DNA of 64,000 nucleotides from an uncultured Actinomycetes bacterium (lineage in GTDB: Bacteria; Actinomycetota; Thermoleophilia; UBA2241), in NCBI GenBank assembly GCA_963725665.1, contig CAVRZA010000001.1, positions 480,001-544,000 of the forward strand, in the 5' to 3' direction. Below the pieces are notes generated by a model. The model saw nothing but the letters and a program-made list of their open reading frames with translations. It made no database searches and was not told the origin of the DNA. Numbering within the stretch: position 1 is the first letter of the stretch; each line of letters opens with the position of its first letter. Both the position numbers and the translations under genes were made by a program. Shown piece by piece: positions 1 through 64,000 of the stretch.

Positions 1-126
1 CTCCACGTGTCAGCGATGGAGCGGCCAGAAGGAGGGCTCGTCGCGGACTTCTACTGGGTCCTCGGCTACACGGTGGTGTTCTTCGCCCTGGGCGTTCTCG
101 CCTTCAGACGGAGGATGGTAGAGTGA
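1..126 (+). CDS. 3' end of membrane protein, possibly ABC-2-type permease (partial)
   Basis: Frame 1 reads ...DFYWVLGYTVVFFALGVLAFRRRMVE*, a TM helix with basic tail; 5' part outside window. Confidence 0.5.
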   Translation, partial: LHVSAMERPEGGLVADFYWVLGYTVVFFALGVLAFRRRMVE

Positions 127-172
127 GCCGGCCCCGAGCAAAGACCGTCATCAGCGTAGAGGGAGGCATCCC

Positions 173-815
173 ATGGCCACGCAGCCCGAGTCTTACGCCG
201 CCCGCCTGGACATCGACTACCCGGAGAAGCTCGATCGGCTCACGACCTTGTTCCGGCTGCATCTGGATCATCCCAATCGCCATCGTCTACGGCGTGCTCT
301 CCTCCGCCGTAACGTGGACGGAGGTCACCCACACTGGCGCCACGATCACAAGGACCGGCGGGGGGATTACCGGCGGCCTCTTCTTCGCGACCCTGCTGAT
401 GCTGCTGTTCCGGCAGAAGTACCCGCGCTGGTGGTTCGACTTCGCGCGGGAGTTCACACGTTTCGGGGCGCGGGTCTCCGCCTACTTCGTCTTGCTCACC
501 GACGCGTATCCTTCGACGACCGACGAGCAGTCGGTGCACCTCGAGTTAGACTACCCCGACGTCGAGCGCGACCTCACCCGCTGGATGCCCCTAGTCAAGT
601 GGCTGCTGGCCATCCCGCACTACATCGTGCTCTTCGTACTCGTCATCGGCGCCGTCTTCGCCGTGATCATCGCCTGGTTCGCCATTCTCTTCACCGGGCG
701 GTATCCTCGCGGGTTGTTCGACTACGTCGTCGGCGTCGGCAGGTGGTCACTGCGGGTCGAGGCCTACGCCTTCCTGCTCGTCACCGACCGCTACCCGCCG
801 TTCAGCCTGCGATGA
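173..815 (+). pseudogene. DUF4389-family membrane protein, frameshifted near 260
   Basis: GGAGG RBS before ATG173; MATQPESYAARLDIDYPEKLDRLTTLFRL continues in another frame as IWIIP...LFRQKYPRWWFDF...TDRYPPFSL (duplicated DUF4389 unit). Confidence 0.8.
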
Positions 816-909
816 TCTGAGGGGCGACGGGCCGTCCCGGATCCGGGCGGCAGCGGGCTGCGATTGCACCGAAGTCGTGGCGTGCCGCCATGTGCAAACA
901 CGGCGTCAC

Positions 910-1059
910 GAACAATCCGTCTTCCCTTGGCAGAACGACTACGTCTTCATCACATCCGACATTCTCGAGCGCGAGCCCACCGTGGAGGTGTTCGACGATG
1001 AGCCCGCGTGGGAACTCAGCGGCCACTGTCCGATCGCGATCGAGTGGGGAGACGCCTGA
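910..1059 (+). pseudogene. C-terminal fragment of exonuclease/endonuclease/phosphatase-family protein
   Basis: FPWQNDYVF...WELSGHCPI resembles the EEP terminal motifs (DYxF...SDHxP); no N-terminus. Confidence 0.45.
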
Positions 1060-1203
1060 ACACCATCGGAACAGCGCCGCCTCCCACCGCAGGCGTCTCC
1101 GGCCTCGCCAGGGCGGTGAGCTCTCGCAATCCGTGCCCCGGGTTGGCCATGCGCGATGCGGGGAACACTCAGCCATCCACGAAGAAATTAGGAGGCGTCC
1201 TCC

Positions 1204-1693
1204 ATGCCTGCTGTAGAACAGTCCATCGACGTGAACGTCGACGTGTCCACGGCCTACGACCAGTGGACCAGGTTCGAGAGCTTCCCTCAGTGGATGGAGG
1301 GGGTTGCGTCGGTCGACCAGATCGACGACACGCCACCTCCACTGGGTGGCCAAGGTCAAGAACGAGGTCGCCGAGGTCGAGAACGAGACCCGTGAGTGGG
1401 ACGCCCAGATCACCGGGCGAATCCGCGACGAGCGCATCTCCTGGGAGAGCGTCGGCGGGGATCCTGATGCGAAGCCAAATGCGGGGCAGGCCACGTTTGA
1501 ACCGCTCGGCGATTCGGCCTGCCGCGTCACCTTTCGGATGGAGTGGGAGCCGGAAGGTAAGCTCAAGTCGAATGAAAGCTACGTGCTCGCTGCAGTGACC
1601 CAGGTGGTGACGGCGGATCTCGCGCGCTTCAAGGACTTCATCGAGGCGCGCGGTGAGGAGACCGGCTCGTGGCGCGGCGAGATGGGCGTCTGA
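1204..1693 (+). pseudogene. SRPBCC/polyketide cyclase family protein, frameshifted near 1332
   Basis: MPAVEQSIDVNVDVSTAYDQWTRFESFPQWMEGV joins HLHWVAK...REWDAQIT...DLARFKDFIEARGEETGSWRGE in second frame. Confidence 0.85.
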
Positions 1694-1737
1694 GAGACGT
1701 CCTAGAGACCGCCGCTCCTCAGGGACGTGATGAAACG

Positions 1738-2758
1738 ATGAAGGCGATCGTGCAAGAGAGGTACGGATCTCCTGATGATCTGGAGCTCCGAGACGTCGAG
1801 AAGCCGGTGGTCGGCGATGACGAAGTCCTCGTGCGCGTTCAAGCGGCTTCGCTCCACCCGGACGTGTGGCACGTCGTGACCGGGCGACCCTTCCGTCCTA
1901 CGCCTGATGGGAGCTGGGTTCTCCAGACCCAAGAACCCGATCCCCGGTACGGACATGGCGGGGATCGTCGAGTCTGTCGGCAAGAGCGTGACACGGTTTC
2001 GTCCCGGCGACCCGGTGTTCGGCGAGACGATTCCCGCCCAGCAATGGGTCAACGGCGGCGCCTTCGCCGAGTATGTGTCCGTCCGTCAAGACCTGCTGGC
2101 GCTAAAACCGGACGACGTCACCTTCGAGCAAGCCGCCTCCGTCCCGACCTCCGGCTTCATCGCCCTGCAGAACCTCCGCGGCCTGAGTCAGCGGCGGGGG
2201 CAGATGGTGCTGATCAACGGTGGCGGGGGCGGGGTGGGCGCGCTCGCCGTGCAGATCGCCAAGGCCTACGGCGCGCACGTGACCGCCGTGGACAGCACGA
2301 GCAAGCTGGGGATGCTGCGCTCGCTCGGGGCAGACGAGGTCGTCGACTACTCACGGGAAGACTTCACGCGACGTGGCGTTCGCTACGACCTCATCTTCGA
2401 CGTCCCGGGGAACTACCCGTTCTCCGCCTGTCGGCGCGCGCTCAAACCTGACGGGAGATACGTGCTCATCGGGCATGAGCGCTTTGGAGCATCAGGCAAG
2501 CGCGTGTTCGGGCTCATCCCCCATTTCCTCACGCTCATGGTGCTCTCACGCTTCGTGAGGCAGCTGCGCGGTCCGGGCGTATCGGTGCCCACCAAGAACG
2601 AAGCGATCGCCGTCCTCAGGGAACTCCTCGAGACCGGGAAGATCACGCCGATCATCGACAGCACGTACCACCTCAGTGAGGTTCGCGAGGCGTTCCGGCA
2701 CATGATCGAGCACGAGCTCCAAGGTAAGGTGATCGTCACTCCGGCGGAAGCTGTCTGA
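1738..2758 (+). pseudogene. NAD(P)-dependent MDR/quinone oxidoreductase-like (Zn-ADH family), frameshift near 1893
   Basis: MKAIVQERYGSPDDL...VRVQAASL then PGTDMAGIVE, VLINGGGGGVG, GKVIVT in second frame. Confidence 0.85.
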
Positions 2759-2853
2759 CGACGGCATGCACCTGACCAGGCTACACGCCACAGGTCATGC
2801 CGAGGTCGTAGATAGCACTCGGAGGGGGCGTGGCTGCGCGACGTCCTCGACAG

Positions 2854-3012
2854 CTAGTGCTCCGCGAACACCAGCCCCGCGATCAGCGCTGCCGCCTCCC
2901 CCTGCACCGCCGGGGTGGCGTGCGAGTAGGCGTTGAGCGTGATCGAGACGGTGGCGTGACCAAGCCGCTCGGACACGACCTTGGGGTGCACGCCGGCCTG
3001 CAGCGCCAGGGT
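2854..3012 (-). repeat. Integrase 3'-end remnant (tail 1)
   Basis: Minus strand encodes TLALQAGVHPKVVSERLGHATVSITLNAYSHATPAVQGEAAALIAGLVFAEH*. Confidence 0.9.
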
Positions 3013-3023
3013 GAGCAACAGCA

Positions 3024-3641
3024 TCAAGTGTTCTTCAGCACGATGCTCTCGAGGATGTTGGCGACGTCCTCACACTGGTCGATCGCACCCTCGAGTGTCG
3101 CGTAGATGTCCTTCCACTTGATGATGTCGGTGCACTTCATGTCGCCGTCGAACAGCTCGGCGACGGCGTCGCGATAGAGCCGGTCGCCGTCGTTTTCGAG
3201 GCGGTTGACCTCGATCCAGTGCTCGTCGAGGCCCTTGCGCTTCTCGAGGTTGTCGATGGCCGTCTTGAGCACGGCCGTCTGCTTGGCGATCACCGCGGCC
3301 TGCTCGACGGCCTGCTTCGTGGGCGCCTCGATGCGGTAGAGGACCATCATGTCGGCCGCCGCTTCGATGCTGTCGAGGACTTCGTCGAGGGTGGCGGCGA
3401 GGTCGTAGATGTCTTCGCGCTCGAGGGGCGTGATGAAGGTCTTGTTCAGGCGCCCGACGATGTCGTGCACGAGCTTGTCGCCGACGTGCTCGAGATCGAA
3501 CATCTGGCGGGCCTTGCCCTTCGCGTCGTGGAAGTCGCTCGTGAGCGAGACGAGGAGCTGCGCCGCCGCGTCGAGGTTGGCGGCGAACTCCGAGAACAGG
3601 CGGAAGTACTCCCGCTCCTGCGGTACCAGGTTGAGTTTCAC
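3024..3641 (-). CDS. DUF47 / PhoU-like phosphate transport regulator
   Basis: LEHVGDKLVHDI...LNKTFITPLEREDI, LENDGD...WKDIY..LE.AID.CEDVAN; GTG start after GGAGGGG. Confidence 0.9.
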   Translation of the reverse strand: MKLNLVPQEREYFRLFSEFAANLDAAAQLLVSLTSDFHDAKGKARQMFDLEHVGDKLVHDIVGRLNKTFITPLEREDIYDLAATLDEVLDSIEAAADMMVLYRIEAPTKQAVEQAAVIAKQTAVLKTAIDNLEKRKGLDEHWIEVNRLENDGDRLYRDAVAELFDGDMKCTDIIKWKDIYATLEGAIDQCEDVANILESIVLKNT

Positions 3642-3846
3642 GCGGCCCCCTCCTGACCGGTCAAGCCCCTCTTCATAGGCAAGCGAGGGGCGGGGCCCTC
3701 GGGACATCTATGGTAGCGGAGTGGCACGGCGGATCAACCGATGGGCCGACACCCACAGCACCCTCCGACTGAGACCAGCGACGCGATCGTTACCCCCGGG
3801 CTACGGATGCGACCGCTGCGGGTGCACGATGGCTGCGGACCTCAAG

Positions 3847-4320
3847 TCACTCGGTGCTGAACACCAGCCCCGCGATCAGTGCCGCCGCCTCCTCCTGCAT
3901 CGCCGGGATGGCATGCGAGTAGGTGTCGAGGGTGATCGAGACGGTGGCGTGACCGAGGCGCTCGGAGACGACCTTGGGATGCACACCGGCCTGCAGGGCC
4001 AGCGTCGCATGGGTGTGGCGCAGGTCGTGCAGACGGATCTGTGGCAACATCGCCTTCTTGACCGCCTGACGGAAGTAGCGTGAGACATCCTCGGGGTCGA
4101 GGGCCTCGCCGTTCTCGAGCGTGAAGACGAACCCCGTCTCGACCCACCCGTCCGCCCAGTCGCTCTGCTCGTCGAGCTGGCGTTGAGCCTGCTTCTTGAG
4201 GACCTCGACGGTTGCGGGGTCGAGGGCGATCACCCGCCGACCTTTGGCTGTCTTGGGCTCACTGACGACGACCTCGCCGTTGATGGGGATGAGGGCGCGG
4301 CGTACAGAGAGACGAGCGTT
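3847..4320 (-). pseudogene. Integrase C-terminal remnant (tail 2, ~157 codons)
   Basis: ARLSVRRALIP...PKTAKGRR...IRLHDLRHTHAT...LGHATVSITLDTYSH; abuts the MFS stop codon. Confidence 0.92.
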
Positions 4321-5557
4321 ACTGCAGTCCGGGAGAGGTAGTCGCCGGCACCGCCGGCCGGACTCTCTGCAGCGCAAACAGGACGCTGCCCAGCAAGCCT
4401 GTCGCCAAGATGAGCAGGCAGGCGCCGCGTGCACCCAGATCGTCCATGGCAATCCCACCCAGGGTGGGTCCCAGGGCGAGACCGCCTATCCAGACCAGCG
4501 TCCAGGCGCCCATGTAGCGTCCCCGCAACTCCTCGGGGGCCATCTCGGAGACGATCGTCGACGATATAGGCACGAGCAGCACCACGCCCAGGCTGACCAG
4601 TAGCACCAACGCCACGATGGGCCAGCCTGGCCCAACGAAGGCCACGCCGCCCATCCCAAGCCCGATGAGAGCGCTGGCGACCGCCATGAGGCTCATCTTG
4701 TCGCAGCCGCGCAGGCGGCGCACGAGGGGGTACTGCAGGAGCACTGCGGTCAGCGCGTAGAGGGTAACGAGCAGGCCCCAGTTGGCGGCCGAGATGCCGA
4801 GCAGGCTGGCCACCGCCACGGGGAAGGTCACCCAGAGCTGACCAAAGCCGTAGAGCGGCAGCACCATAAGAGTGCAGAAGGCAAGGAAGTGACGATCGGC
4901 AAAGACGACACGATAGCCGGCCAGCGTCGAGACGGCGGTCTCGGCCTGTGTGCGCGTGGCGGGCTTGGTCTCTTTGAGCCAGAGCAGGGTGAGCAGCACG
5001 AAGAGCAGGCAGACCGCGCCCCCCAGGGCAAAGAGGGTGCGGAAGCCGAACCCGGCGCGGAGCAGGAAGCTAGCGCAGAGGGGCCCCACGACCATGCCGG
5101 CGCTCACGGCCACGCGACTTAGGGAGTAGGCCTCGGCCCGTCGGGCGAGGGGCGTGAGGTCGGCGATGATGGCGTTGTTGGCCGTCATGAACATGGCCCA
5201 GCCACAGCCGGCCTCGAAGGCGATCACGAGCACTACTGGCCAGAGGCCTTGCGAGAAGGCGAGGCCTTCCCAGAGGACGGCGCTGGCGCAGATACCGAGG
5301 ACGAGCACGGGGCGACGGCCGTAACGGTCGGCGATAGCGCCACCGAGGATCAGCACGGGCAGGCCGACGAACATCGGCAAGCCGATGATGAGCCCGACGG
5401 TCGTCATGGTAATGTGCAGGTGGCCGTGCAGGTAGATAGTCTCGTAGGGGTAGCCAAAGTTATAGCCCAGGTGGAAGATGAAGGTGCCCGTCACAAGCAG
5501 CCAGAAGGCGGCCGGGAAGACTCGGCCGCGAGCGCGCACGCTTGTTAGCAACCCCAC
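4319..5557 (-). CDS. MFS transporter
   Basis: About 12 hydrophobic segments; motif A GAIADRYGRRP; APEELRGRYMG. Confidence 0.9.
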   Translation of the reverse strand: MGLLTSVRARGRVFPAAFWLLVTGTFIFHLGYNFGYPYETIYLHGHLHITMTTVGLIIGLPMFVGLPVLILGGAIADRYGRRPVLVLGICASAVLWEGLAFSQGLWPVVLVIAFEAGCGWAMFMTANNAIIADLTPLARRAEAYSLSRVAVSAGMVVGPLCASFLLRAGFGFRTLFALGGAVCLLFVLLTLLWLKETKPATRTQAETAVSTLAGYRVVFADRHFLAFCTLMVLPLYGFGQLWVTFPVAVASLLGISAANWGLLVTLYALTAVLLQYPLVRRLRGCDKMSLMAVASALIGLGMGGVAFVGPGWPIVALVLLVSLGVVLLVPISSTIVSEMAPEELRGRYMGAWTLVWIGGLALGPTLGGIAMDDLGARGACLLILATGLLGSVLFALQRVRPAVPATTSPGLQ

Positions 5558-5862
5558 GGCGGTCCTCTCCCTCTCCCCGCTAGCTGCCTCTTGTCATCCT
5601 AGCTCACACAGCGCCTGCCCGCGCCCTGGTCGGCAGCGGCGAGGCTGGCCGAATCAGTTGGATGGGCAGTTGCTGCTGCGGCAGGATCTCCAACAGCTCG
5701 TCCGCCGGCATCGCGTCGGCGGTGACACCGAAGTGGCTGCACGTGCCGAGGATCTTCAGACGCGACACGTTACGTGAACCTGTGACGACTGTGTCCGGGG
5801 ACTCAACCATCCCGCTTGGACGCCGGCGCGGCGGATGGCAGAACCGGTGTACGCTACCCGCC

Positions 5863-6141
5863 ATGTCGGCCTTCAACATCTCCTTCATGCGCGTCGATCG
5901 CGACGAAGACCCAACGATCGCGGAGAGCTTCACTCGGGCAGTCGACTGGCCGCTCCTGCCGCGCGAAGGTAAAGGCCTCGACCTCGGCGAGGGGACTCCG
6001 TTACCGTCGAGAGCGTTGGCTGTGACTTCGACGGCTACCCGAACGTCTTCATCGGGCGCCTCGTGCTTGACGACCTCCGGGCGGCGCAACTGCGCAAACT
6101 GGCCTGGCGCGCAAGCCCGCTTCCGTTCAGCCGTCGCTGAC
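5863..6141 (+). pseudogene. Hypothetical protein, probable frameshift near 6000
   Basis: MSAFNISFMRVDRD...WPLLPREG continues plausibly as VTVESVG.DFDGYPNVFIGRLVLDD in shifted frame. Confidence 0.3.
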
Positions 6142-6404
6142 GTTCGCCTACTCGCCGCCGGGAAACCGGGTCTGTTCCTGCGGCCCGACACCTCTTGAAG
6201 ACCTATGACGAGGCCGCGCCGCATCATCCCGCCGTCCGGCAGCTGGCGCGGCTCCGCTGCAGGACTCCTCAAACAGGCCGGGTTCACGGCGCCCCGCGCC
6301 AAGTCTTCCGCCGGAGTCCTGACGGCCGCGCGTCTGGCATGTAGAGTCTGCGGCTGAGTGTGGCGGTGCAGGGACGCCGCCGGGCGGTGCCCAAGGGGGA
6401 GGGC

Positions 6405-7364
6405 ATGGAACACGCGATACCCGCCGGGTTCGAGGTGCGTCGCGCGCGACTAGACGATGCGGAGGCCGTCACGGCGCTGGTTGCCGCCTCGCAGGAGGCG
6501 CTGCGCGGCGAGGCCGAGATCAGCCGCGCGAGCGTGCTGCGCAAGTGGCGCGCGCCTCGTTTCCATCTCGAGCGCGACGCGTGGCTGGTGCAGGCTGACG
6601 ATGGACGCGTGGTGGCGTTCGGCGCCGTCCGCGAGTCCGTCCCGGGGGAGGAGTTCGAGGGCAATCTCGCCGTGCATCCCGACTACCGCGGCCTCGGCCT
6701 CGGCATGTACATCCTCGAGCGGGAGGAGGAGCGGGTGCGCGAGGCGATCGCAACGTCGGGTGCAGGCGTCGCATCACTGCGTACCTGGAGCAGTGCCGAC
6801 GCCGCCGAGCGCGAGCTCTTCGCCCAGGCCGACTTTCGCTGCGTGGCCGTCTTCTTGCGCATGGAGAAGGACCTGGCCAAGGAGCCCGAGCCTCCGGCGT
6901 TGCCAGACGGCATCCAGCCTCGGGCTTTTCGCCGCGGCGAGGACGACGCCGCCGTGTACACGGTCCTCGTCGAGGCGTTCGGCGCGGACAGCGGCGACCT
7001 CTGGGCCGATGCGGCGCAGTGGAGCCGCGACGTGGTGGACGACCCGCGCGCCGAGCCTGGCTTGTGGCTCCTCGCCTGCGAAGGCGACGAGGTCGTCGGC
7101 GTCGCCATCTGCTCCTTCGCCAACCCCAGGGGCGTCATCGAGCGCCTCGCCGTGCGCCCGGGGTGGCAGGGCAGGGGCATCGGCGGCGCCCTGCTGCGCG
7201 GCGCCTTCGTCGTTCTCTACCGGCGCGGCGCCGCCAAGGTGATCCTTGCCGTCGAGCTCGAAGTGGCCGTCGAGGCGCTCGACCTCTACCGGCGCGCCGG
7301 CATGGAGGAGGTGCGCCGCATCGAGTTCTTCGAGAAGCGCATCGCTCGCGCCATGGACTTCTGA
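6405..7364 (+). CDS. Tandem GNAT N-acetyltransferase
   Basis: Two acetyl-CoA motifs: VHPDYRGLGLG and VRPGWQGRGIG. Confidence 0.9.
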   Translation: MEHAIPAGFEVRRARLDDAEAVTALVAASQEALRGEAEISRASVLRKWRAPRFHLERDAWLVQADDGRVVAFGAVRESVPGEEFEGNLAVHPDYRGLGLGMYILEREEERVREAIATSGAGVASLRTWSSADAAERELFAQADFRCVAVFLRMEKDLAKEPEPPALPDGIQPRAFRRGEDDAAVYTVLVEAFGADSGDLWADAAQWSRDVVDDPRAEPGLWLLACEGDEVVGVAICSFANPRGVIERLAVRPGWQGRGIGGALLRGAFVVLYRRGAAKVILAVELEVAVEALDLYRRAGMEEVRRIEFFEKRIARAMDF

Positions 7365-7527
7365 GACGACGAGGGCTGGCGGAGCGACACGGGAGTGGAA
7401 CTCGCCCGGTACAGGAGCACTGCCCCGCGGGCGGTCATGAAGATCTGCGCCACCGCGAGGCTGTCTCAAGTGCGGTTCCTACGAGGGCATATCATGTCCG
7501 CATCCACGACGGATCGGGGGCGCGACG

Positions 7528-8481
7528 ATGAGGGCGATCGTTCAGGACGGGTACGGCTCAACCGACGTTCTGCGACTGAAGGACATCGACACGCCGGTGG
7601 CCGGCGACGGTGAGGTGCTTCTCCGCGTTCACGCGGCCGGCCTCAACGCCGGTGACTACTTCACCATGAGAGGCGTGCCCGTCCTCATCCGCCTAACGAT
7701 GGGTCTGCGCAGACCGAGGAACGGACGCGTGGTGGGATGGGATGTGGCCGGGCGCGTCGAGGCGGTCGGCAGCACCGTGACGCGGCTTCGACCGGGGGAC
7801 GAGGTATTTGGTGCCTGCAGCTGCACCTGTGCGGAGTATGTGTCTGCCAAGGAAGAGAGGTTCGTGCTCAAGCCGGCCGACCTCAGCTTTGAGCAGGCGG
7901 CAGCCGTACCGACGGCGGCAGCCACCGCCCTGCTCGCTCTTCGCGATGTGGGCAAGGTAGGTCCGGGGCAGAAGGTCTTGGTCAACGGTGCCTCGGGGGG
8001 CGTGGGCACGTTCGCCGTGCAGATCGCGAAGTGGCTCGGAGCGGAAGTCACCGGCGTCTGTAGCAGCAGGAACATCGATCTGATCCGCTCGCTTGGCGCC
8101 GACCACGTCATCGACTACACGCAGGAGGACTTCACGCAGGGTGGGCAGCGCTACGACCTCATCCTCGACAATGTCGGCAGCCGTTCCTTCTCAGACCACA
8201 GACTAGTCCTCACGCCCCATGGCAGGCTGATACCGAACACCGGCCATGCCGGTATGGGCTACGTCGTCAAGGCGTTTGCCTTGTCCGCAGTCGTGCGCCA
8301 GATAGCACGCCCGTTTCTTGGCACCCCGGCCAATGAGGACCTTGTCCTTCTGAAGGGACTCCTTGAGTCGGGGAAGGTGAGGCCGGTCATCGACAGGACC
8401 TACCCGCTGGAGGAGACGCCGCAGGCGATCGCCTATCTCGGGCTGGGACACGCTCGAGGAAAGGTCGTCATCACGGCATAG
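7528..8481 (+). CDS. NAD(P)-dependent MDR/quinone oxidoreductase-like (Zn-ADH family)
   Basis: MRAIVQDGYGS, VLVNGASGGVG, GHARGKVVIT. Confidence 0.9.
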   Translation: MRAIVQDGYGSTDVLRLKDIDTPVAGDGEVLLRVHAAGLNAGDYFTMRGVPVLIRLTMGLRRPRNGRVVGWDVAGRVEAVGSTVTRLRPGDEVFGACSCTCAEYVSAKEERFVLKPADLSFEQAAAVPTAAATALLALRDVGKVGPGQKVLVNGASGGVGTFAVQIAKWLGAEVTGVCSSRNIDLIRSLGADHVIDYTQEDFTQGGQRYDLILDNVGSRSFSDHRLVLTPHGRLIPNTGHAGMGYVVKAFALSAVVRQIARPFLGTPANEDLVLLKGLLESGKVRPVIDRTYPLEETPQAIAYLGLGHARGKVVITA

Positions 8482-8696
8482 CGTCCCGCGGGCGTGCATC
8501 GACGGGGGGTCGGCCCATTGTCGGTGGCGGTCTGAGAACGCCTGCAAGGGGCGGTGCTTCCATCGCCTGATACGTCATCAAGACCTGTGACGCCAGGGCC
8601 TGCTCGCCGTCGTCGCTGGTCTGGCCGGGCTTCTCTCTTGCCGACTACAGTCCCCCGTCCCGTAGGCCGAAGATAGTCATGGGACTAACATGGAAA

Positions 8697-8727
8697 GTGG
8701 ACCGACGAATGGGGTCCGGTCAGCCGG
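8697..8727 (+). promoter_or_regulatory. Conserved 31-nt leader motif, copy 1
   Basis: GTGGACCGACGAATGGGGTCCGGTCAGCCGG; 26/31 identical to 12192-12222. Confidence 0.5.
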
Positions 8728-8778
8728 TATCGATGAGTCGCATCAGGCGGCGATCGGACTTGCAGAGGGGGATCTTTG

Positions 8779-11700
8779 ATGAAGCGCTTCGTGTGGTTGC
8801 CTGTCAGTCTCTGCCTGCTATGCGTCTTCTGCCTCGCGACGCTCTTGGCCGCCCCGGAAGCGGCCAGAGCCGATGGCGCACTCAGCTCCACTCCCGACCA
8901 GCAGCCCTGGATTGCCAACGACACCGTCAACGTCATCGCCACCGCGCCCAACGGGATCACCTACGTCGGCGGCGGGTTCACGTATGTCGGCCCCAACACG
9001 GGAGGCGCCGCCGCCCTCGATGAGACAAGCGGCGCCCCGGATATGGCGTTCCCGCGGGTGGAAGGCACCGTGGAAGCGGCGGTCAGTGACGGCGCCGGCG
9101 GCTACTACATCGGCGGCGTGTTCACTCGGGTGGGCGGCGTCACCCGCAACGACATCGCCCACATCCTGCCCGACGGCTCGGTGGACCCAGCCTTCGACCC
9201 CAATGCGAACGACTCGGTCCTCACGCTGGCCGTCTCGGGCTCGACCGTCTACGCCGGCGGGACCTTCACCTCGATCGGCGGACAGACGCGCAACAACATC
9301 GCCGCCCTGTCTGCCGGCAGCGGCCTGGCCACGACCTGGGACCCCAACGCCGACAAGGAGGTCGACGCCCTCCTCGTCTCGGGCTCGACCGTCTACGCAG
9401 GCGGCTGGTTCACCTCGATCGGCGGCCAGACTCGCTACGCCATCGCCGCCCTGTCTGCCGGCAGCGGGCTCGCCACGACCTGGGCCCCCAATGCCGGCAA
9501 CGCACCGTACGGCAACGCCAACGTCTCCACCCTGGCTGTCTCGGGCTCGACCGTCTACGCCGGCGGCTGGTTCACCTCGATCGGCGGCCAGAGCCGCAGC
9601 GGCATCGCCGCCGTGTCTGCAAGCAGCGGCTCAGCCACGGCGTGGAACCCGAAGGCAGGCGGCGGCACTTCCATCGGATCTCCCGTCCTGGCCCTCGCCG
9701 TCTCGGGCTCGACCGTCTACGCGAGCGGGTTCTTCACCTCGATAGGGGGCCAGAACCGCACCTTCATCGCCGCCCTGGATGCCGGCAGCGGCCTGGCCAC
9801 GGCCTGGAATCCCAGCGCGGACGGCACAGTCAGGGCCTTCGCCGTCACGGGCTCGACCGTCTACGCCGGCGGTAACTTCACCTCGATAGGGGGCCAGAAC
9901 CGCCATGGCATCGCTGCCCTGAATGCGAGCAGTGGCGCCGCCACGACCTGGAACCCCAACCCGGTCAACGGGGTCAGCGACGGCACCGTCAACGCCCTCG
10001 TCATCTCGGGCTCGACCATCTACGCCGGCGGGGACTTCACCTCGATCGGCGGCCAGACCCGCAACGGCATCGCAGCTTTGAACGCGAGCGGCGCCGTCAC
10101 GGCGTGGAACCCCGACGCGACCTGGGGGGACTGGCAGGGGAGCATCGCCGCCATCGCCGTCTCGGGCTCGACCGTCTACGTCGGCGGGGACTTTGACTTC
10201 ATCGGCGGCCAGACCCGCAACGACATCGCCGCCTTGGACGCCGGCAGTGGCCTTGCCACGGCCTGGGATCCCGAGGCGAGCGCGACGGGCTATGCCGGGG
10301 TCTCAGCCCTCGCCGTCTCGGGCTCGACCGTCTACGCCGGCGGGCTGTTCACCTCGATCGGCGGCCAGATGCGAAATCACATCGCCGCGCTTGATGCCGG
10401 CAGCGGCCTCGCCACAGGCTGGGATCCCAACGCGGACGCCAACGTCTCCGCCTTGGCCGTCTCGGGCTCGACCGTCTACGCGGGAGGCTGGTTCACCTCG
10501 GTCGGCGGCCAGACCCGCAAGAACCTCGCCGCCCTGGATGCGACCAGCGGCCTCGCCACAGGCTGGGATCCCAGTCCCGACCGAGCGGTCGATGCCCTCG
10601 CCGTCTCGGGCTCGACCGTCTACGCCGTCGGCTACTTCACCTCGATCGGCGGCCAGAGCCGCAGCGAGATCGCCGCCGTGGATGCGACCAGCGGCCTCGC
10701 CACAGGCTGGGACCCCAACGCGGGCGGCACCTCCTACCATGAGGTCCACACACTGGCCGTCTCGGGATCGACCGTCTATGTCGGCGGCGAGTTCAGCACC
10801 ATCGGCGGTCAGGCGCGCGACAACCTCGCCGCCCTCGATGCCGGCAGCGGCCTCGCCACGGCCTGGGATCCCGGCGCGGGCGACCCGTCGTATTCCACGG
10901 TCTACGCGCTCGCCGTGTCGGGCTCGACCGTCTACGTCGGCGGGAACTTCACCTCGATCGGCGGCCACTACCAGCCGTACCTGGCGCGCTTCTCGTCGCC
11001 CACTCCTCCCACCGTGACCAGCCCCAACGGTGGCGAGACCTGGACGCTGGTTTCCACCCACGACATCACCTGGGATGCCGGCAACGGCGGCAAGGTGAAC
11101 GTCGAACTCTCGCGCGACAACGGCTCAAGCTGGGAGACCCTCTTCGCCTCGACGGCCAACGACGGCTCCGAGTCCTGGACGGTCAGCGGCCCGACCACCA
11201 GCCAGGCCCTGGTGCGGATCTCCAACGAGAAGGGCAGCGGCAGCTCCACCGCGCCGTTCACGATCGCCCCCGCCCTGACGGGCTCGATGAGCCTCGACGG
11301 CGGCGCCGCGTATGCAACGAGCACCGCGGTGACGATCGACAGCTCGGTCTCGGGCGTCACCCAGATGCGCTTCGAGAACGCCGGCGGCAGCTGGAGCACC
11401 TGGGAGGCCTACAACGCCACCAAGGCCTGGACGCTGCCCTCAGGCGACGGCGCCAAGACCGTCGAGGCCCAGTACCGTGATGCGGACGATAACGTCCTCG
11501 ATCTCTCCGCTGACGTCACCCTGGACAGCACCCCGCCGGTGACTACCAACGACGCCCCCACCGGCTGGAAGAAAGCCTCCGTGACGGTGCACTTGAGCCC
11601 GACCGATGCAGGCTCGGGCATGACCGGCGGTTCTGCCAAGACCGAGTACTCCACCGATGGCGGCACGACCTGGACGACCGGCACCTCCCTGACGATCACC

Positions 11701-12123
11701 GCCGACCCGGTCGCGCACACCACAGACGGCATCACCACCATCAACTACCGCTCGGTCGACAACGCCGGCAACGTCGCGGCCGTCCAGACCTGCCGCGTCG
11801 AGCTCGACACCCGCAAGCCGATCACTAAGGCGCCCTCGAGTGCCAGCGCGCGCCGCGGGCGCACCGCGACGCTGAAGTATCGCGCCAACGACCTACCCCC
11901 CAACGGCGGTACGGCAACGGTGACGATCAAGGTCAAGACCCTGCACGGCACGCTCAAGAAGACGCTGCGCTGCGGCGTCAAGGCGGTCAACACGACCCTC
12001 ACGGTGCGCTTCAAGGTGCCGCTCACCTGGAAGGCTGGCACGTACCGCTTCTTCGTCTATGCCATCGACGCGGCCGGCAACGCTCAGGCCAAAGTCGGCT
12101 CTAACCGCCTCGTCGTGCGGTAG
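8779..12123 (+). CDS. Large secreted beta-propeller repeat protein with Ig-like C-terminal domains
   Basis: Signal peptide ending AxA; 12 repeats of LAVSGSTVYAGGxFTSIGGQxR; VTSPNGGE domain; DxTPPxT Ig-like modules. Confidence 0.88.
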   Translation: MKRFVWLPVSLCLLCVFCLATLLAAPEAARADGALSSTPDQQPWIANDTVNVIATAPNGITYVGGGFTYVGPNTGGAAALDETSGAPDMAFPRVEGTVEAAVSDGAGGYYIGGVFTRVGGVTRNDIAHILPDGSVDPAFDPNANDSVLTLAVSGSTVYAGGTFTSIGGQTRNNIAALSAGSGLATTWDPNADKEVDALLVSGSTVYAGGWFTSIGGQTRYAIAALSAGSGLATTWAPNAGNAPYGNANVSTLAVSGSTVYAGGWFTSIGGQSRSGIAAVSASSGSATAWNPKAGGGTSIGSPVLALAVSGSTVYASGFFTSIGGQNRTFIAALDAGSGLATAWNPSADGTVRAFAVTGSTVYAGGNFTSIGGQNRHGIAALNASSGAATTWNPNPVNGVSDGTVNALVISGSTIYAGGDFTSIGGQTRNGIAALNASGAVTAWNPDATWGDWQGSIAAIAVSGSTVYVGGDFDFIGGQTRNDIAALDAGSGLATAWDPEASATGYAGVSALAVSGSTVYAGGLFTSIGGQMRNHIAALDAGSGLATGWDPNADANVSALAVSGSTVYAGGWFTSVGGQTRKNLAALDATSGLATGWDPSPDRAVDALAVSGSTVYAVGYFTSIGGQSRSEIAAVDATSGLATGWDPNAGGTSYHEVHTLAVSGSTVYVGGEFSTIGGQARDNLAALDAGSGLATAWDPGAGDPSYSTVYALAVSGSTVYVGGNFTSIGGHYQPYLARFSSPTPPTVTSPNGGETWTLVSTHDITWDAGNGGKVNVELSRDNGSSWETLFASTANDGSESWTVSGPTTSQALVRISNEKGSGSSTAPFTIAPALTGSMSLDGGAAYATSTAVTIDSSVSGVTQMRFENAGGSWSTWEAYNATKAWTLPSGDGAKTVEAQYRDADDNVLDLSADVTLDSTPPVTTNDAPTGWKKASVTVHLSPTDAGSGMTGGSAKTEYSTDGGTTWTTGTSLTITADPVAHTTDGITTINYRSVDNAGNVAAVQTCRVELDTRKPITKAPSSASARRGRTATLKYRANDLPPNGGTATVTIKVKTLHGTLKKTLRCGVKAVNTTLTVRFKVPLTWKAGTYRFFVYAIDAAGNAQAKVGSNRLVVR
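9220..10965 (+). repeat. Intragenic ~150-bp repeats (12 copies)
   Basis: gccgtctcgggctcgaccgtctacgccggcgg recurs at ~150-165 bp spacing. Confidence 0.9.
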
Positions 12124-12191
12124 CCCATTCCGTGCGGCGGCCGCGGGGCTGAAAGGACGCGCCGAAGGCGCGCCCTGCCGTCGTAATGAAC

Positions 12192-12222
12192 GTGGACCGG
12201 CGAATGCGGTCAGGCCAGTCGG
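12192..12222 (+). promoter_or_regulatory. Conserved 31-nt leader motif, copy 2
   Basis: GTGGACCGGCGAATGCGGTCAGGCCAGTCGG upstream of second secreted gene. Confidence 0.5.
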
Positions 12223-12281
12223 CGCACGCTTGCGGTTCGCCGCGAACGGGTCATCCTCCACCGTGCGAGAGGGAGAGGGTC

Positions 12282-15200
12282 ATGTCGAAGCACTTGCAGG
12301 GAGTCATGACGAAGCACTTCTGGCGCGTCGGCGCTGCGACCGGCATCGCTCTTGTCGCGGTGCTCGTTGTCTGTGCCCCTGCCCAGGCGACCGTCGTGAA
12401 GCTCTCCGTGCCGAAGATGAGCCGCATGGCGACGACCGTCGTGGTCGGCCGCGTGGCGTCGGCGACACCACGACACGTGTCCGGCCACGGGTGGGGCTCG
12501 ATCGTCACCGACACCACCCTGCGCATCGACACCGTGCTTAAGGGCACGGCGCCGGCGACGCTGACTCTGCACCTGCCCGGCGGGCGCATCGGCAGCGTGC
12601 GGGAGGTCGTGGAAGACGTCCCGACGTTGGCGCCGGGCGACAGCTACATCCTCTTCCTCGACGGCCAGGGTCGCATCGTCGGCTGGAGCGAGGGAGCGCT
12701 GCCGGTGGTGGGCGGCGCGGTGCCCGCCCTCGGCGGCGCGCCGCTGCGCGCCGCCGAGGGCATCATCCACCGCGCCGCCCACCCCTCGCTTACGGGCCCG
12801 CTGCGGACCTCGGCAGGTGAGGCGACGCTGGCGCGGCCGGCGCTCGCGTCGCCGCTCGCGCCGCTCCCCGCCAGCGTCACCGCCGACTCCACCGTCGCCC
12901 TTCTGAGCAGCGACTTCGAGGCAGGCATGTCGGGCTGGACGCTCGCCGGCTCGCCGACCTGGGGTCGCACGACCTACCGCAAGCAGGCCGGTTCGTACTC
13001 GGCCTACTGCGCCCAGAGCACGACCGCCGCCCCCGGCCCTTACTCAAACTCCATGAGCAATTGGATGGTGGCCGGCCCCTTCGACCTCAGCGACGCCACC
13101 TCCGCTGCGCTGAACTTCGACACTCGGTTCGACCTGGCGAGCAACGACTGGCTCATGGTCGGCTTCTCCACCGACGGCAGCAACTTCGACCTGATGGGGT
13201 GGCAGGGCGCCTCGTCGGGAGGCTGGTATCAGGACACCGAGGACCTGAGCAGCTTCGGCGGCACGAGCTACATCGGACAGCCCCAGGTGTGGGTCGCCTT
13301 GCGCTTCACCTCCGACGCCAGCGGCACCGCCGAGGGCGCCTACGTCGACAACGTCCTTCTGACCAAGCAGACGGGCGCGGCGCCGACGATCACGAACATT
13401 ACGCCCGCGTCGGCCTCGGCGGGCACCGGCAGCCAGGTGACGATCACCGGCACCGGGTTCGGCGCCACGCAGGGCACGGGCAGCGTCAACTTCTACTACG
13501 ACGGCACCGACACGATTCCCGGTCCGGTCACCTCGTGGAGCGACACCCAGATCGTCTGCACGGTGCCCACGGCGACGGTGAAGGGGTATCCCGCCTCGAC
13601 GGGCAGCGGGCCCGTGACGGTGACCGACGGCACGGGCACGACTGGCCCCAGCTACAACGGCTTCTCCGTGCCCTTCGGCTACGGCGGCACGAAGTGGAGC
13701 GGCCTGGGCATGACCTACCGGGTCAACCCCAACACCGCCGACACGACCAACGCGGAGGCGCTCGCCGATGCCGGCGCCTCGACCTGGAACGGCAACTCGC
13801 TGTTCGGCTTCACCGACGGCGGTCTGTGCTCGACCAGCTCCGTCGGCTATGACGGCCACGACGACATCTTCTGGGGCACCGGCCTGCCCGCCGGCGTGCT
13901 CGCGCAGGCCAGCTATTGGTTCTCGGGCTCGACGCTGAGCGAGGCCGACATCGAGTTCAACGACAGCTACACCTGGAGCGACGGCTCCGGCAGCACCTAC
14001 GACGTCCAGTCGATCGCCACGCACGAGCTGGGGCACACGCTCAACCTGCGCGACCTCTATGGCGCCAACGACACCAGCAAGGTCATGTACGGCTACGGCA
14101 GCAGCGGGCAGCAGAAGCGCACCCTCGATCCGGGCGACGCCGCCGGCATCGCCTGGATCTACGGTTCGGCCACACCGATGAGCGGCACGATGGTCGTGAA
14201 CAACGATGCTGCCTACACGAAGAGCACCACGGTGACGCTGGACTCGGCGATCGTCGGCGCCACGCAGATGCACTTCCGCAACCAGGGCGGGTCATGGTCG
14301 GCGTGGGAAGCCTACTCGTCCACGAAGAGCTGGACGCTGGCGGCCGGCGGCGACGGGGTGCGGACGGTCGAGGCGGAGTACAAGGACGCCGCCGCCAACA
14401 TCTACGCGCAGTCCGACTCGATCACCCTCGACGCCACCGGACCGACGACCGCCCAGTCCGGCGGCGGCTCCGACTGGCACACGACCGACGCCACCGTCAC
14501 CTTCACGCCGACCGATGCAGGATCGGGCATGAGCGGCGGCTCGGCCAAGACACAGTACTCGACCAACGGCGGCACGACCTGGACGACGGGCGCGAGCGTG
14601 ACCATCGTCGCCGACCCTGCGGGGCACACGACCGACGGCGTCCACGCGATCAGCTACCGCTCGACCGACGCCATCGGCAACGTCGAGACCGTGCAGACGA
14701 CCACCCTCAACATTGACACCACGCCACCGAAGACGACCCTCGTCCCGGTCCGGCTCTACGAGCTCGGCTACTGGAACAACGCTCCCTGCAGCTTCACGTT
14801 CACGGCCTCCGACGCTGGCTCGGGCGTTGCCCAAACACAGCTCAACGTCGACAACCACGGTTGGCTTCCATGGAGCCCCGGTGCCAGCGACACGTTGCCT
14901 GCCCCCGCCGACCACTCGAACGACGGCACGCACACGTTGCTCCTGCGCTCTGTCGATGTGATCGGCAATCTCGAGACCGCGCAGCAGTTCTCGCTCGGCA
15001 TCGACACGAGACGGCCGTCTGCGCGGACGCCCTATGCCAGCACCGTGCGCCGCTACGCGTACGCCACGCTGAAGTTCAAGGTCCTCGACGCGCGGCCCAG
15101 CGCCGGTTCCTGTCGGGTGGTCATCAGGGTGAAGACGCTGAGTGGCCGGCTCAAGGCGAAGTTCTCCCCGACGCGCTGGTACACGTGCGGCACACTGTAT

Positions 15201-15317
15201 TCCTACCGCTTCCGTTGCCGCCTTGCCCATGGCAAGTACACGTTCAGTGTGACCACGTACGACGGCGCGCGGAACGTCTCGGCCAAGGCTGCTCATAACT
15301 ACCTGACGGTGCGGTGA
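12282..15317 (+). CDS. Secreted matrixin-like (M10-type) zinc metalloprotease with IPT/TIG and Ig-like domains
   Basis: Signal peptide; PTITNITP..GxxVTITGTGFG (IPT/TIG); EADIEFN...HELGHTLNL...VMY Met-turn. Confidence 0.85.
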   Translation: MSKHLQGVMTKHFWRVGAATGIALVAVLVVCAPAQATVVKLSVPKMSRMATTVVVGRVASATPRHVSGHGWGSIVTDTTLRIDTVLKGTAPATLTLHLPGGRIGSVREVVEDVPTLAPGDSYILFLDGQGRIVGWSEGALPVVGGAVPALGGAPLRAAEGIIHRAAHPSLTGPLRTSAGEATLARPALASPLAPLPASVTADSTVALLSSDFEAGMSGWTLAGSPTWGRTTYRKQAGSYSAYCAQSTTAAPGPYSNSMSNWMVAGPFDLSDATSAALNFDTRFDLASNDWLMVGFSTDGSNFDLMGWQGASSGGWYQDTEDLSSFGGTSYIGQPQVWVALRFTSDASGTAEGAYVDNVLLTKQTGAAPTITNITPASASAGTGSQVTITGTGFGATQGTGSVNFYYDGTDTIPGPVTSWSDTQIVCTVPTATVKGYPASTGSGPVTVTDGTGTTGPSYNGFSVPFGYGGTKWSGLGMTYRVNPNTADTTNAEALADAGASTWNGNSLFGFTDGGLCSTSSVGYDGHDDIFWGTGLPAGVLAQASYWFSGSTLSEADIEFNDSYTWSDGSGSTYDVQSIATHELGHTLNLRDLYGANDTSKVMYGYGSSGQQKRTLDPGDAAGIAWIYGSATPMSGTMVVNNDAAYTKSTTVTLDSAIVGATQMHFRNQGGSWSAWEAYSSTKSWTLAAGGDGVRTVEAEYKDAAANIYAQSDSITLDATGPTTAQSGGGSDWHTTDATVTFTPTDAGSGMSGGSAKTQYSTNGGTTWTTGASVTIVADPAGHTTDGVHAISYRSTDAIGNVETVQTTTLNIDTTPPKTTLVPVRLYELGYWNNAPCSFTFTASDAGSGVAQTQLNVDNHGWLPWSPGASDTLPAPADHSNDGTHTLLLRSVDVIGNLETAQQFSLGIDTRRPSARTPYASTVRRYAYATLKFKVLDARPSAGSCRVVIRVKTLSGRLKAKFSPTRWYTCGTLYSYRFRCRLAHGKYTFSVTTYDGARNVSAKAAHNYLTVR

Positions 15318-15398
15318 CCCCCGAGGACCAATCAAGGAGCCTCTCCTCAAGGGCATGGTCGTCGTCGCAGAAGGCGCCCAGTGCGAAGGAGTGTACCG

Positions 15399-15540
15399 TG
15401 TCTAGCTTCTCGGACACTTAGCCGCGAAACAAGTGTGGATCTGCGCGGTGCATCGGGAGCGGGGACCGCTGCCCCAGCGACTCGTGTGGCCTGACCTCGT
15501 TGTAGAGCGAGAAGTAGCTCGTGATTACCTCGGCGAGCCT
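15399..15540 (-). mobile_element. IS3/IS481-like transposase C-terminal remnant with terminal TGTC end
   Basis: YFSLYNEVRPHESLGQRSP on minus strand; ends at TGTCTAG. Confidence 0.6.
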
Positions 15541-15543
15541 CAC

Positions 15544-15812
15544 TGCCGACACATTGCCGACGAGACGCCACACCACGGCCCAACATGGGCACGATCCATC
15601 ACCGAGACGGCGCTGAACCTTGGACTGTGCAGCACCTTTGCACACGAGGCACCACGGCTCGGCACGCCTTCCTGAGGTTTCCTAAACCTGGTGTCGTAGG
15701 TTCGATTCCTACCGGGGGCACCAGCTTTTCCCTGCATATGGCGATTTCTCCTTCTCCTCGAAGTGCGCGTTTCTGGCCGAATCGGCAAGATTGCCGACAT
15801 TCTGCCGACGAG
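15544..15812 (+). mobile_element. attP-like junction: tRNA-Arg(CCT) 3' half flanked by paired TGCCGAC repeats
   Basis: 15676-15723 GGTTTCCTAAACC...GGTTCGATTCC...GGGGGCACCA lacks the tRNA 5' half; TGCCGAC pairs at 15544/15555 and 15792/15803. Confidence 0.8.
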
Positions 15813-15936
15813 ACTCCCGAGCACGAGCGGCCACAGTGGCACATCGGGCAACACGAGCCTGTTGGGCAGATCGCGATGAAGGGCATCTTCAGCGGACAGG
15901 GCCCACTCCGGTGCCCGCCACGAGAGGAGGCCGCAG

Positions 15937-16317
15937 GTGAGCGAGTCTGCGAACCGCGCGACACTCGAGGCGCTTGTCGCCGCGCTGAACGCCAGTGACC
16001 TTGAGGGACTCGACAAGGTGTTCACCGACGACGTCGTGATGGAATGGCCGCAGTCGGGCGAGCGCATTGTCGGAGGGCAGAACCGGCGCGAGATCTACAG
16101 CCGCTTCCCGTCTCTGCCGCACGTCACGCCGCGACGTATGACAGGAAGCGACGACCTCTGGGTGCTCGAGGCGAGCCTCGACTACGGAGACGGCGATCCT
16201 TTCCAGTGCGTCTTCATCTTCGAGATGCGCGACGGGCTCATCGCCAAGGAGACGGGCTACTGGTCGAAGCCGTTCCCGGCCCCCGACTGGCGGGCGCCCT
16301 GGGTCGAGCGTCTCTAG
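15937..16317 (+). CDS. SnoaL-like / NTF2-family protein
   Basis: DDVVMEWPQSGERIVG...FEMRDGLIAKETGYWSKPF; stop overlaps tail 3 stop (CTAG). Confidence 0.9.
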   Translation: MSESANRATLEALVAALNASDLEGLDKVFTDDVVMEWPQSGERIVGGQNRREIYSRFPSLPHVTPRRMTGSDDLWVLEASLDYGDGDPFQCVFIFEMRDGLIAKETGYWSKPFPAPDWRAPWVERL

Positions 16318-16388
16318 GGCTTCGCCGCGAACACCAGCCCCGCGATCAGTGCCGCCGCCTCTTCCTGCATCGCCGGGATGGCGTGAGA
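16314..16388 (-). repeat. Integrase 3'-end remnant (tail 3), interrupted by IS630
   Basis: SHAIPAMQEEAAALIAGLVFAAKP*. Confidence 0.9.
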
Positions 16389-17130
16389 CTAGTACTCTGG
16401 CTCGTAAGTTCGCTCACGTAAGTGGCTTCCCTCAGGCGGCTATCTCGGCGACGGGCGCGTCCTCTGCGAGGCGAGCCATGAGGTTGTCAAGGTCGCCCCG
16501 CGTGAACCTCCAGTCGAAGGGGACGGCAGCCCGCTCGTAGCGGGCCTGGAAGGCCAGGAGGCGCTCAGCGAGCTCCTCGGGCGAGGCGAAGTCGGCAGGG
16601 GTGAGCACCTTGCGCTACACGACCGAGAAGTAGATCTCGACCTGGTTGAGCCAGCTGGCGTGGATTGGCAGGTGCACGAGCACGAGCTTGGGGTAGGCCG
16701 CCGCCAGGCGCCGAATCGAGGCCGCGCCACGGTGCGAGGAGCCGTTGTCGACCACCCAGAACACGCGCCGCGCCGCGGTAGGGCGGGCTTTCCATCACCT
16801 GATCGACCAGCCTCGTGAAGGGCGCGCTGCCAGTGGCCGGCTCGATGCGTCCGAAGAGCCTGGCGCGGTGCAGGTTCCAGGCGGCCAGGGTAGGCCAGCG
16901 TGCCGCGGCGCTCGTACTCGTGCTCGACACGGCGGCAGACACCCGGCCGGGGTGGCGTTGCGCGGTGGCGGCGAGAGAGCACCTGCAGCTGGGTCTTCTC
17001 GTCGGCCGAGATCACGTACTCATCGACTTCAAGCCGCCTCCCCTGCCAGGTCCGGCCGTAGAGGTCGAGCACTCGGCCCGCCTTGGACTCGAAGTCGGGG
17101 TCGCGCGGGAAGAGCCAGCTGCGCTGACAC
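16389..17130 (-). mobile_element. IS630-family transposase remnant (5'-truncated, frameshifts, stop)
   Basis: FPRDPDF..KAGRVLDLY, ISADEKT, EHEYERRGT, VVDNGSSH, HLPIHASWLNQVEIYFS; end at CTAG. Confidence 0.85.
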
Positions 17131-17193
17131 CAGTCGCGGCGGAGCAGGCGCGTCGGAGACTCCCACCAGGGCACAACGATCTTAGCGGCATTC

Positions 17194-17628
17194 CTAGGCC
17201 ACGGATCGCTGCGATTCGGACTCTCGGCGACTCGCCTCCTCTGCCCTTCGCTTGAGGTATAACACAAGCCGAGGTAACTCGCCGTCCTTGGAGTCACAAA
17301 GGGTGTCGTAGAGCGCGGAGACGAGCGCCGGCGAGGCAGCGAGGGCGGTGATGAGGCGAGAGAGACGGTACTCGGCGAAGCAGGTCGGCTCGACGTGCAG
17401 GGCGCGGGCGATGCGCTCTATCGTCTCGGGGGCGGGGACCGAGCGCGTGCCTTTGGATAGGTGGTTGAGGTAGCCGGCCGAGAGCCCCGTCCGGTATGCG
17501 AGCTGACGGAAACTGTAGCCGCGCTCCTCCTTGAGCAGACTCAGTTCGCGGTGGAAGGGTCGACTAGCTGACCCCGGCAGGACCGCTGCGGAGCAAGCAG
17601 GTTCTAGGGGCACGGCAAATCTCGTCAT
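17194..17628 (-). CDS. XRE-family HTH transcriptional regulator
   Basis: LKEERGYSFRQLAYRTGLSAGYLNHLSKGTRSVP...IERIARAL. Confidence 0.8.
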   Translation of the reverse strand: MTRFAVPLEPACSAAVLPGSASRPFHRELSLLKEERGYSFRQLAYRTGLSAGYLNHLSKGTRSVPAPETIERIARALHVEPTCFAEYRLSRLITALAASPALVSALYDTLCDSKDGELPRLVLYLKRRAEEASRRESESQRSVA

Positions 17629-18194
17629 AGAGCGTCCTTCCGCTCGCGGGTTGCCCGGGTTTGCCGGATTTCGATGATGGCGGTAGCAGGGGAGAAGGCC
17701 TGCCTTGGCGGCCTACGGCTTCCACAGCCTGTAAACGGGCCGCGAGGAGCCGGTGACGATTCCGTAAAGTCTCGCAGGTGCCTGGAGGCGGCTCTCATGG
17801 GCTATCAGGGGCCGGTCGATGTCTCACAGTTATAGAACGTCGGTCGAGCCGCTTCCATAACACTCACCCCGGAGGAGGCACTTTGCGGCACGCTCGTTAC
17901 GTTCGCGTTAGGACGGGATGAGCAGGCAAGGAAGCGGGGAACCGCTCTAAACTGCGACCACGTCGCCGAGCACCGCGAGCTGCAGGGCTCACACGAGGGA
18001 TCCTCGCCGGCCGGCCACCGCTCGAAGGGGATAAGGGTGTTGAATCTCTAGGCGGTCCCCTCCAGACCTCGGCGCGCCCTGGCTTGAAATCGGTCGCAAA
18101 TTGGCGGTTCGCGTCCGAAATCCTAGCTGCATCGGTGTCGGAAGTCGGCCCAGGCGACTTTAGGCACAAGCCGGCAAGGTGGTGTTTCGGCGGA

Positions 18195-18325
18195 TCAAGC
18201 CTCCAATACCAGACCCGCAATCAGCGCCCCCGCCTCCTCCTGCATAGCCGGGATGGCGTGCGAGTAGGTGTCCAGGGTGATCGAGACGGTGGCATGTCCG
18301 AGGCGCTCTGAGACGACCTTGGGAT
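18195..18325 (-). repeat. Integrase 3'-end remnant (tail 4)
   Basis: PKVVSERLGHATVSITLDTYSHAIPAMQEEAGALIAGLVLEA*. Confidence 0.9.
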
Positions 18326-18420
18326 CGCTGTCATGCCCGCTCGGTTACAGCGCCCGCCCGGCAAGGCGATCCCGAGATCGGTTTGCTCTGATCGCCTCGA
18401 CCCAAAGGTGGCTCAGCACA

Positions 18421-18735
18421 TCAGCAGTTGTCTCGCTGCCGGCCTCGCTCCTGAGATGCCGCCAGGCGACAGGTCTCGCAGCAGTAGCGCTTCCTGGGGT
18501 TGTCCGTGAAGAAGAGAGAGCCGCAGAGAGGCGATGCGCAGACAGTCAGGAGCTCTCTCTTTGCATGACGCCGCGGCCGCGTCGCCAAACGTCGCGATTG
18601 CTGCGAGCGATGGAGCGCGCAGTAGAGCAGCGAGTTGTAGATGCTGAGGCGGGCTGAACAACCGGGAGCGGCGCACACGCGTCCGCTGGCGTAGGTCCGG
18701 GAAGGCGTTCCGAGAGCCACCACACGATGTCCCAT
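18421..18735 (-). CDS. Small Cys-rich protein, CGNR-like zinc finger; duplicate at 46989-47303
   Basis: GGAGG RBS; CAAPGC...YCALH and CASPLC...RYCCETCR. Confidence 0.6.
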   Translation of the reverse strand: MGHRVVALGTPSRTYASGRVCAAPGCSARLSIYNSLLYCALHRSQQSRRLATRPRRHAKRELLTVCASPLCGSLFFTDNPRKRYCCETCRLAASQERGRQRDNC

Positions 18736-19049
18736 GACTGCAAGACCTCCTCGTATCCGTGACCTCTTCGCTTGAAGAGGACGTCCCGAGAACATGGTTC
18801 GGCAGGGCGTCGGACCGCCGTGAGCCGGATAGACGGATATCCCAGGCGCTTGCGAGCCTCGCTTTCGCTTGGAACCCGGTCACCTCAGGCGCAAGAATCG
18901 GCGAGGGCCAACACCGGTCACCGAAGGAGCGCTGCCCGCGAGCGCCGAGACGGTCTACTCGTCAAGGTGCTCTGCGCGTTCACGGTGTTGGGCGTGCCGA
19001 GGTTGAAGACACACCGATGCCGGCGCCGACGTCGCCTGGAGATGGGGCG

Positions 19050-19157
19050 CTACTTCGCCGCGAACACCAGCCCCGCGATCAGCGCCGTCGCCTCCTCCTG
19101 CATCGCCGGGATGGCGTGCGAGTAGGTGTACAAGGTGATGGAGACGGTGGCGTGGCC
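19050..19157 (-). repeat. Integrase 3'-end remnant (tail 5)
   Basis: GHATVSITLYTYSHAIPAMQEEATALIAGLVFAAK*. Confidence 0.9.
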
Positions 19158-19338
19158 GGGGCGAATCGCCACGAGCATTAGCTGTGATGGCGTCCTCGCC
19201 AGCCTGTCGGACGCCGGATTGGGCTGCATCACGCGGCGGCCCCCTAAGGGGCCGCAGATGTCACAACAAATGAGAATCCCATGAGGCCGTTCATGCGCTT
19301 GCCGTCACCGCGGAGCGCGCGGCCCGAAAAGCCCAACC

Positions 19339-19370
19339 CGGGGCGAGCCGCCGTGAGGCGGCTCGCCCCG
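19339..19370 (-). terminator. GC-rich hairpin downstream of 19389-19760
   Basis: GGGGCGAGCCGCC-GTGA-GGCGGCTCGCCCC perfect 13-bp stem. Confidence 0.6.
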
Positions 19371-19388
19371 CGCCCTGACCCGCCGGTG

Positions 19389-19760
19389 TCACGCCGCCTT
19401 GCGGCGAGTCTCCGGGGATTCGCTGGCCCCTGACAGCGGAGTCGGCGTCGGTGCCGACCCGGCCGAGGTCTCGACCAGCCTGCGGCGCTGCCAGACCACC
19501 AGCCCGAGCGCCAAAGCCGCAACGGCGGCAATGGCCACACCGAGGCCGAGGTAGGTGGGCCAGCTGGTCGTCGTGGTGGCCGTGGGTGCGATAGCCGGAA
19601 CGCGCTGCGCATGCACGCCGAGTTGATGAGCCTGCGCCTGAGCCGCCGCCTGCGGCGCAGGTTTAGCCTGCGCGCTCGTCACAACGACTGCGAGGAGCGT
19701 CACGGCCAAGACTACCAAGCCGGCAAACACTGCGGGTAGTTTCTGGTACTTCGTTGCCAT
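19389..19760 (-). CDS. Hypothetical exported/membrane protein
   Basis: GGAGGGGG RBS; N-terminal signal-like helix, C-terminal TM helix plus QRRR. Confidence 0.65.
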   Translation of the reverse strand: MATKYQKLPAVFAGLVVLAVTLLAVVVTSAQAKPAPQAAAQAQAHQLGVHAQRVPAIAPTATTTTSWPTYLGLGVAIAAVAALALGLVVWQRRRLVETSAGSAPTPTPLSGASESPETRRKAA

Positions 19761-19932
19761 TGCTCCCCCTCCCGGCTTGGCGGCTTCGTCTCGAAGCCGC
19801 GCTCACCTTTATCGTTGGGGCGGTGGACGTGCGACCGCTTCCGCACAGAATGGCCCTCATGAGCAGAGGATAAACCTATCACCGTAGGGACAACTGTGTA
19901 TTCAAGACAGGGACTGAGGAGGTGTCGCGCGC

Positions 19933-20376
19933 ATGGCTCGTCTGGTGGGAATCAATCACGTAGCGCTCGAAGTCGCAGACGTCGGCGAGGCCCTTGACTT
20001 ATACGGGCGCTTCTTCTCCTTCGATTTGCGTGGCAGAGTCGGCTCGAGGGCGGCCTTCATCGACATGGGCGACCAGTTCCTCGCGCTCATGGCGGGACGT
20101 AGGCAGCCCCCCGACGCGGTAAGGCACGTCGGGCTGGTGGTCGACGATAAGGAAGCTGTGCGCCGGCAGCTCAGGCAGCAGGGCATAAGCGTGCAGGAAT
20201 CCGGATCTCTGGACTTCACAGATCCCTGGGGTAACCACGTGCAGGTCGTCGACTACCGCGAGATCCAGTTCACTAAGGCTCCTTCCGTCCTGCGCGGCAT
20301 GGGGCTCGGGGAGCTTGGCAAGACCGAGCAGGCGCTCGCTGAGCTGCGCAAGAAGGGACTCGCCGGTGAGCCGTAG
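19933..20376 (+). CDS. VOC/glyoxalase family protein (copy 1)
   Basis: GINHVALEV...RHVGLVVDD...DPWGNHVQV; GAGGAGG RBS. Confidence 0.9.
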   Translation: MARLVGINHVALEVADVGEALDLYGRFFSFDLRGRVGSRAAFIDMGDQFLALMAGRRQPPDAVRHVGLVVDDKEAVRRQLRQQGISVQESGSLDFTDPWGNHVQVVDYREIQFTKAPSVLRGMGLGELGKTEQALAELRKKGLAGEP

Positions 20377-20421
20377 CGGGACTGAGGAGTCCGTGGCGGA
20401 AGCGAACCTCTCAGGGCTCAC

Positions 20422-20705
20422 CTACTTGACTGCGAAGACCAGCCCCGCGATCAGCGCCGCCGCCTCCTCCTGCAGCGCCGGGATGGCGTGCGGGTAGGTG
20501 TCGAGCGTGATCGAGACGGTGTCGTGCCCGAGGTGCTCCGAGACCACCGTGGGGTGGATGCCGGCCGGCGGGGGAGGGTGGCGTGCGTGTGGCGCAGGTC
20601 GTGCAGTTGGATGCTCGGCGCCGCCTTCTTGACTGCCTGCCCGAAGAAACGACTCACGACCTCGGGGTGCGGGGCCCGGCCGTCCTCGTGTGGAAAGATC
20701 ACCTC
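20422..20705 (-). repeat. Integrase 3'-end remnant (tail 6, divergent)
   Basis: EDGRAPHPEVVSRFFGQAVKKA..IQLHDLRHTHAT...GLVFAVK*. Confidence 0.88.
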
Positions 20706-20792
20706 CTTCTTCGACGGCAGCGCTGCAACGGCATCAGCGGGTCGACGGCGGGGGAAGCTTGCCGTACAAGATGCGATCAGAGGAGGACAAGC

Positions 20793-21146
20793 ATGCCACT
20801 GCAGAAGAAGAGTTTCGCTTCGCCGGATGAGGTGCGGCCCATGGCCGACAAGGGTCGCGTCGAGATCCTGCGGGTCGGCGATGGCGTCGTTGGCAAGGCT
20901 ACGTTCGAGCCCGGTTGGCGCTGGTCGCAGCACGTCAAGCCGATCGCCGGCACCGACAGCTGCCAAGCGGCCCATCTCGGCTATGTCCTCTCCGGGCACC
21001 AGAAGGTAGTCATGGACGATGGCAGCGAACTCGAGTTCGGCCCCGGCGACGTGGTCGCCATCCCTCCCGGCCACGACGGCTGGGTCCTCGGTGACGAGCC
21101 CTGCGTCCTGCTGGACTTCGCCGGCATGGAACACTACGCGAAGTAG
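20793..21146 (+). CDS. Cupin domain protein
   Basis: FEPGWRWSQHVKP...CQAAHLGYVLSG...IPPGHDGWV. Confidence 0.9.
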   Translation: MPLQKKSFASPDEVRPMADKGRVEILRVGDGVVGKATFEPGWRWSQHVKPIAGTDSCQAAHLGYVLSGHQKVVMDDGSELEFGPGDVVAIPPGHDGWVLGDEPCVLLDFAGMEHYAK

Positions 21147-21149
21147 GGG

Positions 21150-21509
21150 ATGGCGGAGACCAGCGCGAGCAAGCGCGGATCCAGTCCGCCGGTAAGGATG
21201 AGCAGGCGGCTGAGCAACCACTACGTCTACAGGTTGATCCCGCCGCGGCCAACGTTCCACGAGGACATGAACGACGAGGAGCGGGCCATCATGACCCGCC
21301 ACGCCGCCTACTGGAGCGAGCTGATCGAACAGGGAGGTGTGATCGTCTACGGTCCCGTGGTCGACAGCAGCGGCTCCTGGGGCCTGGGGGTCATCCACGC
21401 CGAGAGCGAGGACGAGGCCCGCGCGTTGCCGGAGGCGGACCCTGCGGTCTCGTCCGGCATGGCGACCTTCGAGATCGGCACGATGCTGGTGGCGGTCCTG
21501 CCGGGCTAG
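21150..21509 (+). CDS. YciI family protein
   Basis: LIPPRPTF...MTRHAAYW...YGPV...DPAV; true start may be ATG 21198. Confidence 0.8.
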   Translation: MAETSASKRGSSPPVRMSRRLSNHYVYRLIPPRPTFHEDMNDEERAIMTRHAAYWSELIEQGGVIVYGPVVDSSGSWGLGVIHAESEDEARALPEADPAVSSGMATFEIGTMLVAVLPG

Positions 21510-21524
21510 CGCAGTCAGGATCGT

Positions 21525-21705
21525 CTAGTCAGTGAACACCAGCCCCGCGATCAGCGCCGCCTCCTCCTGCATGGCCGGGATGGCGTGCGAGTAGGTGTCG
21601 AGCGTGATCGAGACGGTGGCGTGGCTGAGGCGTTCGGAAACGGCCTTTGGGTGGATTGCAGCCTGGGGGGCCAGAGCGGTATGCGTGTGCCTGAGGTCGT
21701 GCAGG
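21525..21705 (-). repeat. Integrase 3'-end remnant (tail 7)
   Basis: LHDLRHTH...PKAVSERLSHATVSITLDTYSHAIPAMQEEAALIAGLVFTD*. Confidence 0.88.
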
Positions 21706-21877
21706 CTACCTGTACTGCTCGCCCTCGCGAAGCCTCCAGGCGCTCCTGGCCGATTCCCTCCGCGGCGGGGAGGCGTTACCCTGCCGGGCCGCTTGGAAAC
21801 GGACTCGACGGCTGGGGTCCGGGGTAGAGATCTTACTTAGCGGCGCAGTGGCGCCGGGGAGCCAGGGCAAGGAGTGC

Positions 21878-22237
21878 ATGATGGCCGACAGCGTGATCTT
21901 CATCGGCTGGTCAAACGCCGTTCGCGGCCGCGAGCAGGCCTCGGAGAAGGTCTTCAGGGAGGCGATGGAGTACTGGGGCCGGCTGCAGGCGGCGGGGGAG
22001 ATCGAAAGCGTCGATGCAGTGCTGCTGGATGCCCACGGCGGCGATCTCGGCGGCTTCTTCCTCCTCAAGGGCGAGCGCGAGAAGCTGGCGCGCGTCCAGG
22101 CGAGCGCGGAGATGGAGAAGCTGATGATTCGGGCGAACGTGATCGTCGACGATCTCGGCGCCGTGGGCGGCGTCACCGGCGAGGGCGTGATGCGGCGGCT
22201 GGCCATGTTCCTGGAGGCCTCGGGCAGCCTTCTCTAG
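21878..22237 (+). CDS. Hypothetical protein (dimeric alpha-beta barrel-like)
   Basis: AAGGAG RBS; FIGWSNAVRGRE...LDAHGGDLGGFFLLKG. Confidence 0.75.
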   Translation: MMADSVIFIGWSNAVRGREQASEKVFREAMEYWGRLQAAGEIESVDAVLLDAHGGDLGGFFLLKGEREKLARVQASAEMEKLMIRANVIVDDLGAVGGVTGEGVMRRLAMFLEASGSLL

Positions 22238-22396
22238 AGGCGGACGGACGTGGGGCGCTGACGCGCTCCACGCCCTATCTTTCTCGTAGCGCCCCGGAGG
22301 ACAGTAGTCCCCACGGGGTGAGCGGCGTGGGCAGCCATGACGTGGACTCGCTCATGAAGTGGCGTGGCCCCCGACGCTGCCTGTCACGACAGGTGT

Positions 22397-22497
22397 CTAC
22401 GCCTCAGCGAACACCAGCCCCGCAATCAGCGCCGCCGCCTCCTCCTGCAGCGCCGGGATGGCGTGCCAGTAGGTGTCGAGCGTGATCGAGACGGTGC
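22397..22497 (-). repeat. Integrase 3'-end remnant (tail 8)
   Basis: TVSITLDTYWHAIPALQEEAAALIAGLVFAEA*. Confidence 0.9.
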
Positions 22498-22547
22498 CGC
22501 CGGGTACATCCCAAAGGGACGCAAGACCGATCAGGAAGGGACCCTCA

Positions 22548-22973
22548 ATGTCACAGCCAAACAAGGAGACTCTGCGACGCATCCCGCTCGAGGCCATCAA
22601 GGAAGGCAAAGTGGAGATCGTCGATGAGGTGCTCGCCGCCGATTTCGTCGAGCACGGCTCGCTGCCGCCCGGGCTGCCCCAGGGCCGCGAGGGGCTCAAG
22701 GCCCTGATCGTGGGGCTGAGGGCGGCGTTCCCCGACTTTCGCTACAGCGTGCTCCACGAGATTGCCGAGGACGACATGGTCGTGCAGCACATGCGCGCCT
22801 CGGGCACGATGAAGGGCGAGTACGCCGGCATGAAGCCGACCGGCAAGAGCGCCACCTGGGACGAGGTTCACATCGTGCGCATGAAGGACGGCAAGGCCGT
22901 CGAGCACTGGGCGGTGGTAGACCAGCTCGGCATGCTTCAACAGCTCGGCTTGGCGCCCGCTGCTCCCGCCTGA
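22548..22973 (+). CDS. Ester cyclase (SnoaL-like polyketide cyclase)
   Basis: AAFPDF...IAEDDMV...GTMKGEYAGMKPTGK...DGKAVEHW..D. Confidence 0.9.
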   Translation: MSQPNKETLRRIPLEAIKEGKVEIVDEVLAADFVEHGSLPPGLPQGREGLKALIVGLRAAFPDFRYSVLHEIAEDDMVVQHMRASGTMKGEYAGMKPTGKSATWDEVHIVRMKDGKAVEHWAVVDQLGMLQQLGLAPAAPA

Positions 22974-23196
22974 TTAAGCAGACGATCGTCCTCTCAGGGC
23001 GCGAACGAGCCACCTACTGTGACTCGTTCGCACCTCTCTTGCGCTAGACGCCTCGTGCTCGCGTGGCCGCACGGCTCGAGGTGTGATTCAAGAGTCTCGA
23101 GGCGCGGCGCCTACCCTACGGCATCAACCTCTGCACAGCGGGTACCGTGATACTTACGGACGCTGCTAGCGTGAAGACGTCACCGAGGAGGGCACC

Positions 23197-23361
23197 ATGG
23201 CACTCTACGAGTTCACCTGCAAGAAGTGCGGCACCGAGTTCGAGGTCACCTGCCACATGGACGAGCGCGACGCCCAAGCGCTCTGCCCCAAATGCGGCAG
23301 CCACAAGGTGCACCAGAAGCTCAGCGCCGCGTTCTCCTCGCCGCGGCCACCCAAATACTGA
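23197..23361 (+). CDS. FmdB-family zinc-ribbon protein (below ORF-track cutoff)
   Basis: GAGGAGG RBS; MALYEFTCKKCGTEFE...CPKCGS. Confidence 0.85.
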   Translation: MALYEFTCKKCGTEFEVTCHMDERDAQALCPKCGSHKVHQKLSAAFSSPRPPKY

Positions 23362-23422
23362 AGCCCAGCTGCGGCGCTCAGCCTGCCAGGACCAACATGG
23401 GCTGCGCTCGCAGAGGACGGCC

Positions 23423-23530
23423 CTACTGCCCCGCGAACACCAGCCCGGCGATCAGCGCCGCCGCCTCCTCCTGCAGCGCCGGGATGGCGTGCGAGTAGGC
23501 GTCGAGGGTGATTGCCACGGTGGCGCGTCC
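23423..23530 (-). repeat. Integrase 3'-end remnant (tail 9)
   Basis: GRATVAITLDAYSHAIPALQEEAAALIAGLVFAGQ*. Confidence 0.9.
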
Positions 23531-23637
23531 GGGGGGAATCGCCACGGGCATCCCCTGTGGCGGCGTCTTCACCGGCCTGTCGGACGCCGGATTGGGGGAG
23601 AACACTGCAAGACGGGGACTGAGGAGGTGTCGCGCGT

Positions 23638-23750
23638 ATAGCTCGTCTGGTGGGAATCAATCACGTGGCGCTCGAAGTCGCAGACGTCGGCGAGGCCCTT
23701 GACTTATACGGGCGCTTCTTCTCCTTCGATTTGCGTGGCAGAGTCGGCTC
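23638..23750 (+). pseudogene. Truncated VOC gene (5' part only, ATG changed to ATA)
   Basis: Near-identical to 19933-20046, then switches to att-region sequence. Confidence 0.85.
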
Positions 23751-23751
23751 G

Positions 23752-23990
23752 CCCAGAATGCTTGAGCACGGCCCAGCACCGAGCCCGCCCGGAACTTTGG
23801 ACCGTGCAGCACCTTTGCGCACGCGGCAGTACGCCCCATCACGCCTTCGGCATGTTTCCTAAACCTGGTGTCGTAGGTTCGATTCCTGCCGGGGGCACCA
23901 GCTTTCTCCTGCATATGCCGATTTCACCTGCCTTCCGAAGTGCCCCTTCCTTGCCGAATCGGCAAGATTGCCGACATTTTGCCGACGAGG
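23752..23990 (+). mobile_element. Second attP-like junction with tRNA-Arg(CCT) 3' half (23854-23900)
   Basis: Flanks homologous to 15578-15812; TGCCGAC pair at 23969/23980. Confidence 0.8.
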
Positions 23991-24133
23991 CGCGGTGACA
24001 TGGTTAACTGCGCGAGCACACAGGCGGGCATCGTCTGCTGATCCGCAAGGTGCGCACGTCAGCGCAACAGCTTCGACAAGCCGATTCGCCGCCCGGCGTC
24101 GCCCTGCTCGGACATCTGAGCGGCCAGGGCGCC

Positions 24134-27100
24134 CTAGCCGCGGCGCCTCCACCACCGACGGCGCTCCTCAGAGGCAACTGGCCCGCGATCGGGTTCTTCT
24201 CTCGACTCGATTGGCCTGGCTACTGGATGCGGATCCAGCGACTCACCCATCGGCTCCAGGATGTACACGGTTCCACTTGTGTCCCCACAGCAGATGCGCG
24301 TCCCTTGCGGACTGTAATCGCAGCAAGACACAAATCCGAGGCACGGCAACATCGCAACACACTCCATGTTCTGGGCATCCCAGAGCGTGAGGGTGCTGCT
24401 GTCCCATGAGCCAGAGGCGATGCGGCTGCCGTCCGGGGAGTAGGCGACAGCGGTCACCGAGCCCGTATGGCCCCTGAAGGTGGCGAGCTCCACGCCATTG
24501 GCGGCGTCCCAGACCTTGAGCGTCCCGTCGCCTGAGCCGGAGACGATGCGGGTGCCGTCCGGGGAGTAGGCCACGGCCCGCACCGAGTCATCGTGGCCGC
24601 TGAAGGTGGCGAGCTCCGCGCCGCTGGCGGCGTCCCAGACCCTGAGTGTCCCGTCACTTGAGCCGGAGACGATCCGGGTGCCGTCCGGGCAGTAGGCAAC
24701 CGTGTTCACCCCCTCCGTGTGCCCGCTGAAGGTGGCGAGCTCCGCGCCGCTGGCGGCGTCCCAGACTCTGAGCGTGTGGTCGTCTGAGCCGGAGGCGATG
24801 CGGCTGCCGTCCGGAGAGTACGCGACGGCGAATACATAGCCGGTGTGGCCGGTGAGGGTGAGAAGCTCCGCGCCGCTGGCGGCATCCCAGACCTTGGCTG
24901 TGTTGTCGTACGCGCAGCCATCGACGATGCGGCTGCCGTCCGGGGAGTAGGCGACGGCCTCCACATAGCCTGTGCCGCTGAGGGTGAGGAGCTCCGCGCC
25001 GCTGACGGCGTCCCACACCTTGAGCGTGCAGTCGCGTGAACCGGAGACGATTCGGCTGCCGTCCCGGGAGCAGGCGACGGCCCGCACCCAGTCCGTGTGA
25101 CCGCTGAGGGCGGTGAGCTCCGCATCGCCGGCGGGGTCCCAGACCTTAAGGGTGCCGTCGCCTGAGCCGGAGACGATGCGGGTCCCGTCCGGGGAGAAGG
25201 CGACGGCAGACACCGAGTACGTGTGCCCGCTGAGGGTGGCGAGCTCCGCGCCATTGGCCGCGTCCCAGACCCTGACGGTGTAGTCGTCTGAGCCAGAGGC
25301 GATGCAGGTGCCGTCCGGGGAGTAAGCCACGGTGAGCACCGGTTTCGTGTGCCCGCTGAGGGTGGCGAGCTCCGCGCCGCTGACGGCGTCCCAGATCTTG
25401 AGGGTGTTGTCCCAGGAGCCGGAGGCGATGCGGCTGCCGTCCGGGGAGTAGGCGACGGCGGTCACGTGATCCGTGTGGCCGCTGAGCGCGGCGAGCTCCG
25501 TGCCGGCGGCGGCGTCCCAGACCTTAAGGGTGCTGTCGCCTGAGGCGGAGGCGATGCGGCTGCCGTCCGGGGAGTAGGCGACCGCCTGAACGTGGCTAGT
25601 GTGGCCAGTGAGGGCAGCGAGCTCCGCGCCGGTGTCAGCGTGCCACACTTTCAGAGTGTTGTCGCCTGAGCCGGAGACGATGCGGTTGCCGTCCGGGGAG
25701 TAGGCGACGGCATACACCGAGTCCGTGTGGCCGCTGAGGGTGAGAAGCTCCGCGCCGCTGACGGCGTCCCAGATCTTGAGAGTGTTGTCGCCTGAGCCGG
25801 AGACGATGCGGCTGCCGTCCGGGGAGTAGGCGACGGCCTGAACGTGGCCAGTGTGGCCAGTGAGGGTGGCGAGCTCCGCGCCGCTGACGGCGTCCCACAC
25901 CTTAAGCGTGTTGTCCTCTGAGCCGGAGAGGAAGCGGGTGCCTGAGCCGGAGACGATGCGGCTGCCGTCCGGGGAGTAGGCGACCGCCCCCACCAAGCCC
26001 GTGTGGCCGGCGAGGACGCGTATCAGCGCCCCCGACTCGCGAAGTCGAGTCAGCAAGTGCAGCCACAGTCCGGCGCCGGGCTTGCTGCGTTCCTCGAGCT
26101 CGGGTGCAAGAACCCCGGAGACGACCCCCCCGTTCTCCGGCCCGTCGACCCACTGCAGCCGGTTGTACATCTGCTGCCAGAGCAGATCGGGGCCCGGGGT
26201 CAGGTTGTGCGCCTCCCGACCGAGTATCTTCGCGAACGCCTCGAGCACGAGGCGCTGATCGGACCGTGCCGTCATTGGGTCGCCCACGAGCGCCTGCGCG
26301 GCCGGGAAGGCTGCCAGCGCCCGGTCGTAGTCGTCGATCAGCGCCAGCACGCCGTTGTAGACGCCGACGTCCTCGCCCTCGGCGCCGGCGCTCGTCACGA
26401 CGGCGACGCGCTTCGCTTTCTGTTCGAGGTAGGTGAAGTCGGTGAGCGTGGCAGAGAGGTCATCCCAGCGCTCGGCCCGGGTGAGGTGGTAGGGCAGCTC
26501 GGCGAGCGCGTGCGCGCTGCCTTTCCACTCGCGCGCGCCCGCGTCCTTGCCGCGTGCCAGCCGTTGCATCACGTTCGCGAGCACGTCGTGCAATTGCGCT
26601 GACCGTCCGTCGACGTAGCGCTTCTGTGCCGCGTCGGCAAGCTCCTTGTGGAAGAACGACAGCAGCGACGCCCCTTCGGAGGCCCGCGGACTCAGGTACG
26701 GCGCCAGATCGAAGTGCAGCCGCGACCACACGACGACCGGCAGCTGCCGCAGCGGCATCTCCCATTCGGCGCCGGCCCTGAACTCCGCCCACGTCTCCTC
26801 GTCGGCGGCGAGCGCATCGAGGAGCTCGTCCTCGGAGAGGCCCAGCCGCTCGTAGGCGCAGGCGAGGAAGCCGAGCGCGTGGCCCACCAGCTCGCCCCCG
26901 TGCTCGGTTTCGAGCCGCTTGTAGAGGTCGCCGATGATGGCGGGCTCGTCTGCGCCGATCCGGACCTCCTCGAGTGCGGAGGGCCACAGACGCGCCTCCT
27001 CGAAGGCGAGGCGCAGGTAGAGCGGTGAGCCGCGGGCGCCAAAGCGTCCGAGGATTCCCTCGCGTTGCGGGGGCCTGAGCGTGCGGCCGCTATTCTGTAG

Positions 27101-28639
27101 CCAGGAGTCCAGCAGGCTCTCGCCCTCGTCCGGTGGCATTCCCTGAAGCTCCAGCACGAGGTTCTCGGGCAGGCGGTCTGCCAGGCTCTCGAGGAGGGGA
27201 CCGGGCCTGGTCGCGGTGACCAGACGGACTTTAGCGGGCAGCTCGGAGGGCAGCCAGGACAGGTTCGTGCCCTCGCCCCCAACCAGTTGATCGAGCGAGT
27301 CCAGGAAGACGATGAGCGGCCGCTCCGCCGATGCGAGCTCGAGTCGCTTGGGCAGCTCGCGCTGGAGATCCTGCAGGGTAGATGGGACCGGCTCGCTCGA
27401 TCCGTAGGCCTCACCGATCTCGCCGCACAGGTCCTGCAGCAGGGAGCGAGGATCGGCCGAAGCCGACGTGACGCCGATAAAGCGCGTCACGATCACCGCG
27501 TCGGAATGCTTCTCGCCGGCGTCGGTAGCCGCGCGTGCCATGAGCGCCGACTTGCCGAGACCTCCGGCGGCGAACACGCAGAGGGGGTGGTCGCTCCCGC
27601 TGGCCAGGTAGCGAGCGATGGCGTCGAGGTAGCGCGCCCGCCCGATGAACCCATCGGCGTGCTCCGCCGCGAACGCGCCGTGCGCCGCGCGCTCCTGGTC
27701 AAGATGCGAGTAGGCGCCGAGCCGCTCGATCTCGGCGTCGATGACGCGCGTGAGCGACGAGAGCATGTCCGCGCAGAGCTGGTCGATGTGAGCGGTGCTC
27801 GCAGCGGCGCCGGTCCACTGGGCCTGGTACTCGAAGGCGTTGTCGCCCAGCCCCCGGTCCTGGCGAGACGCGCCGTCGCCAAGCCGCTCGCGCAGGCGGG
27901 TCTTGAGGTCTTCGAGCAGCGCCCCAGCCTCTTTGTCAGGGGTCCCGTCCTCGTGGAAGTCGCGGTAGTTCGCGGCCGGGGGCCACAGCTCCGGGTCATC
28001 GCAGGGCGGCACCCGGTCCGGTAGGCCGCTGAGGTCGCGCAGGAAACAGAAGACATGCTCGTCGGCGTACTCGGCCGCAAAGGCGCCCTTTAGGATCTCC
28101 TGTTCGGTCGCCGAGAGGGTGTACTTGGCGAGTGCGGCGTCCGGGAGACCGGCGCCGCGTGCCGCCTCAGCGAGCGCCTCGCGAAGGGCGTCCGCATCGT
28201 AGGCCGCTGCACCCTCGCGGCGCGGCTCAAGCACGTACTCCGGCGGGACCGCATTGTCGTCGCGGTAGTAGGCAGCTTCTGGGGCCGCCAAGGCCGCCGG
28301 GGCGAGTAGCGCCTTGAGGGTCTCGAACTCCTCGGCGCCGACGACTTCGGGCAGCGGGCGCCAACCGTAGCGGTCGCCGAGAAGCACGACGAAGTTCGGC
28401 CTGGGCGAGACCTCCTGGCAGCGCGCGACTTCCGAAAGGCAGATGCGCATCGTACGCTGACCGGCCGAGGCCTCTTCCCCGATGCCCCAGCGCAGATCGA
28501 CGGCCTGGAAGGCATAGCCCTTGGCCGCACAGTGTGCGCGCAGCTCCGGGAAGACCTTCTCCTGCAGCGCGTCGCGCTCCGCCTTGAGATCGCGGAAGGT
28601 GGAGGAGACGAAGACACGGAATACCCGAGTCCCGAGCAT
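24134..28639 (-). CDS. DUF4062 + NACHT/STAND NTPase + WD40 protein (NWD1/TEP1-like, NLR-like)
   Basis: RVFVSSTFRDL..ER, DLRWG, LLGDRYGW; Walker A GGLGKS; Walker B IVFLDSLD; ~13-14 GH...WD repeats. Confidence 0.92.
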   Translation of the reverse strand: MLGTRVFRVFVSSTFRDLKAERDALQEKVFPELRAHCAAKGYAFQAVDLRWGIGEEASAGQRTMRICLSEVARCQEVSPRPNFVVLLGDRYGWRPLPEVVGAEEFETLKALLAPAALAAPEAAYYRDDNAVPPEYVLEPRREGAAAYDADALREALAEAARGAGLPDAALAKYTLSATEQEILKGAFAAEYADEHVFCFLRDLSGLPDRVPPCDDPELWPPAANYRDFHEDGTPDKEAGALLEDLKTRLRERLGDGASRQDRGLGDNAFEYQAQWTGAAASTAHIDQLCADMLSSLTRVIDAEIERLGAYSHLDQERAAHGAFAAEHADGFIGRARYLDAIARYLASGSDHPLCVFAAGGLGKSALMARAATDAGEKHSDAVIVTRFIGVTSASADPRSLLQDLCGEIGEAYGSSEPVPSTLQDLQRELPKRLELASAERPLIVFLDSLDQLVGGEGTNLSWLPSELPAKVRLVTATRPGPLLESLADRLPENLVLELQGMPPDEGESLLDSWLQNSGRTLRPPQREGILGRFGARGSPLYLRLAFEEARLWPSALEEVRIGADEPAIIGDLYKRLETEHGGELVGHALGFLACAYERLGLSEDELLDALAADEETWAEFRAGAEWEMPLRQLPVVVWSRLHFDLAPYLSPRASEGASLLSFFHKELADAAQKRYVDGRSAQLHDVLANVMQRLARGKDAGAREWKGSAHALAELPYHLTRAERWDDLSATLTDFTYLEQKAKRVAVVTSAGAEGEDVGVYNGVLALIDDYDRALAAFPAAQALVGDPMTARSDQRLVLEAFAKILGREAHNLTPGPDLLWQQMYNRLQWVDGPENGGVVSGVLAPELEERSKPGAGLWLHLLTRLRESGALIRVLAGHTGLVGAVAYSPDGSRIVSGSGTRFLSGSEDNTLKVWDAVSGAELATLTGHTGHVQAVAYSPDGSRIVSGSGDNTLKIWDAVSGAELLTLSGHTDSVYAVAYSPDGNRIVSGSGDNTLKVWHADTGAELAALTGHTSHVQAVAYSPDGSRIASASGDSTLKVWDAAAGTELAALSGHTDHVTAVAYSPDGSRIASGSWDNTLKIWDAVSGAELATLSGHTKPVLTVAYSPDGTCIASGSDDYTVRVWDAANGAELATLSGHTYSVSAVAFSPDGTRIVSGSGDGTLKVWDPAGDAELTALSGHTDWVRAVACSRDGSRIVSGSRDCTLKVWDAVSGAELLTLSGTGYVEAVAYSPDGSRIVDGCAYDNTAKVWDAASGAELLTLTGHTGYVFAVAYSPDGSRIASGSDDHTLRVWDAASGAELATFSGHTEGVNTVAYCPDGTRIVSGSSDGTLRVWDAASGAELATFSGHDDSVRAVAYSPDGTRIVSGSGDGTLKVWDAANGVELATFRGHTGSVTAVAYSPDGSRIASGSWDSSTLTLWDAQNMECVAMLPCLGFVSCCDYSPQGTRICCGDTSGTVYILEPMGESLDPHPVARPIESREEPDRGPVASEERRRWWRRRG
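24380..26010 (-). repeat. Intragenic 126-bp WD40 repeats
   Basis: gccgtccggggagtaggcgac recurs at ~126 bp period. Confidence 0.9.
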
Positions 28640-28738
28640 GATCAGCCTCCTTGGCCGTTCAGCGCATGGTTTCGCGCTGCAAGAGGCACCCTACTACGAA
28701 CGAGGCGGCGCGACTGCGCACGTCGAGTGTCCTGTCCG

Positions 28739-28808
28739 CTACCTTTCCGCGAAGAGCAGCCCCGCGATCAGCGCCGCCTCCTCCTGCATCGCCGGGATGG
28801 CGTGCGAG
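28739..28808 (-). repeat. Integrase 3'-end remnant (tail 10, minimal 70 bp)
   Basis: SHAIPAMQEEAALIAGLLFAER*; homology ends at the edge of the inverted repeat. Confidence 0.9.
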
Positions 28809-28957
28809 CGGCTGGTGACGGAGATCACAATGCTGCTGGAGGATCGCATCGCTCTTGAGCCAGTGCCCGTGCCCAGCGGCCTTGGGCGGGGCGGCGGGAT
28901 CCTTCGCCCGCCGCCGCCTTCGCACCTTCGGCCTGGCACTCGCTCCCCGGGTCGGTA

Positions 28958-29277
28958 TCAGGAGCCGGGCGGCCTGTAGTCGACCTGCTTCTTGGTCGCC
29001 GCGTCGATCTCCTCCGCCGTCAGCAGCACCGTCGTCGTCACGCTCACCGCCCCGGTGCTCGAGATAGACAGCGCGAGCGCTGCCGCCGTCACGTTGTCGG
29101 GGACACCCGCGATGGCGAACACGTCGTCCTCACCGAAGGCCCAGTAGATCGCTTCGAGCGAGCCCCGGCCTGCTTCATGAGCCGTTCCACTTCCTGGCGC
29201 CGGTTACTGCCGCCCACCTTGAGAAGGCCCTTCGTCCCCTGCGCTGTGTAGCTCACGCGCATCAAGTACTTCGCCAC
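28958..29277 (-). pseudogene. GYD domain protein, frameshift near 29165
   Basis: KYLMRVSYTAQGTKGLLK.GG..RR then LEAIYWAFGEDD...TTTVLLTAEEIDAA..YRPPG. Confidence 0.8.
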
Positions 29278-29769
29278 AACCTCTCCTGTCGCGTCGTTGC
29301 GGAACGCTACCGCTTTCCCCGGCAAGTACTTGGGCAACCGTTGGGCGCGCGACAAGGCTCGACCGAGGACGGACGGTGGGTCGGCGCCGGGCCTCCCGCG
29401 CTCAGGGGCCCCCTCACCAGACAGGGATGGCCGATCGTGGGCACGACGCGTTGGCGGTGCACCCGCTGGCGACCGCCGCCGCCGTGATTCTGCAGCCTGC
29501 GCAGGTAGGGCAAGGGGGCTCTCGCCTCCGGTCTCTACCCGGGTCTTCATCGCCGACCTCGCCCTCTGCGGTGCTCCAACCCGTGCCGTAGCAGGTTCAT
29601 CCAGGGCGAGATGGGCTACGACGGGACAGCACGGGTATCTGCGCGGCACCCCAACGGTTCGATCTCCGGTCGAGGCGGAATACCACATCAGCAAGACGAC
29701 AAGGTTCGCAGCTCTGACCAAAGAGGTGTGGTACCCAGTGGGGCCCACTCAACAGGAGGGAGAACAATC

Positions 29770-30057
29770 ATGGCCTACGGCGTCGTGCATCATTTTCCGG
29801 GCGGCACCAGGGAGCAGTACGAGGCATCGATCGGCGCGGTTCACCCGGGCGAAGGTCTCTTGCCCGAGGGTCAGACCTTCCACGCTGCCGGCCCTTCCGC
29901 CGGCGGTTGGACGATCATGGCCGTGCACGACTCAAAGGAGAGCTGGGAGCGCTTCCGTGACGGCACCCTCCTTCCTCGCATGCAGCAGGGTATCGCGGGC
30001 GGGTTTGCGACGCCCCCCGAGGAGACGACCTTCGAGGTGTACAAGAGCATGCCGTAG
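29770..30057 (+). CDS. Hypothetical protein (dimeric alpha-beta barrel-like)
   Basis: AGGAGG RBS; HFPGGTREQYEA...LPEGQTFHAAGP..GGW. Confidence 0.8.
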   Translation: MAYGVVHHFPGGTREQYEASIGAVHPGEGLLPEGQTFHAAGPSAGGWTIMAVHDSKESWERFRDGTLLPRMQQGIAGGFATPPEETTFEVYKSMP

Positions 30058-30122
30058 AGGGGCCGGAGCGAGCCCGTTAGACCTGCAAGCAGATCGGCGT
30101 AGGCGACGAACGGGCGGGCAGA

Positions 30123-30440
30123 CTACGCTTCCGCGAACACGACTTCGCTTCCGGGAACACGAGCCCCGCGATCAGCGTTGCCTCCTCCTCCTCCTCCTCC
30201 TGCTGCTGCTGCATCGCCGGGATGGCGTGCGATTGGGTGTCGAGGGTGATCGAGACCGTGGCATGCCCCAGGCGCTCATTCTCACCTGTGACTCGACGAT
30301 CAGCGTTGCCCCCTCCTGCCGAGGCGCTCGGAGACGACCTTGGGATGCACGCCGGCCTGCAGGGCCAGGGTCGCGTGGGTGTGGCGCAAGTCGTGCAACC
30401 TGATCGTCGGTAGCATCCCCTTCTTGTCGGCTTGACGGAC
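30123..30440 (-). repeat. Rearranged integrase 3'-end remnant(s) (tail 11) with triplet expansion
   Basis: Local 17-bp duplication, (CTC)n(TGC)n expansion, then second piece IRLHDLRHTHATLALQAGVHPKVVSERLG at 30318-30440. Confidence 0.88.
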
Positions 30441-30519
30441 CCCGCTTGCGGAACGGGGCGCTTCCTGCTCGCCGCCCACGACTGCGCCGCGATTCCGTTT
30501 GACGAATGCGACCGAGCCC

Positions 30520-30604
30520 ACTGGCGCGCGAACATCAGCCCCGCGATCAGCGCCGCCGCCTCCTCCTGCATGGCCGGGATGGCGTGTGGAGTAGGTGTCG
30601 AGGG
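30520..30604 (-). repeat. Integrase 3'-end remnant (tail 12)
   Basis: HAIPAMQEEAAALIAGLMFAR. Confidence 0.88.
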
Positions 30605-30732
30605 ATGGCGATGCTGGCGTGCCGAGACTCAATCTGAGGACGCAACGCCGGCTCGATGGCTACAATGGTCATGAGGTCGAAGCTTGGTCTCATACTACTT
30701 GCGCTGACCAGAGAGCCGATTGAAGGAGCCGC

Positions 30733-31809
30733 GTGACGCCCAGCACCGACGCCCTCGTGACGGCCTTCGGCCTGCCGGTCTTCCTGGTGCCGTGGGCCGA
30801 CCGCTTCCTCGAGCCACTCGACTTCGCCCTGGTCGAGGCGCTCGCCGCCGGCCCGCTGCCCGAGGCTGAGGTGCTGCGTCGCATTCCCGGCCTCACCGCC
30901 GTCGACCTGGCGCGCGCAGTGCGTCGGGGAGTAGCCGACCTGGCGGATGAAGGAGATCGGCTCGCCCTCGCCAGCTTTCATGCCCGCTTCGAGATCTGGG
31001 CGATGTTCGAGGGCTGGAAGGACGTCCCCGATGACGTGGCCGTGCAGCTCAACGAGTGGGAGCTTTCGTACTACGAGGCAGGCGTCGCCGCGGATCTGGG
31101 GATCGGGCCCGACGGAGGCATCAGCGCCGACCCCGGCTCCTCCAGGAACGCGGCCTACGCCTACATCTTGCTCAACGAGGCCGAGGACATCGTGCGCTCC
31201 GTGCCCCACGTCTACCAGTGGCCCTGCGACTGCCGCGCCATGTTCGGGCGCTGTCGCAAGCCGGTCAACGTGTGCTTGCGCTTCGACAACGACCGCGGGC
31301 TCGGCTGGGAGATCTCGGCCGAGCGCGCCGTGTCACTCCTGCGCGAGGCCGACCGTGCCGGGCTGATGCACACCGGCTTCGTCGGCTTGGGAGACGAGGC
31401 CGGCGAGATCTGCAACTGCTGCACCGACTGCTGCTTCCCGCATCAGGCGTCGCGGCGCCTCGGCATCGACGGCGAGTGGCCGGGGCGGCAGTACGTCGCT
31501 GCGGTGGACGCCGCCGCCTGCACGCTCTGCGGACGCTGCGCGAAGCGCTGCCCCTTCGAGGCGCTCACCTTGTCGCCGGAGCCGGGGTCCGAACGGGCTC
31601 CGCGGAGTGGCGCGACCGTGATGCCGGACGCGGAGACGGACGGCGCGGTCGTGGTCGCCGAGCCGGCGGCGCACACGGGCAAGCGGCAGGCCCGGGGGTC
31701 GCGCAGCCTGCTCTTCACCGCCGATCGCTGCCGCGGTTGCGGGCTGTGTGCGAGTGGCTGCCCGGAGAGCGCCATTGCGATGGCGCGGCGGCTGGCCGCC
31801 CTGGCATGA
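30733..31809 (+). CDS. 4Fe-4S dicluster protein
   Basis: CDCR, ICNCCTDCC, CTLCGRCAKRCP, CRGCGLCASGCP. Confidence 0.88.
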   Translation: MTPSTDALVTAFGLPVFLVPWADRFLEPLDFALVEALAAGPLPEAEVLRRIPGLTAVDLARAVRRGVADLADEGDRLALASFHARFEIWAMFEGWKDVPDDVAVQLNEWELSYYEAGVAADLGIGPDGGISADPGSSRNAAYAYILLNEAEDIVRSVPHVYQWPCDCRAMFGRCRKPVNVCLRFDNDRGLGWEISAERAVSLLREADRAGLMHTGFVGLGDEAGEICNCCTDCCFPHQASRRLGIDGEWPGRQYVAAVDAAACTLCGRCAKRCPFEALTLSPEPGSERAPRSGATVMPDAETDGAVVVAEPAAHTGKRQARGSRSLLFTADRCRGCGLCASGCPESAIAMARRLAALA

Positions 31810-31854
31810 GAAGGCCGATGCCGACATGCCTGCCGACCTGCGGGCACCGGTTGG

Positions 31855-31943
31855 CTACGTGGCGCTTAACACCAGCCCCGCGATCAACACCGCCGCCTCC
31901 TCCTGCAGCGCCGGGATGGCGTGCGAGTAGGTGTCGAGGGTGA
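31855..31943 (-). repeat. Integrase 3'-end remnant (tail 13)
   Basis: TLDTYSHAIPALQEEAAVLIAGLVLSAT*; preceded by TGCCGAC pair at 31819/31831. Confidence 0.9.
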
Positions 31944-32108
31944 GGAACGTCGCAGGTGTAGGGAACGACTGCAGAGTCTATGTCCGCTTCTACGCCGAGT
32001 ATGGCCCGCCAACGCTGACACCAGAACCGGCTCGCGCATTATCATACGAACTGGACCGCTAAACGGCGGCAGGTCATCGTCATGTGTTCAGCACATCCGG
32101 GAGGCCCG

Positions 32109-33146
32109 ATGAACGAGATGAGCGAGGGTCGGGGACCGAACGACGCGACCGGCGCGGAGACGGCCGGCAGCGACGCACCTCCTGCGCAGCCGTCGACAGG
32201 CGTGGCGGTCGCGGGACTTCAGGTCGTGCTCGGTGCCAGCGGCGGGACGGGCGGCGCCGTGGTGCGAGAGCTCGCTCGCCGCGGGGGCACAGTGCGGGCC
32301 GTATCGCGCAGCGGGCGCACGCCCGGCGCTGCCGGCGTCCAGGCCGTGGCCGCCGACGTGACAGACGCGCCGGCACTCAGAGAGGCAGTCGAGGGCGCCG
32401 CGGTGATCTACCACTGCGTGAACGTGCCCTACCAGAAGTGGGTCGCCGAGTTCCAACCGCTCACCCGACGCATCATCGACGTTGCTGCGGCGGTCGGCTC
32501 CCGGCTCGTGTTCACGGACAACCTGTACTCCTACGGGCCGGTCGACGGAGCGATCACCGAGGACGCGCCGCTCGCGGCTGCGACCCGCAAGGGGCAGGTC
32601 CGGGCGGCGGTCAGGAGGGACCTTCTCGCTGCGCACCGTGACGGCCGCGTGCGCGTCGTAATCACCGGGGCCTCCGACTACTACGGCCCCTTCGGCCCCA
32701 ACTCGTTCGCCGGCGAGCGGTTCATGAAGCAGCTGCTCGCCGGCAAGAAGGTGCAGTGGCTCGCCGACCTCGACCAGCCGCACACCGAGAACTACCTCGA
32801 CGACATGGCCCGGGCCATCGTCATCCTGGGGAACAGCCAGGCGGCCGAGGGCCAGGTATGGCATCTGCCGGCAGCAGAGCTGCTGACCGGTCGGCAGTTC
32901 GTCGAGCTCGCCGCGCGCGCGGCGGGGATCGAGCCGAAGTCCGCGGTCTTGAGTCGCACGACGATGCGCCTCCTCGGCTTGTTCAGTCCCCTGCTGCGAG
33001 AGATCCCCGAGCTGTGGTACGAGTGGGACCGGCCGTTCGTTGTGGACGCGACCAAGTTCCAGCGGGCCTACGGGCCCTTCGAGGTCACCCCTCATCAGGA
33101 AGCTCTTCAGCAGACGGTCGGCTGGTTCCGCGAGCCGTCGTCCTGA
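32109..33146 (+). CDS. NAD-dependent epimerase/dehydratase family protein
   Basis: VLGASGGTG Rossmann motif; DNLYSYG; TRKGQVR; DYYGP. Confidence 0.88.
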   Translation: MNEMSEGRGPNDATGAETAGSDAPPAQPSTGVAVAGLQVVLGASGGTGGAVVRELARRGGTVRAVSRSGRTPGAAGVQAVAADVTDAPALREAVEGAAVIYHCVNVPYQKWVAEFQPLTRRIIDVAAAVGSRLVFTDNLYSYGPVDGAITEDAPLAAATRKGQVRAAVRRDLLAAHRDGRVRVVITGASDYYGPFGPNSFAGERFMKQLLAGKKVQWLADLDQPHTENYLDDMARAIVILGNSQAAEGQVWHLPAAELLTGRQFVELAARAAGIEPKSAVLSRTTMRLLGLFSPLLREIPELWYEWDRPFVVDATKFQRAYGPFEVTPHQEALQQTVGWFREPSS

Positions 33147-33248
33147 AAGTCCTCTCGTAGAACATCGACGGCGGACTGCTGCTCGCCCCCCTCGGTGCTA
33201 TCGTCTCCAGCAGAGTTCGCTAGGCTCTGCCGGGTCTCACGACTAGAC

Positions 33249-34470
33249 CTACTCGCCTGCGAACACCAGCCCCGCGATCAGCGCCGCCGCCTCCTCTTGC
33301 AGCGCCGGGATGGCGTGTGAGTAGGTGTCGAGCGTGATTGAGACGGTCGCGTGCCCGAGGCGCTCGGAGACGACCTTGGGATGCACGCCGGCCTGCAGGG
33401 CCAGGGTCGCGTGTGTATGGCGCAGGTCGTGCAGCCTGATCTGTGGCAACATCGCCTTCTTCACGGCCTGGCGGAAGTAGCGCGAGACGTCCTCGGGGTC
33501 CAGAGCCTCGCCGTTCTCGAGCGTGAACACGAGCCCCGATTCGACTCCGGCCTCCTCCCATTCACTCTGCTCGTCGAGCTGGCGCTGCGCCTGCGCCTTC
33601 AGGACCTCGACGGTCACTGGGTCGAGGGCAATGACGCGGCGGCCCTTGGCCGTCTTGGGTTCGCTCACCACGACCTCGTTCTTGATGGGGATGAGGGCGC
33701 GGCGCACCTAGAGCCGCGCTTTCTCGAGGTCGACGTCGCTCCAGCGCAGGCCGAGGGCCTCGCCTCGTCTCATGCCCGTCATCGCGATCAAATGCCAGAG
33801 GGGATGGAGGCGGTCGTCCTTCACTGAGTCCAAGAACGCCTTGAGCTGCTCCTTGGTCCAGGTGCGCATCTCCTTGGTGCCGTCGCCCTTCTTGCACGGT
33901 GGGTCGGCGGCGTCCAAGGGGTTCCTGGAGATGTGACCCCACCTGACGGCGTCCTTGCAGGCCTTGTGGAGACAGGCGTGGACGTGGTTGATGGTCATGG
34001 GGGAGAGGCCCTTCTTGCCGTTCTTCTTGCCGCTCTCGGCGAGCTTCGCGTAGAGGGCGTTGACCTGACTGCCGGTGAGCTTGGCCAGCTTCAGCGCACC
34101 GATGTGGGGCACGATGTGGTAATCGACGTGCTGCACGTAGGAGTTGTAGGTCGAGGGGCGGATGGTGGCCTTTACGGCCGGCAGCCACTCCTTGGTCAGG
34201 TACTCCTTGACCGTCATCTTGGTCGGCGGCCGGTAGGTCTACTGTTCGACGGCGACGAGCAGCTTGTTCATGGCCGCCTGGCACTCCTTCTCGAGGGCAA
34301 AGCCGCCCTTGATGGCGCGGCGGCGCTCGACGGTGTCGGTCAGCTCACCACCGCACCTTGGGCAGTTCTCTTTGGGTTTGCGCTCGACCCAGTATCGCTT
34401 CCTGCAGGCCGGGCAGCGCTGGGCGTCGTGCATGCCGATGTCGACGATGTACTCCCAAGAGCCGGGATCG
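33249..34470 (-). pseudogene. Near full-length tyrosine recombinase/integrase with N-terminal zinc-ribbon insert; two in-frame TAG stops
   Basis: Three same-frame ORFs separated by TAG at 34239-41 and 33708-10; WEYIVDIG arm motif, TGMRRGE, PKT, HDLRH, LGH, catalytic Y in DTY; no clear start codon. Confidence 0.92.
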
Positions 34471-34842
34471 CCCCGTCACGCTGCAGCACGAGCGTCTGGC
34501 CGCGCGTGCCACGTTCCTCCTGTGGCTCGCGTTTGTGCGACCGGGACTCGCTGAATCGGCGTTTCCCCGCAGACTTCGGGCTTGTGATCGCGCGCTCCAG
34601 CCTGGGCACCTCTTGGCACACGTGCCTGCCGGTCATCCACTGGGCGGAGATTCGACCACGTCCACGCTTGACACGCGTTTCACAACAGCGGCGTAGTACG
34701 GACCGCCATGGGGTGAGCAGGGTCGAGGTCGGATCCCCTGGGAGCCCCGCAGTGCCTCCGACGGACCGGCACGCCACGCCATAGTGACCACTCCTACGCG
34801 GGCGCCTCGGCGAGAACGAGGCGAACTCCAAGGAGGAGTGGA

Positions 34843-36072
34843 ATGCCACAGATCAACACAGGAGACACGGCGTTCGTCCTGATCTGCGCCGCCCTCGTGG
34901 CGCTGATGACGCCGGGGCTCGCCTTCTTCTACGGCGGGCTTGTCAGGAGGAAGAACTTCCTCGCGATCATGATGCAGTCGTTCATCTCGATGGGCGTCGT
35001 GACCACGATCTGGGTGTTCTTCGGGTACTCGCTCGCGTTCTCGGGCAACGTTCTCTCCGGAGGGCTCGGGAACCTCGACTGGGCGGCGCTGACGAGCGTC
35101 GGCCACCTGCCCGGCCCGTGGGCGCCGAACATCCCGGCGCAGGCGCACTTCGTCTACCAGGAGATGTTCGCCATCATCACCCCGGCGCTCATCACCGGCG
35201 CCTTCGCCGACCGGGTGAAGTTCAAGAGTTACCTCTGGTTCCTCATCCTCTGGAGCGTCATCGTCTACATCCCGTTCGTGCACTGGATCTGGGGCGGCGG
35301 CTGGCTCATGCAGCACGGCGTGCTCGACTTCGCCGGCGGCGCCGTGGTGCACATGAGCGCCGGCTACGCGGCTCTGGCCTCGGTGTTTGTCGTCGGCCGG
35401 CGCCACTTCGGGCCCGGCGAGCGCGGCCTGCCGCACAACGTGGCCTTCGTGGCCCTCGGCACCGGCCTGCTCTGGTTCGGCTGGTTCGGCTTCAACGCCG
35501 GTTCGGCGCTGGCCGCCAACGGCATCGCCGCGCAGGCCTTCGTCAACACCGACATCGCCGGCTCGATCGCCATGTGCACCTGGCTCGCCTTGACCTGGCG
35601 GCGTGACGGCAAACCCAGCCTCGTCGGCGCCTTGACGGGCGCCGTCGCCGGTCTCGCCTGCATCACTCCTTGCGCCGGCTACATCCCGACCTGGGCTTCG
35701 TTCATCGTCGGCCTCGGGGCGGGATCGCTCTGCTACTCCGCCGTGATCTTCAGGGAGCGGATGAAGTGGGACGACGCCCTCGACGTGTGGGCGGCGCACG
35801 GCGTCGGCGGCACGCTCGGGATCATCCTGCTGGGCGTCTTCGCTCTCAAGTCCGTCAACCCAGCCGGCGCCGACGGCCTGATCACGGGGAGCTTCCACTT
35901 CTTCGGCTGGCAGCTGATCACCGTGGTCGTGGTGGCGGGCTACGCCTTCGTGGCCACGTTCCTGATCCTCAAGTTCCTCAACCTCTTCGGCTCTGTGCGC
36001 GTGCCCGATGCCGTCGAGCTCAAGGGCCTCGACGAGACCGAGTTCGGCGAGTCCGCATACGACCTGACGTAA
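34843..36072 (+). CDS. amt: Ammonium transporter
   Basis: LMTPGLAFFYGG, DFAGGAVVHMSAG, LWFGWFGFNAGS, DDALDV..HGVGG. Confidence 0.95.
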   Translation: MPQINTGDTAFVLICAALVALMTPGLAFFYGGLVRRKNFLAIMMQSFISMGVVTTIWVFFGYSLAFSGNVLSGGLGNLDWAALTSVGHLPGPWAPNIPAQAHFVYQEMFAIITPALITGAFADRVKFKSYLWFLILWSVIVYIPFVHWIWGGGWLMQHGVLDFAGGAVVHMSAGYAALASVFVVGRRHFGPGERGLPHNVAFVALGTGLLWFGWFGFNAGSALAANGIAAQAFVNTDIAGSIAMCTWLALTWRRDGKPSLVGALTGAVAGLACITPCAGYIPTWASFIVGLGAGSLCYSAVIFRERMKWDDALDVWAAHGVGGTLGIILLGVFALKSVNPAGADGLITGSFHFFGWQLITVVVVAGYAFVATFLILKFLNLFGSVRVPDAVELKGLDETEFGESAYDLT

Positions 36073-36329
36073 GGACGGGAGGGCGCGGCGGCGGCCGGAG
36101 GAACCGGCCCGCCGCGGCGCACCACCGACGAGGCCTGCGACTCAGGTCGCCTGCACGAGCAGGACCAGCCGGCAGGGAGTGGTCGGCCGAAGCCGATGGC
36201 CTGACGATGACGGCACGGGGCGCGGAAGCTGGCTTCCGCGCCCCGTGCCCGATTTCGGCTAGCGGCGGAGGTCCCCTTGGCTCTGGCTGAGCTCCGCGCC
36301 GGTCTGCCCTTGCTGACACGCTGCAAGAA

Positions 36330-36500
36330 GTGGCGGCGGCTCGGAGCGTAACCGCTGCCCAGGTGGCGCTCGCCTGGCTGCTGAAGCGAGACGATCATGT
36401 GATCCCCATCCCGGGAGCGACGAGGCGGAGAACTCAGGCACCCTCTCGTTGGAGCTCAGCGACGAAGAGTCTGCTGCCATCGACCGGGTATCGGCGCCGA
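36330..36500 (+). pseudogene. Aldo/keto reductase C-terminal fragment
   Basis: TAAQVALAWLL...VIPIPGAT. Confidence 0.65.
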
Positions 36501-36591
36501 CGCCGACCAGGTAGCACCACCGAGGGGCCCTCGAGCCCGTCCTGAAGAGCTGGGGCGGCAAGTAAGGAGGGCTGGCCGAGGCACGATCCCT

Positions 36592-36753
36592 CTACTTGTT
36601 TGCGAACACCGGCCCCGCGATCAGCGCTGCCGCCTCCTCCGGCATTGCCGGGATGGCGCGCGAGTAGGTGTCCAGGGTGATGGAGACGGTGGCATGCCCG
36701 AGGCGCTCGCTGACGAGCTTGGGAAGCACGCCGGCCTGCAGGGCAAGGGTGGC
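36592..36753 (-). repeat. Integrase 3'-end remnant (tail 15)
   Basis: ATLALQAGVLPKLVSERLGHATVSITLDTYSRAIPAMPEEAAALIAGPVFANK*. Confidence 0.9.
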
Positions 36754-37616
36754 AAGTCACGGTTTGGGCGCCGACGACGGCCGAGCAGGCGGAGGCGCGA
36801 TTGAACGAGATCAGGGCGTCGTTAAGGGATCTCGGGCTCGATGATGACGCCAAGCTCGCCGACTGACGCATGGAGTCGGGATCCGCCCCCGCATACGCAG
36901 ACTGCCTTCCGACACAGCAGCGGCCGGCATGGACAGTGTGTGAGCTTTGCGTCCACCTCCAGCCCTGGGTTGAGATTGCCTGTTCTCTAGCGCCGGTTCT
37001 CTGCGTCCCGAGGTTAAGGGGCCACGTTCCCGGACTCCGTCCCCCACTCGCGGTCTTTGTGGGTTGCGGCCATCGGAGTGCCATGTGGTGTGGGCGCCGG
37101 CAAGTGTCGGCAGGGGCCGGCTTCGATGTGAGGTCGTCGAGATGAGTGGCGTCGGCATCGCGTCGGCGCAGTCGCCAGACTGCGCGCATAACGCGACGTT
37201 GTGACAACTCTTCAGGTTACGTGAACCTGTGACGCCAGCTCTGCGTGTCGCCGCTCAGGAAACGGGAATTCCTTTGTGAACCCTTAGACCGCTTTGTCAC
37301 CCTTCACGCCTGACCGCGCTCCATGCAGCACTCCTCCTTGGAGGGAGGGTGGCTACGCTGCCGGCTCGAGACGGTTACATAAGACAGTCGCCCTCCCGAG
37401 CCTCCCTCTGGTTGCTGTCACACTCGAGTTGTACAGTCGGCCTACAGGCATGAGGGGGATCAGGGGGGGATCGCTTGGAGCACCTATCATCTGACGTGGA
37501 ATCCCGATCGCTACGGCTGGGATGACCTAGTTGGCGCTGCGAGCGGATAGACAGTCGCGCCCCTTTCCTGCCTGTCCTTTCGGGCGTACAGTGGCGCCGT
37601 CGACAAGGGGGGGCTC

Positions 37617-38003
37617 ATGGACAACTGGATCCTGTGGGACGACCCAACGAACGAAGACCCGGTCGGTCGCGCTGCCTCCTGCGACAGGCAACTGCGGTAC
37701 TACCTCGGACAGCGCGTCTTCGACTTCATCCCTGCAGCGCACGAAGATCCGGATACTACGCACACGCTGGTCGCAGGGTACATCAACCTAACGCTCAGAG
37801 AGTGGCGCTCGCTGGTCGGGCGCGACGATGGCGTGCTGACGTTCAGACAGCCGGACGACCCCTACGAGAAGACGTATATCTTAGAGATCCCAGCGGACCC
37901 CAACGTACCCGACGACCGGGGGGAACTCAATAGAATCGCCAAAGACGCGGCCGTCCGCCGACTCTTCCGCCATGTGCAAGCGGAACTAGTGGACAGCAAC
38001 TAA
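37617..38003 (+). CDS. Hypothetical protein; duplicate at 56285-56671
   Basis: G-rich RBS, 128 aa, identical protein at both loci. Confidence 0.7.
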   Translation: MDNWILWDDPTNEDPVGRAASCDRQLRYYLGQRVFDFIPAAHEDPDTTHTLVAGYINLTLREWRSLVGRDDGVLTFRQPDDPYEKTYILEIPADPNVPDDRGELNRIAKDAAVRRLFRHVQAELVDSN

Positions 38004-38151
38004 CCCCGAGCGAGCTGGGGCGGCCGTCGGCGTTCTGGCCCGCAGATCCTCATGCTGTTCACAGCGGCTCTCCGAAAGATGGGGAGTCGGGTCAGCGCCC
38101 CAGGCATACGGGAGCGTACGTCGTCGTGCGACGGTGCAGAGGGGAGAGCGC

Positions 38152-40422
38152 ATGCCTGCGAAGGTGCAAGGCGAACGCGGCGAGTTGACGCCATTGCCGG
38201 CCGCCCAACGCGATGCGGCCGCGGTCGTGGCCGACGCCGTAGCCCACGACCGCGGCGCGCTGGACGAGTGGCAGGCGAAGGCGCTGCTGGCCGGCTACGG
38301 GATCGCCGTCCCCGAGGGCGGCGTCGCGCGCAGCGAGGACGAAGCCGCGGCCATCGCCCGGCGGCTCGGCGGTCCGGTGGTCGTCAAGGCCGTCGGGCCG
38401 CGCATCACCCACAAGACAGATCGCGGCCTGGTCGCCCTTGACCTCTCCGGGGACGAGGCCGTCCGGACCGCCGCTCGCTCGCTTCTGGCGCTCACCGAAG
38501 ACCAGGACGCTGTGCTGCTGGTAGAGCGGATGGTCCGGGGAGCGCGCGAGCTCATGGTCGGCATGAAGCGCGATCCTCTCTTCGGTCCGGTCGTCGTCTT
38601 CGGCGTCGGAGGGATCTTCACCGAGGCTCACAAGGACATCGCGCTCGGCGTGACGCCGCTGGACGACCGGGACATCGAGAGCATGCTGACCGGGATCAGG
38701 GCGAGCGCGCTGCTCGACGACTTTCGTGGCCTGCCGCCCGTGGATCGCGCATTGTTGGCCGGCGCCATCCGCGCGCTCGCGCGCATCGCCGAGGACCATC
38801 CCGCCGTGACAGAGATCGACGTGAACCCCCTCATCGTGGAAGACGCGACGCCGGTGGCCGCCGACGCGCTGGTGATTCTCGATCCGGCGGGGGAGGGCGG
38901 CGCGTCCGCGTCCGCCCCCCTCCCACCTGTCGCCTCGCCCCCCGATCTGACCCCACTGTTCGCGCCGCGCGCCGTCGCGGTCGTCGGCGCCTCGGACGAC
39001 CCTCTCAAATGGGGCGGCTCCCTCCTCCTCAACCTCATCGACGGCGGCTTCACCGGGGCCATCTATCCCGTGAACCGTCGTGGCGGCACGGTGTGCGGTC
39101 TACCCGCCTTCCGCAGTGTCGCGGAACTGCCGGAAGCCCCGGACCTAGCGCTGGTGACGCTGGGGGCCACCCAGGTGAACGCTGTGGTCGAGCAGTGTGG
39201 GGAGCGCGGGATCCCCGTCGTGCTCGTCGTGGCTGCGGACTACTCGGAGGCGGGAGAGGCGGGAGCCGCCGCGGAGGCGGAGCTGGCCCAAACGGCGCGG
39301 ACCTCGGGCGTCACGCTCATCGGCCCCAATTGCATGGGGCTGATCGCGACGCACAGCCGGCTCCACGCGGTCGGCTTTCTGGAGTTGCGGCCGCAGGCCG
39401 GCAGCCTGAGTGTCGTCTCCCAGTCCGGCAACATCGGGGTACAGCTCGTCGCCGCAGCCGAGCGGCGCGGCATCGGCATCGACAAATACGTGACGGTCGG
39501 CAACGAGGCGAGCACGAGCGCGCTTGACGTGCTCGACGCGCTGCGAGACGACGCGCAGACGGCCGCCGCCCTCGTCTATCTCGAAGGAGTCGACGACGGC
39601 CGCCGTTTCCTCGACGTCATGCGCCGCACCACGCGGCAGAAGCCGGTGGTGGTGCTGCGCGGCGGCCTGACGGAGTACGGCCGTCGCGCCGCCGCATCGC
39701 ACACCGGCGCCATGGCGGGCGCGGCCGACGTCTTCCTGGCTGCGGCCCGCCAGACCGGCTGCCTCGTGCGCACGGGCCCCGACGAGAGCCTGGACCTGGC
39801 GCTGTGCCTCACCACACTCCCGCTGCCGCCGGGCCGCCGCGTGGCGATCATGACGCTCGGTGGAGGCTGGGGCGTGCTGGCGGCGGACGAGCTGGCCCGT
39901 AACGGCCTCGAGCTGGCCCTGTTGGAGCCTCACGTCCTCGCTGAGCTGGACAAGCTCCTGCCCGGCTACTGGAGCCGCAACAACCCCATCGACCTCGTGG
40001 CATCCATCGGCCCGGACCTCGCAGAGCGCACGCTGACGCTGCTCGCTGAGAGCGAGGCGGTGGATGCCGTCGTCGTGCTCGGTGTGCTCCACAGCCCGTC
40101 CACCGGCTGGACGTCAGACGGCGCCGCGCCCGCCGCCGGCGGACAGGGCGCGCCCGGCCGCGACCGCTTCAACCCTGCCGAGATCGCATTTCTCGAGCGC
40201 GTGACCACGCTCATGGAGAGGACGGGCAAACCGATCGTCAACGTCCCCCTACGGGCGCTCGAGGTCGCGACCTTCCCGGGCGGCGCGCGACACGATCCGG
40301 TCATCCTCTACTCGCCGGTCGCCGCGGTACGCGCCCTCGCCGCCATGGCCTGGTACGGGGAGTACGTCGCTGCCCAGGTCGCTCCTCCGCCTCGCCGACG
40401 CGCGAAGAAGTATCCGCGATGA
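38152..40422 (+). CDS. Acetate/acyl-CoA ligase (ADP-forming), beta-alpha fused order
   Basis: N-terminal ATP-grasp (THKTD, DPLFGPVV, EIDVNPL) then VAVVGAS, IGPNCMG, SQSG, SHTGAMAG. Confidence 0.9.
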   Translation: MPAKVQGERGELTPLPAAQRDAAAVVADAVAHDRGALDEWQAKALLAGYGIAVPEGGVARSEDEAAAIARRLGGPVVVKAVGPRITHKTDRGLVALDLSGDEAVRTAARSLLALTEDQDAVLLVERMVRGARELMVGMKRDPLFGPVVVFGVGGIFTEAHKDIALGVTPLDDRDIESMLTGIRASALLDDFRGLPPVDRALLAGAIRALARIAEDHPAVTEIDVNPLIVEDATPVAADALVILDPAGEGGASASAPLPPVASPPDLTPLFAPRAVAVVGASDDPLKWGGSLLLNLIDGGFTGAIYPVNRRGGTVCGLPAFRSVAELPEAPDLALVTLGATQVNAVVEQCGERGIPVVLVVAADYSEAGEAGAAAEAELAQTARTSGVTLIGPNCMGLIATHSRLHAVGFLELRPQAGSLSVVSQSGNIGVQLVAAAERRGIGIDKYVTVGNEASTSALDVLDALRDDAQTAAALVYLEGVDDGRRFLDVMRRTTRQKPVVVLRGGLTEYGRRAAASHTGAMAGAADVFLAAARQTGCLVRTGPDESLDLALCLTTLPLPPGRRVAIMTLGGGWGVLAADELARNGLELALLEPHVLAELDKLLPGYWSRNNPIDLVASIGPDLAERTLTLLAESEAVDAVVVLGVLHSPSTGWTSDGAAPAAGGQGAPGRDRFNPAEIAFLERVTTLMERTGKPIVNVPLRALEVATFPGGARHDPVILYSPVAAVRALAAMAWYGEYVAAQVAPPPRRRAKKYPR

Positions 40423-42632
40423 TCAAGATCACGATCTATGGCCGCGGCGGCCGTGGCGGCGTGACGCTGGCCAAGCTGATCGCGGCCGCGTACTTCCTGC
40501 GTGGCAGGTATGTCCAGGCCTTCGGCCGCTACGGCGCGGAGCGCGCCGGCGCGCCGGTCCAGGCGTTTGTGCGCGTGGACGACGAGGAGATCACGGAGCA
40601 CTATCCCGTCCGCGAGCCCGACCACGTGATCGTGCTGGACGCCGGCCTCATCGCGCCAGAGGCGGCCCAGGGGATGGACCCTCGGGGATGCATCGTGCTC
40701 AACACCCCGCTGCCGCCGGGCGCCTTCGAGAACGTCTTTCCCGGGCGCAACGTGGCGACCCTCGATGCGACGGCGATCGCCGTGGACAACAGGCTGGGGA
40801 CGAGGGCTTTGCCCATCGTGAACACCGCGCTGCTCGGGGGTGCCGCGGAGATCCTGGGATTGTCGCTCGCCGACGCCGAGGCCGCGATCGCGCACCTCGG
40901 CCTGGGCGAGCCCAACCTGAGGGCCGCGCACACCGCGTACGACAGCATCCGCCGGGCCCTCTTGCCGGGGATCATCGTGCCGGTCGCCGCACGCCGCCCG
41001 GCCGGCAGAGCGGCGAGCATGTTCGACGAGGACATCGGCGGCCCGCCGGCGGTCCACACGGGCTCGTGGGCCACCCGTATCCCTGCCAGCGCGGCACTGA
41101 CGCCGCTCTGCAGCGACGGCTGCCCGGCCGGCAACGACGTGCGGGGCTTCGTGCAGGCGATGGCGCAGCGAGACTACGAGGCCGCACTGAAGACCATCCT
41201 TGCGACCTCGCCCTTCCCGGGGACCTGCGGGCGCGTTTGTCCGGCGCCGTGCATGCAGGCGTGCTCGCGCGGCCAGCACGACGAAGCCGTGAACATCGGC
41301 GAGCTGGAGCGCCACATCGCGGCTCGCGCGCCCTGGCCTGAGCCCACGCGACCGACTCGCCCCGAACGTCTGGCCGTGATCGGCTCAGGCCCCGCCGGCC
41401 TCAGCGCCGCGTACCAACTCGCCAGGCTCGGCTATCCCGTGACCGTGTTCGAGGCGGGCGACGAGCTCGGCGGGCTCCTGCGCACCGGGATCCCCGCGTA
41501 CAGGCTGCCCCGGGAGGTCATCGACAGCGAGATCGCCTTCATCCTTGCGCACGGCGTGCAGGTCCGCAGCGGTCACCGCGTGTCTCGCTCCCGCCTTGTC
41601 GAGCTGCGACGCGAGTATGGCGGCGTGGTCGTGGCGACGGGGCTGCAGAAGCGGCGCACCGCCGGCCTCGGCGCCGACGACCCTCGTGTGCTGCGGGCGC
41701 TCGATTTCCTCGACAACAGCCGCACCCGGCCGCCGGACCTCCGCGGGCAACGCGTCGTCGTCGCCGGCGGCGGCAACACGGCGATCGACGCAGCTCGCGT
41801 GGCGCTGCGCCTCGGCGCCCAGGACGCGCTCGTGGTCTACCGGCGCACGCGCGCCGAGATGCCCGCGATCGCCGAGGAGATCGAGGAGGCGCTCGCCGAG
41901 GGCGTCCGCATCGAGCAGCTGGCGGCGCCTCTGCGACTGGAGGAGGCCGGTGATGGGACTGCGCTGGTCTGCCGGCGCATGACCCTCGGCAAGCCCGACA
42001 AGTCGGGACGACCGCGTCCCGTTCCGGTCGATGGTGACGACGGCTTGGCGGAGTTCCGCTGCGACACCGTCCTGCTCGCGCTCGGCCAGGCGCCGGACGG
42101 CCGTCTCTTGCCGGCAGGCTCGGTGCTCGACGAGGAGGACCTGCTGCCCGGAGCTGAAGACGCACCGGCTTGCACTGCGGGCGATCTGGTCGGGTCCGAA
42201 GGCACGGTGGCGGCGGCCATCGGCGGCGGGCGCCGGGCGGCATGGCGCCTGCACGCCGCCCTGGGCGGCGTCGAGGCGCCCTCACTCCCGGCGCCGCTGG
42301 TCGATGCCTCCGTCCTCACGTTCCGCGACGTCCCTCACGTGGCCATGGCCAGGGGCAGGCTGCGACGGCCCAGCTCGCGCAGGGCGAGCTTCCTCGAGGT
42401 GCGCCGGGGCCTCAGCGACCAGCCGGGCCGGGAGACCGCCTATGAGGAAGCGCAGCGCTGCTTCAGCTGCGGCGCCTGTACGGCGTGCGGGGACTGCGTC
42501 GTCTACTGCCCCGAAGGCATCCTCACTCACGTGGGCGACACCAGCTGCACGATCGACGAGGACTACTGCAAAGGCTGCGGGCTGTGCGTGGCACAGTGCC
42601 CGCGCAGCGCCCTCGCGATGCTGCCGACATGA
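40419..42632 (+). CDS. Fusion of 2-oxoacid:acceptor oxidoreductase gamma + GltD-like FAD oxidoreductase + 4Fe-4S delta domain
   Basis: GRGGRGGV..YGAERAGAP; CGRVCPAPC; IGSGPAG; GGGNTAID; CFSCGAC..C, YCKGCGLC..CP. Confidence 0.9.
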   Translation: MIKITIYGRGGRGGVTLAKLIAAAYFLRGRYVQAFGRYGAERAGAPVQAFVRVDDEEITEHYPVREPDHVIVLDAGLIAPEAAQGMDPRGCIVLNTPLPPGAFENVFPGRNVATLDATAIAVDNRLGTRALPIVNTALLGGAAEILGLSLADAEAAIAHLGLGEPNLRAAHTAYDSIRRALLPGIIVPVAARRPAGRAASMFDEDIGGPPAVHTGSWATRIPASAALTPLCSDGCPAGNDVRGFVQAMAQRDYEAALKTILATSPFPGTCGRVCPAPCMQACSRGQHDEAVNIGELERHIAARAPWPEPTRPTRPERLAVIGSGPAGLSAAYQLARLGYPVTVFEAGDELGGLLRTGIPAYRLPREVIDSEIAFILAHGVQVRSGHRVSRSRLVELRREYGGVVVATGLQKRRTAGLGADDPRVLRALDFLDNSRTRPPDLRGQRVVVAGGGNTAIDAARVALRLGAQDALVVYRRTRAEMPAIAEEIEEALAEGVRIEQLAAPLRLEEAGDGTALVCRRMTLGKPDKSGRPRPVPVDGDDGLAEFRCDTVLLALGQAPDGRLLPAGSVLDEEDLLPGAEDAPACTAGDLVGSEGTVAAAIGGGRRAAWRLHAALGGVEAPSLPAPLVDASVLTFRDVPHVAMARGRLRRPSSRRASFLEVRRGLSDQPGRETAYEEAQRCFSCGACTACGDCVVYCPEGILTHVGDTSCTIDEDYCKGCGLCVAQCPRSALAMLPT

Positions 42633-42645
42633 GGAAGGACGCGAG

Positions 42646-43821
42646 ATGACGAGAGCCGTCGTCACCGGCAACCAGGCCGCCGGCCACGCGCTCGTCGCGG
42701 CCGGCGAAGCCAACCGCGCCGCCCGCGGCTGCGGCGGTGGCTGCTACCCCATCACGCCTCAGACCGAGATCATCGAGAACGTCATGGCGGCGCGCTTCAG
42801 CAAAGGGAGCTTCGTCGCCGTGGAATCGGAGCACAGCGCCATGGCGGTCTGCATCGGCGCCTCGCTCGCGGGAGCGCGCTCCTTCACCGCCAGCTCCTCC
42901 AACGGACTCCTGTACATGACGGAGAACGTCTTCGCTGCCGGACTGGCACGCCTGCCCATCGTCATGGTGGTGTCCAATCGCACGATCGGTCCGCCGTGGA
43001 ACATCTGGGCCGACCACGGCGACAGCCTCGCCCTGCGCGACGCACCCTGGCTGCAGCTCTACTGCGACTCGCATCAGGACCTGGTGGACACCACCCTGCT
43101 CGCCTTTCGCGTCGCCGAGGACCCGCGCGTGCTGCTCCCCGTGATGGTGACCCAGGACGGCTTCCTCCTCTCGCACACCAGCATGGTGTGCGACCTCCCG
43201 TCGCAGGATCTCGTGGACGACTACCTGCCCCCGCTCGACCTGGCGCTGCGGGCGCGGGCCGACCACCCGCGCACCTACGGACAGATGATGAGCCCGCGCG
43301 AGACGCAGCGGCACCGCGAGGAGATCCAGGCGGCGATGGAAAGGGTGCCCGAGGTGCTCGACGAGGCCGGCGCGGAGTTCGCGCGTGTCTTCGGCCGCCG
43401 GCCGCGCGGCGCCTTTGAGGCGCAGCACACTGCCGACGCCGACACGGTACTCATCGCCTCGGGCACCACGGTGAGCACGCTGCGCAGCGTCGTGGAGGCG
43501 CGCCGCAGCGCCGGCGAGAAGGTCGGGCTGGTGCAGCTCAAGCTCTTCCGCCCGTTCCTCAGGGACGAGCTCTCGCGCGCGATCGGCAGCGCACGGCGCG
43601 TGGCCGTGCTCGATCGCGACCACTCGCCCGGGTCGGGCGGCGTCATGTGGAATGAGATCGCGACCAGCTTGAGGGAACGACCCGACGTGCTGCTGCAGGG
43701 CTACATCGTCGGGCTCGGCGGCGGCGAAGTCGACCCGCCGCTCATCGAGCTTGTCCTCGACGACCTCGCCGGCCGCGAACGCGCAGACGCGCCGGTCTTC
43801 TTCCCACAGGAGGTGACCTGA
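42646..43821 (+). CDS. porA: Pyruvate/2-oxoacid:ferredoxin oxidoreductase alpha subunit
   Basis: YPITPQTEI, ESEHSAM, TASSSNGL, NRTIGPPWNIW.DH.D, LFRPF. Confidence 0.88.
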   Translation: MTRAVVTGNQAAGHALVAAGEANRAARGCGGGCYPITPQTEIIENVMAARFSKGSFVAVESEHSAMAVCIGASLAGARSFTASSSNGLLYMTENVFAAGLARLPIVMVVSNRTIGPPWNIWADHGDSLALRDAPWLQLYCDSHQDLVDTTLLAFRVAEDPRVLLPVMVTQDGFLLSHTSMVCDLPSQDLVDDYLPPLDLALRARADHPRTYGQMMSPRETQRHREEIQAAMERVPEVLDEAGAEFARVFGRRPRGAFEAQHTADADTVLIASGTTVSTLRSVVEARRSAGEKVGLVQLKLFRPFLRDELSRAIGSARRVAVLDRDHSPGSGGVMWNEIATSLRERPDVLLQGYIVGLGGGEVDPPLIELVLDDLAGRERADAPVFFPQEVT

Positions 43822-43823
43822 CC

Positions 43824-44729
43824 ATGGCGACCTCCCTGCCAGCGCCCGGCACGGCGCCCCGCCCTCACATCCTTCGCCCGGACAGCACCAACTGCCCCGG
43901 CTGCGCGATGTCGGTGGGCCTGCAGTGGCTCAACGAGGCGCTCGGCGCGGCGACGCCGACGCTGGTCATCCCGGCGTGCTGTGCCGCCGTCACTCCCGGG
44001 GCCTTTCCCGCCAGCGCCTACAGCGTTCCGGCCATTGAAACCACCTTCGCCAGCGCCGCCGCCGTGGCGACGGGCATCGCCCGCGTGCGACAGCTGAATG
44101 GGGAGGCCGACCCCACGATCTGCTGGGCCGGCGACGGCGGCACCTATGACATCGGCCTGGCGACGCTCTCCGCCGCCGCCGAGCGCAACGAAGATGTCCT
44201 CTACATCTGCTACGACAACGAGATCTACGGCAACACCGGGGGCCAGCGCAGCGGCGCCACGCAGCGCGGCGCCAAGACGACCACCACCCCGCGCGGCAAG
44301 GCCGAGACCAAGAAGGACATCATGGCGATCATGGCCGCGCATCGCGTCCCTTACGCAGCGACGCTGTCGCTCGCCCACCGTGACGACTTTCTGCGCAAGA
44401 TGCGTTTGGCTCTGGGCATGCCGGGCTTCCGCTTCCTGCTCATGCTGTCGCCCTGCCCGGCGGGCTGGAAGTCGGATCCCGCCGAGAGCGTCGAGCTCGT
44501 CCGCCTCGCGGTGGCCTGTGGCCTCTTCCCGCTGTACGAGGTATTCGACGGCGAGCGCTACCGCATCAACGCGCGCGCCGACGACACGCCGCTCGACGAC
44601 TACTTGGGCCGACAGGGGCGCTTCCGCTCTGTGGCGCCGGCCCTGGACGATCTGCGCGCCCAAATGGAACGCGATTGGGCGCGCCTCGATGGGCTGGCGC
44701 GGGCATTCCCGGCGGAGGCCCCCGCGTAG
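43824..44729 (+). CDS. porB: Pyruvate/2-oxoacid:ferredoxin oxidoreductase beta subunit
   Basis: CPGC; TPP motif GDGGTYDIG...DNEIYGNTGGQ; SPCP.GW. Confidence 0.88.
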   Translation: MATSLPAPGTAPRPHILRPDSTNCPGCAMSVGLQWLNEALGAATPTLVIPACCAAVTPGAFPASAYSVPAIETTFASAAAVATGIARVRQLNGEADPTICWAGDGGTYDIGLATLSAAAERNEDVLYICYDNEIYGNTGGQRSGATQRGAKTTTTPRGKAETKKDIMAIMAAHRVPYAATLSLAHRDDFLRKMRLALGMPGFRFLLMLSPCPAGWKSDPAESVELVRLAVACGLFPLYEVFDGERYRINARADDTPLDDYLGRQGRFRSVAPALDDLRAQMERDWARLDGLARAFPAEAPA

Positions 44730-44733
44730 CAGC

Positions 44734-45297
44734 ATGGCGCGCTCCCGTCGCTCGAGCCGGCGGCGCTCGTCGGCACGCCAGCACGTCACTCTGGTCCTCG
44801 TGATGGCCGTGATCGCGACCCTGGCGCTCGTCGCCTGCGGCGGCTCGAGCACCACGGCAGCGACCTCGCAGAGCGCGACCACTTCGCTGGCCGCGGGTAA
44901 GACCATCTTCCAAACGGGCGTCCTTGACGGACAGCCGATTCCGCGAACGGGCAGCAGCGGCGGTGGCATGATGAACGGCGGCGGGATGGGCGGTAGCGGA
45001 GCGAGCGGCGGCATGATGCGCGCCGGCTGCGCGACCTGCCACGGCTCCGACGGCCACGGACGCACCACGCCGGCGTTCACTGCGCCGAACATCACCTACA
45101 GCAACCTGACCGACCCGCAGGGCATGCTGCAGCCGGACGGTACGCGTGGCCCTACGTACACGGATGCCACGCTGCGCACAGCCGTCACGCAGGGCCTCGA
45201 CCCGCAGGGCAGCCGCCTGGAGTCGCCCATGCCGCAATGGCAGCTCAGCGGCCCTCAATGGGCTGACCTGCTCGCCTACCTCAAAACGCTGCGCTGA
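44734..45297 (+). CDS. Lipoprotein c-type cytochrome
   Basis: Lipobox LVAC; CATCH heme motif; distal MP; GGGMM linker. Confidence 0.85.
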   Translation: MARSRRSSRRRSSARQHVTLVLVMAVIATLALVACGGSSTTAATSQSATTSLAAGKTIFQTGVLDGQPIPRTGSSGGGMMNGGGMGGSGASGGMMRAGCATCHGSDGHGRTTPAFTAPNITYSNLTDPQGMLQPDGTRGPTYTDATLRTAVTQGLDPQGSRLESPMPQWQLSGPQWADLLAYLKTLR

Positions 45298-45463
45298 AGA
45301 CAGGGCGTCCCCGGCACCGGGTAAGAAGCCCCCATGGTCGCCGCGAGCCTTCCCGCCGAGATCGGCCGCGCACTCAGCATGGCCTTCGCCGTGTTCTGGG
45401 AGATCCTGCCCATCCCTCCCGCCCGGGCACAGTGCTATTGTCGTATGAAGAAGGCGGCCGCTG

Positions 45464-46300
45464 GGCCATGTCCGTCAAGGTGGTGTACGAAGGAGCTCGC
45501 TCCTCCTCGCCTGATCCTCAGCCGACGGCCGCTACGAGCGCCGGCATGACCTCCTCCTCGTTTGCGTCATCGTCGCTCGCCTCGAGCTCGGCCGGGGGCC
45601 TCGTCAGCGCGGCCAGCGAGTCGGCGCTCATGTAGCGCCGCGCTACGGCCCACTCGTCGTCTTGTTCGGCGAGCACCATGCCGACGAGGCGCACGACGGC
45701 CTCGCGGCCGGGGAAGATGCCGACCACGTCGCTTCTGCGGCGGATCTCGCGGTTGAGACGCTCCTGGGGGTTGTTGGACCAGATCTGCCGCCAGTGGGCC
45801 AGCGGGAAGGCGGCGAAGGCGGTGATGTCGGGCGCTGCCCGCTCGAGCAGCTCGGCGGCGGCCGGGAAGCGCCTGGCGAGCTGCTCGGACACGCGCTCCA
45901 GCTGGGCCGCGACCTCCGCGGCGGAGGGCTGCGCGAAGATGGTGCGCACCAGGGTGGCCACGAAGGGCTGGGCGCTGCGCGGCACGCGGGCCAGCAGGTT
46001 GCGCATGAAGTGCGTTCTGCACCTCTGCCAGCTGGCCCCGCTCAGGTGCGCGTCGATCGCCCGCGTGAGGCCGCGGTGATCATCGCTGATGACGAGCTGC
46101 ACCCCGGCCAGGCCGCGGGAGGTGAGGCCGGCCAGGAAGTCGCTCCAGGCGGCCTCGTCCTCGCTTGTGAAGACGTCGAGGCCGAGGATCTCACGCAGGC
46201 CGTCAGCGCTGACCGCCGTCGCGACCACGACGGCGACGCGCACGATACGCCCCTCTTCCCGCGTCTTCATGGCCAGTGCGTCGAGCCACAGGTACTCGAT
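45464..46300 (-). mobile_element. IS256-family transposase remnant (5'-truncated) with right end
   Basis: YLWLDAL, GLREILG, VISDDHRGL, WQRCRTHFMRN, IWSNNPQERLNREIRRRSDVVGIFP. Confidence 0.9.
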
Positions 46301-46450
46301 GTGACTGTCCTCACTCAAGTGAGGTACCTGCCGGACCCCATTCATTGCTCCACTTCTTATGTTAGTCGCAGGGGCGCGACAGGTACCGTATCGCATGAAG
46401 AGTCTGCCAAGCGCGCCTAGACGCGTGGCCCACGACGCCGAGGAGGCACC

Positions 46451-46714
46451 ATGCCGACCGTAATCGGATATCACGATGTCAAGGACAAGGACCACTGGCT
46501 TGCCTCGCCAAAGCGCGAAGAGGTTTTCGGGCCCCTGGGGGTTACCAACATCCGCACGTTCGTCGACCCGGAGAAGCCAACCCGAGTAGCCGTGCTCATG
46601 GACGTTGCTGACATGGACGCCCTCATGGCCGCGATGCAGACCGAAGCGATGGCCGAGGCCATGGCGTACGACGGCGTGCTGCCCGAAACCCTGGTGATCC
46701 TCGTCGAGGCGTAG
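46451..46714 (+). CDS. Hypothetical protein
   Basis: GAGGAGG RBS; 87 aa; ends 47 bp before tail 16. Confidence 0.75.
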   Translation: MPTVIGYHDVKDKDHWLASPKREEVFGPLGVTNIRTFVDPEKPTRVAVLMDVADMDALMAAMQTEAMAEAMAYDGVLPETLVILVEA

Positions 46715-46761
46715 TTCACTTTCTCACTTGGCCAAGAGCCACTTGAACCACCCAGCTCGAG

Positions 46762-46892
46762 CTAGGTGGCGAACACCAGCCCGGCGATCAGCGCCCCCGC
46801 CTCCTCCTGCATCGCCGGGATGGCGTGCGAGTAGGTGTCGAGGGTGATCGAGACGGTGGCATGTCCGAGGCGCTCTGAGACGACCTTGGGAT
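46762..46892 (-). repeat. Integrase 3'-end remnant (tail 16)
   Basis: Same truncation point (GACCTTGGGAT|CGCTGTC) as tail 4. Confidence 0.9.
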
Positions 46893-46988
46893 CGCTGTCA
46901 TGCCCGCTCGGTTACAGCGCCCGCCCGGCAAGGGCGATCCTGAGATCGGTTTGCTCTGATCGCCTCGACCCAAAGGTGGCTCAGCACA

Positions 46989-47303
46989 TCAGCAGTTGTC
47001 TCGCTGCCGGCCTCGCTCCTGAGATGCCGCCAGGCGACAGGTCTCGCAGCAGTAGCGCTTCCTGGGGTTGTCCGTGAAGAAGAGAGAGCCGCAGAGAGGC
47101 GATGCGCAGACAGTCAGGAGCTCTCTCTTTGGATGACGCCGCGGCCGCGTCGCCAAACGTCGCGATTGCTGCGAGCGATGGAGCGCGCAGTAGAGCAGCG
47201 AGTTGTAGATGCTGAGGCGGGCTGAACAACCGGGAGCGGCGCACACGCGTCCGCTGGCGTAGGTCCGGGAAGGCGTTCCGAGAGCCACCACACGATGTCC
47301 CAT
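46989..47303 (-). CDS. Small Cys-rich CGNR-like zinc-finger protein (copy 2)
   Basis: One aa different from 18421-18735. Confidence 0.6.
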   Translation of the reverse strand: MGHRVVALGTPSRTYASGRVCAAPGCSARLSIYNSLLYCALHRSQQSRRLATRPRRHPKRELLTVCASPLCGSLFFTDNPRKRYCCETCRLAASQERGRQRDNC

Positions 47304-47550
47304 GACTGCAAGACCTCCTCGTATCCGTGACCTCTTCGCTTGAAGAGGACGTCCCGAGAACATGGTTCGGCAGGGCGTCGGACCGCCGTGAGCCGGATAG
47401 ACGGATATCCCAGGCGCTTGCGAGCCTCGCTTTCGCTTAGGATCCGGTCACCTCAGGCGGCATGGCAGCTGCGAATGCGGATGAGCGGGTCCTTCAGATG
47501 GCGCGCGCCGAGCCCTAGCCAGACCTGCCCTCTTGTCGCGCCTCGGCCTA

Positions 47551-48003
47551 TCAGGCCATGTAGTGCGGCGGGCCGTAACTGTCGGACTCGTCGCGCTCGA
47601 CGAGCGACTCTCCGCTGCGGTGCAGGTAGCCTTTGCGGACTTCGCCATCGACGATCGCCTTGTGCTCTGCTTTCGAGTGACGGTGATGTCCATGAAGGTC
47701 GGTCTCGATGAACTCCTTGAAGCGGGCCAAGTCGTGCGCCAGCCGCGCACTGGCGAGCTGTTCCTTGGCGCCCACGTCGGGGGCGCCACCGGGTTCGTAG
47801 AGGAACTGCACGCGGACCGTCGTTCTGCCCTCCGCGAGCTGCTCGTAGGCTACGGTCTCGTGCTTGGCCATGATCTCGCAGCTCCAGGCGTCACAGAGCA
47901 GCTTGTAGTTGCCGACGAGGACCCACTCGGTGAAGCGAGCCCACTCCGCGCGGGCTACCTCGGGCGAAACGTCCACGTCCACTGCTTGTTGGATGGAAAC
48001 CAT
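47551..48003 (-). CDS. SRPBCC-like protein
   Basis: SIQQAVDVDV...WARF...DLARFKEFIE; GGAGG RBS. Confidence 0.7.
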   Translation of the reverse strand: MVSIQQAVDVDVSPEVARAEWARFTEWVLVGNYKLLCDAWSCEIMAKHETVAYEQLAEGRTTVRVQFLYEPGGAPDVGAKEQLASARLAHDLARFKEFIETDLHGHHRHSKAEHKAIVDGEVRKGYLHRSGESLVERDESDSYGPPHYMA

Positions 48004-48124
48004 GCCTCCACCTTCCATCCGAGTGCTCCCAACCGGGAGTTGAGAGGGCTATTCCCGAGGCGCAACGGGAGGAATCTGACCGAGCGTTTGAGGGTGCCCC
48101 GCTTCGGTGGACAGTCTCGGGTTT

Positions 48125-48189
48125 GCGTGCGACTAGATGTCGAGCGTGGTCGAGACGGTGGCGTGGCCGAGTCGCTCTGAGACCACGGT
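48125..48189 (-). repeat. Integrase internal remnant (tail 17, lacks terminal hairpin half)
   Basis: VVSERLGHATVSTTLDI*SH. Confidence 0.75.
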
Positions 48190-48309
48190 TCCATGTGAGC
48201 GATTGCGTGCGATGGCCGGGAGTCGTGCGCACCCGATGCGCCCTGGCCGTCTCAGTCCCTCCCAGCCGGCAATCTTCTCCTTGTCCATCAACGCGGGAGG
48301 AGGCAGACC

Positions 48310-49066
48310 ATGTCGCACGTGATCTCACGAGACGGCACGAAGATCGCCTACGAGCAGACCGGTGAGGGCGAGGCGGTTCTGCTGATCGACGGGGCGCTGG
48401 GTTCACGGTCGTTCGGGTTCATGCCGCGACTGGCCGTGATCCTGGCGCCGCACTTCAGCGTCAAGACCTACGATCGTCGTGGCCGGGGCGAAAGTGGCGA
48501 CACGCCGCCCTAAGCCGTCGCCCGCGAGGTCGAAGACATCGAGGCGCTCATCGGGCAAGCCGGAGATGCCGCGTCCCTCTTCGGCATCTCCTCGGGCGCG
48601 GCCCTCGGCCTGGAGGCGGCTCTCGGGCTCGGCGAGAAGGTCAAGTCGGTCGCCATGTACGAGCCGCCTTACAACGCCGAGGACGCGCAACTCTGGAGGG
48701 ACTACGGACGGCGGCTCAGGGAGCTGCTGGCGGCGGGTCGCCGAGGCAGTGCGGTCGCGCTCTTCATGGCGTTCGTCGGTGTTCCGGCCGAGCAGATCGC
48801 GACGATGCGTGAGACGCCCTTGTGGTCGATGCTCGAAGCCGTGGCACCGACGCTTGCCTATGACGAATCCGTTCTGGGGATGGACCGCGCCGTGCCTACC
48901 GCACGGGCGGCGGATCCTGAGGGCGCCGGCGCTCGTGATGAACGGCGGCGAGAGCTACCCGTTCATGCGCGACACGGCAAGAGCCCTGGCGGACAGCATC
49001 CCGGCGGGGCGCTATCACGAGCTCGAAGGCCAGCGTCACGACGTGGCCGTGGAGGCCCTGGCACCC
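48310..49066 (+). pseudogene. Alpha/beta hydrolase, TAA at 48511 and frameshift near 48915
   Basis: SRDGTKIAY, YDRRGRGESGD, GISSGA, YEPP, LEGQRHDV. Confidence 0.85.
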
Positions 49067-49069
49067 GGC

Positions 49070-49385
49070 CGGCCGACTCCGATCCCTACCACGACGCACC
49101 GACGATCATCCTGGTGCTCGCCGATCAGACCAAGGTCACGCCCGTCGAGGACGCAAGCCTCGCCCTGGGCAACATGTTCAACGCCGCCTACTCCCTGGGT
49201 CTGGGCTCCTGTTGGGTGCACCGTGAAAGGCAGATGTTCGCCAGCGACCAAGGCCAGGCGCTGCTCAAGAAGTGGGGCGTGGAGGGTGACTACGTCGTGT
49301 GGGGGCCTGCGTCCTCGGTTACCCCGAGGGCGAACACCCGCAGGCGGCCCCGCGCAAGGACGGTTCTGTGGTGATGGTGAGGTAG
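49070..49385 (+). pseudogene. Nitroreductase C-terminal fragment joined to the hydrolase
   Basis: DPYHDAPTIILVLAD...EDASLALGNMFNAAYSLGLGSCWVHR. Confidence 0.8.
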
Positions 49386-49428
49386 CGTACTCAGCGCTCG
49401 CGCGCGACGATCCTTTTCTAGGCTCGAC

Positions 49429-49686
49429 CTACTTAGCTGCGAAGACCAGTTCGGCGATTCTCGTCGCCGCCTCTTCTTGCATCGCCGGGATGGCGTGCGA
49501 GTGAGTGTCGAGCGGATTGCGACGGTGACGTGCCCGAGGCGCTCGGAGACGACCGTGGGATGTACGCCCGCTTGCAGAGCAAGGGTGGCGTGGGCGTGCC
49601 GCAGGTCATGCGGCCTGATCTGCGGCAGCATCGCCTTCTTCTCTGCCCGTCGGAAGTGGCGCGTGACTGTCTCCGGGTCGAGCGCG
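49429..49686 (-). repeat. Integrase 3'-end remnant (tail 18, divergent allele)
   Basis: ALDPETVTRHFRRAEKKAMLPQIRPHDLRH...QEEAATRIAELVFAAK*. Confidence 0.9.
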
Positions 49687-49736
49687 CTGGTGTTCTTGAC
49701 GGACGCCGCCACACCCTGCGTTTGAGCCCGTTATTA

Positions 49737-50144
49737 TCACATAGCGGCGATGTTGACGATGTTGTCCTCGCTGTCCTTGAACCAGGCTGCCTTGGTGCCC
49801 TCGAACTCGGCGATGCCGTTCACGGTCTTGAGTCCGATCTCGGGCAAGTCATAGTCCTCGAACGTCACACCCTTGGCTCGCAGATCGGCGGCGACCTCAT
49901 CGAACTTGTCGCGGGGTAGGCCGAAACCCAAGGCCGTGCTCTGCGGTGCCGGCATGCCGGGGCGTTCATAGATCATGACCATGGTGCCATCGCCCGCCGT
50001 GAACATGGCCATGCCCTCGCTCGCGGGACCGGGGACGTCGCCCGGCCTGAGGCCCAACACGTCGGTGTAGAACTTCTTGGCGCGACCAAGGTCCTCGGCC
50101 CGCAGCACAGCTGCAGCCGGGTGGTCCCCGAGACTAGCCATCAT
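49737..50144 (-). CDS. VOC/glyoxalase family protein
   Basis: DLGRAKKFYTDVLGL...GVTFEDYD...AWFKDSEDN. Confidence 0.88.
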   Translation of the reverse strand: MMASLGDHPAAAVLRAEDLGRAKKFYTDVLGLRPGDVPGPASEGMAMFTAGDGTMVMIYERPGMPAPQSTALGFGLPRDKFDEVAADLRAKGVTFEDYDLPEIGLKTVNGIAEFEGTKAAWFKDSEDNIVNIAAM

Positions 50145-50328
50145 GCACATCCTCTCTCTCGCCTCATCGGTCACTCCCATGACTTCCCCCGTCCCCGCGT
50201 GGGAAAGCGGATTGTCGTTTGCGCTCGCTCGCGCACGCGGGTGACGCGGGCGTCGCAAGGGGCACAGTGGCGGGCGCACGCAGGACGTTGGTTTCGAGTC
50301 CAAGGGCAGGCGCTCGACGTGCAACCGT

Positions 50329-50437
50329 CTAGTTCCCCGCGAACACCAGCCCCGCGATCAGCGCCGCCGCCTCCTCCTGCATCGCCGGGATGGCGTGCGA
50401 GTAGGTGTCGAGGGTGATCGCGACGGTGGCGTGTCCG
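50329..50437 (-). repeat. Integrase 3'-end remnant (tail 19)
   Basis: GHATVAITLDTYSHAIPAMQEEAAALIAGLVFAGN*. Confidence 0.9.
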
Positions 50438-50543
50438 GGGCGAATCGCCACGGGCATCCCCTGTGATGGCGTCTTCACCGGCCTGTCGGACGCCGGATTG
50501 GGGGAGAACACTGCAAGACAGGGACTGAGGAGGTGTCGCGCGC

Positions 50544-50987
50544 ATGGCTCGTCTGGTGGGAATCAATCACGTAGCGCTCGAAGTCGCAGACGTCGGCGAG
50601 GCCCTTGACTGGTACGGGCGCTTCTTCTCCTTCGATTTGCGTGGCAGAGTCGGCTCGAGGGCGGCCTTCATCGACATGGGCGACCAGTTCCTCGCGCTCA
50701 TGGCGGGACGTACGCAGCCCCCCGACGCGGTAAGGCACGTCGGGCTGGTGGTCGACGATAAGGAAGCTGTGCGACGGCAGCTCAGGCGGGAGGGCATAAG
50801 CGTGCAGGAATCCGGATCTCTGGACTTCACAGATCCCTGGGGTAACCACGTGCAGGTCGTCGACTACCGCGAGATCCAGTTCACGAAGGCCCCGTCGGTG
50901 CTGCGCGGCATGGGGCTCGAGGAGCTTGGCAAGACCGAGCAGGCGCTCGATGAGCTGCGCAAGAAGGGACTCGCCCGTGAGCCATAG
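50544..50987 (+). CDS. VOC/glyoxalase family protein (copy of 19933-20376)
   Basis: 147 aa, 7 aa differences from copy 1. Confidence 0.9.
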   Translation: MARLVGINHVALEVADVGEALDWYGRFFSFDLRGRVGSRAAFIDMGDQFLALMAGRTQPPDAVRHVGLVVDDKEAVRRQLRREGISVQESGSLDFTDPWGNHVQVVDYREIQFTKAPSVLRGMGLEELGKTEQALDELRKKGLAREP

Positions 50988-51030
50988 CGGACTGAGGAGT
51001 CCGTGGCGGAACGAACCTCTCTGGGCTCAC

Positions 51031-51207
51031 CTACTCGCCTGCGAACACCAGCCGCGCGATCAGTGCCGCCGCCTCCTCCTGCATCGCCGGAATGGCGTGC
51101 GAGTAGGTGTCGAGCGTGATCGAGACAGTCGCCGTGTCCGAGACGTTCGCTGACGACCTTCGGGTGAACACCGGATGCAGGGCGAGGGTGGCGTGGGTGT
51201 GGCGTAG
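51031..51207 (-). repeat. Integrase 3'-end remnant (tail 20)
   Basis: LRHTHATLAL...VHPKVVSERLGH...LVFAGE*. Confidence 0.9.
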
Positions 51208-51452
51208 ACCGCCGTCACTCCCGCAGTGGTCGGGCTGGGACCCTCGTCGCAGTGGGCCCGGGCGGGTGCCAGGCCGGCGGCGACCGATAGCGCCGCTGCG
51301 AAGCCTCTGGTCAGCCGCCTCGGGGGGTGCGGCGGGTGCCCTATGCCCTGGCCGGGGGAATAGATAGTTGCACGGTCAAATGGCCGTGGCGTCGTGGCCG
51401 GCGAGAACAGTCTCGGCGGCGGACGCGTCCAGTCGCCAACGAGGACTATGCC

Positions 51453-51746
51453 ATGCCCGCACTCACCTCCCCGAAGACCTTCGACTGCGAGATCTGCAGC
51501 GCGGTCCTGAAGTCGCAGCGGGACCTCGACAACCATATGTGCTTGCTTCACGACGACTGCGGTGAGGCACGGCTCGGCACCCCGATCACGTTTCGCTGCG
51601 CCACCTGCGGGGAGGCCTTCGCGCGCCGCGGCGACCTGTATGCTCACCTGCGCCAGCGCCGCCACGGACACCCCGCCGAGTGGGATATGGCGCGTCCGCC
51701 GGGTGCGCAGCGCCTGCGCGGCCGGCCTGGGCGTCGCAGCGGCTGA
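51453..51746 (+). CDS. Small protein with two C2H2 zinc fingers
   Basis: FDCEIC...LDNHMCLLH and FRCATCGEAF....DLYAHLRQRRH. Confidence 0.75.
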   Translation: MPALTSPKTFDCEICSAVLKSQRDLDNHMCLLHDDCGEARLGTPITFRCATCGEAFARRGDLYAHLRQRRHGHPAEWDMARPPGAQRLRGRPGRRSG

Positions 51747-51829
51747 CGGCCGGTCTCTGCTGTCAGCCAGTAGCGGCGGCTGACGCTCCCGATCATGCGC
51801 GGCGCCATGCTCCTTCGCGGCGCCCCCGC

Positions 51830-51974
51830 CTGTTTCGTCGCGACCAACAGCCCGGCGATCAGTGCCGCCGCCTCCTCCTGCAGCGCCGGGACGGCGTGCG
51901 AGTAGGTGTCGAGGGTGATGGAAACGGTGGCGTGACCGAGACGCTCCGAGACCACCTTGGGGTGGATGCCCGCG
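51830..51974 (-). repeat. Integrase 3'-end remnant (tail 21)
   Basis: AGIHPKVVSERLGHATVSITLDTYSHAVPALQEEAAALIAGLLVATK. Confidence 0.9.
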
Positions 51975-52161
51975 TGTGCGCCACGTGCAACGTGGTTCGA
52001 AGATAAGTAAGCCGCTTTGCAGGGAAGACTAATTTCACCAAGGACGCCGACATGACGGCCCTCAAAATAGCCGCGCGGGGAAGCTGATGTTGGCGAGATG
52101 AGTGCAGTATCCACTCCGAGGGCTCAAAGCGGCCAGCGGAGAGCGAGGAAGGTGACTCACC

Positions 52162-52599
52162 ATGCGAGAGACCAGGCCCAAATGGATGCGTAGCAGCAAG
52201 GGCACACCGTTCACGGGCATAGGCTCCCTGGAGGCCGACATCCTGGCCATCGTCTGGGAGAAGGACCGCGTCACCGTGCGCGACGTCTACGAGACCCTGC
52301 GCGAGCGGCGTCCGATCGCCTATACGACCGTGATGACTGTCATGAACAACCTGGTGAAGAAGAACCTGCTGGCCCAGGACAAGACGAACATCGCCTACGT
52401 CTACACGCCCGCCATCCCCGGCGCTGAGGTGGCGCAGACGATCCTCGACAGCGTCGTCAATCGTCTGTTGGGCGGGCACGCGAACGTCGCGGTCTCGCAT
52501 CTTCTGGGGCTGCGCACGACCCTGACGGCGGAGCAGACTGCCGGCCTCAAGCGTTACGCCGAGGAGCATCTCCAGGGCGATAAGCCACTTGCGGCCTAA
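52162..52599 (+). CDS. BlaI/MecI/CopY family transcriptional regulator
   Basis: GSLEADILAIVW...TVRDV...IAYTTVMTVMNNLVKK. Confidence 0.88.
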   Translation: MRETRPKWMRSSKGTPFTGIGSLEADILAIVWEKDRVTVRDVYETLRERRPIAYTTVMTVMNNLVKKNLLAQDKTNIAYVYTPAIPGAEVAQTILDSVVNRLLGGHANVAVSHLLGLRTTLTAEQTAGLKRYAEEHLQGDKPLAA

Positions 52600-52725
52600 A
52601 GGCGAGCCTGCGCTTCACGAACGTGGGGGTCACCCGCATGCAGCACGGGATGGCAGGGGACAACGGGCGCGACCGACACCCACCGTTCTTCAGGGGGAAG
52701 CAGGTAAGGACTTGCGCCGGCGCGC

Positions 52726-53055
52726 CTACTCCACCCCGATCAGGATGTCGTCGCCCTCGACCTTGACGGGGTACGACTTGACGTCGTCCGTCTTCCCCCG
52801 GACCAACAGGACCTTGGGGCCGAGCATGTTCTTGCCCGTCCGGACGTCGAATCTGGACCCGTGACGGGGACAGGTGACGATCCCGTCCTTGATGGTCCCC
52901 TGCGACAGGGTGCCGCCCCGGTGCGTGCACGTGTCCGAGATCGCGTAGAGGCTGCCCTCGAGGTTGGCCACGAGTATGGCGCCGCCGCCGTGCTCCACTC
53001 TCAGGACGCTCCCCGGAGGGATGTCGGAGATGCGAGCCGTCTTCACGAATTCCAT
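52726..53055 (-). CDS. Rieske 2Fe-2S ferredoxin
   Basis: CTHRGG...CPRHGSRFD. Confidence 0.9.
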   Translation of the reverse strand: MEFVKTARISDIPPGSVLRVEHGGGAILVANLEGSLYAISDTCTHRGGTLSQGTIKDGIVTCPRHGSRFDVRTGKNMLGPKVLLVRGKTDDVKSYPVKVEGDDILIGVE

Positions 53056-53215
53056 GGGCCACCTCCCGCACACTTCCGGCGCTGACTGTCTCCGCGCCGG
53101 CACCACGTCATCATACCCGCGCGTTCTCGATCGACGGTAGGGCAGCGAACGACCGCGGCCAGTTGTGCTCCCGGCGGTTCGCCGTCGAGTCGACGGCCGA
53201 GGCCGGCGTTGTCGT

Positions 53216-53334
53216 CTATCTGGCCGCAAAGACCAGCTCCGCGATCCTGGCCGCCGCCTCTTCCTGCGTCGCCGGGATGGCGTCGAGCGCCCGGGCCATG
53301 CCGGCGTCTCGATCACCCTCGATACCTACTCGCA
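53216..53334 (-). repeat. Integrase 3'-end remnant (tail 22) with internal inversion
   Basis: 53216-53282 minus strand AIPATQEEAAARIAELVFAAR*; 53283-53334 encodes ERPGHAGVSITLDTYS on plus strand. Confidence 0.88.
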
Positions 53335-53572
53335 ATCCCCCGCCAAATCAGGTGATTGCGATGCTGTCGCGGCATGCCAGGAGAATGGTGCTTTCCGCTC
53401 CGGCCACAGCCTCCTCTGATCCCGTTATCACCGGGCCCCGCGAGGCCCCTGGCGGGGCGCCTTCTCTCTGCAGGGGCGACGGCCCGCCGGTCACATGCTA
53501 GACGACGGGTCGGGGTATAGTGCGAGGTTGAGTGTGCGGTCTACGTTGTCGATAGATGAAGAGACCTCCTGG

Positions 53573-54751
<1,179 letters not shown>

Positions 54752-54940
54752 CCCCCGTCGCGGAGATCACATGCCGGCGCTGCCTGGTTTCATGGGGGGA
54801 GTGTCCGTGGCGGTGGGGGAAAACCCTCGTGAGGCCTCTCCCAGTCTACGCTCCCTGAGGCCGAGCACAAGGAGGGCAGTGAGACCGGCAGCGACAGCGA
54901 GAAGCGCCGCGGTTGTACCTAGCTGTCACTCGACGAATGA

Positions 54941-55110
54941 GAGGCGCTCTGGGATCCCCTGTGGTTTCACTCACCCGGCATTGGCTCGTCGCCGCGCCAC
55001 CTGGCCGAGAACGCCGACGCCATTCGCCAAGACTGGCCCCGCATCCCTCTCCTGGGTCTCAGCCGATGCCCCCCTCGCCTCCGCCGACCTCGACCGCCGT
55101 GTCGTGGCGC
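54941..55110 (+). pseudogene. Possible fragment of type ISP restriction-modification enzyme C-terminal domain
   Basis: LWFH....G.SP.HLAENADAIRQDWPRIPL; recognised from memory of family motif. Confidence 0.4.
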
Positions 55111-55241
55111 TGCTTGACATCCAATCTCCGGTGGTCGGGGTCAGTTGGAGTAAGGCATCCATCCCGCGCGTAAGTAGCGCCGACATGGGAAGCGCCCGCC
55201 GGGCCGGCTTGGCCGGCCCGGCGGGCGCGCACGAGCTTGCG

Positions 55242-55439
55242 TCAGACGGGCTTCACGTTGACGGCCTGCGGGCCCTTCTGGCCCTCAGTCACGTCGAACT
55301 CGACGGCCTGGCCCTCAGCAAGCGTCCCGACTCCCGGGGCAAGCTCGTTGGCGTGCACGAACACGTCCTTGCCCTCTTCCTGCTCGATGAAGCCGTAGCC
55401 CTTCTGTACGCTGAACCATTTCACTTTGCCTTGAGCCAC
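55242..55439 (-). CDS. Cold-shock protein (CspA family)
   Basis: GKVKWF..KGYGFI...DVFVH...[10 protein letters not shown]. Confidence 0.93.
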
Positions 55440-55622
55440 CTTGTACTCCTCGTCTCATGAGCGTGTCCGCGGCGACTGTCGAGGCAACGATGCGCGCTCT
55501 TCTCCGATGCGCTGCTTACGACGGATGTCACAGCGCAACCAGCTGCCTCACTGTACGCTCTCTCCGCCTTCGGGGGAATCGGGTATCGGCAAAGGGGGCC
55601 GACGGCAGAGGAAGCGACGGCC

Positions 55623-55927
55623 TCAGCGTGGACGGCGACGGCCGCGTCTGTCGACCCCGCTGCCGGTCATGACATAGGGCAGCAGCGCCATCTCGCGGGC
55701 GCGCTTGATGGCGAGGGCGACCTGGCGCTGATGGCGCCGGCAGGAGCCAGTGGTGCGCGGCGGCTTGATCTTGCCCTTGTCGTTGATGAAGCGGCGCAGG
55801 ACGGTGGAGTCCTTGTAGTCGACCTCGTCGATCTTCTCCTTGCAGAAGTGGCAGTAGCGACGGCGTGAGGGGTCCAAGGGACGGTCCCTCTTCTTCTCGG
55901 GCCGCGACTTGCCTTGCGGCTCGGCAT
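55623..55927 (-). CDS. rpsR: Ribosomal protein S18 paralog, probable frameshift near 55880
   Basis: RRRYCHFC..IDEVDYKD..LRRFI..GKI.P.R.TG.C..HQR.VA.AIKRAREMALLPY; RBS-linked ATG 55927 is in a different frame. Confidence 0.8.
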
Positions 55928-55977
55928 GCTGGTTCCTTTCTCGGCCGCCTAGGCGAGCGGGCGTGCTGGTGGGAGGC

Positions 55978-56170
55978 TCAGCATGTCCCCATGAGAGTTG
56001 CTGCACAAGACCCACAGGCTGGGACGGGCTGCCTTGGGCAGGCGTTGCCAAGGGCGTCACTCGATCGCGCCTCCTGCAGGCTGCGCAGGCCGTCGCCGTC
56101 GGGCGGCGCCGCCGTGACCGCCACCTGCTCACCGCGCTCGTTGAGCAGGCAAACGTCCAAGCGCTTCCTT
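55978..56170 (-). mobile_element. IS110-family remnant (internally deleted)
   Basis: RKRLDVCLLNERGEQV...PPDGDGLRSL resembles IS110 transposase N-terminus. Confidence 0.5.
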
Positions 56171-56284
56171 GTCGGCGGCGACGGTCGAGCATCGCGACAA
56201 GGGCTGCGGGCGGATAGACAGTCGCGCCCCTTTCCTGCCTGTCCTTTCGGGCGTACAGTGGCGCCGTCGACAAAGGGGGGGGTC

Positions 56285-56671
56285 ATGGACAACTGGATCC
56301 TGTGGGACGACCCAACGAACGAAGACCCGGTCGGTCGCGCTGCCTCCTGCGACAGGCAACTGCGGTACTACCTCGGACAGCGCGTCTTCGACTTCATCCC
56401 TGCAGCGCACGAAGATCCGGATACTACGCACACGCTGGTCGCAGGGTACATCAACCTAACGCTCAGAGAGTGGCGCTCGCTGGTCGGGCGCGACGATGGC
56501 GTGCTGACGTTCAGACAGCCGGACGACCCCTACGAGAAGACGTATATCTTAGAGATCCCAGCGGACCCCAACGTACCCGACGACCGGGGGGAACTCAATA
56601 GAATCGCCAAAGACGCGGCCGTCCGCCGACTCTTCCGCCATGTGCAAGCGGAACTAGTGGACAGCAACTAA
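56285..56671 (+). CDS. Hypothetical protein (copy of 37617-38003)
   Basis: Identical translated sequence. Confidence 0.7.
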   Translation: MDNWILWDDPTNEDPVGRAASCDRQLRYYLGQRVFDFIPAAHEDPDTTHTLVAGYINLTLREWRSLVGRDDGVLTFRQPDDPYEKTYILEIPADPNVPDDRGELNRIAKDAAVRRLFRHVQAELVDSN

Positions 56672-56769
56672 CCCCGAGCGAGCTGGGGCGGCCTATCGGC
56701 GTTCTGGCTGGGAATCCGTCGCGACGAGCACGATGGAGAGCGCGACGAGGGCGGCGACGAGCAGGAGCG

Positions 56770-59700
56770 TCATCGGCGCGCGCCATCTAGCTGGCATACG
56801 GCGAAGGCTCCTTGCTGTATGAGGAGCCGGCACTCCTCGGGAGGAAGCGGGGGGCTAAAGAGGTACCCCTGAGCTTCGTCGCAGCCGCGCTGGACGAGGA
56901 CGTCGACGGCCTCCTGCGTCTCCACGCCTTCGGCGACGACGCCCACGCCCGTGGCGTGGGCGAGATCGATGACCGCGGCCACGATGGCCAGGTCGTCGGC
57001 GTCGTCGGGGATATCGCGAACAAACGAGCGGTCGATCTTGAGCCTGCTGACGGACAACTCTCGCAGCTGTGTGAGCGAGGAGTACCCCGTGCCGAAGTCG
57101 TCGAGGGCGATCGTCACACCGCAGTCGCGCAAGGCGGCGGTTGCTCGCCGGGCGGCAGCGGGATCGGCGAAGGCCGCCGTCTCGGTCACCTCGGCCTCCA
57201 GTAGACGGTGGGGCAGTCCGCTGCGGCGGAGAGCGCGCTCCACGACCGCCAGGATGTCGAGCTCACCTTCGCCCGCTGAGTCCATAGACCCGCGTTTGCC
57301 GTTCACCGGTGCCGTCGCCTGGCTCGGCTGCAGCTGGCGTGCAGACAGATTGACGGCCAGCCGAAGGTCGAAGCCGAACAGGTCGATCCACTCCTTCACC
57401 TGCCGGCAGGCCGTCCCGAGCACCCACGCGCCGATGGGAACGATCAGGCCCGTCTCCTCCGCCAAGGGGATGAAGTCCAGCGGAGGGATGAGCCCCCGGT
57501 CGGGGTGCTGCCAGCGCACAAGCGCCTCGACCCCGACGATCCTGCCCTCCCTCAGGTCCACCTGCGGCTGGTAGTGGAGGGTCAACTGATTCTCTTCTAT
57601 CGCCACTCGCAAGTCGTGCTCCAGCGCGAGCCTTTCGGCTGCCAGGGAGTTCATGCTCATCTCGTAGAAACGGCAGTCGTTGCCGCCGATCTTCTTCGCC
57701 CGACGCATGGCCCTGTCGGCGTTCTTGATGATCTCGGCGGGGTCAGTGCCATCGTCGGGGCACAGCGAGAGCCCGATGCTGGCGCTGATATGGAACGTGT
57801 GCCCATCGACCTGCCACTCGTCGCGAAGCGTCTTCAGGACCTTCTGCGCGGCGACGAGTGCGTCCTCTTCCCCCTTCAGGCCGGGCAAGAGCACCAGGAA
57901 CTCGTCGCCGCCCGACCTCGCCACGGTGTCGTCCTCGCGCACGGCGTGCGTCAACCGCTCGGCGATCGACTTCAGAAGCTCATCGGCGCCGCTGCGACCC
58001 AGCAGGTCGTTGATGTGCTCGAACCGGTCGAGGTCGACCACCGCGACCGCCAGCTTCCGCCTGGTACGCCCGACGGCGGAGATGGCCCGCTCGAGGCGGT
58101 CACTGTAGAGCGTCCGGTTGGGCAGACCGGTGAGGGTGTCGAAGAAGGCTGACCGCTCCATCTGTTCGCGGGCGCGCTTCTGATCCGTGAGGTCATTGAG
58201 GGCGATGATGCAGCCCGTGACCTCTCCCGACGTGTCCAAGAGCGGCGCCGCCCGCGCCGACACCCACAGGTCCGCTCCGCTCAGGGTGGCGTGGTAGGGT
58301 CCCTCGTAGGACGATTCACCCCCCCTGAACGCATCCCGGCAGAGCTTGAGAAGTGCAGGATCCACGGACGATTCCATCTTGAAGCCGATCAAGGTATCGC
58401 GTGAGGTCCGCAGAATCTCGAGGTAGCGGTCGTTACACTCCGTCATCACGAGGTCGCGGTCGACGAAACAGGCCCCGACCGGCGACTGCTCGAAGAGGGC
58501 CTTGTGGAGCTGCTCCGACTCCAGCAGCGACAGCTCGGCCTTCTTGCGCTCCGTGATGTCGCGTGAGATCAGCTGGAGGACGGTCCGACCGTCCTGCTCG
58601 TTCAGTCGCACGCTGGCCTCGACCGGGAAGTCGCTGCCGTCGCGGCGCCGGTGGTTGCTCTCGAACACAAGGCTCCCCTCACTACGAAGCTCGCGCATCA
58701 GCTCCTCGGGACTGTACCGCGACGTCGGCGCGAGAAGATCGCGCATGCTCCGCCCTACGAGACCGTCATCGGCGTAGCCGTACCCCGCGACGGCTCGATC
58801 GTTGGCCTCGAGCACGGTGAGGTCCCCATCGAGGAGCAGGATCATGTCGTTCGCGTACTTGCTGAGGAACTCGTTGCGCTCGTCGCCGCGATGGCGCTCA
58901 ACCTGTTCCTCATAGAGGCGACCCAACGCCTTGTATTCACGCGACCGCCAGAGGTAGTGGATCACGAGCGCGACGGCGAGTACGAGCGCGCCGACCAGCC
59001 CGACGATCGTCAGCACCCATTGTCCGAGACCCGCGTAGATCTCGCTGCGGTTGATCTTCGTGACGATGAACCAATCCGACGAAGGTACGCTGCGTACCGC
59101 CGCGAGGACCTCGATGCCACGGTAGTCCCGCGTGTCGAACACGCCCTCCTTGCCTTCGACGGCCAGGCTGGCGGCAAGCTGGGCGTTCGAGATGGGCAGA
59201 TAGAAGCGTAGTGGTGCGCCGGCCTGGTACCGGAGAGTGCTCAGATACTCGAGGCGGACGCCATTGCGACGCACGAGGAGGCTCTCGCCGGTCTCCGACT
59301 GAAGGGGCCAGCGAGCGACCAGAGGATACAGGTACCTCTCGGGGTCGACGCGCAGGACCAGGACTCCTAAGGAACGCGCTCCGGAGCGGCCGACGAGCGG
59401 CGTCGCGAAATCGAGGACGGGCCTGCCACGCGACAGCAGGAAGTCGCACGCCGAGCGGTCGTGGTCGGAGAGAGCGGCTTCGAGGAGGGCCGGTGAAGTC
59501 GATCCCGGCCGTCGGTCACCGGGACCGGCCAGCAGCACGTTCCCAGACGCATCGACGATGAAAGCGGACGTGAAACCGTAGTCCTCGACAAAAGAGGCCA
59601 GCCAGCGCCGCGTCCTCTCCCGAGCCCGCGGTGCGTGCCGCGCGACATACTCCGCCGCTGCGGCGACATCGAGTGCGTCGTTGCCGGCCACGGCAACGTC

Positions 59701-60006
59701 GGCGCGGCGTTCCGCCAGCCAGTGAGTGATCTCACCAGCCTTCAGGGCCTCGATGGATTGAAGTCTCCCGGCGGCCTGCTGCCGAGCGACACCTGTCCGG
59801 TATTCATAGAGGATGTGCGCCAGCACGGCGAGAGCCGATGCCAGGGCGAGGCACACGAAGAGCATAGTGAGTGCCCGGACGGGAGAGGCTCGCGCGATCG
59901 CGGCCGCACTGCGCGCGCGATCGCCCGCCGTGCTTCTCGATCCGCTCACCAACAGACGCTCCCAACGCTCGCCTGACCTTCGAAGCGGGCGCAGCACCAC
60001 CGGCAT
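56770..60006 (-). CDS. Membrane sensor diguanylate cyclase/phosphodiesterase (extracellular domain, 2 PAS, GGDEF, EAL)
   Basis: Two TM helices; PAS (RRRDGSDFPVE); DTLTGLPNR, SGGDEF; YQPQ..EALVRW, DDFGTGYSSL; start uncertain. Confidence 0.92.
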   Translation of the reverse strand: MPVVLRPLRRSGERWERLLVSGSRSTAGDRARSAAAIARASPVRALTMLFVCLALASALAVLAHILYEYRTGVARQQAAGRLQSIEALKAGEITHWLAERRADVAVAGNDALDVAAAAEYVARHAPRARERTRRWLASFVEDYGFTSAFIVDASGNVLLAGPGDRRPGSTSPALLEAALSDHDRSACDFLLSRGRPVLDFATPLVGRSGARSLGVLVLRVDPERYLYPLVARWPLQSETGESLLVRRNGVRLEYLSTLRYQAGAPLRFYLPISNAQLAASLAVEGKEGVFDTRDYRGIEVLAAVRSVPSSDWFIVTKINRSEIYAGLGQWVLTIVGLVGALVLAVALVIHYLWRSREYKALGRLYEEQVERHRGDERNEFLSKYANDMILLLDGDLTVLEANDRAVAGYGYADDGLVGRSMRDLLAPTSRYSPEELMRELRSEGSLVFESNHRRRDGSDFPVEASVRLNEQDGRTVLQLISRDITERKKAELSLLESEQLHKALFEQSPVGACFVDRDLVMTECNDRYLEILRTSRDTLIGFKMESSVDPALLKLCRDAFRGGESSYEGPYHATLSGADLWVSARAAPLLDTSGEVTGCIIALNDLTDQKRAREQMERSAFFDTLTGLPNRTLYSDRLERAISAVGRTRRKLAVAVVDLDRFEHINDLLGRSGADELLKSIAERLTHAVREDDTVARSGGDEFLVLLPGLKGEEDALVAAQKVLKTLRDEWQVDGHTFHISASIGLSLCPDDGTDPAEIIKNADRAMRRAKKIGGNDCRFYEMSMNSLAAERLALEHDLRVAIEENQLTLHYQPQVDLREGRIVGVEALVRWQHPDRGLIPPLDFIPLAEETGLIVPIGAWVLGTACRQVKEWIDLFGFDLRLAVNLSARQLQPSQATAPVNGKRGSMDSAGEGELDILAVVERALRRSGLPHRLLEAEVTETAAFADPAAARRATAALRDCGVTIALDDFGTGYSSLTQLRELSVSRLKIDRSFVRDIPDDADDLAIVAAVIDLAHATGVGVVAEGVETQEAVDVLVQRGCDEAQGYLFSPPLPPEECRLLIQQGAFAVCQLDGARR

Positions 60007-60051
60007 ACCACCGGCATGAGAAGACGTGGGCGCGGAGCCCGTTCACGGGGG

Positions 60052-60079
60052 CTATCGGCAATAAGGCTCTTTGGGTTTA
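60052..60079 (-). promoter_or_regulatory. Sigma28 (FliA/WhiG)-like promoter for GGDEF-EAL gene
   Basis: TAAA-N16-GCCGATAG on minus strand. Confidence 0.55.
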
Positions 60080-60226
60080 GGGAGAAGTCCTGCACAAAAC
60101 GCCCGGGGCGCCAGGCGAACATCGATGGCGCCGCGAAAGGCGGCCTTTGTCGTGCTGACGGGCAGACAGGGCGAAACCAAAGGAGTCGATGCCCTCGGTC
60201 ACTGATTTCCTTGACGAGCAGAGCCT

Positions 60227-60272
60227 GTCTGCAAGACCTCCATCACCGATTCGACTCCGGTCGTCGCCTCCA
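60227..60272 (+). mobile_element. tRNA-Cys(GCA) 3'-half att remnant
   Basis: GTCTGCAAGACCTCCATCACCGATTCGACTCCGGTCGTCGCCTCCA; no 5' half; TGCCGAC/CGCCGAC pair at 60331/60343. Confidence 0.7.
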
Positions 60273-60670
60273 AGAACTCTCCTGCAAAGCGGCATCTTCT
60301 GCGCGCGTAACTGGGCAGTCGTTCGGCCGTTGCCGACATCCTCGCCGACAGTCTCACCGTGCCGCGTCAACAGACGGCCAGAACTCCTGCAATATGTGGT
60401 GCCCCGACCGACTCCGTGCGCCGATACTGCTGCCGACATTGGCGGCGGCAGAGACGGTCCTGAGCTACCTTCTTTGCGACCGTTGGTCGTCCAGAGTTCC
60501 AGGGGATCTGGACGACCGCCTGCTGGGCGTGATTGCCCGCTGCGACAGTTGTTCACGGAGGAGGGGTGGGAAGCTTCGCCGCCAGGCGCGTCCCGAGGAG
60601 CTTCGCTACGTCACCGAGGCACTCACCCTGCGCCAGGGCAGTCTCGCCGCCGCCAAACGCCACTCGACGG

Positions 60671-60904
60671 CTAGTGGCGCATCCCGAGCAGCTTCTCGAT
60701 GTCGATCGAGGCCGCGACCGCGTCGATCGGTCCCTTCTCCAGCCACTGGCCGTCGAGCGGGTCGCGCTCATGCTCGGAGCTGCTGATGCAGTACATGCGC
60801 ACGGACTCCGGCGTGATCGCCTTGGCGCGGCGCTTGTGCTGCTTGCGCAGCGCCTCCGCAAGGGCCTTGGCTCGGGTGCGGCTCATCATGTAACACTCCA
60901 TCAT
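60671..60904 (-). CDS. Hypothetical small protein
   Basis: AGGAGG RBS; sigma28-like promoter upstream. Confidence 0.6.
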   Translation of the reverse strand: MMECYMMSRTRAKALAEALRKQHKRRAKAITPESVRMYCISSSEHERDPLDGQWLEKGPIDAVAASIDIEKLLGMRH

Positions 60905-60936
60905 GCCTCCTGCCCTTGCTGTGACGTGTTCGGTCT

Positions 60937-60963
60937 GTATCGGCCGGCGGGGGGCGACCTGTA
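60937..60963 (-). promoter_or_regulatory. Sigma28-like promoter
   Basis: TACA-N15-GCCGATAC. Confidence 0.5.
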
Positions 60964-61085
60964 AGGGGGCGTGTGAAACCCCGTGGTGGCGGTGCCGCAG
61001 CGGCGGCCTCCGCGCGCCGCCCACGAGAGGACCCGATCGCAAGCCCGGATACGAGAACAGGATCTGTGGCGTCGGTGGACGATGC

Positions 61086-61112
61086 TAAAGTTCGCGCGAA
61101 CTTTGCCGATAC
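61086..61112 (+). promoter_or_regulatory. Sigma28-like promoter overlapping an 18-bp palindrome
   Basis: TAAA-N15-GCCGATAC; AAAGTTCGCGCGAACTTT at 61087-61104. Confidence 0.6.
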
Positions 61113-61131
61113 AGAAGGAAACCTCCTGTGT

Positions 61132-61168
61132 GGGGCGGCAGGGTGCCAAAGGCACTGCCGCCCCCTTT
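61132..61168 (+). terminator. Intrinsic terminator-like hairpin
   Basis: GGGGCGGCAG..GTGCC-AAA-GGCACTGCCGCCCC followed by CTTT. Confidence 0.6.
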
Positions 61169-61421
61169 GCTGTCTGGAGCTCAGACTCCTCCACCTTCTC
61201 TCCGCTCGTACGCGGCGCGCGGCTGTCTCCCTATCGCAATCATGCAGGAGGGCCGTTTTGAGAGGAGGCCCGACCACACGCCTCGCGGCTACGTGTCAGT
61301 CCGCGGGCGCCGCCGAGGCGGCGACGAAGGGACGGCCGGTGTTGGACGTCCAGCCGAGCAGGCTGTAGCGGTTAAAGGCCGCCCAGCCACCGAGGTCGGC
61401 CACGGCCACGGTGAGGCGCGG

Positions 61422-62369
61422 CTATTCGCTCCCAGGGGCCTCGCCGGCGCTGGCGAGAAGGTCGACGACCCGGCGCGCGCAGCGGTCACCGGGGTCAAGA
61501 GATGGGTTCAGGATCGTGACGTCGGCGCCGAGCAGCGCCGGCGAGAGCAGTAGCGGGCGCAGCAGCTCTGCCGTCTGCCGCCAATCCGGTCCGCCGGGGA
61601 GCGGGTCGTCGACCGCCGGCATCGCCTCGCCGTCGATCACGTCCAGGTCGACGTGCAGCCAGAAGCGCCCTGGGTTGGCGGCGAGCTCGGCGGCCACGCG
61701 CTGTCCGGTGTGCCCAGGGCCCTCGGCGAGGAGGCTCGCCGACGCGATGATGCGCAGGCCGGGCGCCAGGCGGCGCGGGTCGGGCGACCCGTTGCTGCGG
61801 GCGAAGGCCGAGTCTCGAACGCCGAGCGCCACGGCGTCTACGTCGCGGAACAGGGGCGCAGCGGGCACGTCTGGGAGGAGCCCCGCGGGGCCATGGCCGG
61901 TGACGATCGCCAGCTCCATGTCGGCGACGCAGCCGCTGAGTGAGGACTGCCCGTCGTAGAAGTCCTCGTGACCGTCGACGAAGGCCAGCCCGGCGCGCCC
62001 GGCGACCTCGCGCACGGCGAGGCCGGCGCCGAGCAGAACGGCGCAGCAGCCACCGACCACGAGCGGGCGCTCCCCGAAGCGCAGGAGGGGCAGGAGCGCG
62101 TCCCGCAAACGGAGGCTGACGGCTGCCACCTCGGCCGGGCCGCGCACCCCGGTGAGTGGGTCGCGCGTGCCGCGCACGGGGCCGGCCTGCACGTCGCCGC
62201 GGTCGCGCACCCCGAGCGCCGCGATGAGGCCCATGCGTCGCAGCGCCGCCGGCATGCGGTTGCAGCCCTCTTCCAGCCCCTCTGAGTCGATCGGTACGCC
62301 GATCGCGCTCGTGAACACCGTCGTCATCCTGGCGGATGCCTCCTCGCTGCGGTCTCTCCGCTCGCTCAT
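61422..62369 (-). CDS. Arginase family protein
   Basis: VGGCC, VDGHEDF, LHVDLDVID..PGGP. Confidence 0.88.
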   Translation of the reverse strand: MSERRDRSEEASARMTTVFTSAIGVPIDSEGLEEGCNRMPAALRRMGLIAALGVRDRGDVQAGPVRGTRDPLTGVRGPAEVAAVSLRLRDALLPLLRFGERPLVVGGCCAVLLGAGLAVREVAGRAGLAFVDGHEDFYDGQSSLSGCVADMELAIVTGHGPAGLLPDVPAAPLFRDVDAVALGVRDSAFARSNGSPDPRRLAPGLRIIASASLLAEGPGHTGQRVAAELAANPGRFWLHVDLDVIDGEAMPAVDDPLPGGPDWRQTAELLRPLLLSPALLGADVTILNPSLDPGDRCARRVVDLLASAGEAPGSE

Positions 62370-62881
62370 ACCCGGGTCCAGGATCGGCCACTCCGACGCG
62401 CCTGGTAGCTGGGGTCGCCCGGCTCCACGAGGCGCGACCCGAACCGCGGGGAGGCCTTCCGAGGAGCCGCCGCGGCGGCGGCGCGACGCTCAGCGAAGGC
62501 ACTCCGCCACCGGCGTCGGCATCGCGTGACGCGTCAGTCCAAGCGGAGAGTGGTGCTGTCGCTGCCGGCGCATGGGCTAGACGGGGAGGATGCCTTGACG
62601 GATCGACCGTCAGCCCAAGAACGTGGCCCGTATGCGAGAGATAGAAGCGGTGTCCCGGTCATATGAACCGCGCGCAAGCACGCCGCTTCCACCTCTGGCG
62701 CAGCACCCGTGGACTCTGCAGCCCGCTGGGCAGGGTGCCGTCGATAGCGCGAGGGTCCCATTGGTTGATGTCGGAGGTAGAATCAGTGCGAAGAGCATCG
62801 CAGCGGGGTCGGACATATGGCGGGGACAGAAGACCGTCGCCGATCGAGGACTGTCCGGCTCTTGAGAAGCGAGGAACGCGT

Positions 62882-63709
62882 ATGCATCGCCACGACCCCG
62901 CGAGCGACCGCGCACAGGTACGGACTGCACTGCTGCTCGCCGCCGGCGTGGGCAGCCGGCTGGCGCCGTTGACCGACGCGCTGCCGAAGTGCCTCGTCTC
63001 CGTGAGCGGCGTGCCGATCCTCGAGCGACTGGTGCGCTCCCTCGACGGTCACGGGATCGAGCGCCTGGTCATCGTCACGGGCTACAAGGGCGAGACGATA
63101 CGCGACTACCTCGGCGAGAGCTTCGACGGCATCGCCATCGAGTACATCGTCAGCCCGCTGTTCGAGACCACCAACAACATCTACTCGCTGTGGCTGGCGC
63201 GACACCTGATCGACGAACCGTTCCTGCTGGTGGAGAGCGATCTCGTCTTCGACGAGCATCTGCTGGCGCCGCTGCTGCAGCCCGAACGGATCGCCGTCTC
63301 CAGGCAGCTGCCGTGGATGGGCGGCACGACGGTCACGCTCGACAGGGACGGCAACGTCAACGCCTTCTACCCGCCGCCGCCGGGGGTCTACGGCCAGCAC
63401 TGCACCGACAGCGGCCACTTCATGGCGGTCAACATCTGCAGCCTCGCGCGCGACACCTGGGGCGCTGTCTGCGAGCGACTCGACCAGCATGTGGCAGCCG
63501 GCCAGACCGGCTGCTTCTACGAGTCCGTGTTCGAGGAGATGGCCGCCGACGGCAGCATGGCCCTCGCGGCCGTGATCTTCCCCGCCGAACGTTGGTACGA
63601 GATCGACACGCCGGCCGATCTGGAGGCGGCCGAGCTGGTGTTCCCAAGGCATCTGCACGCCGCAGGAGGGTCGGGGCGGCGGAGTCTCGGCGACGGCGTG
63701 ACGGGGTGA
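62882..63709 (+). CDS. Phosphocholine cytidylyltransferase-like (LicC-family) NTP transferase
   Basis: LAAGVGSRL.PLT..LPKCL, TNNIYSL, WYEIDT..DL. Confidence 0.88.
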   Translation: MHRHDPASDRAQVRTALLLAAGVGSRLAPLTDALPKCLVSVSGVPILERLVRSLDGHGIERLVIVTGYKGETIRDYLGESFDGIAIEYIVSPLFETTNNIYSLWLARHLIDEPFLLVESDLVFDEHLLAPLLQPERIAVSRQLPWMGGTTVTLDRDGNVNAFYPPPPGVYGQHCTDSGHFMAVNICSLARDTWGAVCERLDQHVAAGQTGCFYESVFEEMAADGSMALAAVIFPAERWYEIDTPADLEAAELVFPRHLHAAGGSGRRSLGDGVTG

Positions 63710-63765
63710 GCCGGGGCGGCGGTGCAAGCCGGGGCGCCGCGCGGCCGCCGGCAGGTCCCGGGTCC

Positions 63766-64000
63766 ATGCTCGCGTTCGCCCGGGACCTGCCCAACGTGTG
63801 CTCGCTGGCCGGGCTCCTCGCTGCGCTGCTCGGGCTCTACTTCGCGATCCGCGGCGTCTACCCGGCGGCCATGATGGCACTGCTCTGGGCGGTCGTCTTT
63901 GACTGGAGCGACGGCCTCATCGCGCGACGCATGAAAGGACGCACGGCCGATCAGCGGGCTTTCGGCGCCCAGCTCGACTCACTGATCGACGTCGTCAGCT
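63766..64000 (+). CDS. CDP-alcohol phosphatidyltransferase (partial)
   Basis: DWSDGLIARR...FGAQLDSLIDVVS motif. Confidence 0.88.
   Translation, partial: MLAFARDLPNVCSLAGLLAALLGLYFAIRGVYPAAMMALLWAVVFDWSDGLIARRMKGRTADQRAFGAQLDSLIDVVS

Follow-up and report, generated by a model that had tools for sequence, protein, structure and literature searches.

The window, a 64,000-nt stretch of contig C1 of an uncultured soil actinobacterium, contains a run of small cargo modules separated by 3' stumps of a single family of tyrosine integrase genes. The question is whether these stumps are working sites of a gene-capture system or the scars of older mobile elements. The second answer is favoured here: the region is a tRNA-Arg(CCT) island, in which the stumps were probably left by piled-up, fused mobile elements and later served homologous exchange.

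Integrase stumps

The near-complete integrase gene of the window (33249-34433, minus strand, 1185 nt) was used as a blastn query against the whole genome. On C1 it gave 31 HSPs, 30 of them on the minus strand; the other is a short inverted piece at 53284-53334. A sequence-only reading of the window had listed 21 integrase remnants and one near-complete gene, sharing one orientation, cut at variable 5' points and mostly retaining a stop codon, mainly TAG. This description holds. All 22 features were recovered on the minus strand, each within 32 nt of its noted start, and the cuts in the window span gene nt 712 to 1118 (Table 1). The gene's 3' end is kept in 20 of the 21 remnants, the exception being 48118-48186. 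Stop codons are TAG at 14 of 21 stumps and TGA at three, and none occurs within six codons at the other four; two of these seven stumps scored without TAG do read TAG when checked by the core pattern described below. The homology end point is identical in all stumps, ...GGGCTGGTGT/TCGC, and is followed by two to three variable codons and the stop.

Stumps are 54-460 nt long and differ pairwise by 5-20%. Very short stumps are scarce: this genome's array has one of 24-53 nt versus six of 54-84 nt. Stumps of 38-43 nt are present in relatives. One stump (18205-18325) together with its cut-side sequence is 98% identical to 46772-47459, and another (30155-30439) is split by an insert and has an expanded CAG/GAG run.

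A 32-nt core pattern, with up to seven mismatches allowed, matches 26 times on C1, always on the same strand, and six times in the other 3.16 Mb. The stumps are thus clustered and co-oriented far beyond chance; they are not scattered in random orientation. The array extends beyond the window, with 27 integrase 3' ends across approximately 85 kb. Four further stumps and a second near-full, frameshifted integrase gene lie to the left (window -6919 to -603), and stumps at 69417 and 78002 lie to the right.

Table 1. Integrase-derived features and internal attachment sites in the window (nt, position in the integrase gene).
Feature	Position	Strand	Method
Integrase 3' stump, nt 1027-1175	2864..3012	-	blastn + tblastn
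Long integrase 3' stump, nt 712-1173; cut abutted by MFS gene	3859..4320	-	blastn + tblastn
Internal att site, E1/E2 boundary: P 15586-15678, tRNA 3' half 15679-15723, P' 15724-15812	15586..15812	+	
Integrase 3' stump, nt 1110-1181; stop overlaps end of SnoaL gene	16322..16392	-	blastn
Integrase 3' stump, nt 1052-1172	18205..18325	-	blastn
Integrase 3' stump, nt 1072-1185	19050..19163	-	blastn
Integrase 3' stump, nt 915-1187; mosaic built from two other copies	20420..20688	-	blastn
Integrase 3' stump, nt 997-1173	21534..21707	-	blastn
Integrase 3' stump, nt 1087-1180	22400..22495	-	blastn
Integrase 3' stump, nt 1074-1186; truncated glyoxalase gene on cut side	23422..23534	-	blastn
Internal att site, E2/E3 boundary: P 23763-23855, tRNA 3' half 23856-23900, P' 23901-23989	23763..23989	+	
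Minimal integrase 3' stump, nt 1113-1175	28749..28808	-	blastn
Integrase 3' stump in two HSPs (starts 30155, 30319), nt 959-1079 and 1078-1173	30155..30439	-	blastn
Integrase 3' stump, nt 1079-1186	30517..30623	-	blastn
Integrase 3' stump, nt 1097-1172	31868..31943	-	blastn
Near-complete tyrosine integrase gene (head)	33249..34433	-	
Integrase 3' stump, nt 1024-1185	36592..36753	-	blastn
Integrase 3' stump, nt 1052-1175	46769..46892	-	blastn
Internal integrase fragment without 3' end, nt 1060-1128	48118..48186	-	blastn
Integrase 3' stump, nt 928-1191; different allele type (...RIAELVFAAK)	49423..49685	-	blastn
Integrase 3' stump, nt 1072-1178; belongs to glyoxalase module	50336..50442	-	blastn
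Integrase 3' stump, nt 1009-1187	51029..51207	-	blastn
Integrase 3' stump, nt 1039-1175	51840..51976	-	blastn
Minimal integrase 3' stump, nt 1118-1175	53226..53283	-	blastn
Inverted integrase nt 1068-1118, abutting the cut of stump 53226..53283 (fold-back junction)	53284..53334	+	blastn

The tRNA-Arg(CCT) gene and attachment sites

The array is located behind a full tRNA-Arg(CCT) gene (C1:468624-468699). Direct repeats of the tRNA 3' half are present as three 45-nt copies on the tRNA's own strand, at window positions 15679, 23856 and 71970, with at most two mismatches. Alignment showed a P arm (about 95 nt) common to the three partial copies only, and a P' arm (about 110 nt) common to the full tRNA and partial copies 1 and 2. 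The arms flank the repeats and recur across genera. Integration had earlier been proposed at the integrase 3' end; the actual attachment sites are the tRNA gene and its three partial copies with P/P' arms.

The partial copies with their arms divide the region into three tandem integrated elements. Two internal att sites enclose element E2 (window 15724-23855), which contains stumps and cargo only; with two flanking sites and no recombinase inside, it is a CIME-like unit. Arm remnants beside the cut were found at 0 of 25 truncated stumps in this genome, and tblastn (E 1e-4 or better) found no backbone gene remnant in the C1 array.

The integrase

An intact element in relative G014 consists of a methylase, a DnaB/AAA_25 helicase, an HTH_17 excisionase-like gene, a 364-aa ORF, the integrase, cargo and the tRNA. 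It thus carries an integrase with excision and replication genes, as is characteristic of intact tRNA-targeting elements. Against TIGR02249 (NCBIfam integron integrase), integrases of intact relatives reach 43.4 and 45.2 bits, far under the cutoff of 265, and the best PHROG match is phrog_1, phage integrase (E 4.6e-75). By these profile matches the integrase is a phage-type enzyme and not IntI.

Two in-frame TAG codons (34239-34241 and 33708-33710) break the head integrase gene of the window. Both integrase genes in the array are broken, as are both close paralogues elsewhere in the genome. Movement of the array by its own enzyme has probably ceased.

Cargo genes

Cargo gene positions are ORF calls based on GC3, made in this analysis. 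In 16 of 21 cases the closest tip-side gene lies on the plus strand, convergent with the stump; in 12 of 21 its end is 10-120 nt away from the stump. This agrees with the plus-strand cargo close to the tails that had been noted from the letters. It is not the arrangement of integron cassettes, which are co-oriented and read outward from a promoter by the integrase. Some cargo genes give only partial Pfam matches (GYD 51-90 of 91, nitroreductase 84-141 of 167, remnants of rve_3 and DDE_3). Such fragments and ORF-free stretches point to decay.

Exchange of modules at the stumps

A near-identical metagenome contig, L054, contains the NmrA, glyoxalase, cupin and 46.4-kb modules at 92-96% identity, but in a changed order. 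One crossover between L054 and this genome is bounded to stump nt 1137-1176, within the final 38 nt. Within the genome, three stump pairs have a common cut-side flank and a differing tip-side flank. Of four mapped breakpoints, three are confined to the stump's final 40 nt or the tip. One breakpoint lies ~150 nt inside a stump. One module, consisting of a 65-nt stump plus its cut-side cargo, is kept in three species of genus g2, with different neighbours each time. Stumps in the module common to these species decay like neutral DNA.

The modularity proposed earlier is borne out. Every stump lies at a module boundary, and modules change neighbours inside the stump, both within the genome and in a close relative; the array is not static at its tails. 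These alignments show reshuffling, with crossovers inside stumps. The crossover enzyme would be of the RecA type.

Arrays and deletion scars in relatives

Similar arrays beside an intact homologous integrase had been suggested as a check, and they exist: relatives have an intact head integrase and then stumps. The layout from tRNA through stumps to head integrase, always convergent, is found at loci of G015, G064, G068, G014, G003, G041, G024 and G001/G050. The order tRNA, arm, repeated cargo plus stump, and head integrase recurs across numerous genera of one uncultured family of Thermoleophilia. Stump DNA was matched in 23 of 41 relatives, and a 5.3-kb array piece in 68 of 81 family genomes, mostly via stumps. 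In 587 kb of island DNA, 111 HSPs comprise 91 3' stumps (cut from nt 636 to 1148), 14 full-length genes, six internal fragments and no 5'-only fragment. Integrase 3' ends number 105 in this DNA, versus 32 tRNA-type sites; in the present genome the numbers are 27 and four.

Deletion between tandem elements gives rise to stumps, as two scars in relatives show: a cut integrase has become joined to half of the arm belonging to the next element. At L021 (G068), integrase nt 787 directly adjoins P' arm position 54. At L050 (G001), the integrase is cut at nt 96; about 100 nt further on come only the tRNA's final 28 nt and the whole P' arm. Such deletion-fusions amount to two to three cases among the 105 integrase 3' ends. 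They are seen in relatives only, since neither arm remnants at the 25 stumps nor backbone remnants in the C1 array were found here.

Is the stump a dedicated site?

DNA folds of five out of five stump sequences were no better than shuffles on either strand (z -0.43 to +0.87), so these five are not attC-like folding sites. Reading the stump sequence revealed no inverted-repeat core with a 6-8 bp spacer, and no 7-mer is enriched in 69 cut-side and 70 tip-side flanks. Among 20 full-length genes, third-codon-position identity is 0.59-0.69 at the 3' end and 0.47-0.73 in the rest of the gene; the 3' end falls inside the rest-of-gene range and has no extra DNA-level conservation. The conservation profile of the stumps parallels that of full-length genes, with codon positions 1 and 2 slightly less conserved in stumps. 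The sharp end of the homology is simply the gene end. By comparison of alleles, the variable tip is the variable C-terminus of full-length integrases.

The sequence-only reading had proposed that circular cassettes integrate site-specifically and restore the gene with a new C-terminal tip. Neither claim is supported: tip variation is already present among full-length alleles, and the stump as an integration site lacks a hairpin, a flank motif, extra conservation and an IntI signature.

Proposed origin of the array

The builders would be small integrative elements of one family that occurs in uncultured Thermoleophilia. The front of an intact element would consist of the tRNA 3' half, the P' arm, a cargo bay and a tyrosine integrase gene converging on the tRNA. 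Behind the integrase would follow an unknown ORF, an HTH gene resembling an excisionase, a DnaB-like helicase, a methylase and lastly the P arm. Successive integration of such related elements at the tRNA site is shown by the four tRNA-type sites with arms. Deletions would then fuse neighbours, as in the two relatives with scars and, by extension, in this window. Each deletion would take the integrase 5' part, the backbone and the internal att core, and leave the 3' stump beside its original cargo. Because the stump is short and wedged between retained cargo modules, it would survive longer than the backbone, att remnants or a 5' fragment. Lastly, the stumps, as the sole sequence common to all modules, would give homology for crossovers that delete, duplicate and reshuffle modules.

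Four observations weigh against this origin. Deletion-fusions are seen in relatives only, and in few cases. Short stumps are scarce, and a minimal unit of ~50 nt could be kept for a reason. Breakpoints lie near the stump end, which a fixed site would also predict. Many modules are compact, with the close cargo spacing given above.

Alternative explanations

It is somewhat unlikely that the modules are cassettes moved by recombination without a dedicated enzyme. Circles of tip, cargo and stump would be released when two stumps, or a stump and the head gene, undergo homologous crossover, and would insert again through one crossover at any integrase 3' end. Most stumps would then derive from insertion at an integrase 3' end and not from deletion, and the stump would be a portable homology tag. 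This would account for the excess of integrase 3' ends over tRNA-type sites in this genome and in the 587 kb, the varied neighbours of the 65-nt-stump module in the three g2 species, the changed order in L054, the mosaic stump, and the absence of att and backbone remnants at cuts and in this array. However, an illegitimate cut is still required for the first stump of each lineage, and homologous crossover over 55-65 nt at ~88% identity is inefficient. The deletion route is directly visible in the scars at L021 and L050, and the broken cargo points to decay.

More generally, it is doubtful that the stumps are working attachment sites of a capture platform on a mobile tRNA-Arg element, with such circles moving in and out at the head integrase 3' end via the integrase or RecA. 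If true, the platform would be an actinobacterial analogue of the integron, whose docking site is the recombinase gene's own end.

Integron-like capture proper, as the sequence-only reading had it, is improbable. The head integrase would recombine its own 3' end with a cassette stump, in the manner of attI and attC, and acquire a new tip each time. The single end point of all stumps, the breakpoints near the tip, the scarcity of stumps under ~50 nt and the intact head integrases of relatives suit this idea. The stumps themselves do not, as they have neither fold, inverted-repeat core nor enriched flank 7-mer, and their conservation is that of an ordinary gene end. In addition, the integrase falls far below the integron model cutoff, a classical tRNA att site with arms is already available to it, and one breakpoint lies well inside a stump.

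A function of the stumps toward the cargo, for example as terminator or 3' end of a convergent transcript, is very improbable: the closeness of cargo stops and the scarcity of very short stumps would fit, but folds of either strand do not exceed shuffles, stumps of the old module in three species decay neutrally, and codon positions 1 and 2 are slightly relaxed. An artefact of collapsed or chimeric repeats can practically be dismissed: although this is a metagenome-type assembly of 12 contigs and short-read unitigs break at stumps, the stumps differ in length and sequence, independent assemblies of at least eight other genomes have the same architecture, and an unrelated metagenome contig has four of these modules.

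Comparison with known systems

SSV1-type archaeal integrases have attP inside the int gene. As in those systems, integrase gene fragments here adjoin integrated DNA. In SSV-type integration, int is split at a single fixed point and both an N and a C part remain, whereas the cuts here are spread over nt 636 to 1148 with no 5'-only part among the 111 HSPs; a split-integrase element of this type was rejected.

Integrons also have a head tyrosine recombinase by an array of small, mostly single-gene modules with a conserved boundary element. Cargo types overlap (glyoxalase/VOC, SnoaL, cupin, GNAT), and integron arrays without a working integrase exist. Unlike integrons, the present array has no IntI signature or folded attC-like site, and its cargo converges on the integrase instead of being read from a promoter beside it. 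The boundary is a pseudogene fragment of variable length, and the array lies inside a tRNA-integrating element.

Streptococcal ICEs and CIMEs form arrays by site-specific accretion, and Dehalococcoides has tandem islands at ssrA. The likeness lies in growth by repeated integration at one site, inner units that lose mobility genes and keep cargo, and an inter-unit repeat that copies a gene 3' end. In those arrays the repeat is the target gene 3' end carried on attP, of fixed length per element. Here the tRNA half-copies play that role, and the integrase stumps, with their variable 5' cuts, form a second class of repeat.

Tycheposons and other tRNA-linked islands of Prochlorococcus are described as tyrosine-recombinase elements that integrate at tRNA genes, with later arrivals displacing earlier ones deeper; the islands contain fragmented integrases and extra partial tRNAs, and they carry adaptive or metabolic cargo and an integration and replication module of integrase, excisionase and helicase (bioRxiv 10.1101/2020.12.28.424599). 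In comparison, the host phylum and the tRNA (Arg-CCT) differ, and the remnants here are almost only 3' stumps (91 versus no 5'-only fragment), co-oriented and outnumbering partial tRNAs by ~3:1. In layout and gene content the islands are alike in tRNA-site integration, piling up, integrase fragments, partial tRNAs and, in intact elements, the integrase/excisionase/helicase module.

Integrase stumps and full-length genes

The array is real, and its best reading is an accretion island at tRNA-Arg, formed by a new family of elements. In this reading the integrase remnants in it, here called stumps, are seams and provide homology for later exchange. A stump keeps the 3' end of a tyrosine integrase gene; its cut side faces the gene's 5' end and its tip side carries the stop codon. 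The 72-nt repeat family D5 (20 co-oriented copies in the window by repeat search; window GC 64-73%) is this 3' end, on the minus strand. With the near-complete integrase gene as blastn query, the genome (3.73 Mb, 12 contigs) gives 31 HSPs on contig C1, 30 of them on the minus strand. Every remnant coordinate listed in the sequence-only reading is covered; stumps shorter than about 35 nt are missed by BLAST. A 32-nt stump core pattern has 26 matches on C1, all on one strand, and six in the remaining genome. The cuts in the window fall between nt 712 and 1118, counted along the integrase gene. Stump homology has a constant end, ...GGGCTGGTGT/TCGC; past it come two to three codons that vary and then the stop, which is TAG in most cases. 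The array continues outside the window with four stumps and a second, frameshifted near-full integrase gene on the left, and two further stumps on the right; in total there are 27 integrase 3' ends across about 85 kb. Rfam has no matches in the window at gathering thresholds.

Two sites have unusual sequences. In one stump, an expanded CAG/GAG trinucleotide run replaces the usual QEEAAA codons. At the fold-back junction, minus-strand stump nt 1118-1175 adjoins inverted plus-strand nt 1068-1118, which looks like the product of hairpin-type break repair.

The integrase gene in the window is one frame of 394 codons, interrupted by two in-frame TAG codons which are read as nonsense mutations; pieces of it match Phage_integrase and Phage_int_SAM_3 in Pfam. 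Stops or frameshifts break both integrase genes inside the array, and the two close paralogues on contigs C2 and C6 are broken as well. The sole open integrase gene among those compared in this genome is also on C2, and is 49% identical. The integrase is of phage type (phrog_1, E 4.6e-75), scoring 43-45 bits with the integron-integrase model against a cutoff of 265.

Features of the array and its surroundings (plain positions count from the window start; C1, C2 and C3 are contigs of the genome)
Feature	Position	Strand	Basis or remark
tRNA-Arg(CCT), full	C1:468624-468699	plus	ARAGORN; directly left of array
tRNA-Arg partial copies 1, 2, 3	15679; 23856; 71970	tRNA's strand	last 45 nt (anticodon loop to CCA end), at most 2 mismatches
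Element E1	to 15678		att sites
Element E2	15724-23855		att sites
Element E3	23901-71969		att sites
lgt, znuA, znuB, zur-like genes	C1:468950-472954 (locus L008, 3950-7954)		left of window
WD40 protein gene	24134-28639		1501 aa, about 13 repeats
Stump with CAG/GAG run	30155-30268
Near-complete integrase gene	33249-34433	minus
In-frame TAG codons	33708-33710; 34239-34241
C2H2 zinc-finger ORF	51327-51743		PF00096, E 4e-8
Fold-back junction	53226-53334
Sigma-70/cold-shock block	53574-56054; 37536-38039 / 56203-56708		copied at C3:17992-28859
P'-like piece	about 60331		43 nt; arms from all loci as queries
P' match	68870		21 nt
P-arm-like piece	about 70778		arms from all loci as queries
Open integrase gene	C2:582105-583226

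Tandem elements at a tRNA-Arg site

The sequence-only reading overlooked a tRNA-Arg(CCT) gene, its three partial copies and their arms. Alignment shows that about 95 nt upstream (the P arm) are common to the three partial copies only, and about 110 nt downstream (the P' arm) occur after partial copies 1 and 2 as well as after the full tRNA. Copy 3 diverges from about 30 nt beyond the tRNA end, as expected at the place where host DNA resumes. This pattern of half-copies and arms is characteristic of three related elements that integrated one behind the other at the tRNA. All integrase stumps lie within E1-E3, and always on the strand opposite to the tRNA. A synteny comparison with G018 and G009, both small complete genomes, was meant to define an empty tRNA-Arg site, but their flanks map to other contigs of the genome under study. 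Assembled unitigs from public runs, compared with positions 15000-24200, are short and have mostly stump-to-stump joints. One run (X1) has three joints from the P' arm end (15814-15818) to stump tips; these are weak, with sides of only 26-33 nt.

The motif CTGGTGT is found just 3' of the tRNA anticodon stem, towards the variable loop (C1:468655-468699), and at every stump end, on opposite strands; many stump tips continue with GTAGG, like the tRNA. As a link between tRNA and stump this was rejected as possibly chance. Reading the sequences showed no matching overlap or partner arm.

Related loci

Related loci belong to uncultured Thermoleophilia and Actinomycetota MAGs. With one genome per species, 23 of 41 relatives match the stump DNA, with counts per genome capped at 21; for a 5.3-kb array segment, 68 of 81 family genomes give matches, most of them via stumps. 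In the fetched loci the order is constant: a full or partial tRNA-Arg, the P' arm, one to seven units of cargo and stump, and often a full-length integrase last. All parts of the fetched loci are convergent on the tRNA. Loci of this layout are present in G015, G064, G068, G014, G003, G041, G024, G001 and G050. Partial tRNAs are interleaved with stumps, on opposite strands, in G024, G041 and G008 (stump-pattern versus tRNA-type matches 14 to 12, 19 to 7 and 19 to 8, respectively). An apparently intact element in G014 consists of a methylase, a DnaB/AAA_25 helicase, an HTH_17 excisionase-like gene, an unknown 364-aa ORF, integrase, cargo and tRNA. In an intact-integrase scan of IMG/VR, none of the 66 pattern matches encodes a relative.

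Over 13,250 and 16,021 nt (L038/L039 and L041/L044), contig 43 of the assembly that bears the name Candidatus Cryosericum septentrionale SMC1 matches contigs of the Actinomycetota MAG palsa_647 at 100% identity, and both stretches carry integrases of the island family. This points to the same contigs in two bins, not to transfer.

Origin of the stumps

In 587 kb of island DNA (32 loci and 100 kb of this genome) there are 91 3' stumps, 14 full-length genes, six internal fragments and 32 tRNA-type sites; there are no fragments with the 5' part of the integrase only. Backbone gene remnants were not found in the array of this genome. Remnants of arms away from its four tRNA-type sites are limited to the three short pieces in the table, and none is next to a stump cut. 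Intermediates are found in relatives. In G068 (locus L021), an integrase cut at nt 787 is joined straight to position 54 of a P' arm, on the tRNA's strand. In G001 (L050), an integrase is cut at nt 96; about 100 nt further along come just the final 28 nt of the tRNA and a whole P' arm, and the crossover core is absent. In a third locus (L046), a full integrase has a P' piece about 600 nt upstream. Deletions of this kind fused two tandem elements and removed the att core between them.

In the best reading, one tRNA-Arg site gathers many related integrative elements and their cargo bays merge into one long array, in which the stump of each lost integrase marks a seam. The far end of a fusing deletion may fall anywhere in the several-kb cargo bay of the next element; arm remnants would thus be rare, as is seen. 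Only 3' stumps would remain because the integrase 3' end adjoins retained cargo; the 5' part adjoins dispensable backbone and would be lost together with it.

Cargo

Cargo and neighbour counts rest on ORFs called by our own GC3-based heuristic. Between stumps, Pfam identifies small enzymes and regulators (zinc ADH, DUF47, MFS, GNAT, SnoaL, glyoxalase, cupin, YCII, zinc ribbon, GYD, ferredoxin, NmrA-type, nitroreductase, BlaI-like repressor and Rieske), larger genes (the WD40 protein, an ammonium transporter, and an acetyl-CoA synthetase and oxoacid:ferredoxin oxidoreductase cluster) and IS remnants. Several matches are partial, and some intervals have no ORF. A convergent plus-strand gene is the tip-side neighbour of 16 of the 21 stumps, and for 12 of the 21 the tip-side gene ends within 120 nt of the stump. 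Homologues of the cupin, glyoxalase and YCII cargo in other genomes have no integrase in the fetched flanks (L010-L017).

The lgt, znuA, znuB and zur-like genes belong to att-defined E1, as they lie between the tRNA P' arm and the first stump. The WD40 gene (126-nt tandem family D1/D7) is the first past the P' arm of E3. The bacterial ORF with eukaryote-type C2H2 zinc-finger matches is a single-gene module flanked by two stumps. The sigma-70/cold-shock block has copies on C3 at 88-99% identity, and a 506-nt segment is repeated within the window at 99%. C3 also carries an integrase stump and methylase remnants, and may be a further part of the same kind of island.

Exchange of modules at stumps

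Three pairs of stumps (T003/T005, T009/T013 and T014/T016) have a common cut-side flank (96-99%) and unlike tip-side flanks. Their breakpoints are, respectively, about 150 nt inside the stump, which is a mosaic; in the last 15-20 nt; and at the tip. Other stump groups in this genome share tip-side cargo and have different cuts. Three species of genus g2 carry a module with about 1 kb of cargo and a 65-nt stump, each time beside different neighbours; the stump and the rest of the module have decayed at about the same rate.

Metagenome contig L054 is the clearest case, and the sole locus with stumps among 80 metagenome loci with glyoxalase relatives; the other 79, many on short contigs, have neither stumps nor a tRNA site. 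L054 has a tRNA-Arg site of its own and, behind it, the NmrA, glyoxalase, cupin and 46.4-kb modules of the genome under study at 92-96% identity. The order is changed, and a crossover lies within a stump. The NmrA module tip is joined to the glyoxalase module stump; in the genome under study the same tip ends the near-complete integrase gene. From marker positions, the crossover lies in stump nt 1137-1176, where the two parents are identical over 38 nt. This fits homologous exchange within the longest stretch of identity, and a fixed site would fit too.

Is the stump a dedicated site?

The sequence-only reading proposed that circular cassettes enter at the integrase 3' end and restore the gene with a new C-terminal tip. 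On either strand, five stump sequences fold as single strands no better than shuffles do (z -0.43 to +0.87), giving no sign of attC-like folding. No 7-mer is enriched in the 150-nt flanks (69 cut-side, 70 tip-side) as a second motif at module ends. Among 20 full-length genes, third-position identity at the 3' end is 0.59-0.69 versus 0.47-0.73 along the gene, showing no constraint at the DNA level; the first and second codon positions are highly conserved there, which fits a catalytic C-terminus. The conservation profile of 92 stumps tracks that of 25 full-length genes; both fall off at nt 1175/1176, where full-length alleles also differ in their C-terminal residues. A sharp 3' boundary and a 'new tip' are thus expected of any diverged alleles with differing downstream DNA. 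The supposed new tip is ordinary allelic variation, and site-specific capture finds no hairpin, flank motif, extra constraint or integron-integrase score in its favour. The odds of a dedicated capture mechanism are low.

Significance and comparison with known systems

Read as an accretion island, the window shows clearly how a flexible genomic island expands in the uncultured Thermoleophilia, a soil and peat lineage that is poorly known. Stumps can be used to count past acquisitions and to mark module boundaries, and they supply homology by which modules move between arrays. Should they turn out to be genuine sites of recombination, cassette capture would have been invented a second time, independently; the present data give no such demonstration. 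No description of stump arrays as such was found in the literature. On the accretion reading, the array belongs with the known builders of tRNA islands. In the tycheposon preprint (bioRxiv 10.1101/2020.12.28.424599), tycheposons are described as integrating successively at tRNA genes, with fragmented integrases and extra partial tRNAs.

Follow-up and report, generated by a model that had tools for sequence, protein, structure and literature searches.

A 64,000-nt window of a Thermoleophilia assembly (GCA_963725665.1, contig CAVRZA010000001.1, positions 480,001 to 544,000, forward strand) contains 21 remnants of tyrosine integrase genes, all of them on the minus strand and none intact, and a module with a gene of the VOC (glyoxalase/bleomycin resistance/dioxygenase) superfamily that occurs three times beside such remnants. 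The genome is Thermoleophilia-like, and the region forms a composite island that belongs to a tRNA-targeting integrase family. On balance, we judge it probable that small integrase-plus-cargo elements accreted here and decayed by deletion, and that recombination within their conserved remnants shuffled the modules.

Integrase remnants and tRNA-linked elements

The remnants, hereafter tails, are 3' ends of integrase genes that encode the C-terminus ...DTYSHAIPAMQEEAAALIAGLVFAxx* in translations of the window (Table 1). The family is that of the tyrosine (phage-type) integrases, a class marked by the catalytic domain PF00589 with its C-terminal ...HxLRHT...Y motif region and by an N-terminal SAM-like domain: in Pfam searches, PF00589 matches the longer tails T2 and T14, and PF14659 matches the N-terminal part of T14. 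The read-through integrase pseudogene is 83% identical to intact 415-aa integrases, which carry both domains, and identity to Bacillus and Paenibacillus phage integrases is 30-33%. Apart from 2 fragments in the window, the remnants are 3'-terminal, as are 58 of the 64 chains in related loci, and their truncation points are skewed, with ~15 of the 21 falling within the last 200 nt of the 1.25-kb gene by our own reading. In their last 75 nt, unrelated tails are ~85-92% alike and share long stretches without a mismatch; TAG is the stop codon in 43 of 60 tails, and the shortest tails in relatives retain the last 34-40 nt. The tails were coding until recently, because their divergence from intact genes still lies mainly at codon position 3 (58-63%, compared with 64-68% among intact genes).

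Tails are spaced at roughly 1 kb, each with a convergent cargo gene; overall, cargo is mostly convergent with the tails (19 vs 8, own count). The cargo consists of small accessory genes (VOC, SnoaL, cupin, YCII, GNAT, and similar), mostly promoter-less in appearance, with the VOC and SnoaL genes 0-45 nt from the integrase stop. No remnants of element 'body' genes (replication, excision) were found between the tails in the window.

The 3' half of tRNA-Arg(CCT) has two exact matches in the window, with 0 expected by chance, and these halves sit within elements of 270 nt, of which 11 related loci contain 13 conserved stretches. Partial tRNA copies are thus present as the direct repeats of a tRNA-targeting element. 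No intact tRNA was found in the window, which probably ends before the intact target. In 6 of the 36 loci of relatives that were scanned, the tails are followed downstream by an intact tRNA-Arg(CCT) that converges on them, and tRNA-Cys/Gly, Met, or Gln adjoin more distant integrases. No X or Y arm remnants were detected beside any truncation point in the window.

Table 1. Features of the window, in window coordinates
Feature	Position	Strand	Basis or remarks
Co-oriented integrase tails (21)	2854..53284	-	tail survey of window
Tail stops/ends, first part	2854, 3847, 16314, 18195, 19050, 20422, 21525, 22397, 23423, 28739	-	
Tail stops/ends, middle	about 30155, about 30527, 31855, 33249, 36592, 46762	-	
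Tail stops/ends, last part	49429, 50329, 51031, about 51833, 53216	-	
att element 1	15544..15814	+	Y arm 15544-15677, tRNA-Arg(CCT) 3' half 15678-15723, X arm 15726-15814
Tail T4 and block P	18195..18891	-	duplicate of 46762-47459
Tail T5, left edge of VOC copy 1	19050..19175	-	integrase residues ~375-415, stop TAG 19050-19052
Linker common to the three VOC copies	19176..19224	.	invariant alignment columns
~680-bp block of copy 1 only, with ORF 19389-19760	19225..19903	-	alignment
VOC/glyoxalase-fold gene, copy 1, 147 aa	19933..20376	+	Pfam, comparison of copies
Tail T6, right edge of VOC copy 1	20422..20699	-	integrase residues ~323-415, frame broken
Tail T9, left edge of VOC copy 2	23423..23530	-	truncation point as in T5 and T18
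VOC stump, copy 2	23638..23751	+	~38 codons, ATA at start position, fused to Y arm of att element 2
att element 2	23725..23991	+	Y arm, tRNA-Arg(CCT) 3' half 23855-23900, X arm with TGCCGAC repeats
Tail T14, near-full-length integrase pseudogene	33249..34475	-	in-frame TAG at 34241-34239 and 33710-33708
Tail T16 and block P, second copy	46762..47459	-	duplicate of T4 and P
Tail T18 (tail 19 of the first-pass annotation), left edge of VOC copy 3	50329..50451	-	
VOC gene, copy 3, 147 aa	50544..50987	+	Pfam, comparison of copies
Tail T19, right edge of VOC copy 3	51031..51207	-	frameshifted
Weak third att-like element	60229..60349	+	core E=0.036, X arm E=0.39, tRNA-Cys(GCA)-like 3' half by eye

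The triplicated VOC unit and its edges

The first-pass annotation had described three tails with one truncation point and one linker, each followed by the same VOC gene, and this is borne out by alignment of 19000-20520, 23375-23800, and 50280-51130 and by self-BLAST of the window. The stops of the three tails read CTA on the plus strand at 19050, 23423, and 50329, and the integrase homology of T5, T9, and T18 ends at one place, ~115-125 nt from the stop (residues ~375-381). The linker columns GAATCGCCACG ... GGACGCCGGATTGG are invariant in all three copies, with GAATCGCCACG...GGACGCCGGATTGGG covering the tail break and the linker stretch. In BLAST, 19050-19223 is 90.8% identical to 50329-50502, 19046-19223 is 86.0% identical to 23419-23596, and 23423-23751 is 94.8% identical to 50329-50657; E-values of 1e-54 to 0 rule out chance for these repeats. 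The two full VOC ORFs differ at 15 of 444 nt (7 differences synonymous, 8 not), and both match the Glyoxalase family PF00903 (31.0 and 36.2 bits, cut-off 20.6). Among 8000 candidates scored, at least 7996 were homologues at E<=1e-20, often named lactoylglutathione lyase in the source. Fosfomycin-resistance thiol transferases (FosA, FosB, and others) were considered and rejected, with a best NCBIfam score of 28 bits against a cut-off of 280, and we make no resistance claim. In copy 2, where ATA replaces ATG and homology ends at ~23751, the gene was cut by an ordinary deletion into the att arm. The block of ~680 bp reported from the linker of copy 1 is indeed confined to that copy in the alignment; its 123-aa ORF has no Pfam or NCBIfam match and has hydrophobic stretches at the N- and C-terminus (by eye).

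To the left of the tail stop codons, the alignment reveals nothing common to the three copies. On the right, where similarity had been reported to end at the stop of the next tail, copies 1 and 3 do remain alike through ...GGGCTCACCTACT, but BLAST continues to 20597/51207, with 93% identity over 696 nt. The likeness beyond the stop is family-level only: T6 and T19 share 89% identity over the first 75 nt and 77% over the next 100 nt, and either of them compared with the unrelated tail at 33249 gives 92% and 81-83%, respectively. Because T6 and T19 are mutually no closer than either is to that tail, they are not orthologous. A unit lying between tails, with left neighbours that change at the stop codon and non-orthologous right tails, shows that exchanges took place at or just inside the tails. 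The earlier proposal of tail plus cargo as a mobile unit holds insofar as tails occur on both sides, but movement by a site-specific crossover finds no support in the site features examined below. Its placement of the crossover within ~30 bp of the stop claims too much: the resolution extends only from the stop codon to about +35 to +110 nt, since unrelated tails are already 85-92% alike there.

The first-pass annotation had also set this pattern against identity extending into neighbouring cargo, and such identity is partly present. In both regions a second duplicated block, P, sits upstream of VOC with unchanged order and orientation, so that the pattern may partly reflect a larger, later-edited duplication. 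Self-BLAST gives 98.3% identity between 18205-18891 and 46772-47459. The left breakpoint of the P duplication lies ~28-35 nt inside the tail, T4 and T16 being mosaics that differ strongly over the first ~30 nt; the right edge of P is not at a tail. Divergence within the VOC unit is uneven as well: T5 with its linker differs from T18 with its linker at 16 of 173 nt, compared with the 15 of 444 nt between their VOC genes, and T5 differs from T9, linkers included, at 24 of 173 nt, compared with 4 of 144 in the VOC part. The non-orthology of T6 and T19, the mosaic of T4 and T16, and the greater divergence of tail and linker than of VOC argue for exchange in the tails.

Related loci and tests for a dedicated recombination site

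In relatives, the order runs from the integrase gene through tails with cargo to an intact tRNA, and of the 36 loci in which a tail was detected at the DNA level, 19 contain 2-7 of them, on one strand only. Element genes lie upstream of intact integrases (AAA_25 and a methylase in L002, HTH_17 in L011). Partial att arms are scattered among the relatives, and in L010 the break of an integrase fragment directly adjoins the outer half of an X arm, an arrangement that reads as a deletion signature rather than an insertion signature. In four loci (L005, L002, L050, and L012), the intact integrase stands at the end far from att/tRNA, with short stumps between, an order also expected from insertion into the integrase's own 3' end. 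By our own count, related loci have about 74 tails vs about 25 tRNA-type cores. In three genome comparisons (T9 with L003, T20 with L007, and T3 with L039), the junction from the stop to the downstream cargo is conserved and the truncation point differs. With the tail linked to the cargo downstream of its stop, integrase-plus-cargo remnants fit better than the unit of the first-pass annotation, which ran from a tail through its cargo to the next tail's stop.

Features of a dedicated site were sought. In 60 tails, no base past the stop codon proved conserved, inspection by eye revealed no clear dyad symmetry within the tail, and six strands of three tails had neither a consistent single-strand DNA fold nor a common structure (z-scores +0.43, +0.19, -1.33, -2.17, +0.37, and -0.03; 1 of 6 below -2). 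Nor did these strands show the hallmark of attC sites, imperfect inverted repeats that fold as single-stranded DNA and mark the end of each cassette. Across 6 intact genes, the final 25 codons showed no clear extra synonymous-site conservation (0.69 vs 0.61 for the rest), and windows elsewhere reach 0.79.

Origin of the array

Under the explanation that we favour, small elements composed of an integrase and one or a few accessory genes converging on it would have accumulated by side-by-side integration at a tRNA gene, which for most of the window would be tRNA-Arg(CCU). Deletions would then have taken out the att junction together with the 5' portion of the adjacent integrase gene but left the accessory genes in place, so that each integrase would persist as a 3' stump abutting its own cargo gene at that gene's 3' end. 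One such deletion would have fused the VOC upstream region to an integrase stump cut at ~residue 375-381, and the fused product would have been copied within the island. Because the stumps are the only sequence common to otherwise unrelated modules, later exchanges would fall within them, most likely by homologous recombination or gene conversion, with the integrase itself possibly taking part. Such exchanges would yield a VOC unit with varied neighbours and with similarity starting and stopping at the integrase stop codon. Adjacent integration is in part observed, whereas we infer the later steps, their order, and the kind of recombination.

Decay is favoured by the 3'-terminal remnants, the bias toward codon position 3, the scattered att arms, L010, VOC copy 2, and the stable junction between stop and cargo. 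What counts against accretion is that 21 tails stand against 2 tRNA-Arg att cores and 1 weak tRNA-Cys-like core in the window: if elements simply accreted in tandem, each should have left one core, and almost all junctions would have had to be deleted. The absence of arms at the truncation points and of body genes between the tails in the window, the truncation skew, the tight convergent cargo, and the position of the intact gene in L005, L002, L050, and L012 also speak against it. The tight cargo and that position of the intact gene, together with the excess of tails over tRNA-type cores, would suit an integron-like capture, which spells out the idea of the first-pass annotation and which we consider possible but rather doubtful, in which the last 35-75 nt of the integrase gene are themselves a recombination site. 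Circular cassettes of cargo and a partial integrase 3' end would enter the 3' end of a resident integrase, restore it, and displace the old tail downstream, much as tRNA-gene-targeting islands carry a replacement 3' half; the VOC cassette would have moved three times, with integrase supplied in trans. The same mechanism would account for co-oriented, short, exclusively 3'-terminal fragments that all end sharply at the stop codon, for truncation that is constant within a cassette type (the three VOC copies; T4 and T16) and variable between types, for the stretch retained by the shortest tails, for the T4/T16 breakpoint, and for the prevalence of TAG. However, the lack of conserved bases past the stop makes a two-armed core there unlikely, and neither dyad symmetry, folding, nor synonymous-site conservation clearly sets the 3' end apart. 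Furthermore, the fragments display a coding-type substitution pattern, the integrase family already has a different, tRNA-based att site, linkage across genomes joins a tail to its downstream cargo with differing truncation points, and L010 bears the mark of a deletion. That the last 35-75 nt are a dedicated docking site, forming an integron-like platform on tRNA-targeting mini-elements in Thermoleophilia and related soil Actinomycetota, with cassettes stacking between integrase and tRNA att site and VOC as a trans-mobilised cassette with one truncation point in three contexts, appears unlikely to us.

An ordinary segmental duplication, with the tails incidental, would have to explain why the distance from P to VOC is 160 nt in one region and 2.9 kb in the other, with no similarity between them, why the sequence flanking the VOC unit switches precisely at a tail on either side, with T6 and T19 non-orthologous, why copy 2 lies in a third, unrelated context, and why divergence is mosaic (P 1.7%, T5 and linker 9.2%, VOC 3.4%). 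Duplication of the P and VOC block within the island, or its arrival twice on related elements, followed by editing through indels, does fit the shared order and orientation of the two modules, the right edge of P away from tails, and the 680-bp insertion and plain deletion in copies 1 and 2, but we regard it as quite improbable.

Comparison with known systems

Tycheposon islands of Prochlorococcus, as outlined in the preprint's own description, form by tandem accretion of tRNA-targeting integrative elements and decay into islands (bioRxiv 10.1101/2020.12.28.424599). With that outline the present array shares a tyrosine recombinase, att repeats made of partial tRNA copies, successive integrations at a single tRNA, displacement of older elements into the island, and a cargo of small metabolic genes. 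It departs from the outline in that the dominant repeat is the integrase 3' remnant (21) rather than the partial tRNA (2-3), in that the remnants are co-oriented at ~1-kb spacing with a convergent cargo gene each, and in its Thermoleophilia-like actinobacterial lineage. Like integrons, the island is an array of small accessory genes, each followed by a short conserved element in one orientation, with an intact tyrosine recombinase gene at one end in relatives. Several features set it apart from integrons. Its integrase is not IntI, reaching only 26-43 bits with NCBIfam models for integron integrases, whose cut-offs are 265-435 (TIGR02249 43.3 vs 265, NF011946 26 vs 435). What is repeated is part of the integrase coding sequence itself, without an attC-like fold, and the cargo genes point toward the integrase, whereas integron cassettes read away from a promoter adjacent to it. 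Judged from sequence comparison, the integrase remnants seem to be swap points of gene modules, integron-like at least in layout.

The intP gene of Myxococcus phage Mx8 contains the phage attachment site. SSV-type archaeal integrases likewise have an attachment site inside their own gene (PMC7253208, PMC8371274). The likeness to these systems is that integrase gene sequence may serve as crossover site, with the gene changed or split by integration. There, integration pairs the site with a host tRNA gene and splits the integrase or gives it a new C-terminus, whereas the putative partner here is the 3' end of another integrase gene, with the reading frame restored. In streptococcal ICEs, IMEs, and cis-mobilizable elements, non-autonomous modules between att copies travel with, or are mobilized by the integrase of, an intact neighbour, and composite elements arise by accretion and internal deletion. 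Their bounding repeats are true att sites, whereas most modules here lie between integrase remnants without a tRNA-type att. Reviews on such streptococcal elements and their site-specific accretion are PMC5704250 and PMC5812530.

Implications

Soil and peat metagenomes are very rich in members of both the integrase and the VOC family (at least 8000 candidates per search), and many Thermoleophilia MAGs have comparable arrays, in which small accessory genes accompany integrase stumps of one orientation. Under either reading, annotators should expect many short 'integrase' pseudogenes in such genomes and should not count them as elements. If the stumps are scars only, the array would be a clear example of how tRNA-linked islands fix mobile elements as accessory gene arrays, with conserved scars that then drive the shuffling of modules. 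If they are true recombination sites, they would represent a second way of capturing cassettes, with no relation to integrons, in a phylum that has been little studied and is mostly uncultured.

Integrase gene remnants in the window

The window, with a G+C content of 64-73%, contains 21 occurrences of a 32-nt motif derived from its repeat families, all on the plus strand and none on the other, and a profile search recovered the same 21 positions. Read on the minus strand, each of these tails (T1 to T21, numbered along the window) is the C-terminus of a tyrosine integrase, ...LGHATVSITLDTYSHAIPAMQEEAAALIAGLVFAxx-stop, and none of the 21 belongs to an intact integrase. Intact relatives, identified in a metagenome protein search with at least 8000 candidates, are 415 aa long and about 80% identical. 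On the plus strand, the tails share homology from a sharp edge at the stop codon up to a point that differs from tail to tail. The remnants always reach the gene end and are broken on the 5' side at widely differing points, with two exceptions (see the table). One of the exceptional fragments has its break inside a short dyad within the HAIPA codons, CGCC-GGGAT-GGCG, and the other is met head-to-head by T21 (53216, minus strand) just downstream of a sigma-70 gene. Three long minus-strand ORFs (20451-21398, 16440-17297, and 51060-51671) that were considered as integrases proved to be spurious out-of-frame ORFs caused by the high G+C content.

TAG terminates 43 of the 60 tails from the window and related loci and all six close intact integrases, and seven more distant ones end in TGA; TAG stops are unusual for DNA this rich in G+C. 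In T11 (30155-30280, minus strand), the GAG/CAG triplet run of the QEEAA codons is expanded (QQQQEEEEEE). Several very short tails of relatives break in the same GAG-GAG-GCG-GCG run, which suggests that it is a slippage or microhomology hotspot.

Table. Features of the window, with coordinates and strand
Feature	Coordinates	Strand	Description
Large repeat-protein genes	8776-15317	+	two very large secreted-type repeat proteins with internal 144-156-nt repeats; DUF5122 beta-propeller in one, M10 peptidase with TIG/Big_13 in the other; first gene 87% identical in DNA to a gene of related locus L014
att element 1	15544-15814		270-nt element; exact tRNA 3' half, anticodon loop to CCA
att element 2	23725-23991		270-nt element; exact tRNA 3' half, anticodon loop to CCA
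WD40 gene	24134-28639	-	1501-aa protein with at least 13 WD40 repeats, directly adjoining att element 2; 126-nt tandem repeat, 12 copies, 65-82% identical
T14	33249-34475	-	longest tail; residues 8-415 of intact relatives; two in-frame TAG codons
Direct repeat	37536-38039 and 56203-56708		506 bp; copies 99% identical and separated by 18.7 kb; three ORFs tested, none matching Pfam
Transposase gene	45518-46495	-	IS256/Mutator family (PF00872), adjoins T16
Integrase fragment, exception 1	48100-48195	-	residues about 372-403; lacks last ~12 residues (stop-proximal ~55 nt)
C2H2 zinc-finger gene	51327-51746	+	bacterial ORF convergent with an integrase tail; hits C2H2 zinc-finger models (PF00096, 33.7 bits); also in related locus L007 (about 2830-3290), downstream of intact integrase, 82% nt identity
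Integrase fragment, exception 2	53285-53374	+	residues about 378-408; sole tail-like piece in opposite orientation
Weak third att-like match	60229-60349		tRNA-Cys type

The VOC unit and the position of the exchanges

The first-pass annotation described three tails with a common truncation point and a common linker leading to a VOC gene, and the alignments bear this out, with the tails at 19050 (T5), 23423 (T9), and 50329 (T18) all losing integrase homology ~115-125 nt from the stop. The two full VOC ORFs (19933 and 50544) both match Pfam Glyoxalase and differ at 15 of 444 nt, seven of the differences being synonymous and eight not. Copy 2, the stump following T9, has ATA instead of ATG and about 38 codons left, and the linker of copy 1 carries ~680 extra bases, including an ORF for 123 aa that is assignable to no known family. 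To the left of their stop codons, the three copies have nothing in common. On the right of both full VOC genes, the likeness reaches the stop of the next tail (T6 and T19, respectively) and then continues at the family level only: T6 and T19 are 89% identical in the first 75 nt and 77% in the next 100 nt, and each is 92% and 81-83% identical, respectively, to the unrelated T14. Thus, the similarity of the full copies, which had been claimed to end at the stop of the next tail, indeed drops to background there but does not vanish.

The best-resolved pair of tails, T4 and T16 (18195 and 46762), is ~99% identical from ~35 nt inside the tail for ~650 nt, with about a quarter of the positions differing in the stop-proximal 30 nt. 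On its left side, the VOC unit breaks somewhere from the stop to a few tens of nucleotides into the tail, two of the seven bases beside the stop differing in every pair of copies; on its right side, the breakpoint falls after the VOC stop and before about +110 of the following tail. Divergence varies along the copies in a mosaic fashion: between T5 and T18 with their linkers it amounts to 16 of 173 nt, compared with 15 of 444 nt in VOC, and between T5 and T9 to 24 of 173 nt, compared with 4 of 144 nt for the VOC part. An automatic search for mosaic tail pairs gave truncation points only. These comparisons show that exchange in or at the tails happened repeatedly; the identical runs in tails are long enough for either homologous or site-specific recombination, so that the two are not separable.

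Target sites and related loci

In the 270-nt elements, the tRNA 3' half, the anticodon of which reads CCT by eye, is flanked on both sides by conserved arms (X and Y) with TGCCGAC repeats; searches for tRNA genes and Rfam families gave no match within the 64-kb window. Six of the 36 loci scanned have an intact tRNA-Arg(CCT) 1.3-5.5 kb downstream of the tails and convergent with them, and more distant integrases have tRNA-Cys/Gly, tRNA-Met, or tRNA-Gln ~100 nt away. The integrase family therefore targets tRNA genes, with the 270-nt elements as its att junctions. In related locus L005 (13737-14236), two tandem units of X arm and core are followed by one Y arm (X-core-X-core-Y), an 'empty' att duplication. 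Two likenesses noted by eye were abandoned: one, between the VOC linker and the X arm, found no confirmation, and the other, between the tail and the tRNA-Arg core, amounted to CCAGCC and a few bases in common.

Scanning genomes with the C-terminal 50 residues of T14 yielded 79 loci, the closest from soil and peat MAGs of Thermoleophilia and other Actinomycetota and none identical to the window; VOC homologues were found in none of the 79 at E<=1e-5. Among the 36 loci with a DNA-level tail, 19 have two to seven tails, always on one strand. Four loci (L005, L002, L050, and L012) have the same order, with an intact or long open integrase gene followed by short tails with cargo and then an att element, and the L050 island between two att cores consists of an integrase, cargo, and two tails, and nothing else. 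The cargo of the loci comprises small enzymes and regulators (aldo-keto reductase, RibD_C, DUF1801, OsmC, GNAT, and ADH), mostly convergent with the integrase, and that of the window is alike (SnoaL, VOC, cupin, YCII, and others), with 19 genes converging on the tails and eight running with them by hand count. Stretches of 86-87% identity, including a sigma-factor gene, are common to the window and L007, L014, and L008; this gene is followed by an intact integrase in L007 and by remnants at the same place in the window. Only two pairs, both among the loci, share a cassette between genomes at >=250 nt and >=88% identity.

Origin of the array

We lean toward the view that the array arose through accretion, decay, and tail-mediated shuffling, with the tails as scars. 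Third codon positions account for 58-63% of the divergence of tail fragments from the nearest intact gene and for 64-68% of that among intact genes, a bias that counts for scars of formerly intact genes. The integrase-homologous chains are 3'-terminal in 58 of 64 cases in the related loci and in all but two in the window, as expected for scars because deletions would have to spare the convergent cargo gene abutting the stop. Partial att arms are scattered in the relatives, and in L010 an integrase fragment breaks off directly against the outer X-arm half, as a single deletion across the att junction of two tandem elements would leave it. A deletion reaching into a Y arm likewise truncated VOC copy 2. 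In T9 and L003, T20 and L007, and T3 and L039, the junction between the stop and the downstream cargo is conserved and the truncation point is not. Stronger decay upstream of the His codon, seen in an ungapped comparison, was inflated by indels and is not relied on.

An integron-like capture system, with the tail as a dedicated recombination site, would agree with the excess of tails over tRNA-type cores (by our own count, a ratio of about 3:1 across the loci and of 21:2-3 within the window), with the lack of element body genes between the window tails and of X- or Y-arm remnants above noise beside their truncation points, and with the intact integrase gene sitting at the end far from the tRNA. 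The skew of truncation points toward the last 200 nt, the retention of the last 34-40 nt even in the shortest tails, and the preference for TAG point in the same direction. However, the 60 tails have no conserved bases or motif beyond the stop codon, and an attC-like folded single-strand site was rejected, there being no fold common to the tails; an 8-12-bp inverted repeat that pairs sequence around the Tyr codon with sequence around the stop is present in T14 and T19 but is not general. Furthermore, the final 25 codons of six intact genes are not clearly more conserved at synonymous sites (0.69 vs 0.61), and conservation of the fragments rises gradually from 0.75-0.80 to 0.90 without a sharp step marking a crossover site. 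An integron-like capture system appears unlikely. Plain block duplication we judge quite improbable; a common block (18205-18891 and 46772-47459) does lie upstream of VOC in both regions, but the stretches between block and VOC (160 nt and 2.9 kb, respectively) show no similarity, and the block's right edge is not at a tail.

Literature searches turned up no account of a system of this kind and nothing on cassette arrays of integrase 3' ends. Accretion and decay have a parallel in tycheposons, for which a preprint reports accretion at tRNA genes with fragmented integrases (bioRxiv 10.1101/2020.12.28.424599). Overall, the VOC triplication is real and is part of a larger, recurrent architecture.

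Follow-up and report, generated by a model that had tools for sequence, protein, structure and literature searches.

An array of integrase gene tails in an uncultured Thermoleophilia bacterium: folded hairpin or double-stranded recombination site?

Why do the last codons of an integrase gene recur, in one and the same orientation, at the borders between gene cassettes? The question is raised by the window, i.e., the whole stretch of 64,000 nucleotides analysed here (C1:480001-544000 of a genome of 3.73 Mb in 12 contigs). One of the many integrase tails in it, at 50338-50401, had been singled out in the first-pass annotation as an attC-like hairpin hidden inside coding sequence and as the site at which cassettes are recombined. 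Three answers are weighed below: a folded single-stranded site, a double-stranded site of the att type, and a remnant devoid of any site function.

The tail, its array and its integrase

The minus strand of 50338-50401 encodes the last 21 codons at the integrase's 3' end, S-H-A-I-P-A-M-Q-E-E-A-A-A-L-I-A-G-L-V-F-A (TCG CAC GCC ATC CCG GCG ATG CAG GAG GAG GCG GCG GCG CTG ATC GCG GGG CTG GTG TTC GCG). Directly ahead of Ser-His stands …TLDTY, the Tyr motif of tyrosine recombinases, and Phe-Ala is followed by G-N-stop; the focal minus-strand frame reads …TLDTYSHAIPAMQEEAAALIAGLVFAGN*. Positions within tails are counted in the sense direction from p0, the C of the His codon; in the focal copy, p is converted to a window coordinate by subtracting it from 50397. 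The 64 nt delineated by the first-pass annotation extend from p-4 to p+59.

Three statements had been made about the letters of 50338-50401 and all of them are correct. The inverted repeat, with 16/21 pairs, is read directly; our own scan returns it at offset 50337 (0-based) with a spacer of 22. The inward extension by CAG/CTG and the single unpaired G (position 22, on the bottom, i.e., coding, strand) are present in the minimum-energy fold of the single-stranded DNA. Finally, the shortest tail, 28739-28808, ends at the outer edge of the repeat: similarity to the integrase is lost exactly at 28808, and the same point is reached by the tail at 16326-16389.

In the window, 19 matches were counted for each half of the tail, exclusively on one strand; shuffled sequences give about 0. 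We located 21 tail cores in the window, all on the same strand (Table 1). The array as a whole measures 85 kb and holds about 27 tail copies, which form the boundaries between gene cassettes; 25 full tails are positioned within C1:473-550 kb at spacings of 375-17570 nt. Additional copies are found on C2, C3, C6, and C8. Among each other the tail copies are 74-93% identical in sequence.

Judged from the aligned copies, the central spacer of the tail is a hot spot of slippage: it has undergone expansions, and two copies in the window are short of one GCG codon. At 30171-30215 the spacer of one tail has grown to (CAG)4(GAG)6-like triplets, and a similar GAG expansion is present in a relative (L039:680-760).

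Table 1. Tails, integrase pieces and parts of the focal repeat in the window (window coordinates).
Feature	Position	Strand	Remark
Tail copy with 46-aa integrase fragment	2863..2926	-	
Integrase C-terminal half	3847..4485	-	PF00589; ends in tail core 3856-3919
Short tail	16326..16389	-	integrase similarity starts at Ser-His codons
Tail copy	18201..18264	-	opens 688-nt alignment, 98.3% identity, to 46772-47459
Tail copy	19059..19122	-	cargo junction …RPGHATV… common to copies at 23432 and 50338
Tail copy	20431..20494	-	
Tail copy without one GCG codon	21531..21591	-	
Tail copy	22406..22469	-	
Tail copy	23432..23495	-	synonymous GCG>GCC adds one stem pair; -18.9 kcal/mol, z -1.36
Short tail without one GCG codon	28748..28808 (28739-28808 with stop)	-	minimum-energy fold differs from proposed stem
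Tail copy, CAG/GAG triplets expanded in central spacer	30152..30233	-	
Tail copy	30527..30590	-	
Tail copy	31864..31927	-	
Full-length integrase pseudogene, two in-frame stops	33249..34400	-	PF14659 and PF00589; ends in tail core 33258-33321
Tail copy	36601..36664	-	
Tail copy, duplicate partner of 18201 copy	46768..46831	-	
Integrase fragment without distal tail	48118..48186	-	
Diverged tail copy	49438..49501	-	
Focal tail core	50338..50401	-	last 21 codons (Ser-His...Phe-Ala) of integrase fragment; open frame 50329-50562
Parts of focal repeat	left arm 50338-50358; CAG 50359-50361; loop 50362-50376; CTG 50377-50379; bulged base 50380; right arm 50381-50401		
Exchange/half-tail zone, window-equivalent, inferred from other copies	50353..50377		p+20 to p+44
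Tightest cluster within exchange zone, inferred	50370-50377		p+20..+27; sense GGAGGAGG
Tail copy	51040..51103	-	bounds VOC/glyoxalase cassette 50544-50984
Tail copy	51839..51902	-	
Diverged tail, last of window's array	53225..53288	-	230 nt downstream of sigma-70 gene (53576-54751, -)
Inverted integrase fragment (…GHAGVSITLDTYS…)	53296..53352	+	similarity stops near sense p+21

The longer integrase copies match PF00589 (E 3e-16 to 1e-21) as well as PF14659, an N-terminal SAM-like domain, and they contain the HxxR and Tyr motifs (…LHDLRHTHAT…TLDTYSH…). Among solved structures, the best sequence matches are 3nkh and 6emy/6en0; the 'Int protein' of the latter we take to be the integrase of Tn1549. 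The alignments with 3nkh and 6emy extend through YSH and past it. IntI is absent among the PDB sequence matches at E<=0.001. Against the integron-integrase model TIGR02249 the enzyme attains 43.7 and 41.6 bits at a cutoff of 265, against NF011946 26-29 bits at a cutoff of 435. By these matches the enzyme is a generic phage-type tyrosine integrase and not IntI-like.

Two full-length copies reside inside the array, that at 33249-34400 and another, with frame changes, at C1:478176-479313. None of the five close full-length copies in the source genome is free of stops or frame changes, among which assembly errors are possible; the only uninterrupted paralogue, C2:582105-583226, is 54% identical. 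The integrase fragments of the array which are not full-length are all C-terminal (query start at residue 224 or later), and remnants consisting only of an N-terminus are absent from the array.

Tail DNA was matched in 20 of the 40 related Thermoleophilia genomes searched, five of which have 16-21 matches. One relative, G024, has an uninterrupted integrase of 380 aa followed by eight tails on the same strand over 62 kb. Tails of the focal family also appear to be abundant in four peat/wetland metagenomes (X1-X4): the bin containing the focal tail, 50273-50539, has a summed contig depth of 37-494 as against mostly 0-30 in the neighbouring cargo bins.

Stability and covariation of the inverted repeat

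The form in which integron attC sites are recombined is the bottom strand, folded and with extrahelical bases. Following this precedent, the tail was supposed to fold on its bottom, integrase-coding, strand into an imperfect hairpin with an extrahelical G and to be recombined as single-stranded DNA. At first sight the focal copy is accommodating. The proposed stem, including CAG/CTG and the bulged G, is the minimum-energy single-stranded fold of both strands. At -16.1 kcal/mol the bottom strand surpasses the top strand (-13.1 kcal/mol) in stability by 3 kcal/mol, and it belongs to the lowest 3% of shuffles with synonymous codons (n=2000, genome codon usage; z -1.9, with a fraction of 0.03 folding at least as stably; top strand z -0.5 and 0.29). 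Further, the conserved unit and the pair of arms have their outer limits, on both sides, at the same places. The layout is like that of attC: a centre of 15 nt is flanked by arms of about 21-25 nt, and the copies stand in arrays of small cassettes, all in one orientation. The wobble positions of the arms face each other, and the stem could be tuned with the protein left unchanged.

Different pictures emerge when the fold is compared with other backgrounds and with other copies. Natural coding windows of 63 nt (n=3000) fold at least as well in 14% of cases for the bottom and in 33% for the top strand. Dinucleotide shuffles of the focal copy result in z-values of -0.44 (bottom) and -0.14 (top); four other tail copies have -0.09, +0.06, +0.35, and -1.36. 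Of six copies folded, two (28748 and 33258) have a minimum-energy structure other than the stem. A stability clearly above that of composition-matched sequence is not discernible. Moreover, repeats with at least 16/21 pairs and a spacer of 16-28 nt are common in this genome with its 68% G+C: 84 loci were counted in 300 kb of an array-free contig, one per 3.6 kb. The inverted repeat exceeds chance only marginally and, taken alone, is within the chance range. However attractive, an inverted repeat met with in coding DNA rich in GC is no evidence for a folded site.

Covariation points in the same direction. Among the 26 copies of the source genome none of the 19 pairs has changed on both sides, and 86.6% of the cells are paired as against 87.1% in shuffles. 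When 137 distinct tails from the source and related genomes are taken together, paired cells amount to 82.9% (82.8% in shuffles), cells changed on both sides to 11 (12.9 expected), and the covariation score to 0.062 (0.062 in shuffles). The test did have power. In the register of the stem, six column pairs join one third codon position to another, and each side of these wobble-wobble pairs is variable in 15-39 of about 137 tails. Joint changes at the six pairs, observed versus expected under independence, are 9/8.0, 4/2.4, 5/3.4, 2/2.2, 7/6.3, and 4/3.4 (all Fisher p>0.2), i.e., the two sides vary independently. The first-pass annotation had itself named stability no greater than that of matched shuffles and a lack of covariation as findings against the hairpin, and both are what we found.

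The ends of the arms do not help either. The consensus of the integron R''/R' box is RYYYAAC … GTTRRRY at the base of the stem. The top strand of the tail starts with CGCGAAC and ends with GTGCGAG, the bottom strand starts with CTCGCAC and ends with GTTCGCG; only the AAC/GTT triplets fit the consensus, and in the stem these two are not opposite one another. A search of the 64-kb window against Rfam at gathering thresholds returned no match. Considering in addition an integrase far below the cutoff of the integron-integrase model (41-44 bits vs 265) and exchange points in the loop and inner stem (see below), we cannot uphold the attC-like folded hairpin and consider it very improbable. The inverted repeat would then be either a by-product of the coding sequence or the two protein-binding arms of a double-stranded site.

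Tail edges, exchange points and cassette accretion

The edges of the tail were mapped in 184 tails from the source genome and its relatives, 100 on fragments and 84 on full-length copies. Of the fragment tails, 24 have their start within p 0 to -4 and directly adjoin unrelated DNA; the other 76 starts are scattered, with one to three per position, out to -260. At the opposite edge of the repeat, p+58 to +60, similarity to the majority sequence ends in 82 of the 184 tails, and in a further 32 it ends at p+68/69, at the modal stop (p+66-68); in the majority of cases, then, conservation does not go beyond Phe-Ala or the stop, and Phe-Ala is the commonest limit. The pile-up of starts together with the end of similarity at p+58 to +60 makes the conserved unit identical with the 64 nt of the first-pass annotation. 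The first in-frame stop is located 20-23 codons after the His in 62/100 fragment tails and in 64/84 full-length copies; 25 fragment tails have no in-frame stop within 40 codons.

The meaning of the p-4 to 0 edge is apparent from the short tails L016/L064/L103 and L038/L049, which form two families with members in different genomes. Within each family the cargo, upstream of p-4, matches at 85-95% identity, and beyond the stop the DNA is unrelated. Thus, this edge is an inherited joint between cargo and tail and not an exchange point. On these alignments we take the unit to be 'cargo + tail'.

Exchange points are traced inside the tail. The clearest case is that of L032 and L033, two paralogous segments of 3.4 kb from the same contig of a relative, which are 99% identical save for an extra unit of 1441 nt in L033, bounded by two tails. 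The single tail of L032 matches the integrase-side copy at sites +6 and +20, and the distal copy at +23, +32, +36, and everywhere downstream, with 100% identity. These informative sites place the exchange between p+20 and p+23, window-equivalent 50374-50377. One site, +15, is discordant, and four mismatches are clustered at -22 to +15. An all-against-all megablast comparison of the genome and 101 loci for more gains or losses of cassettes returned only this pair.

Several other junctions are located in the same region. Eight independent distal half-tails start at p+21 to +25 with unrelated DNA upstream (E<0.01), and three proximal pieces end at p+21, +23, and +27; one of the latter is the inverted fragment 53296-53352. 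Three other comparisons set the break further 3'. The duplicates 18205-18891 and 46772-47459 (98.3%) are near-identical only from ATCAG onward; they share a rare variant at p+31 and have their first mismatch at p+41, and the break for the tails at 18221/46788 is at p+31 to +41. Two G014 copies diverge after p+43, and between L092 and L102 the identity shifts from 78% to 95% near p+37. The within-genome duplicates 19903-20597/50514-51207 and 23423-23751/50329-50657 have no sharp break. All told, the inferred joints cover about 25 nt.

Public sequencing runs were consulted as well (20 runs, each containing at most 0.14 of the sampled words; contigs were examined from four peat/wetland runs). One wetland contig departs from the focal tail at 50374, and loose ends are present at 50329 and 50337; these are weak hints. 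No circular junction was seen in the contigs of the four runs, which are mostly shorter than 350 nt (longest listed 425) and have their depth piled on the tails. Tail-tail joints at equivalent repeat positions in these contigs are uninformative with respect to excision.

Crossovers mapping outside the hairpin had been named as a third finding against it. None was found outside, all inferred points are within the 64 nt; but they occupy the wrong part for a reaction of the attC type, in which cleavage takes place in the R box, at the base of the stem. The joints are in the loop and inner stem, where the folded strand offers a tyrosine recombinase no duplex to bind, and this favours a double-stranded reaction.

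The reading we prefer, with a probability of roughly 60%, is an integrase-mediated, double-stranded accretion of cassettes into the integrase's own 3' end, in which each insert brings along a replacement tail. Circular DNA carrying its own tail copy would recombine with the resident tail, the exchange occurring in or beside the central GAG-GAG-GCG-GCG-GCG spacer. As the incoming DNA has a tail of its own, the reading frame of the integrase would always be completed by the replacement. Both products would keep a complete tail, and the integrase at the head of the array would therefore never be truncated. Older tails would be pushed downstream and in time give rise to a one-orientation array of 'cargo + tail' units. 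The pile-up at p-4 to 0 would represent the smallest complete site; longer integrase pieces may be sites which are yet to be trimmed, or may be left over from elements that carried an integrase. Catalysis of the exchange by the integrase itself, a double-stranded substrate, and the place of the exchange are inferences.

The proposal that the dual-use sequence is the recombination site accordingly has two parts with different fates. As an attC-like hairpin it finds no support. In the double-stranded, att-type sense the tail probably is a recombination site. Indirectly this is borne out by several findings: the tail is the only sequence common to the cassette boundaries, its edges are discrete, a 1441-nt unit lies between two tails in one of two paralogous loci and is missing from the other, and half-tails and exchange points are inside it. 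As for an att-type repeat, direct repeats made of the 3' end of the target gene flank the inserted DNA. Around the tails no other shared repeat was found which flanks the units and might be the true att site. A canonical core, two arms around 6-8 bp, was looked for by eye and returned weak candidates only, CATC-N5-GATG and a 7/12 match around GAGGAGG. Against double-stranded accretion speak the single clean gain or loss of a cassette, with its discordant site +15, the scatter of the break points, a core found only as weak candidates, the two non-significant comparisons of conservation given below, the interrupted close integrase copies of the source genome, and the fact that no circular junction was seen.

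Could the array have arisen passively, from integrase-bearing elements side by side which were remodelled by deletions together with unequal crossing-over or gene conversion dependent on RecA, the 64 nt being devoid of site function? The break points are spread over p+20 to +44 and single out no base; as they are not fixed to a few bases, they leave room for homologous recombination. Nor is the tail conspicuously protected. At synonymous sites of 79 full-length genes it is not significantly more conserved than the upstream sequence (third-codon entropy 0.81 vs 0.97 bits, p 0.12), and in fragments its preservation (0.813) does not significantly exceed that of the integrase piece next to it (0.765; p 0.10). 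The scattered integrase-side ends in 76/100 fragments and the uniformly broken close integrase copies of the source genome would also fit, as would the differences between tails, which are mostly at third codon positions as expected after divergence inside working genes. However, random decay should leave N-terminal pieces too, and the array has none. The starts of 24/100 fragments within 5 nt of one another beside unrelated DNA, and those of eight half-tails, again within 5 nt of one another, are difficult to reconcile with passive loss, as is the lack of another shared repeat flanking the units as a true att site. Finally, units of 0.4-1.6 kb with single small genes are hard to derive from whole integrative elements. 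We regard this explanation as less likely, though RecA-dependent exchange between the repeats is still a serious rival.

Cargo, related systems and neighbours

Between the tails are single small genes or larger blocks. The small units, 0.4-1.6 kb in length, carry single small genes. The cargo as a whole comprises VOC/glyoxalase (three), YCII, cupin, SnoaL, an HTH protein, a BlaI-like repressor, nitroreductase, Rieske, GNAT, zinc-type dehydrogenases, MFS and ammonium transporters, a 1501-aa WD40 protein, a 2-oxoacid:ferredoxin oxidoreductase block, and a Mutator-family transposase. VOC/glyoxalase, cupin, SnoaL, YCII, and GNAT are cargo types common in chromosomal integron cassettes.

Like integron arrays, the tail array has one orientation. 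Its units are small, most of them hold a single gene, and at the end of each is a repeat of about 60-70 nt whose two inverted arms are imperfect; in G024 a tyrosine recombinase gene heads the array, as in integrons. The differences are equally clear. In the tail repeat it is the sequence, not the structure, that is conserved, and unlike attC the repeat is coding. The site is inside the integrase gene instead of at a separate attI, and the inferred joints are central and not in an R box. The integron survey of Cury et al. (2016; PMC4889954), in its available text, found no complete integron in Actinobacteria genomes.

Other relatives in logic are found among integrative elements. The tycheposons of Prochlorococcus, according to the accessible portion of the preprint, integrate serially into the 3' end of a tRNA gene: the incoming element carries the 3' end of the target, which makes the gene whole again and shifts its former 3' piece away (bioRxiv 10.1101/2020.12.28.424599). 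Repeated integration pushes earlier elements inward in such islands and leaves partial target copies and fragmented integrases behind, as the same portion describes (bioRxiv 10.1101/2020.12.28.424599). As far as that description goes, serial integration into a gene's 3' end is common to both systems. The target of the tails, however, is the integrase's own 3' coding end and not a tRNA gene, and the units are much smaller, most of them lacking an integrase of their own.

The attachment site of Sfi21-type phages of Streptococcus thermophilus overlaps the 3' end of int, and recombination between complete and truncated integrase genes has been observed (PMC3952083, available part). Theirs are single prophage insertions at a host site, with no cassette-like units described in that part, in contrast to the array of about 27 tails here. 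SSV-type ('suicidal') archaeal integrases have their site of recombination inside the very gene that encodes them, which is split upon integration (review PMC8371274, in the section available). Compared with what that section relates, the tail site is at the extreme 3' end and in a bacterial host; the tails complete the frame, and the head integrase of G024 is uninterrupted. As the partner supplies an equivalent tail, the integrase gene would stay whole, unlike in SSV-type splitting.

A search of the literature by titles and abstract openings returned no description of arrays of integrase 3' tails. Tentatively, and with more doubt than for the accretion itself, one may see in these arrays a chromosomal gene-capture platform of Thermoleophilia, integron-like yet independent of integrons. 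A phage-type integrase would use the last ~64 nt of its own frame, and cassettes would bring a replacement C-terminus; two inverted arms of ~21-25 nt around an exchange zone of ~15 nt would converge on attC, possibly with an unusually long crossover region. The underlying tail array, rather than the hairpin, is the object of interest. If the tails are true recombination sites, they represent a second, independently evolved route to one-orientation cassette arrays, in a poorly known lineage of soil and peat. Its logic would be unlike that of integrons, with a site inside the recombinase gene that is repaired by each insert. Two tails and one integrase would then be a testable system for the origin of cassette-type behaviour in tyrosine recombinases.

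The array is bordered by a complete sigma-70 gene (regions 1.1-4; 53576-54751, minus strand). At least five paralogues exist in the genome, one of them 98% identical with a frame break. A homologous sigma gene is located beside a tail-family integrase in two relatives (L036 and L066). A role of the sigma-70 gene as a fixed anchor of the array was considered and rejected in view of paralogues on C3, C4, and C6 (C3:18001-25368, C4:78538-79614, and C6:172400-173515 of the source genome, G000). Next to this gene, at 53216-53352, the last tail of the array stands head-to-head with the inverted integrase fragment, which runs into a different C-terminus on the plus strand; the arrangement looks like the product of an inversion or of a secondary-site event.

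Some of the cargo is peculiar in itself. The 1501-aa ORF (24137-28639, minus strand), positioned between two tails, contains 13 tandem WD40 repeats of 126 nt (42 aa) with 65-90% DNA identity. An ORF of 1115 aa (8776-12120, plus strand) is built of 144/156-nt tandem repeats with a match to the DUF5122 beta-propeller; it adjoins an ORF of 1043 aa (12186-15314) with matrixin, TIG, and Big_13 domains. The Mutator-family transposase (45521-46495, minus strand; PF00872, E 9e-78) lies in the array beside the tail at 46768. A cassette ORF of 139 aa (51327-51743, plus strand) matches eukaryote-type C2H2 zinc-finger models (PF00096, E 4e-8, with no stretch passing alone), which is unusual in a bacterium. 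Lastly, 37536-38039 and 56203-56708 are direct duplicates of 504 nt with 99% identity, 18.7 kb apart; one copy is outside the tail array, near an ORF resembling ribosomal protein S18 (55626-56273).
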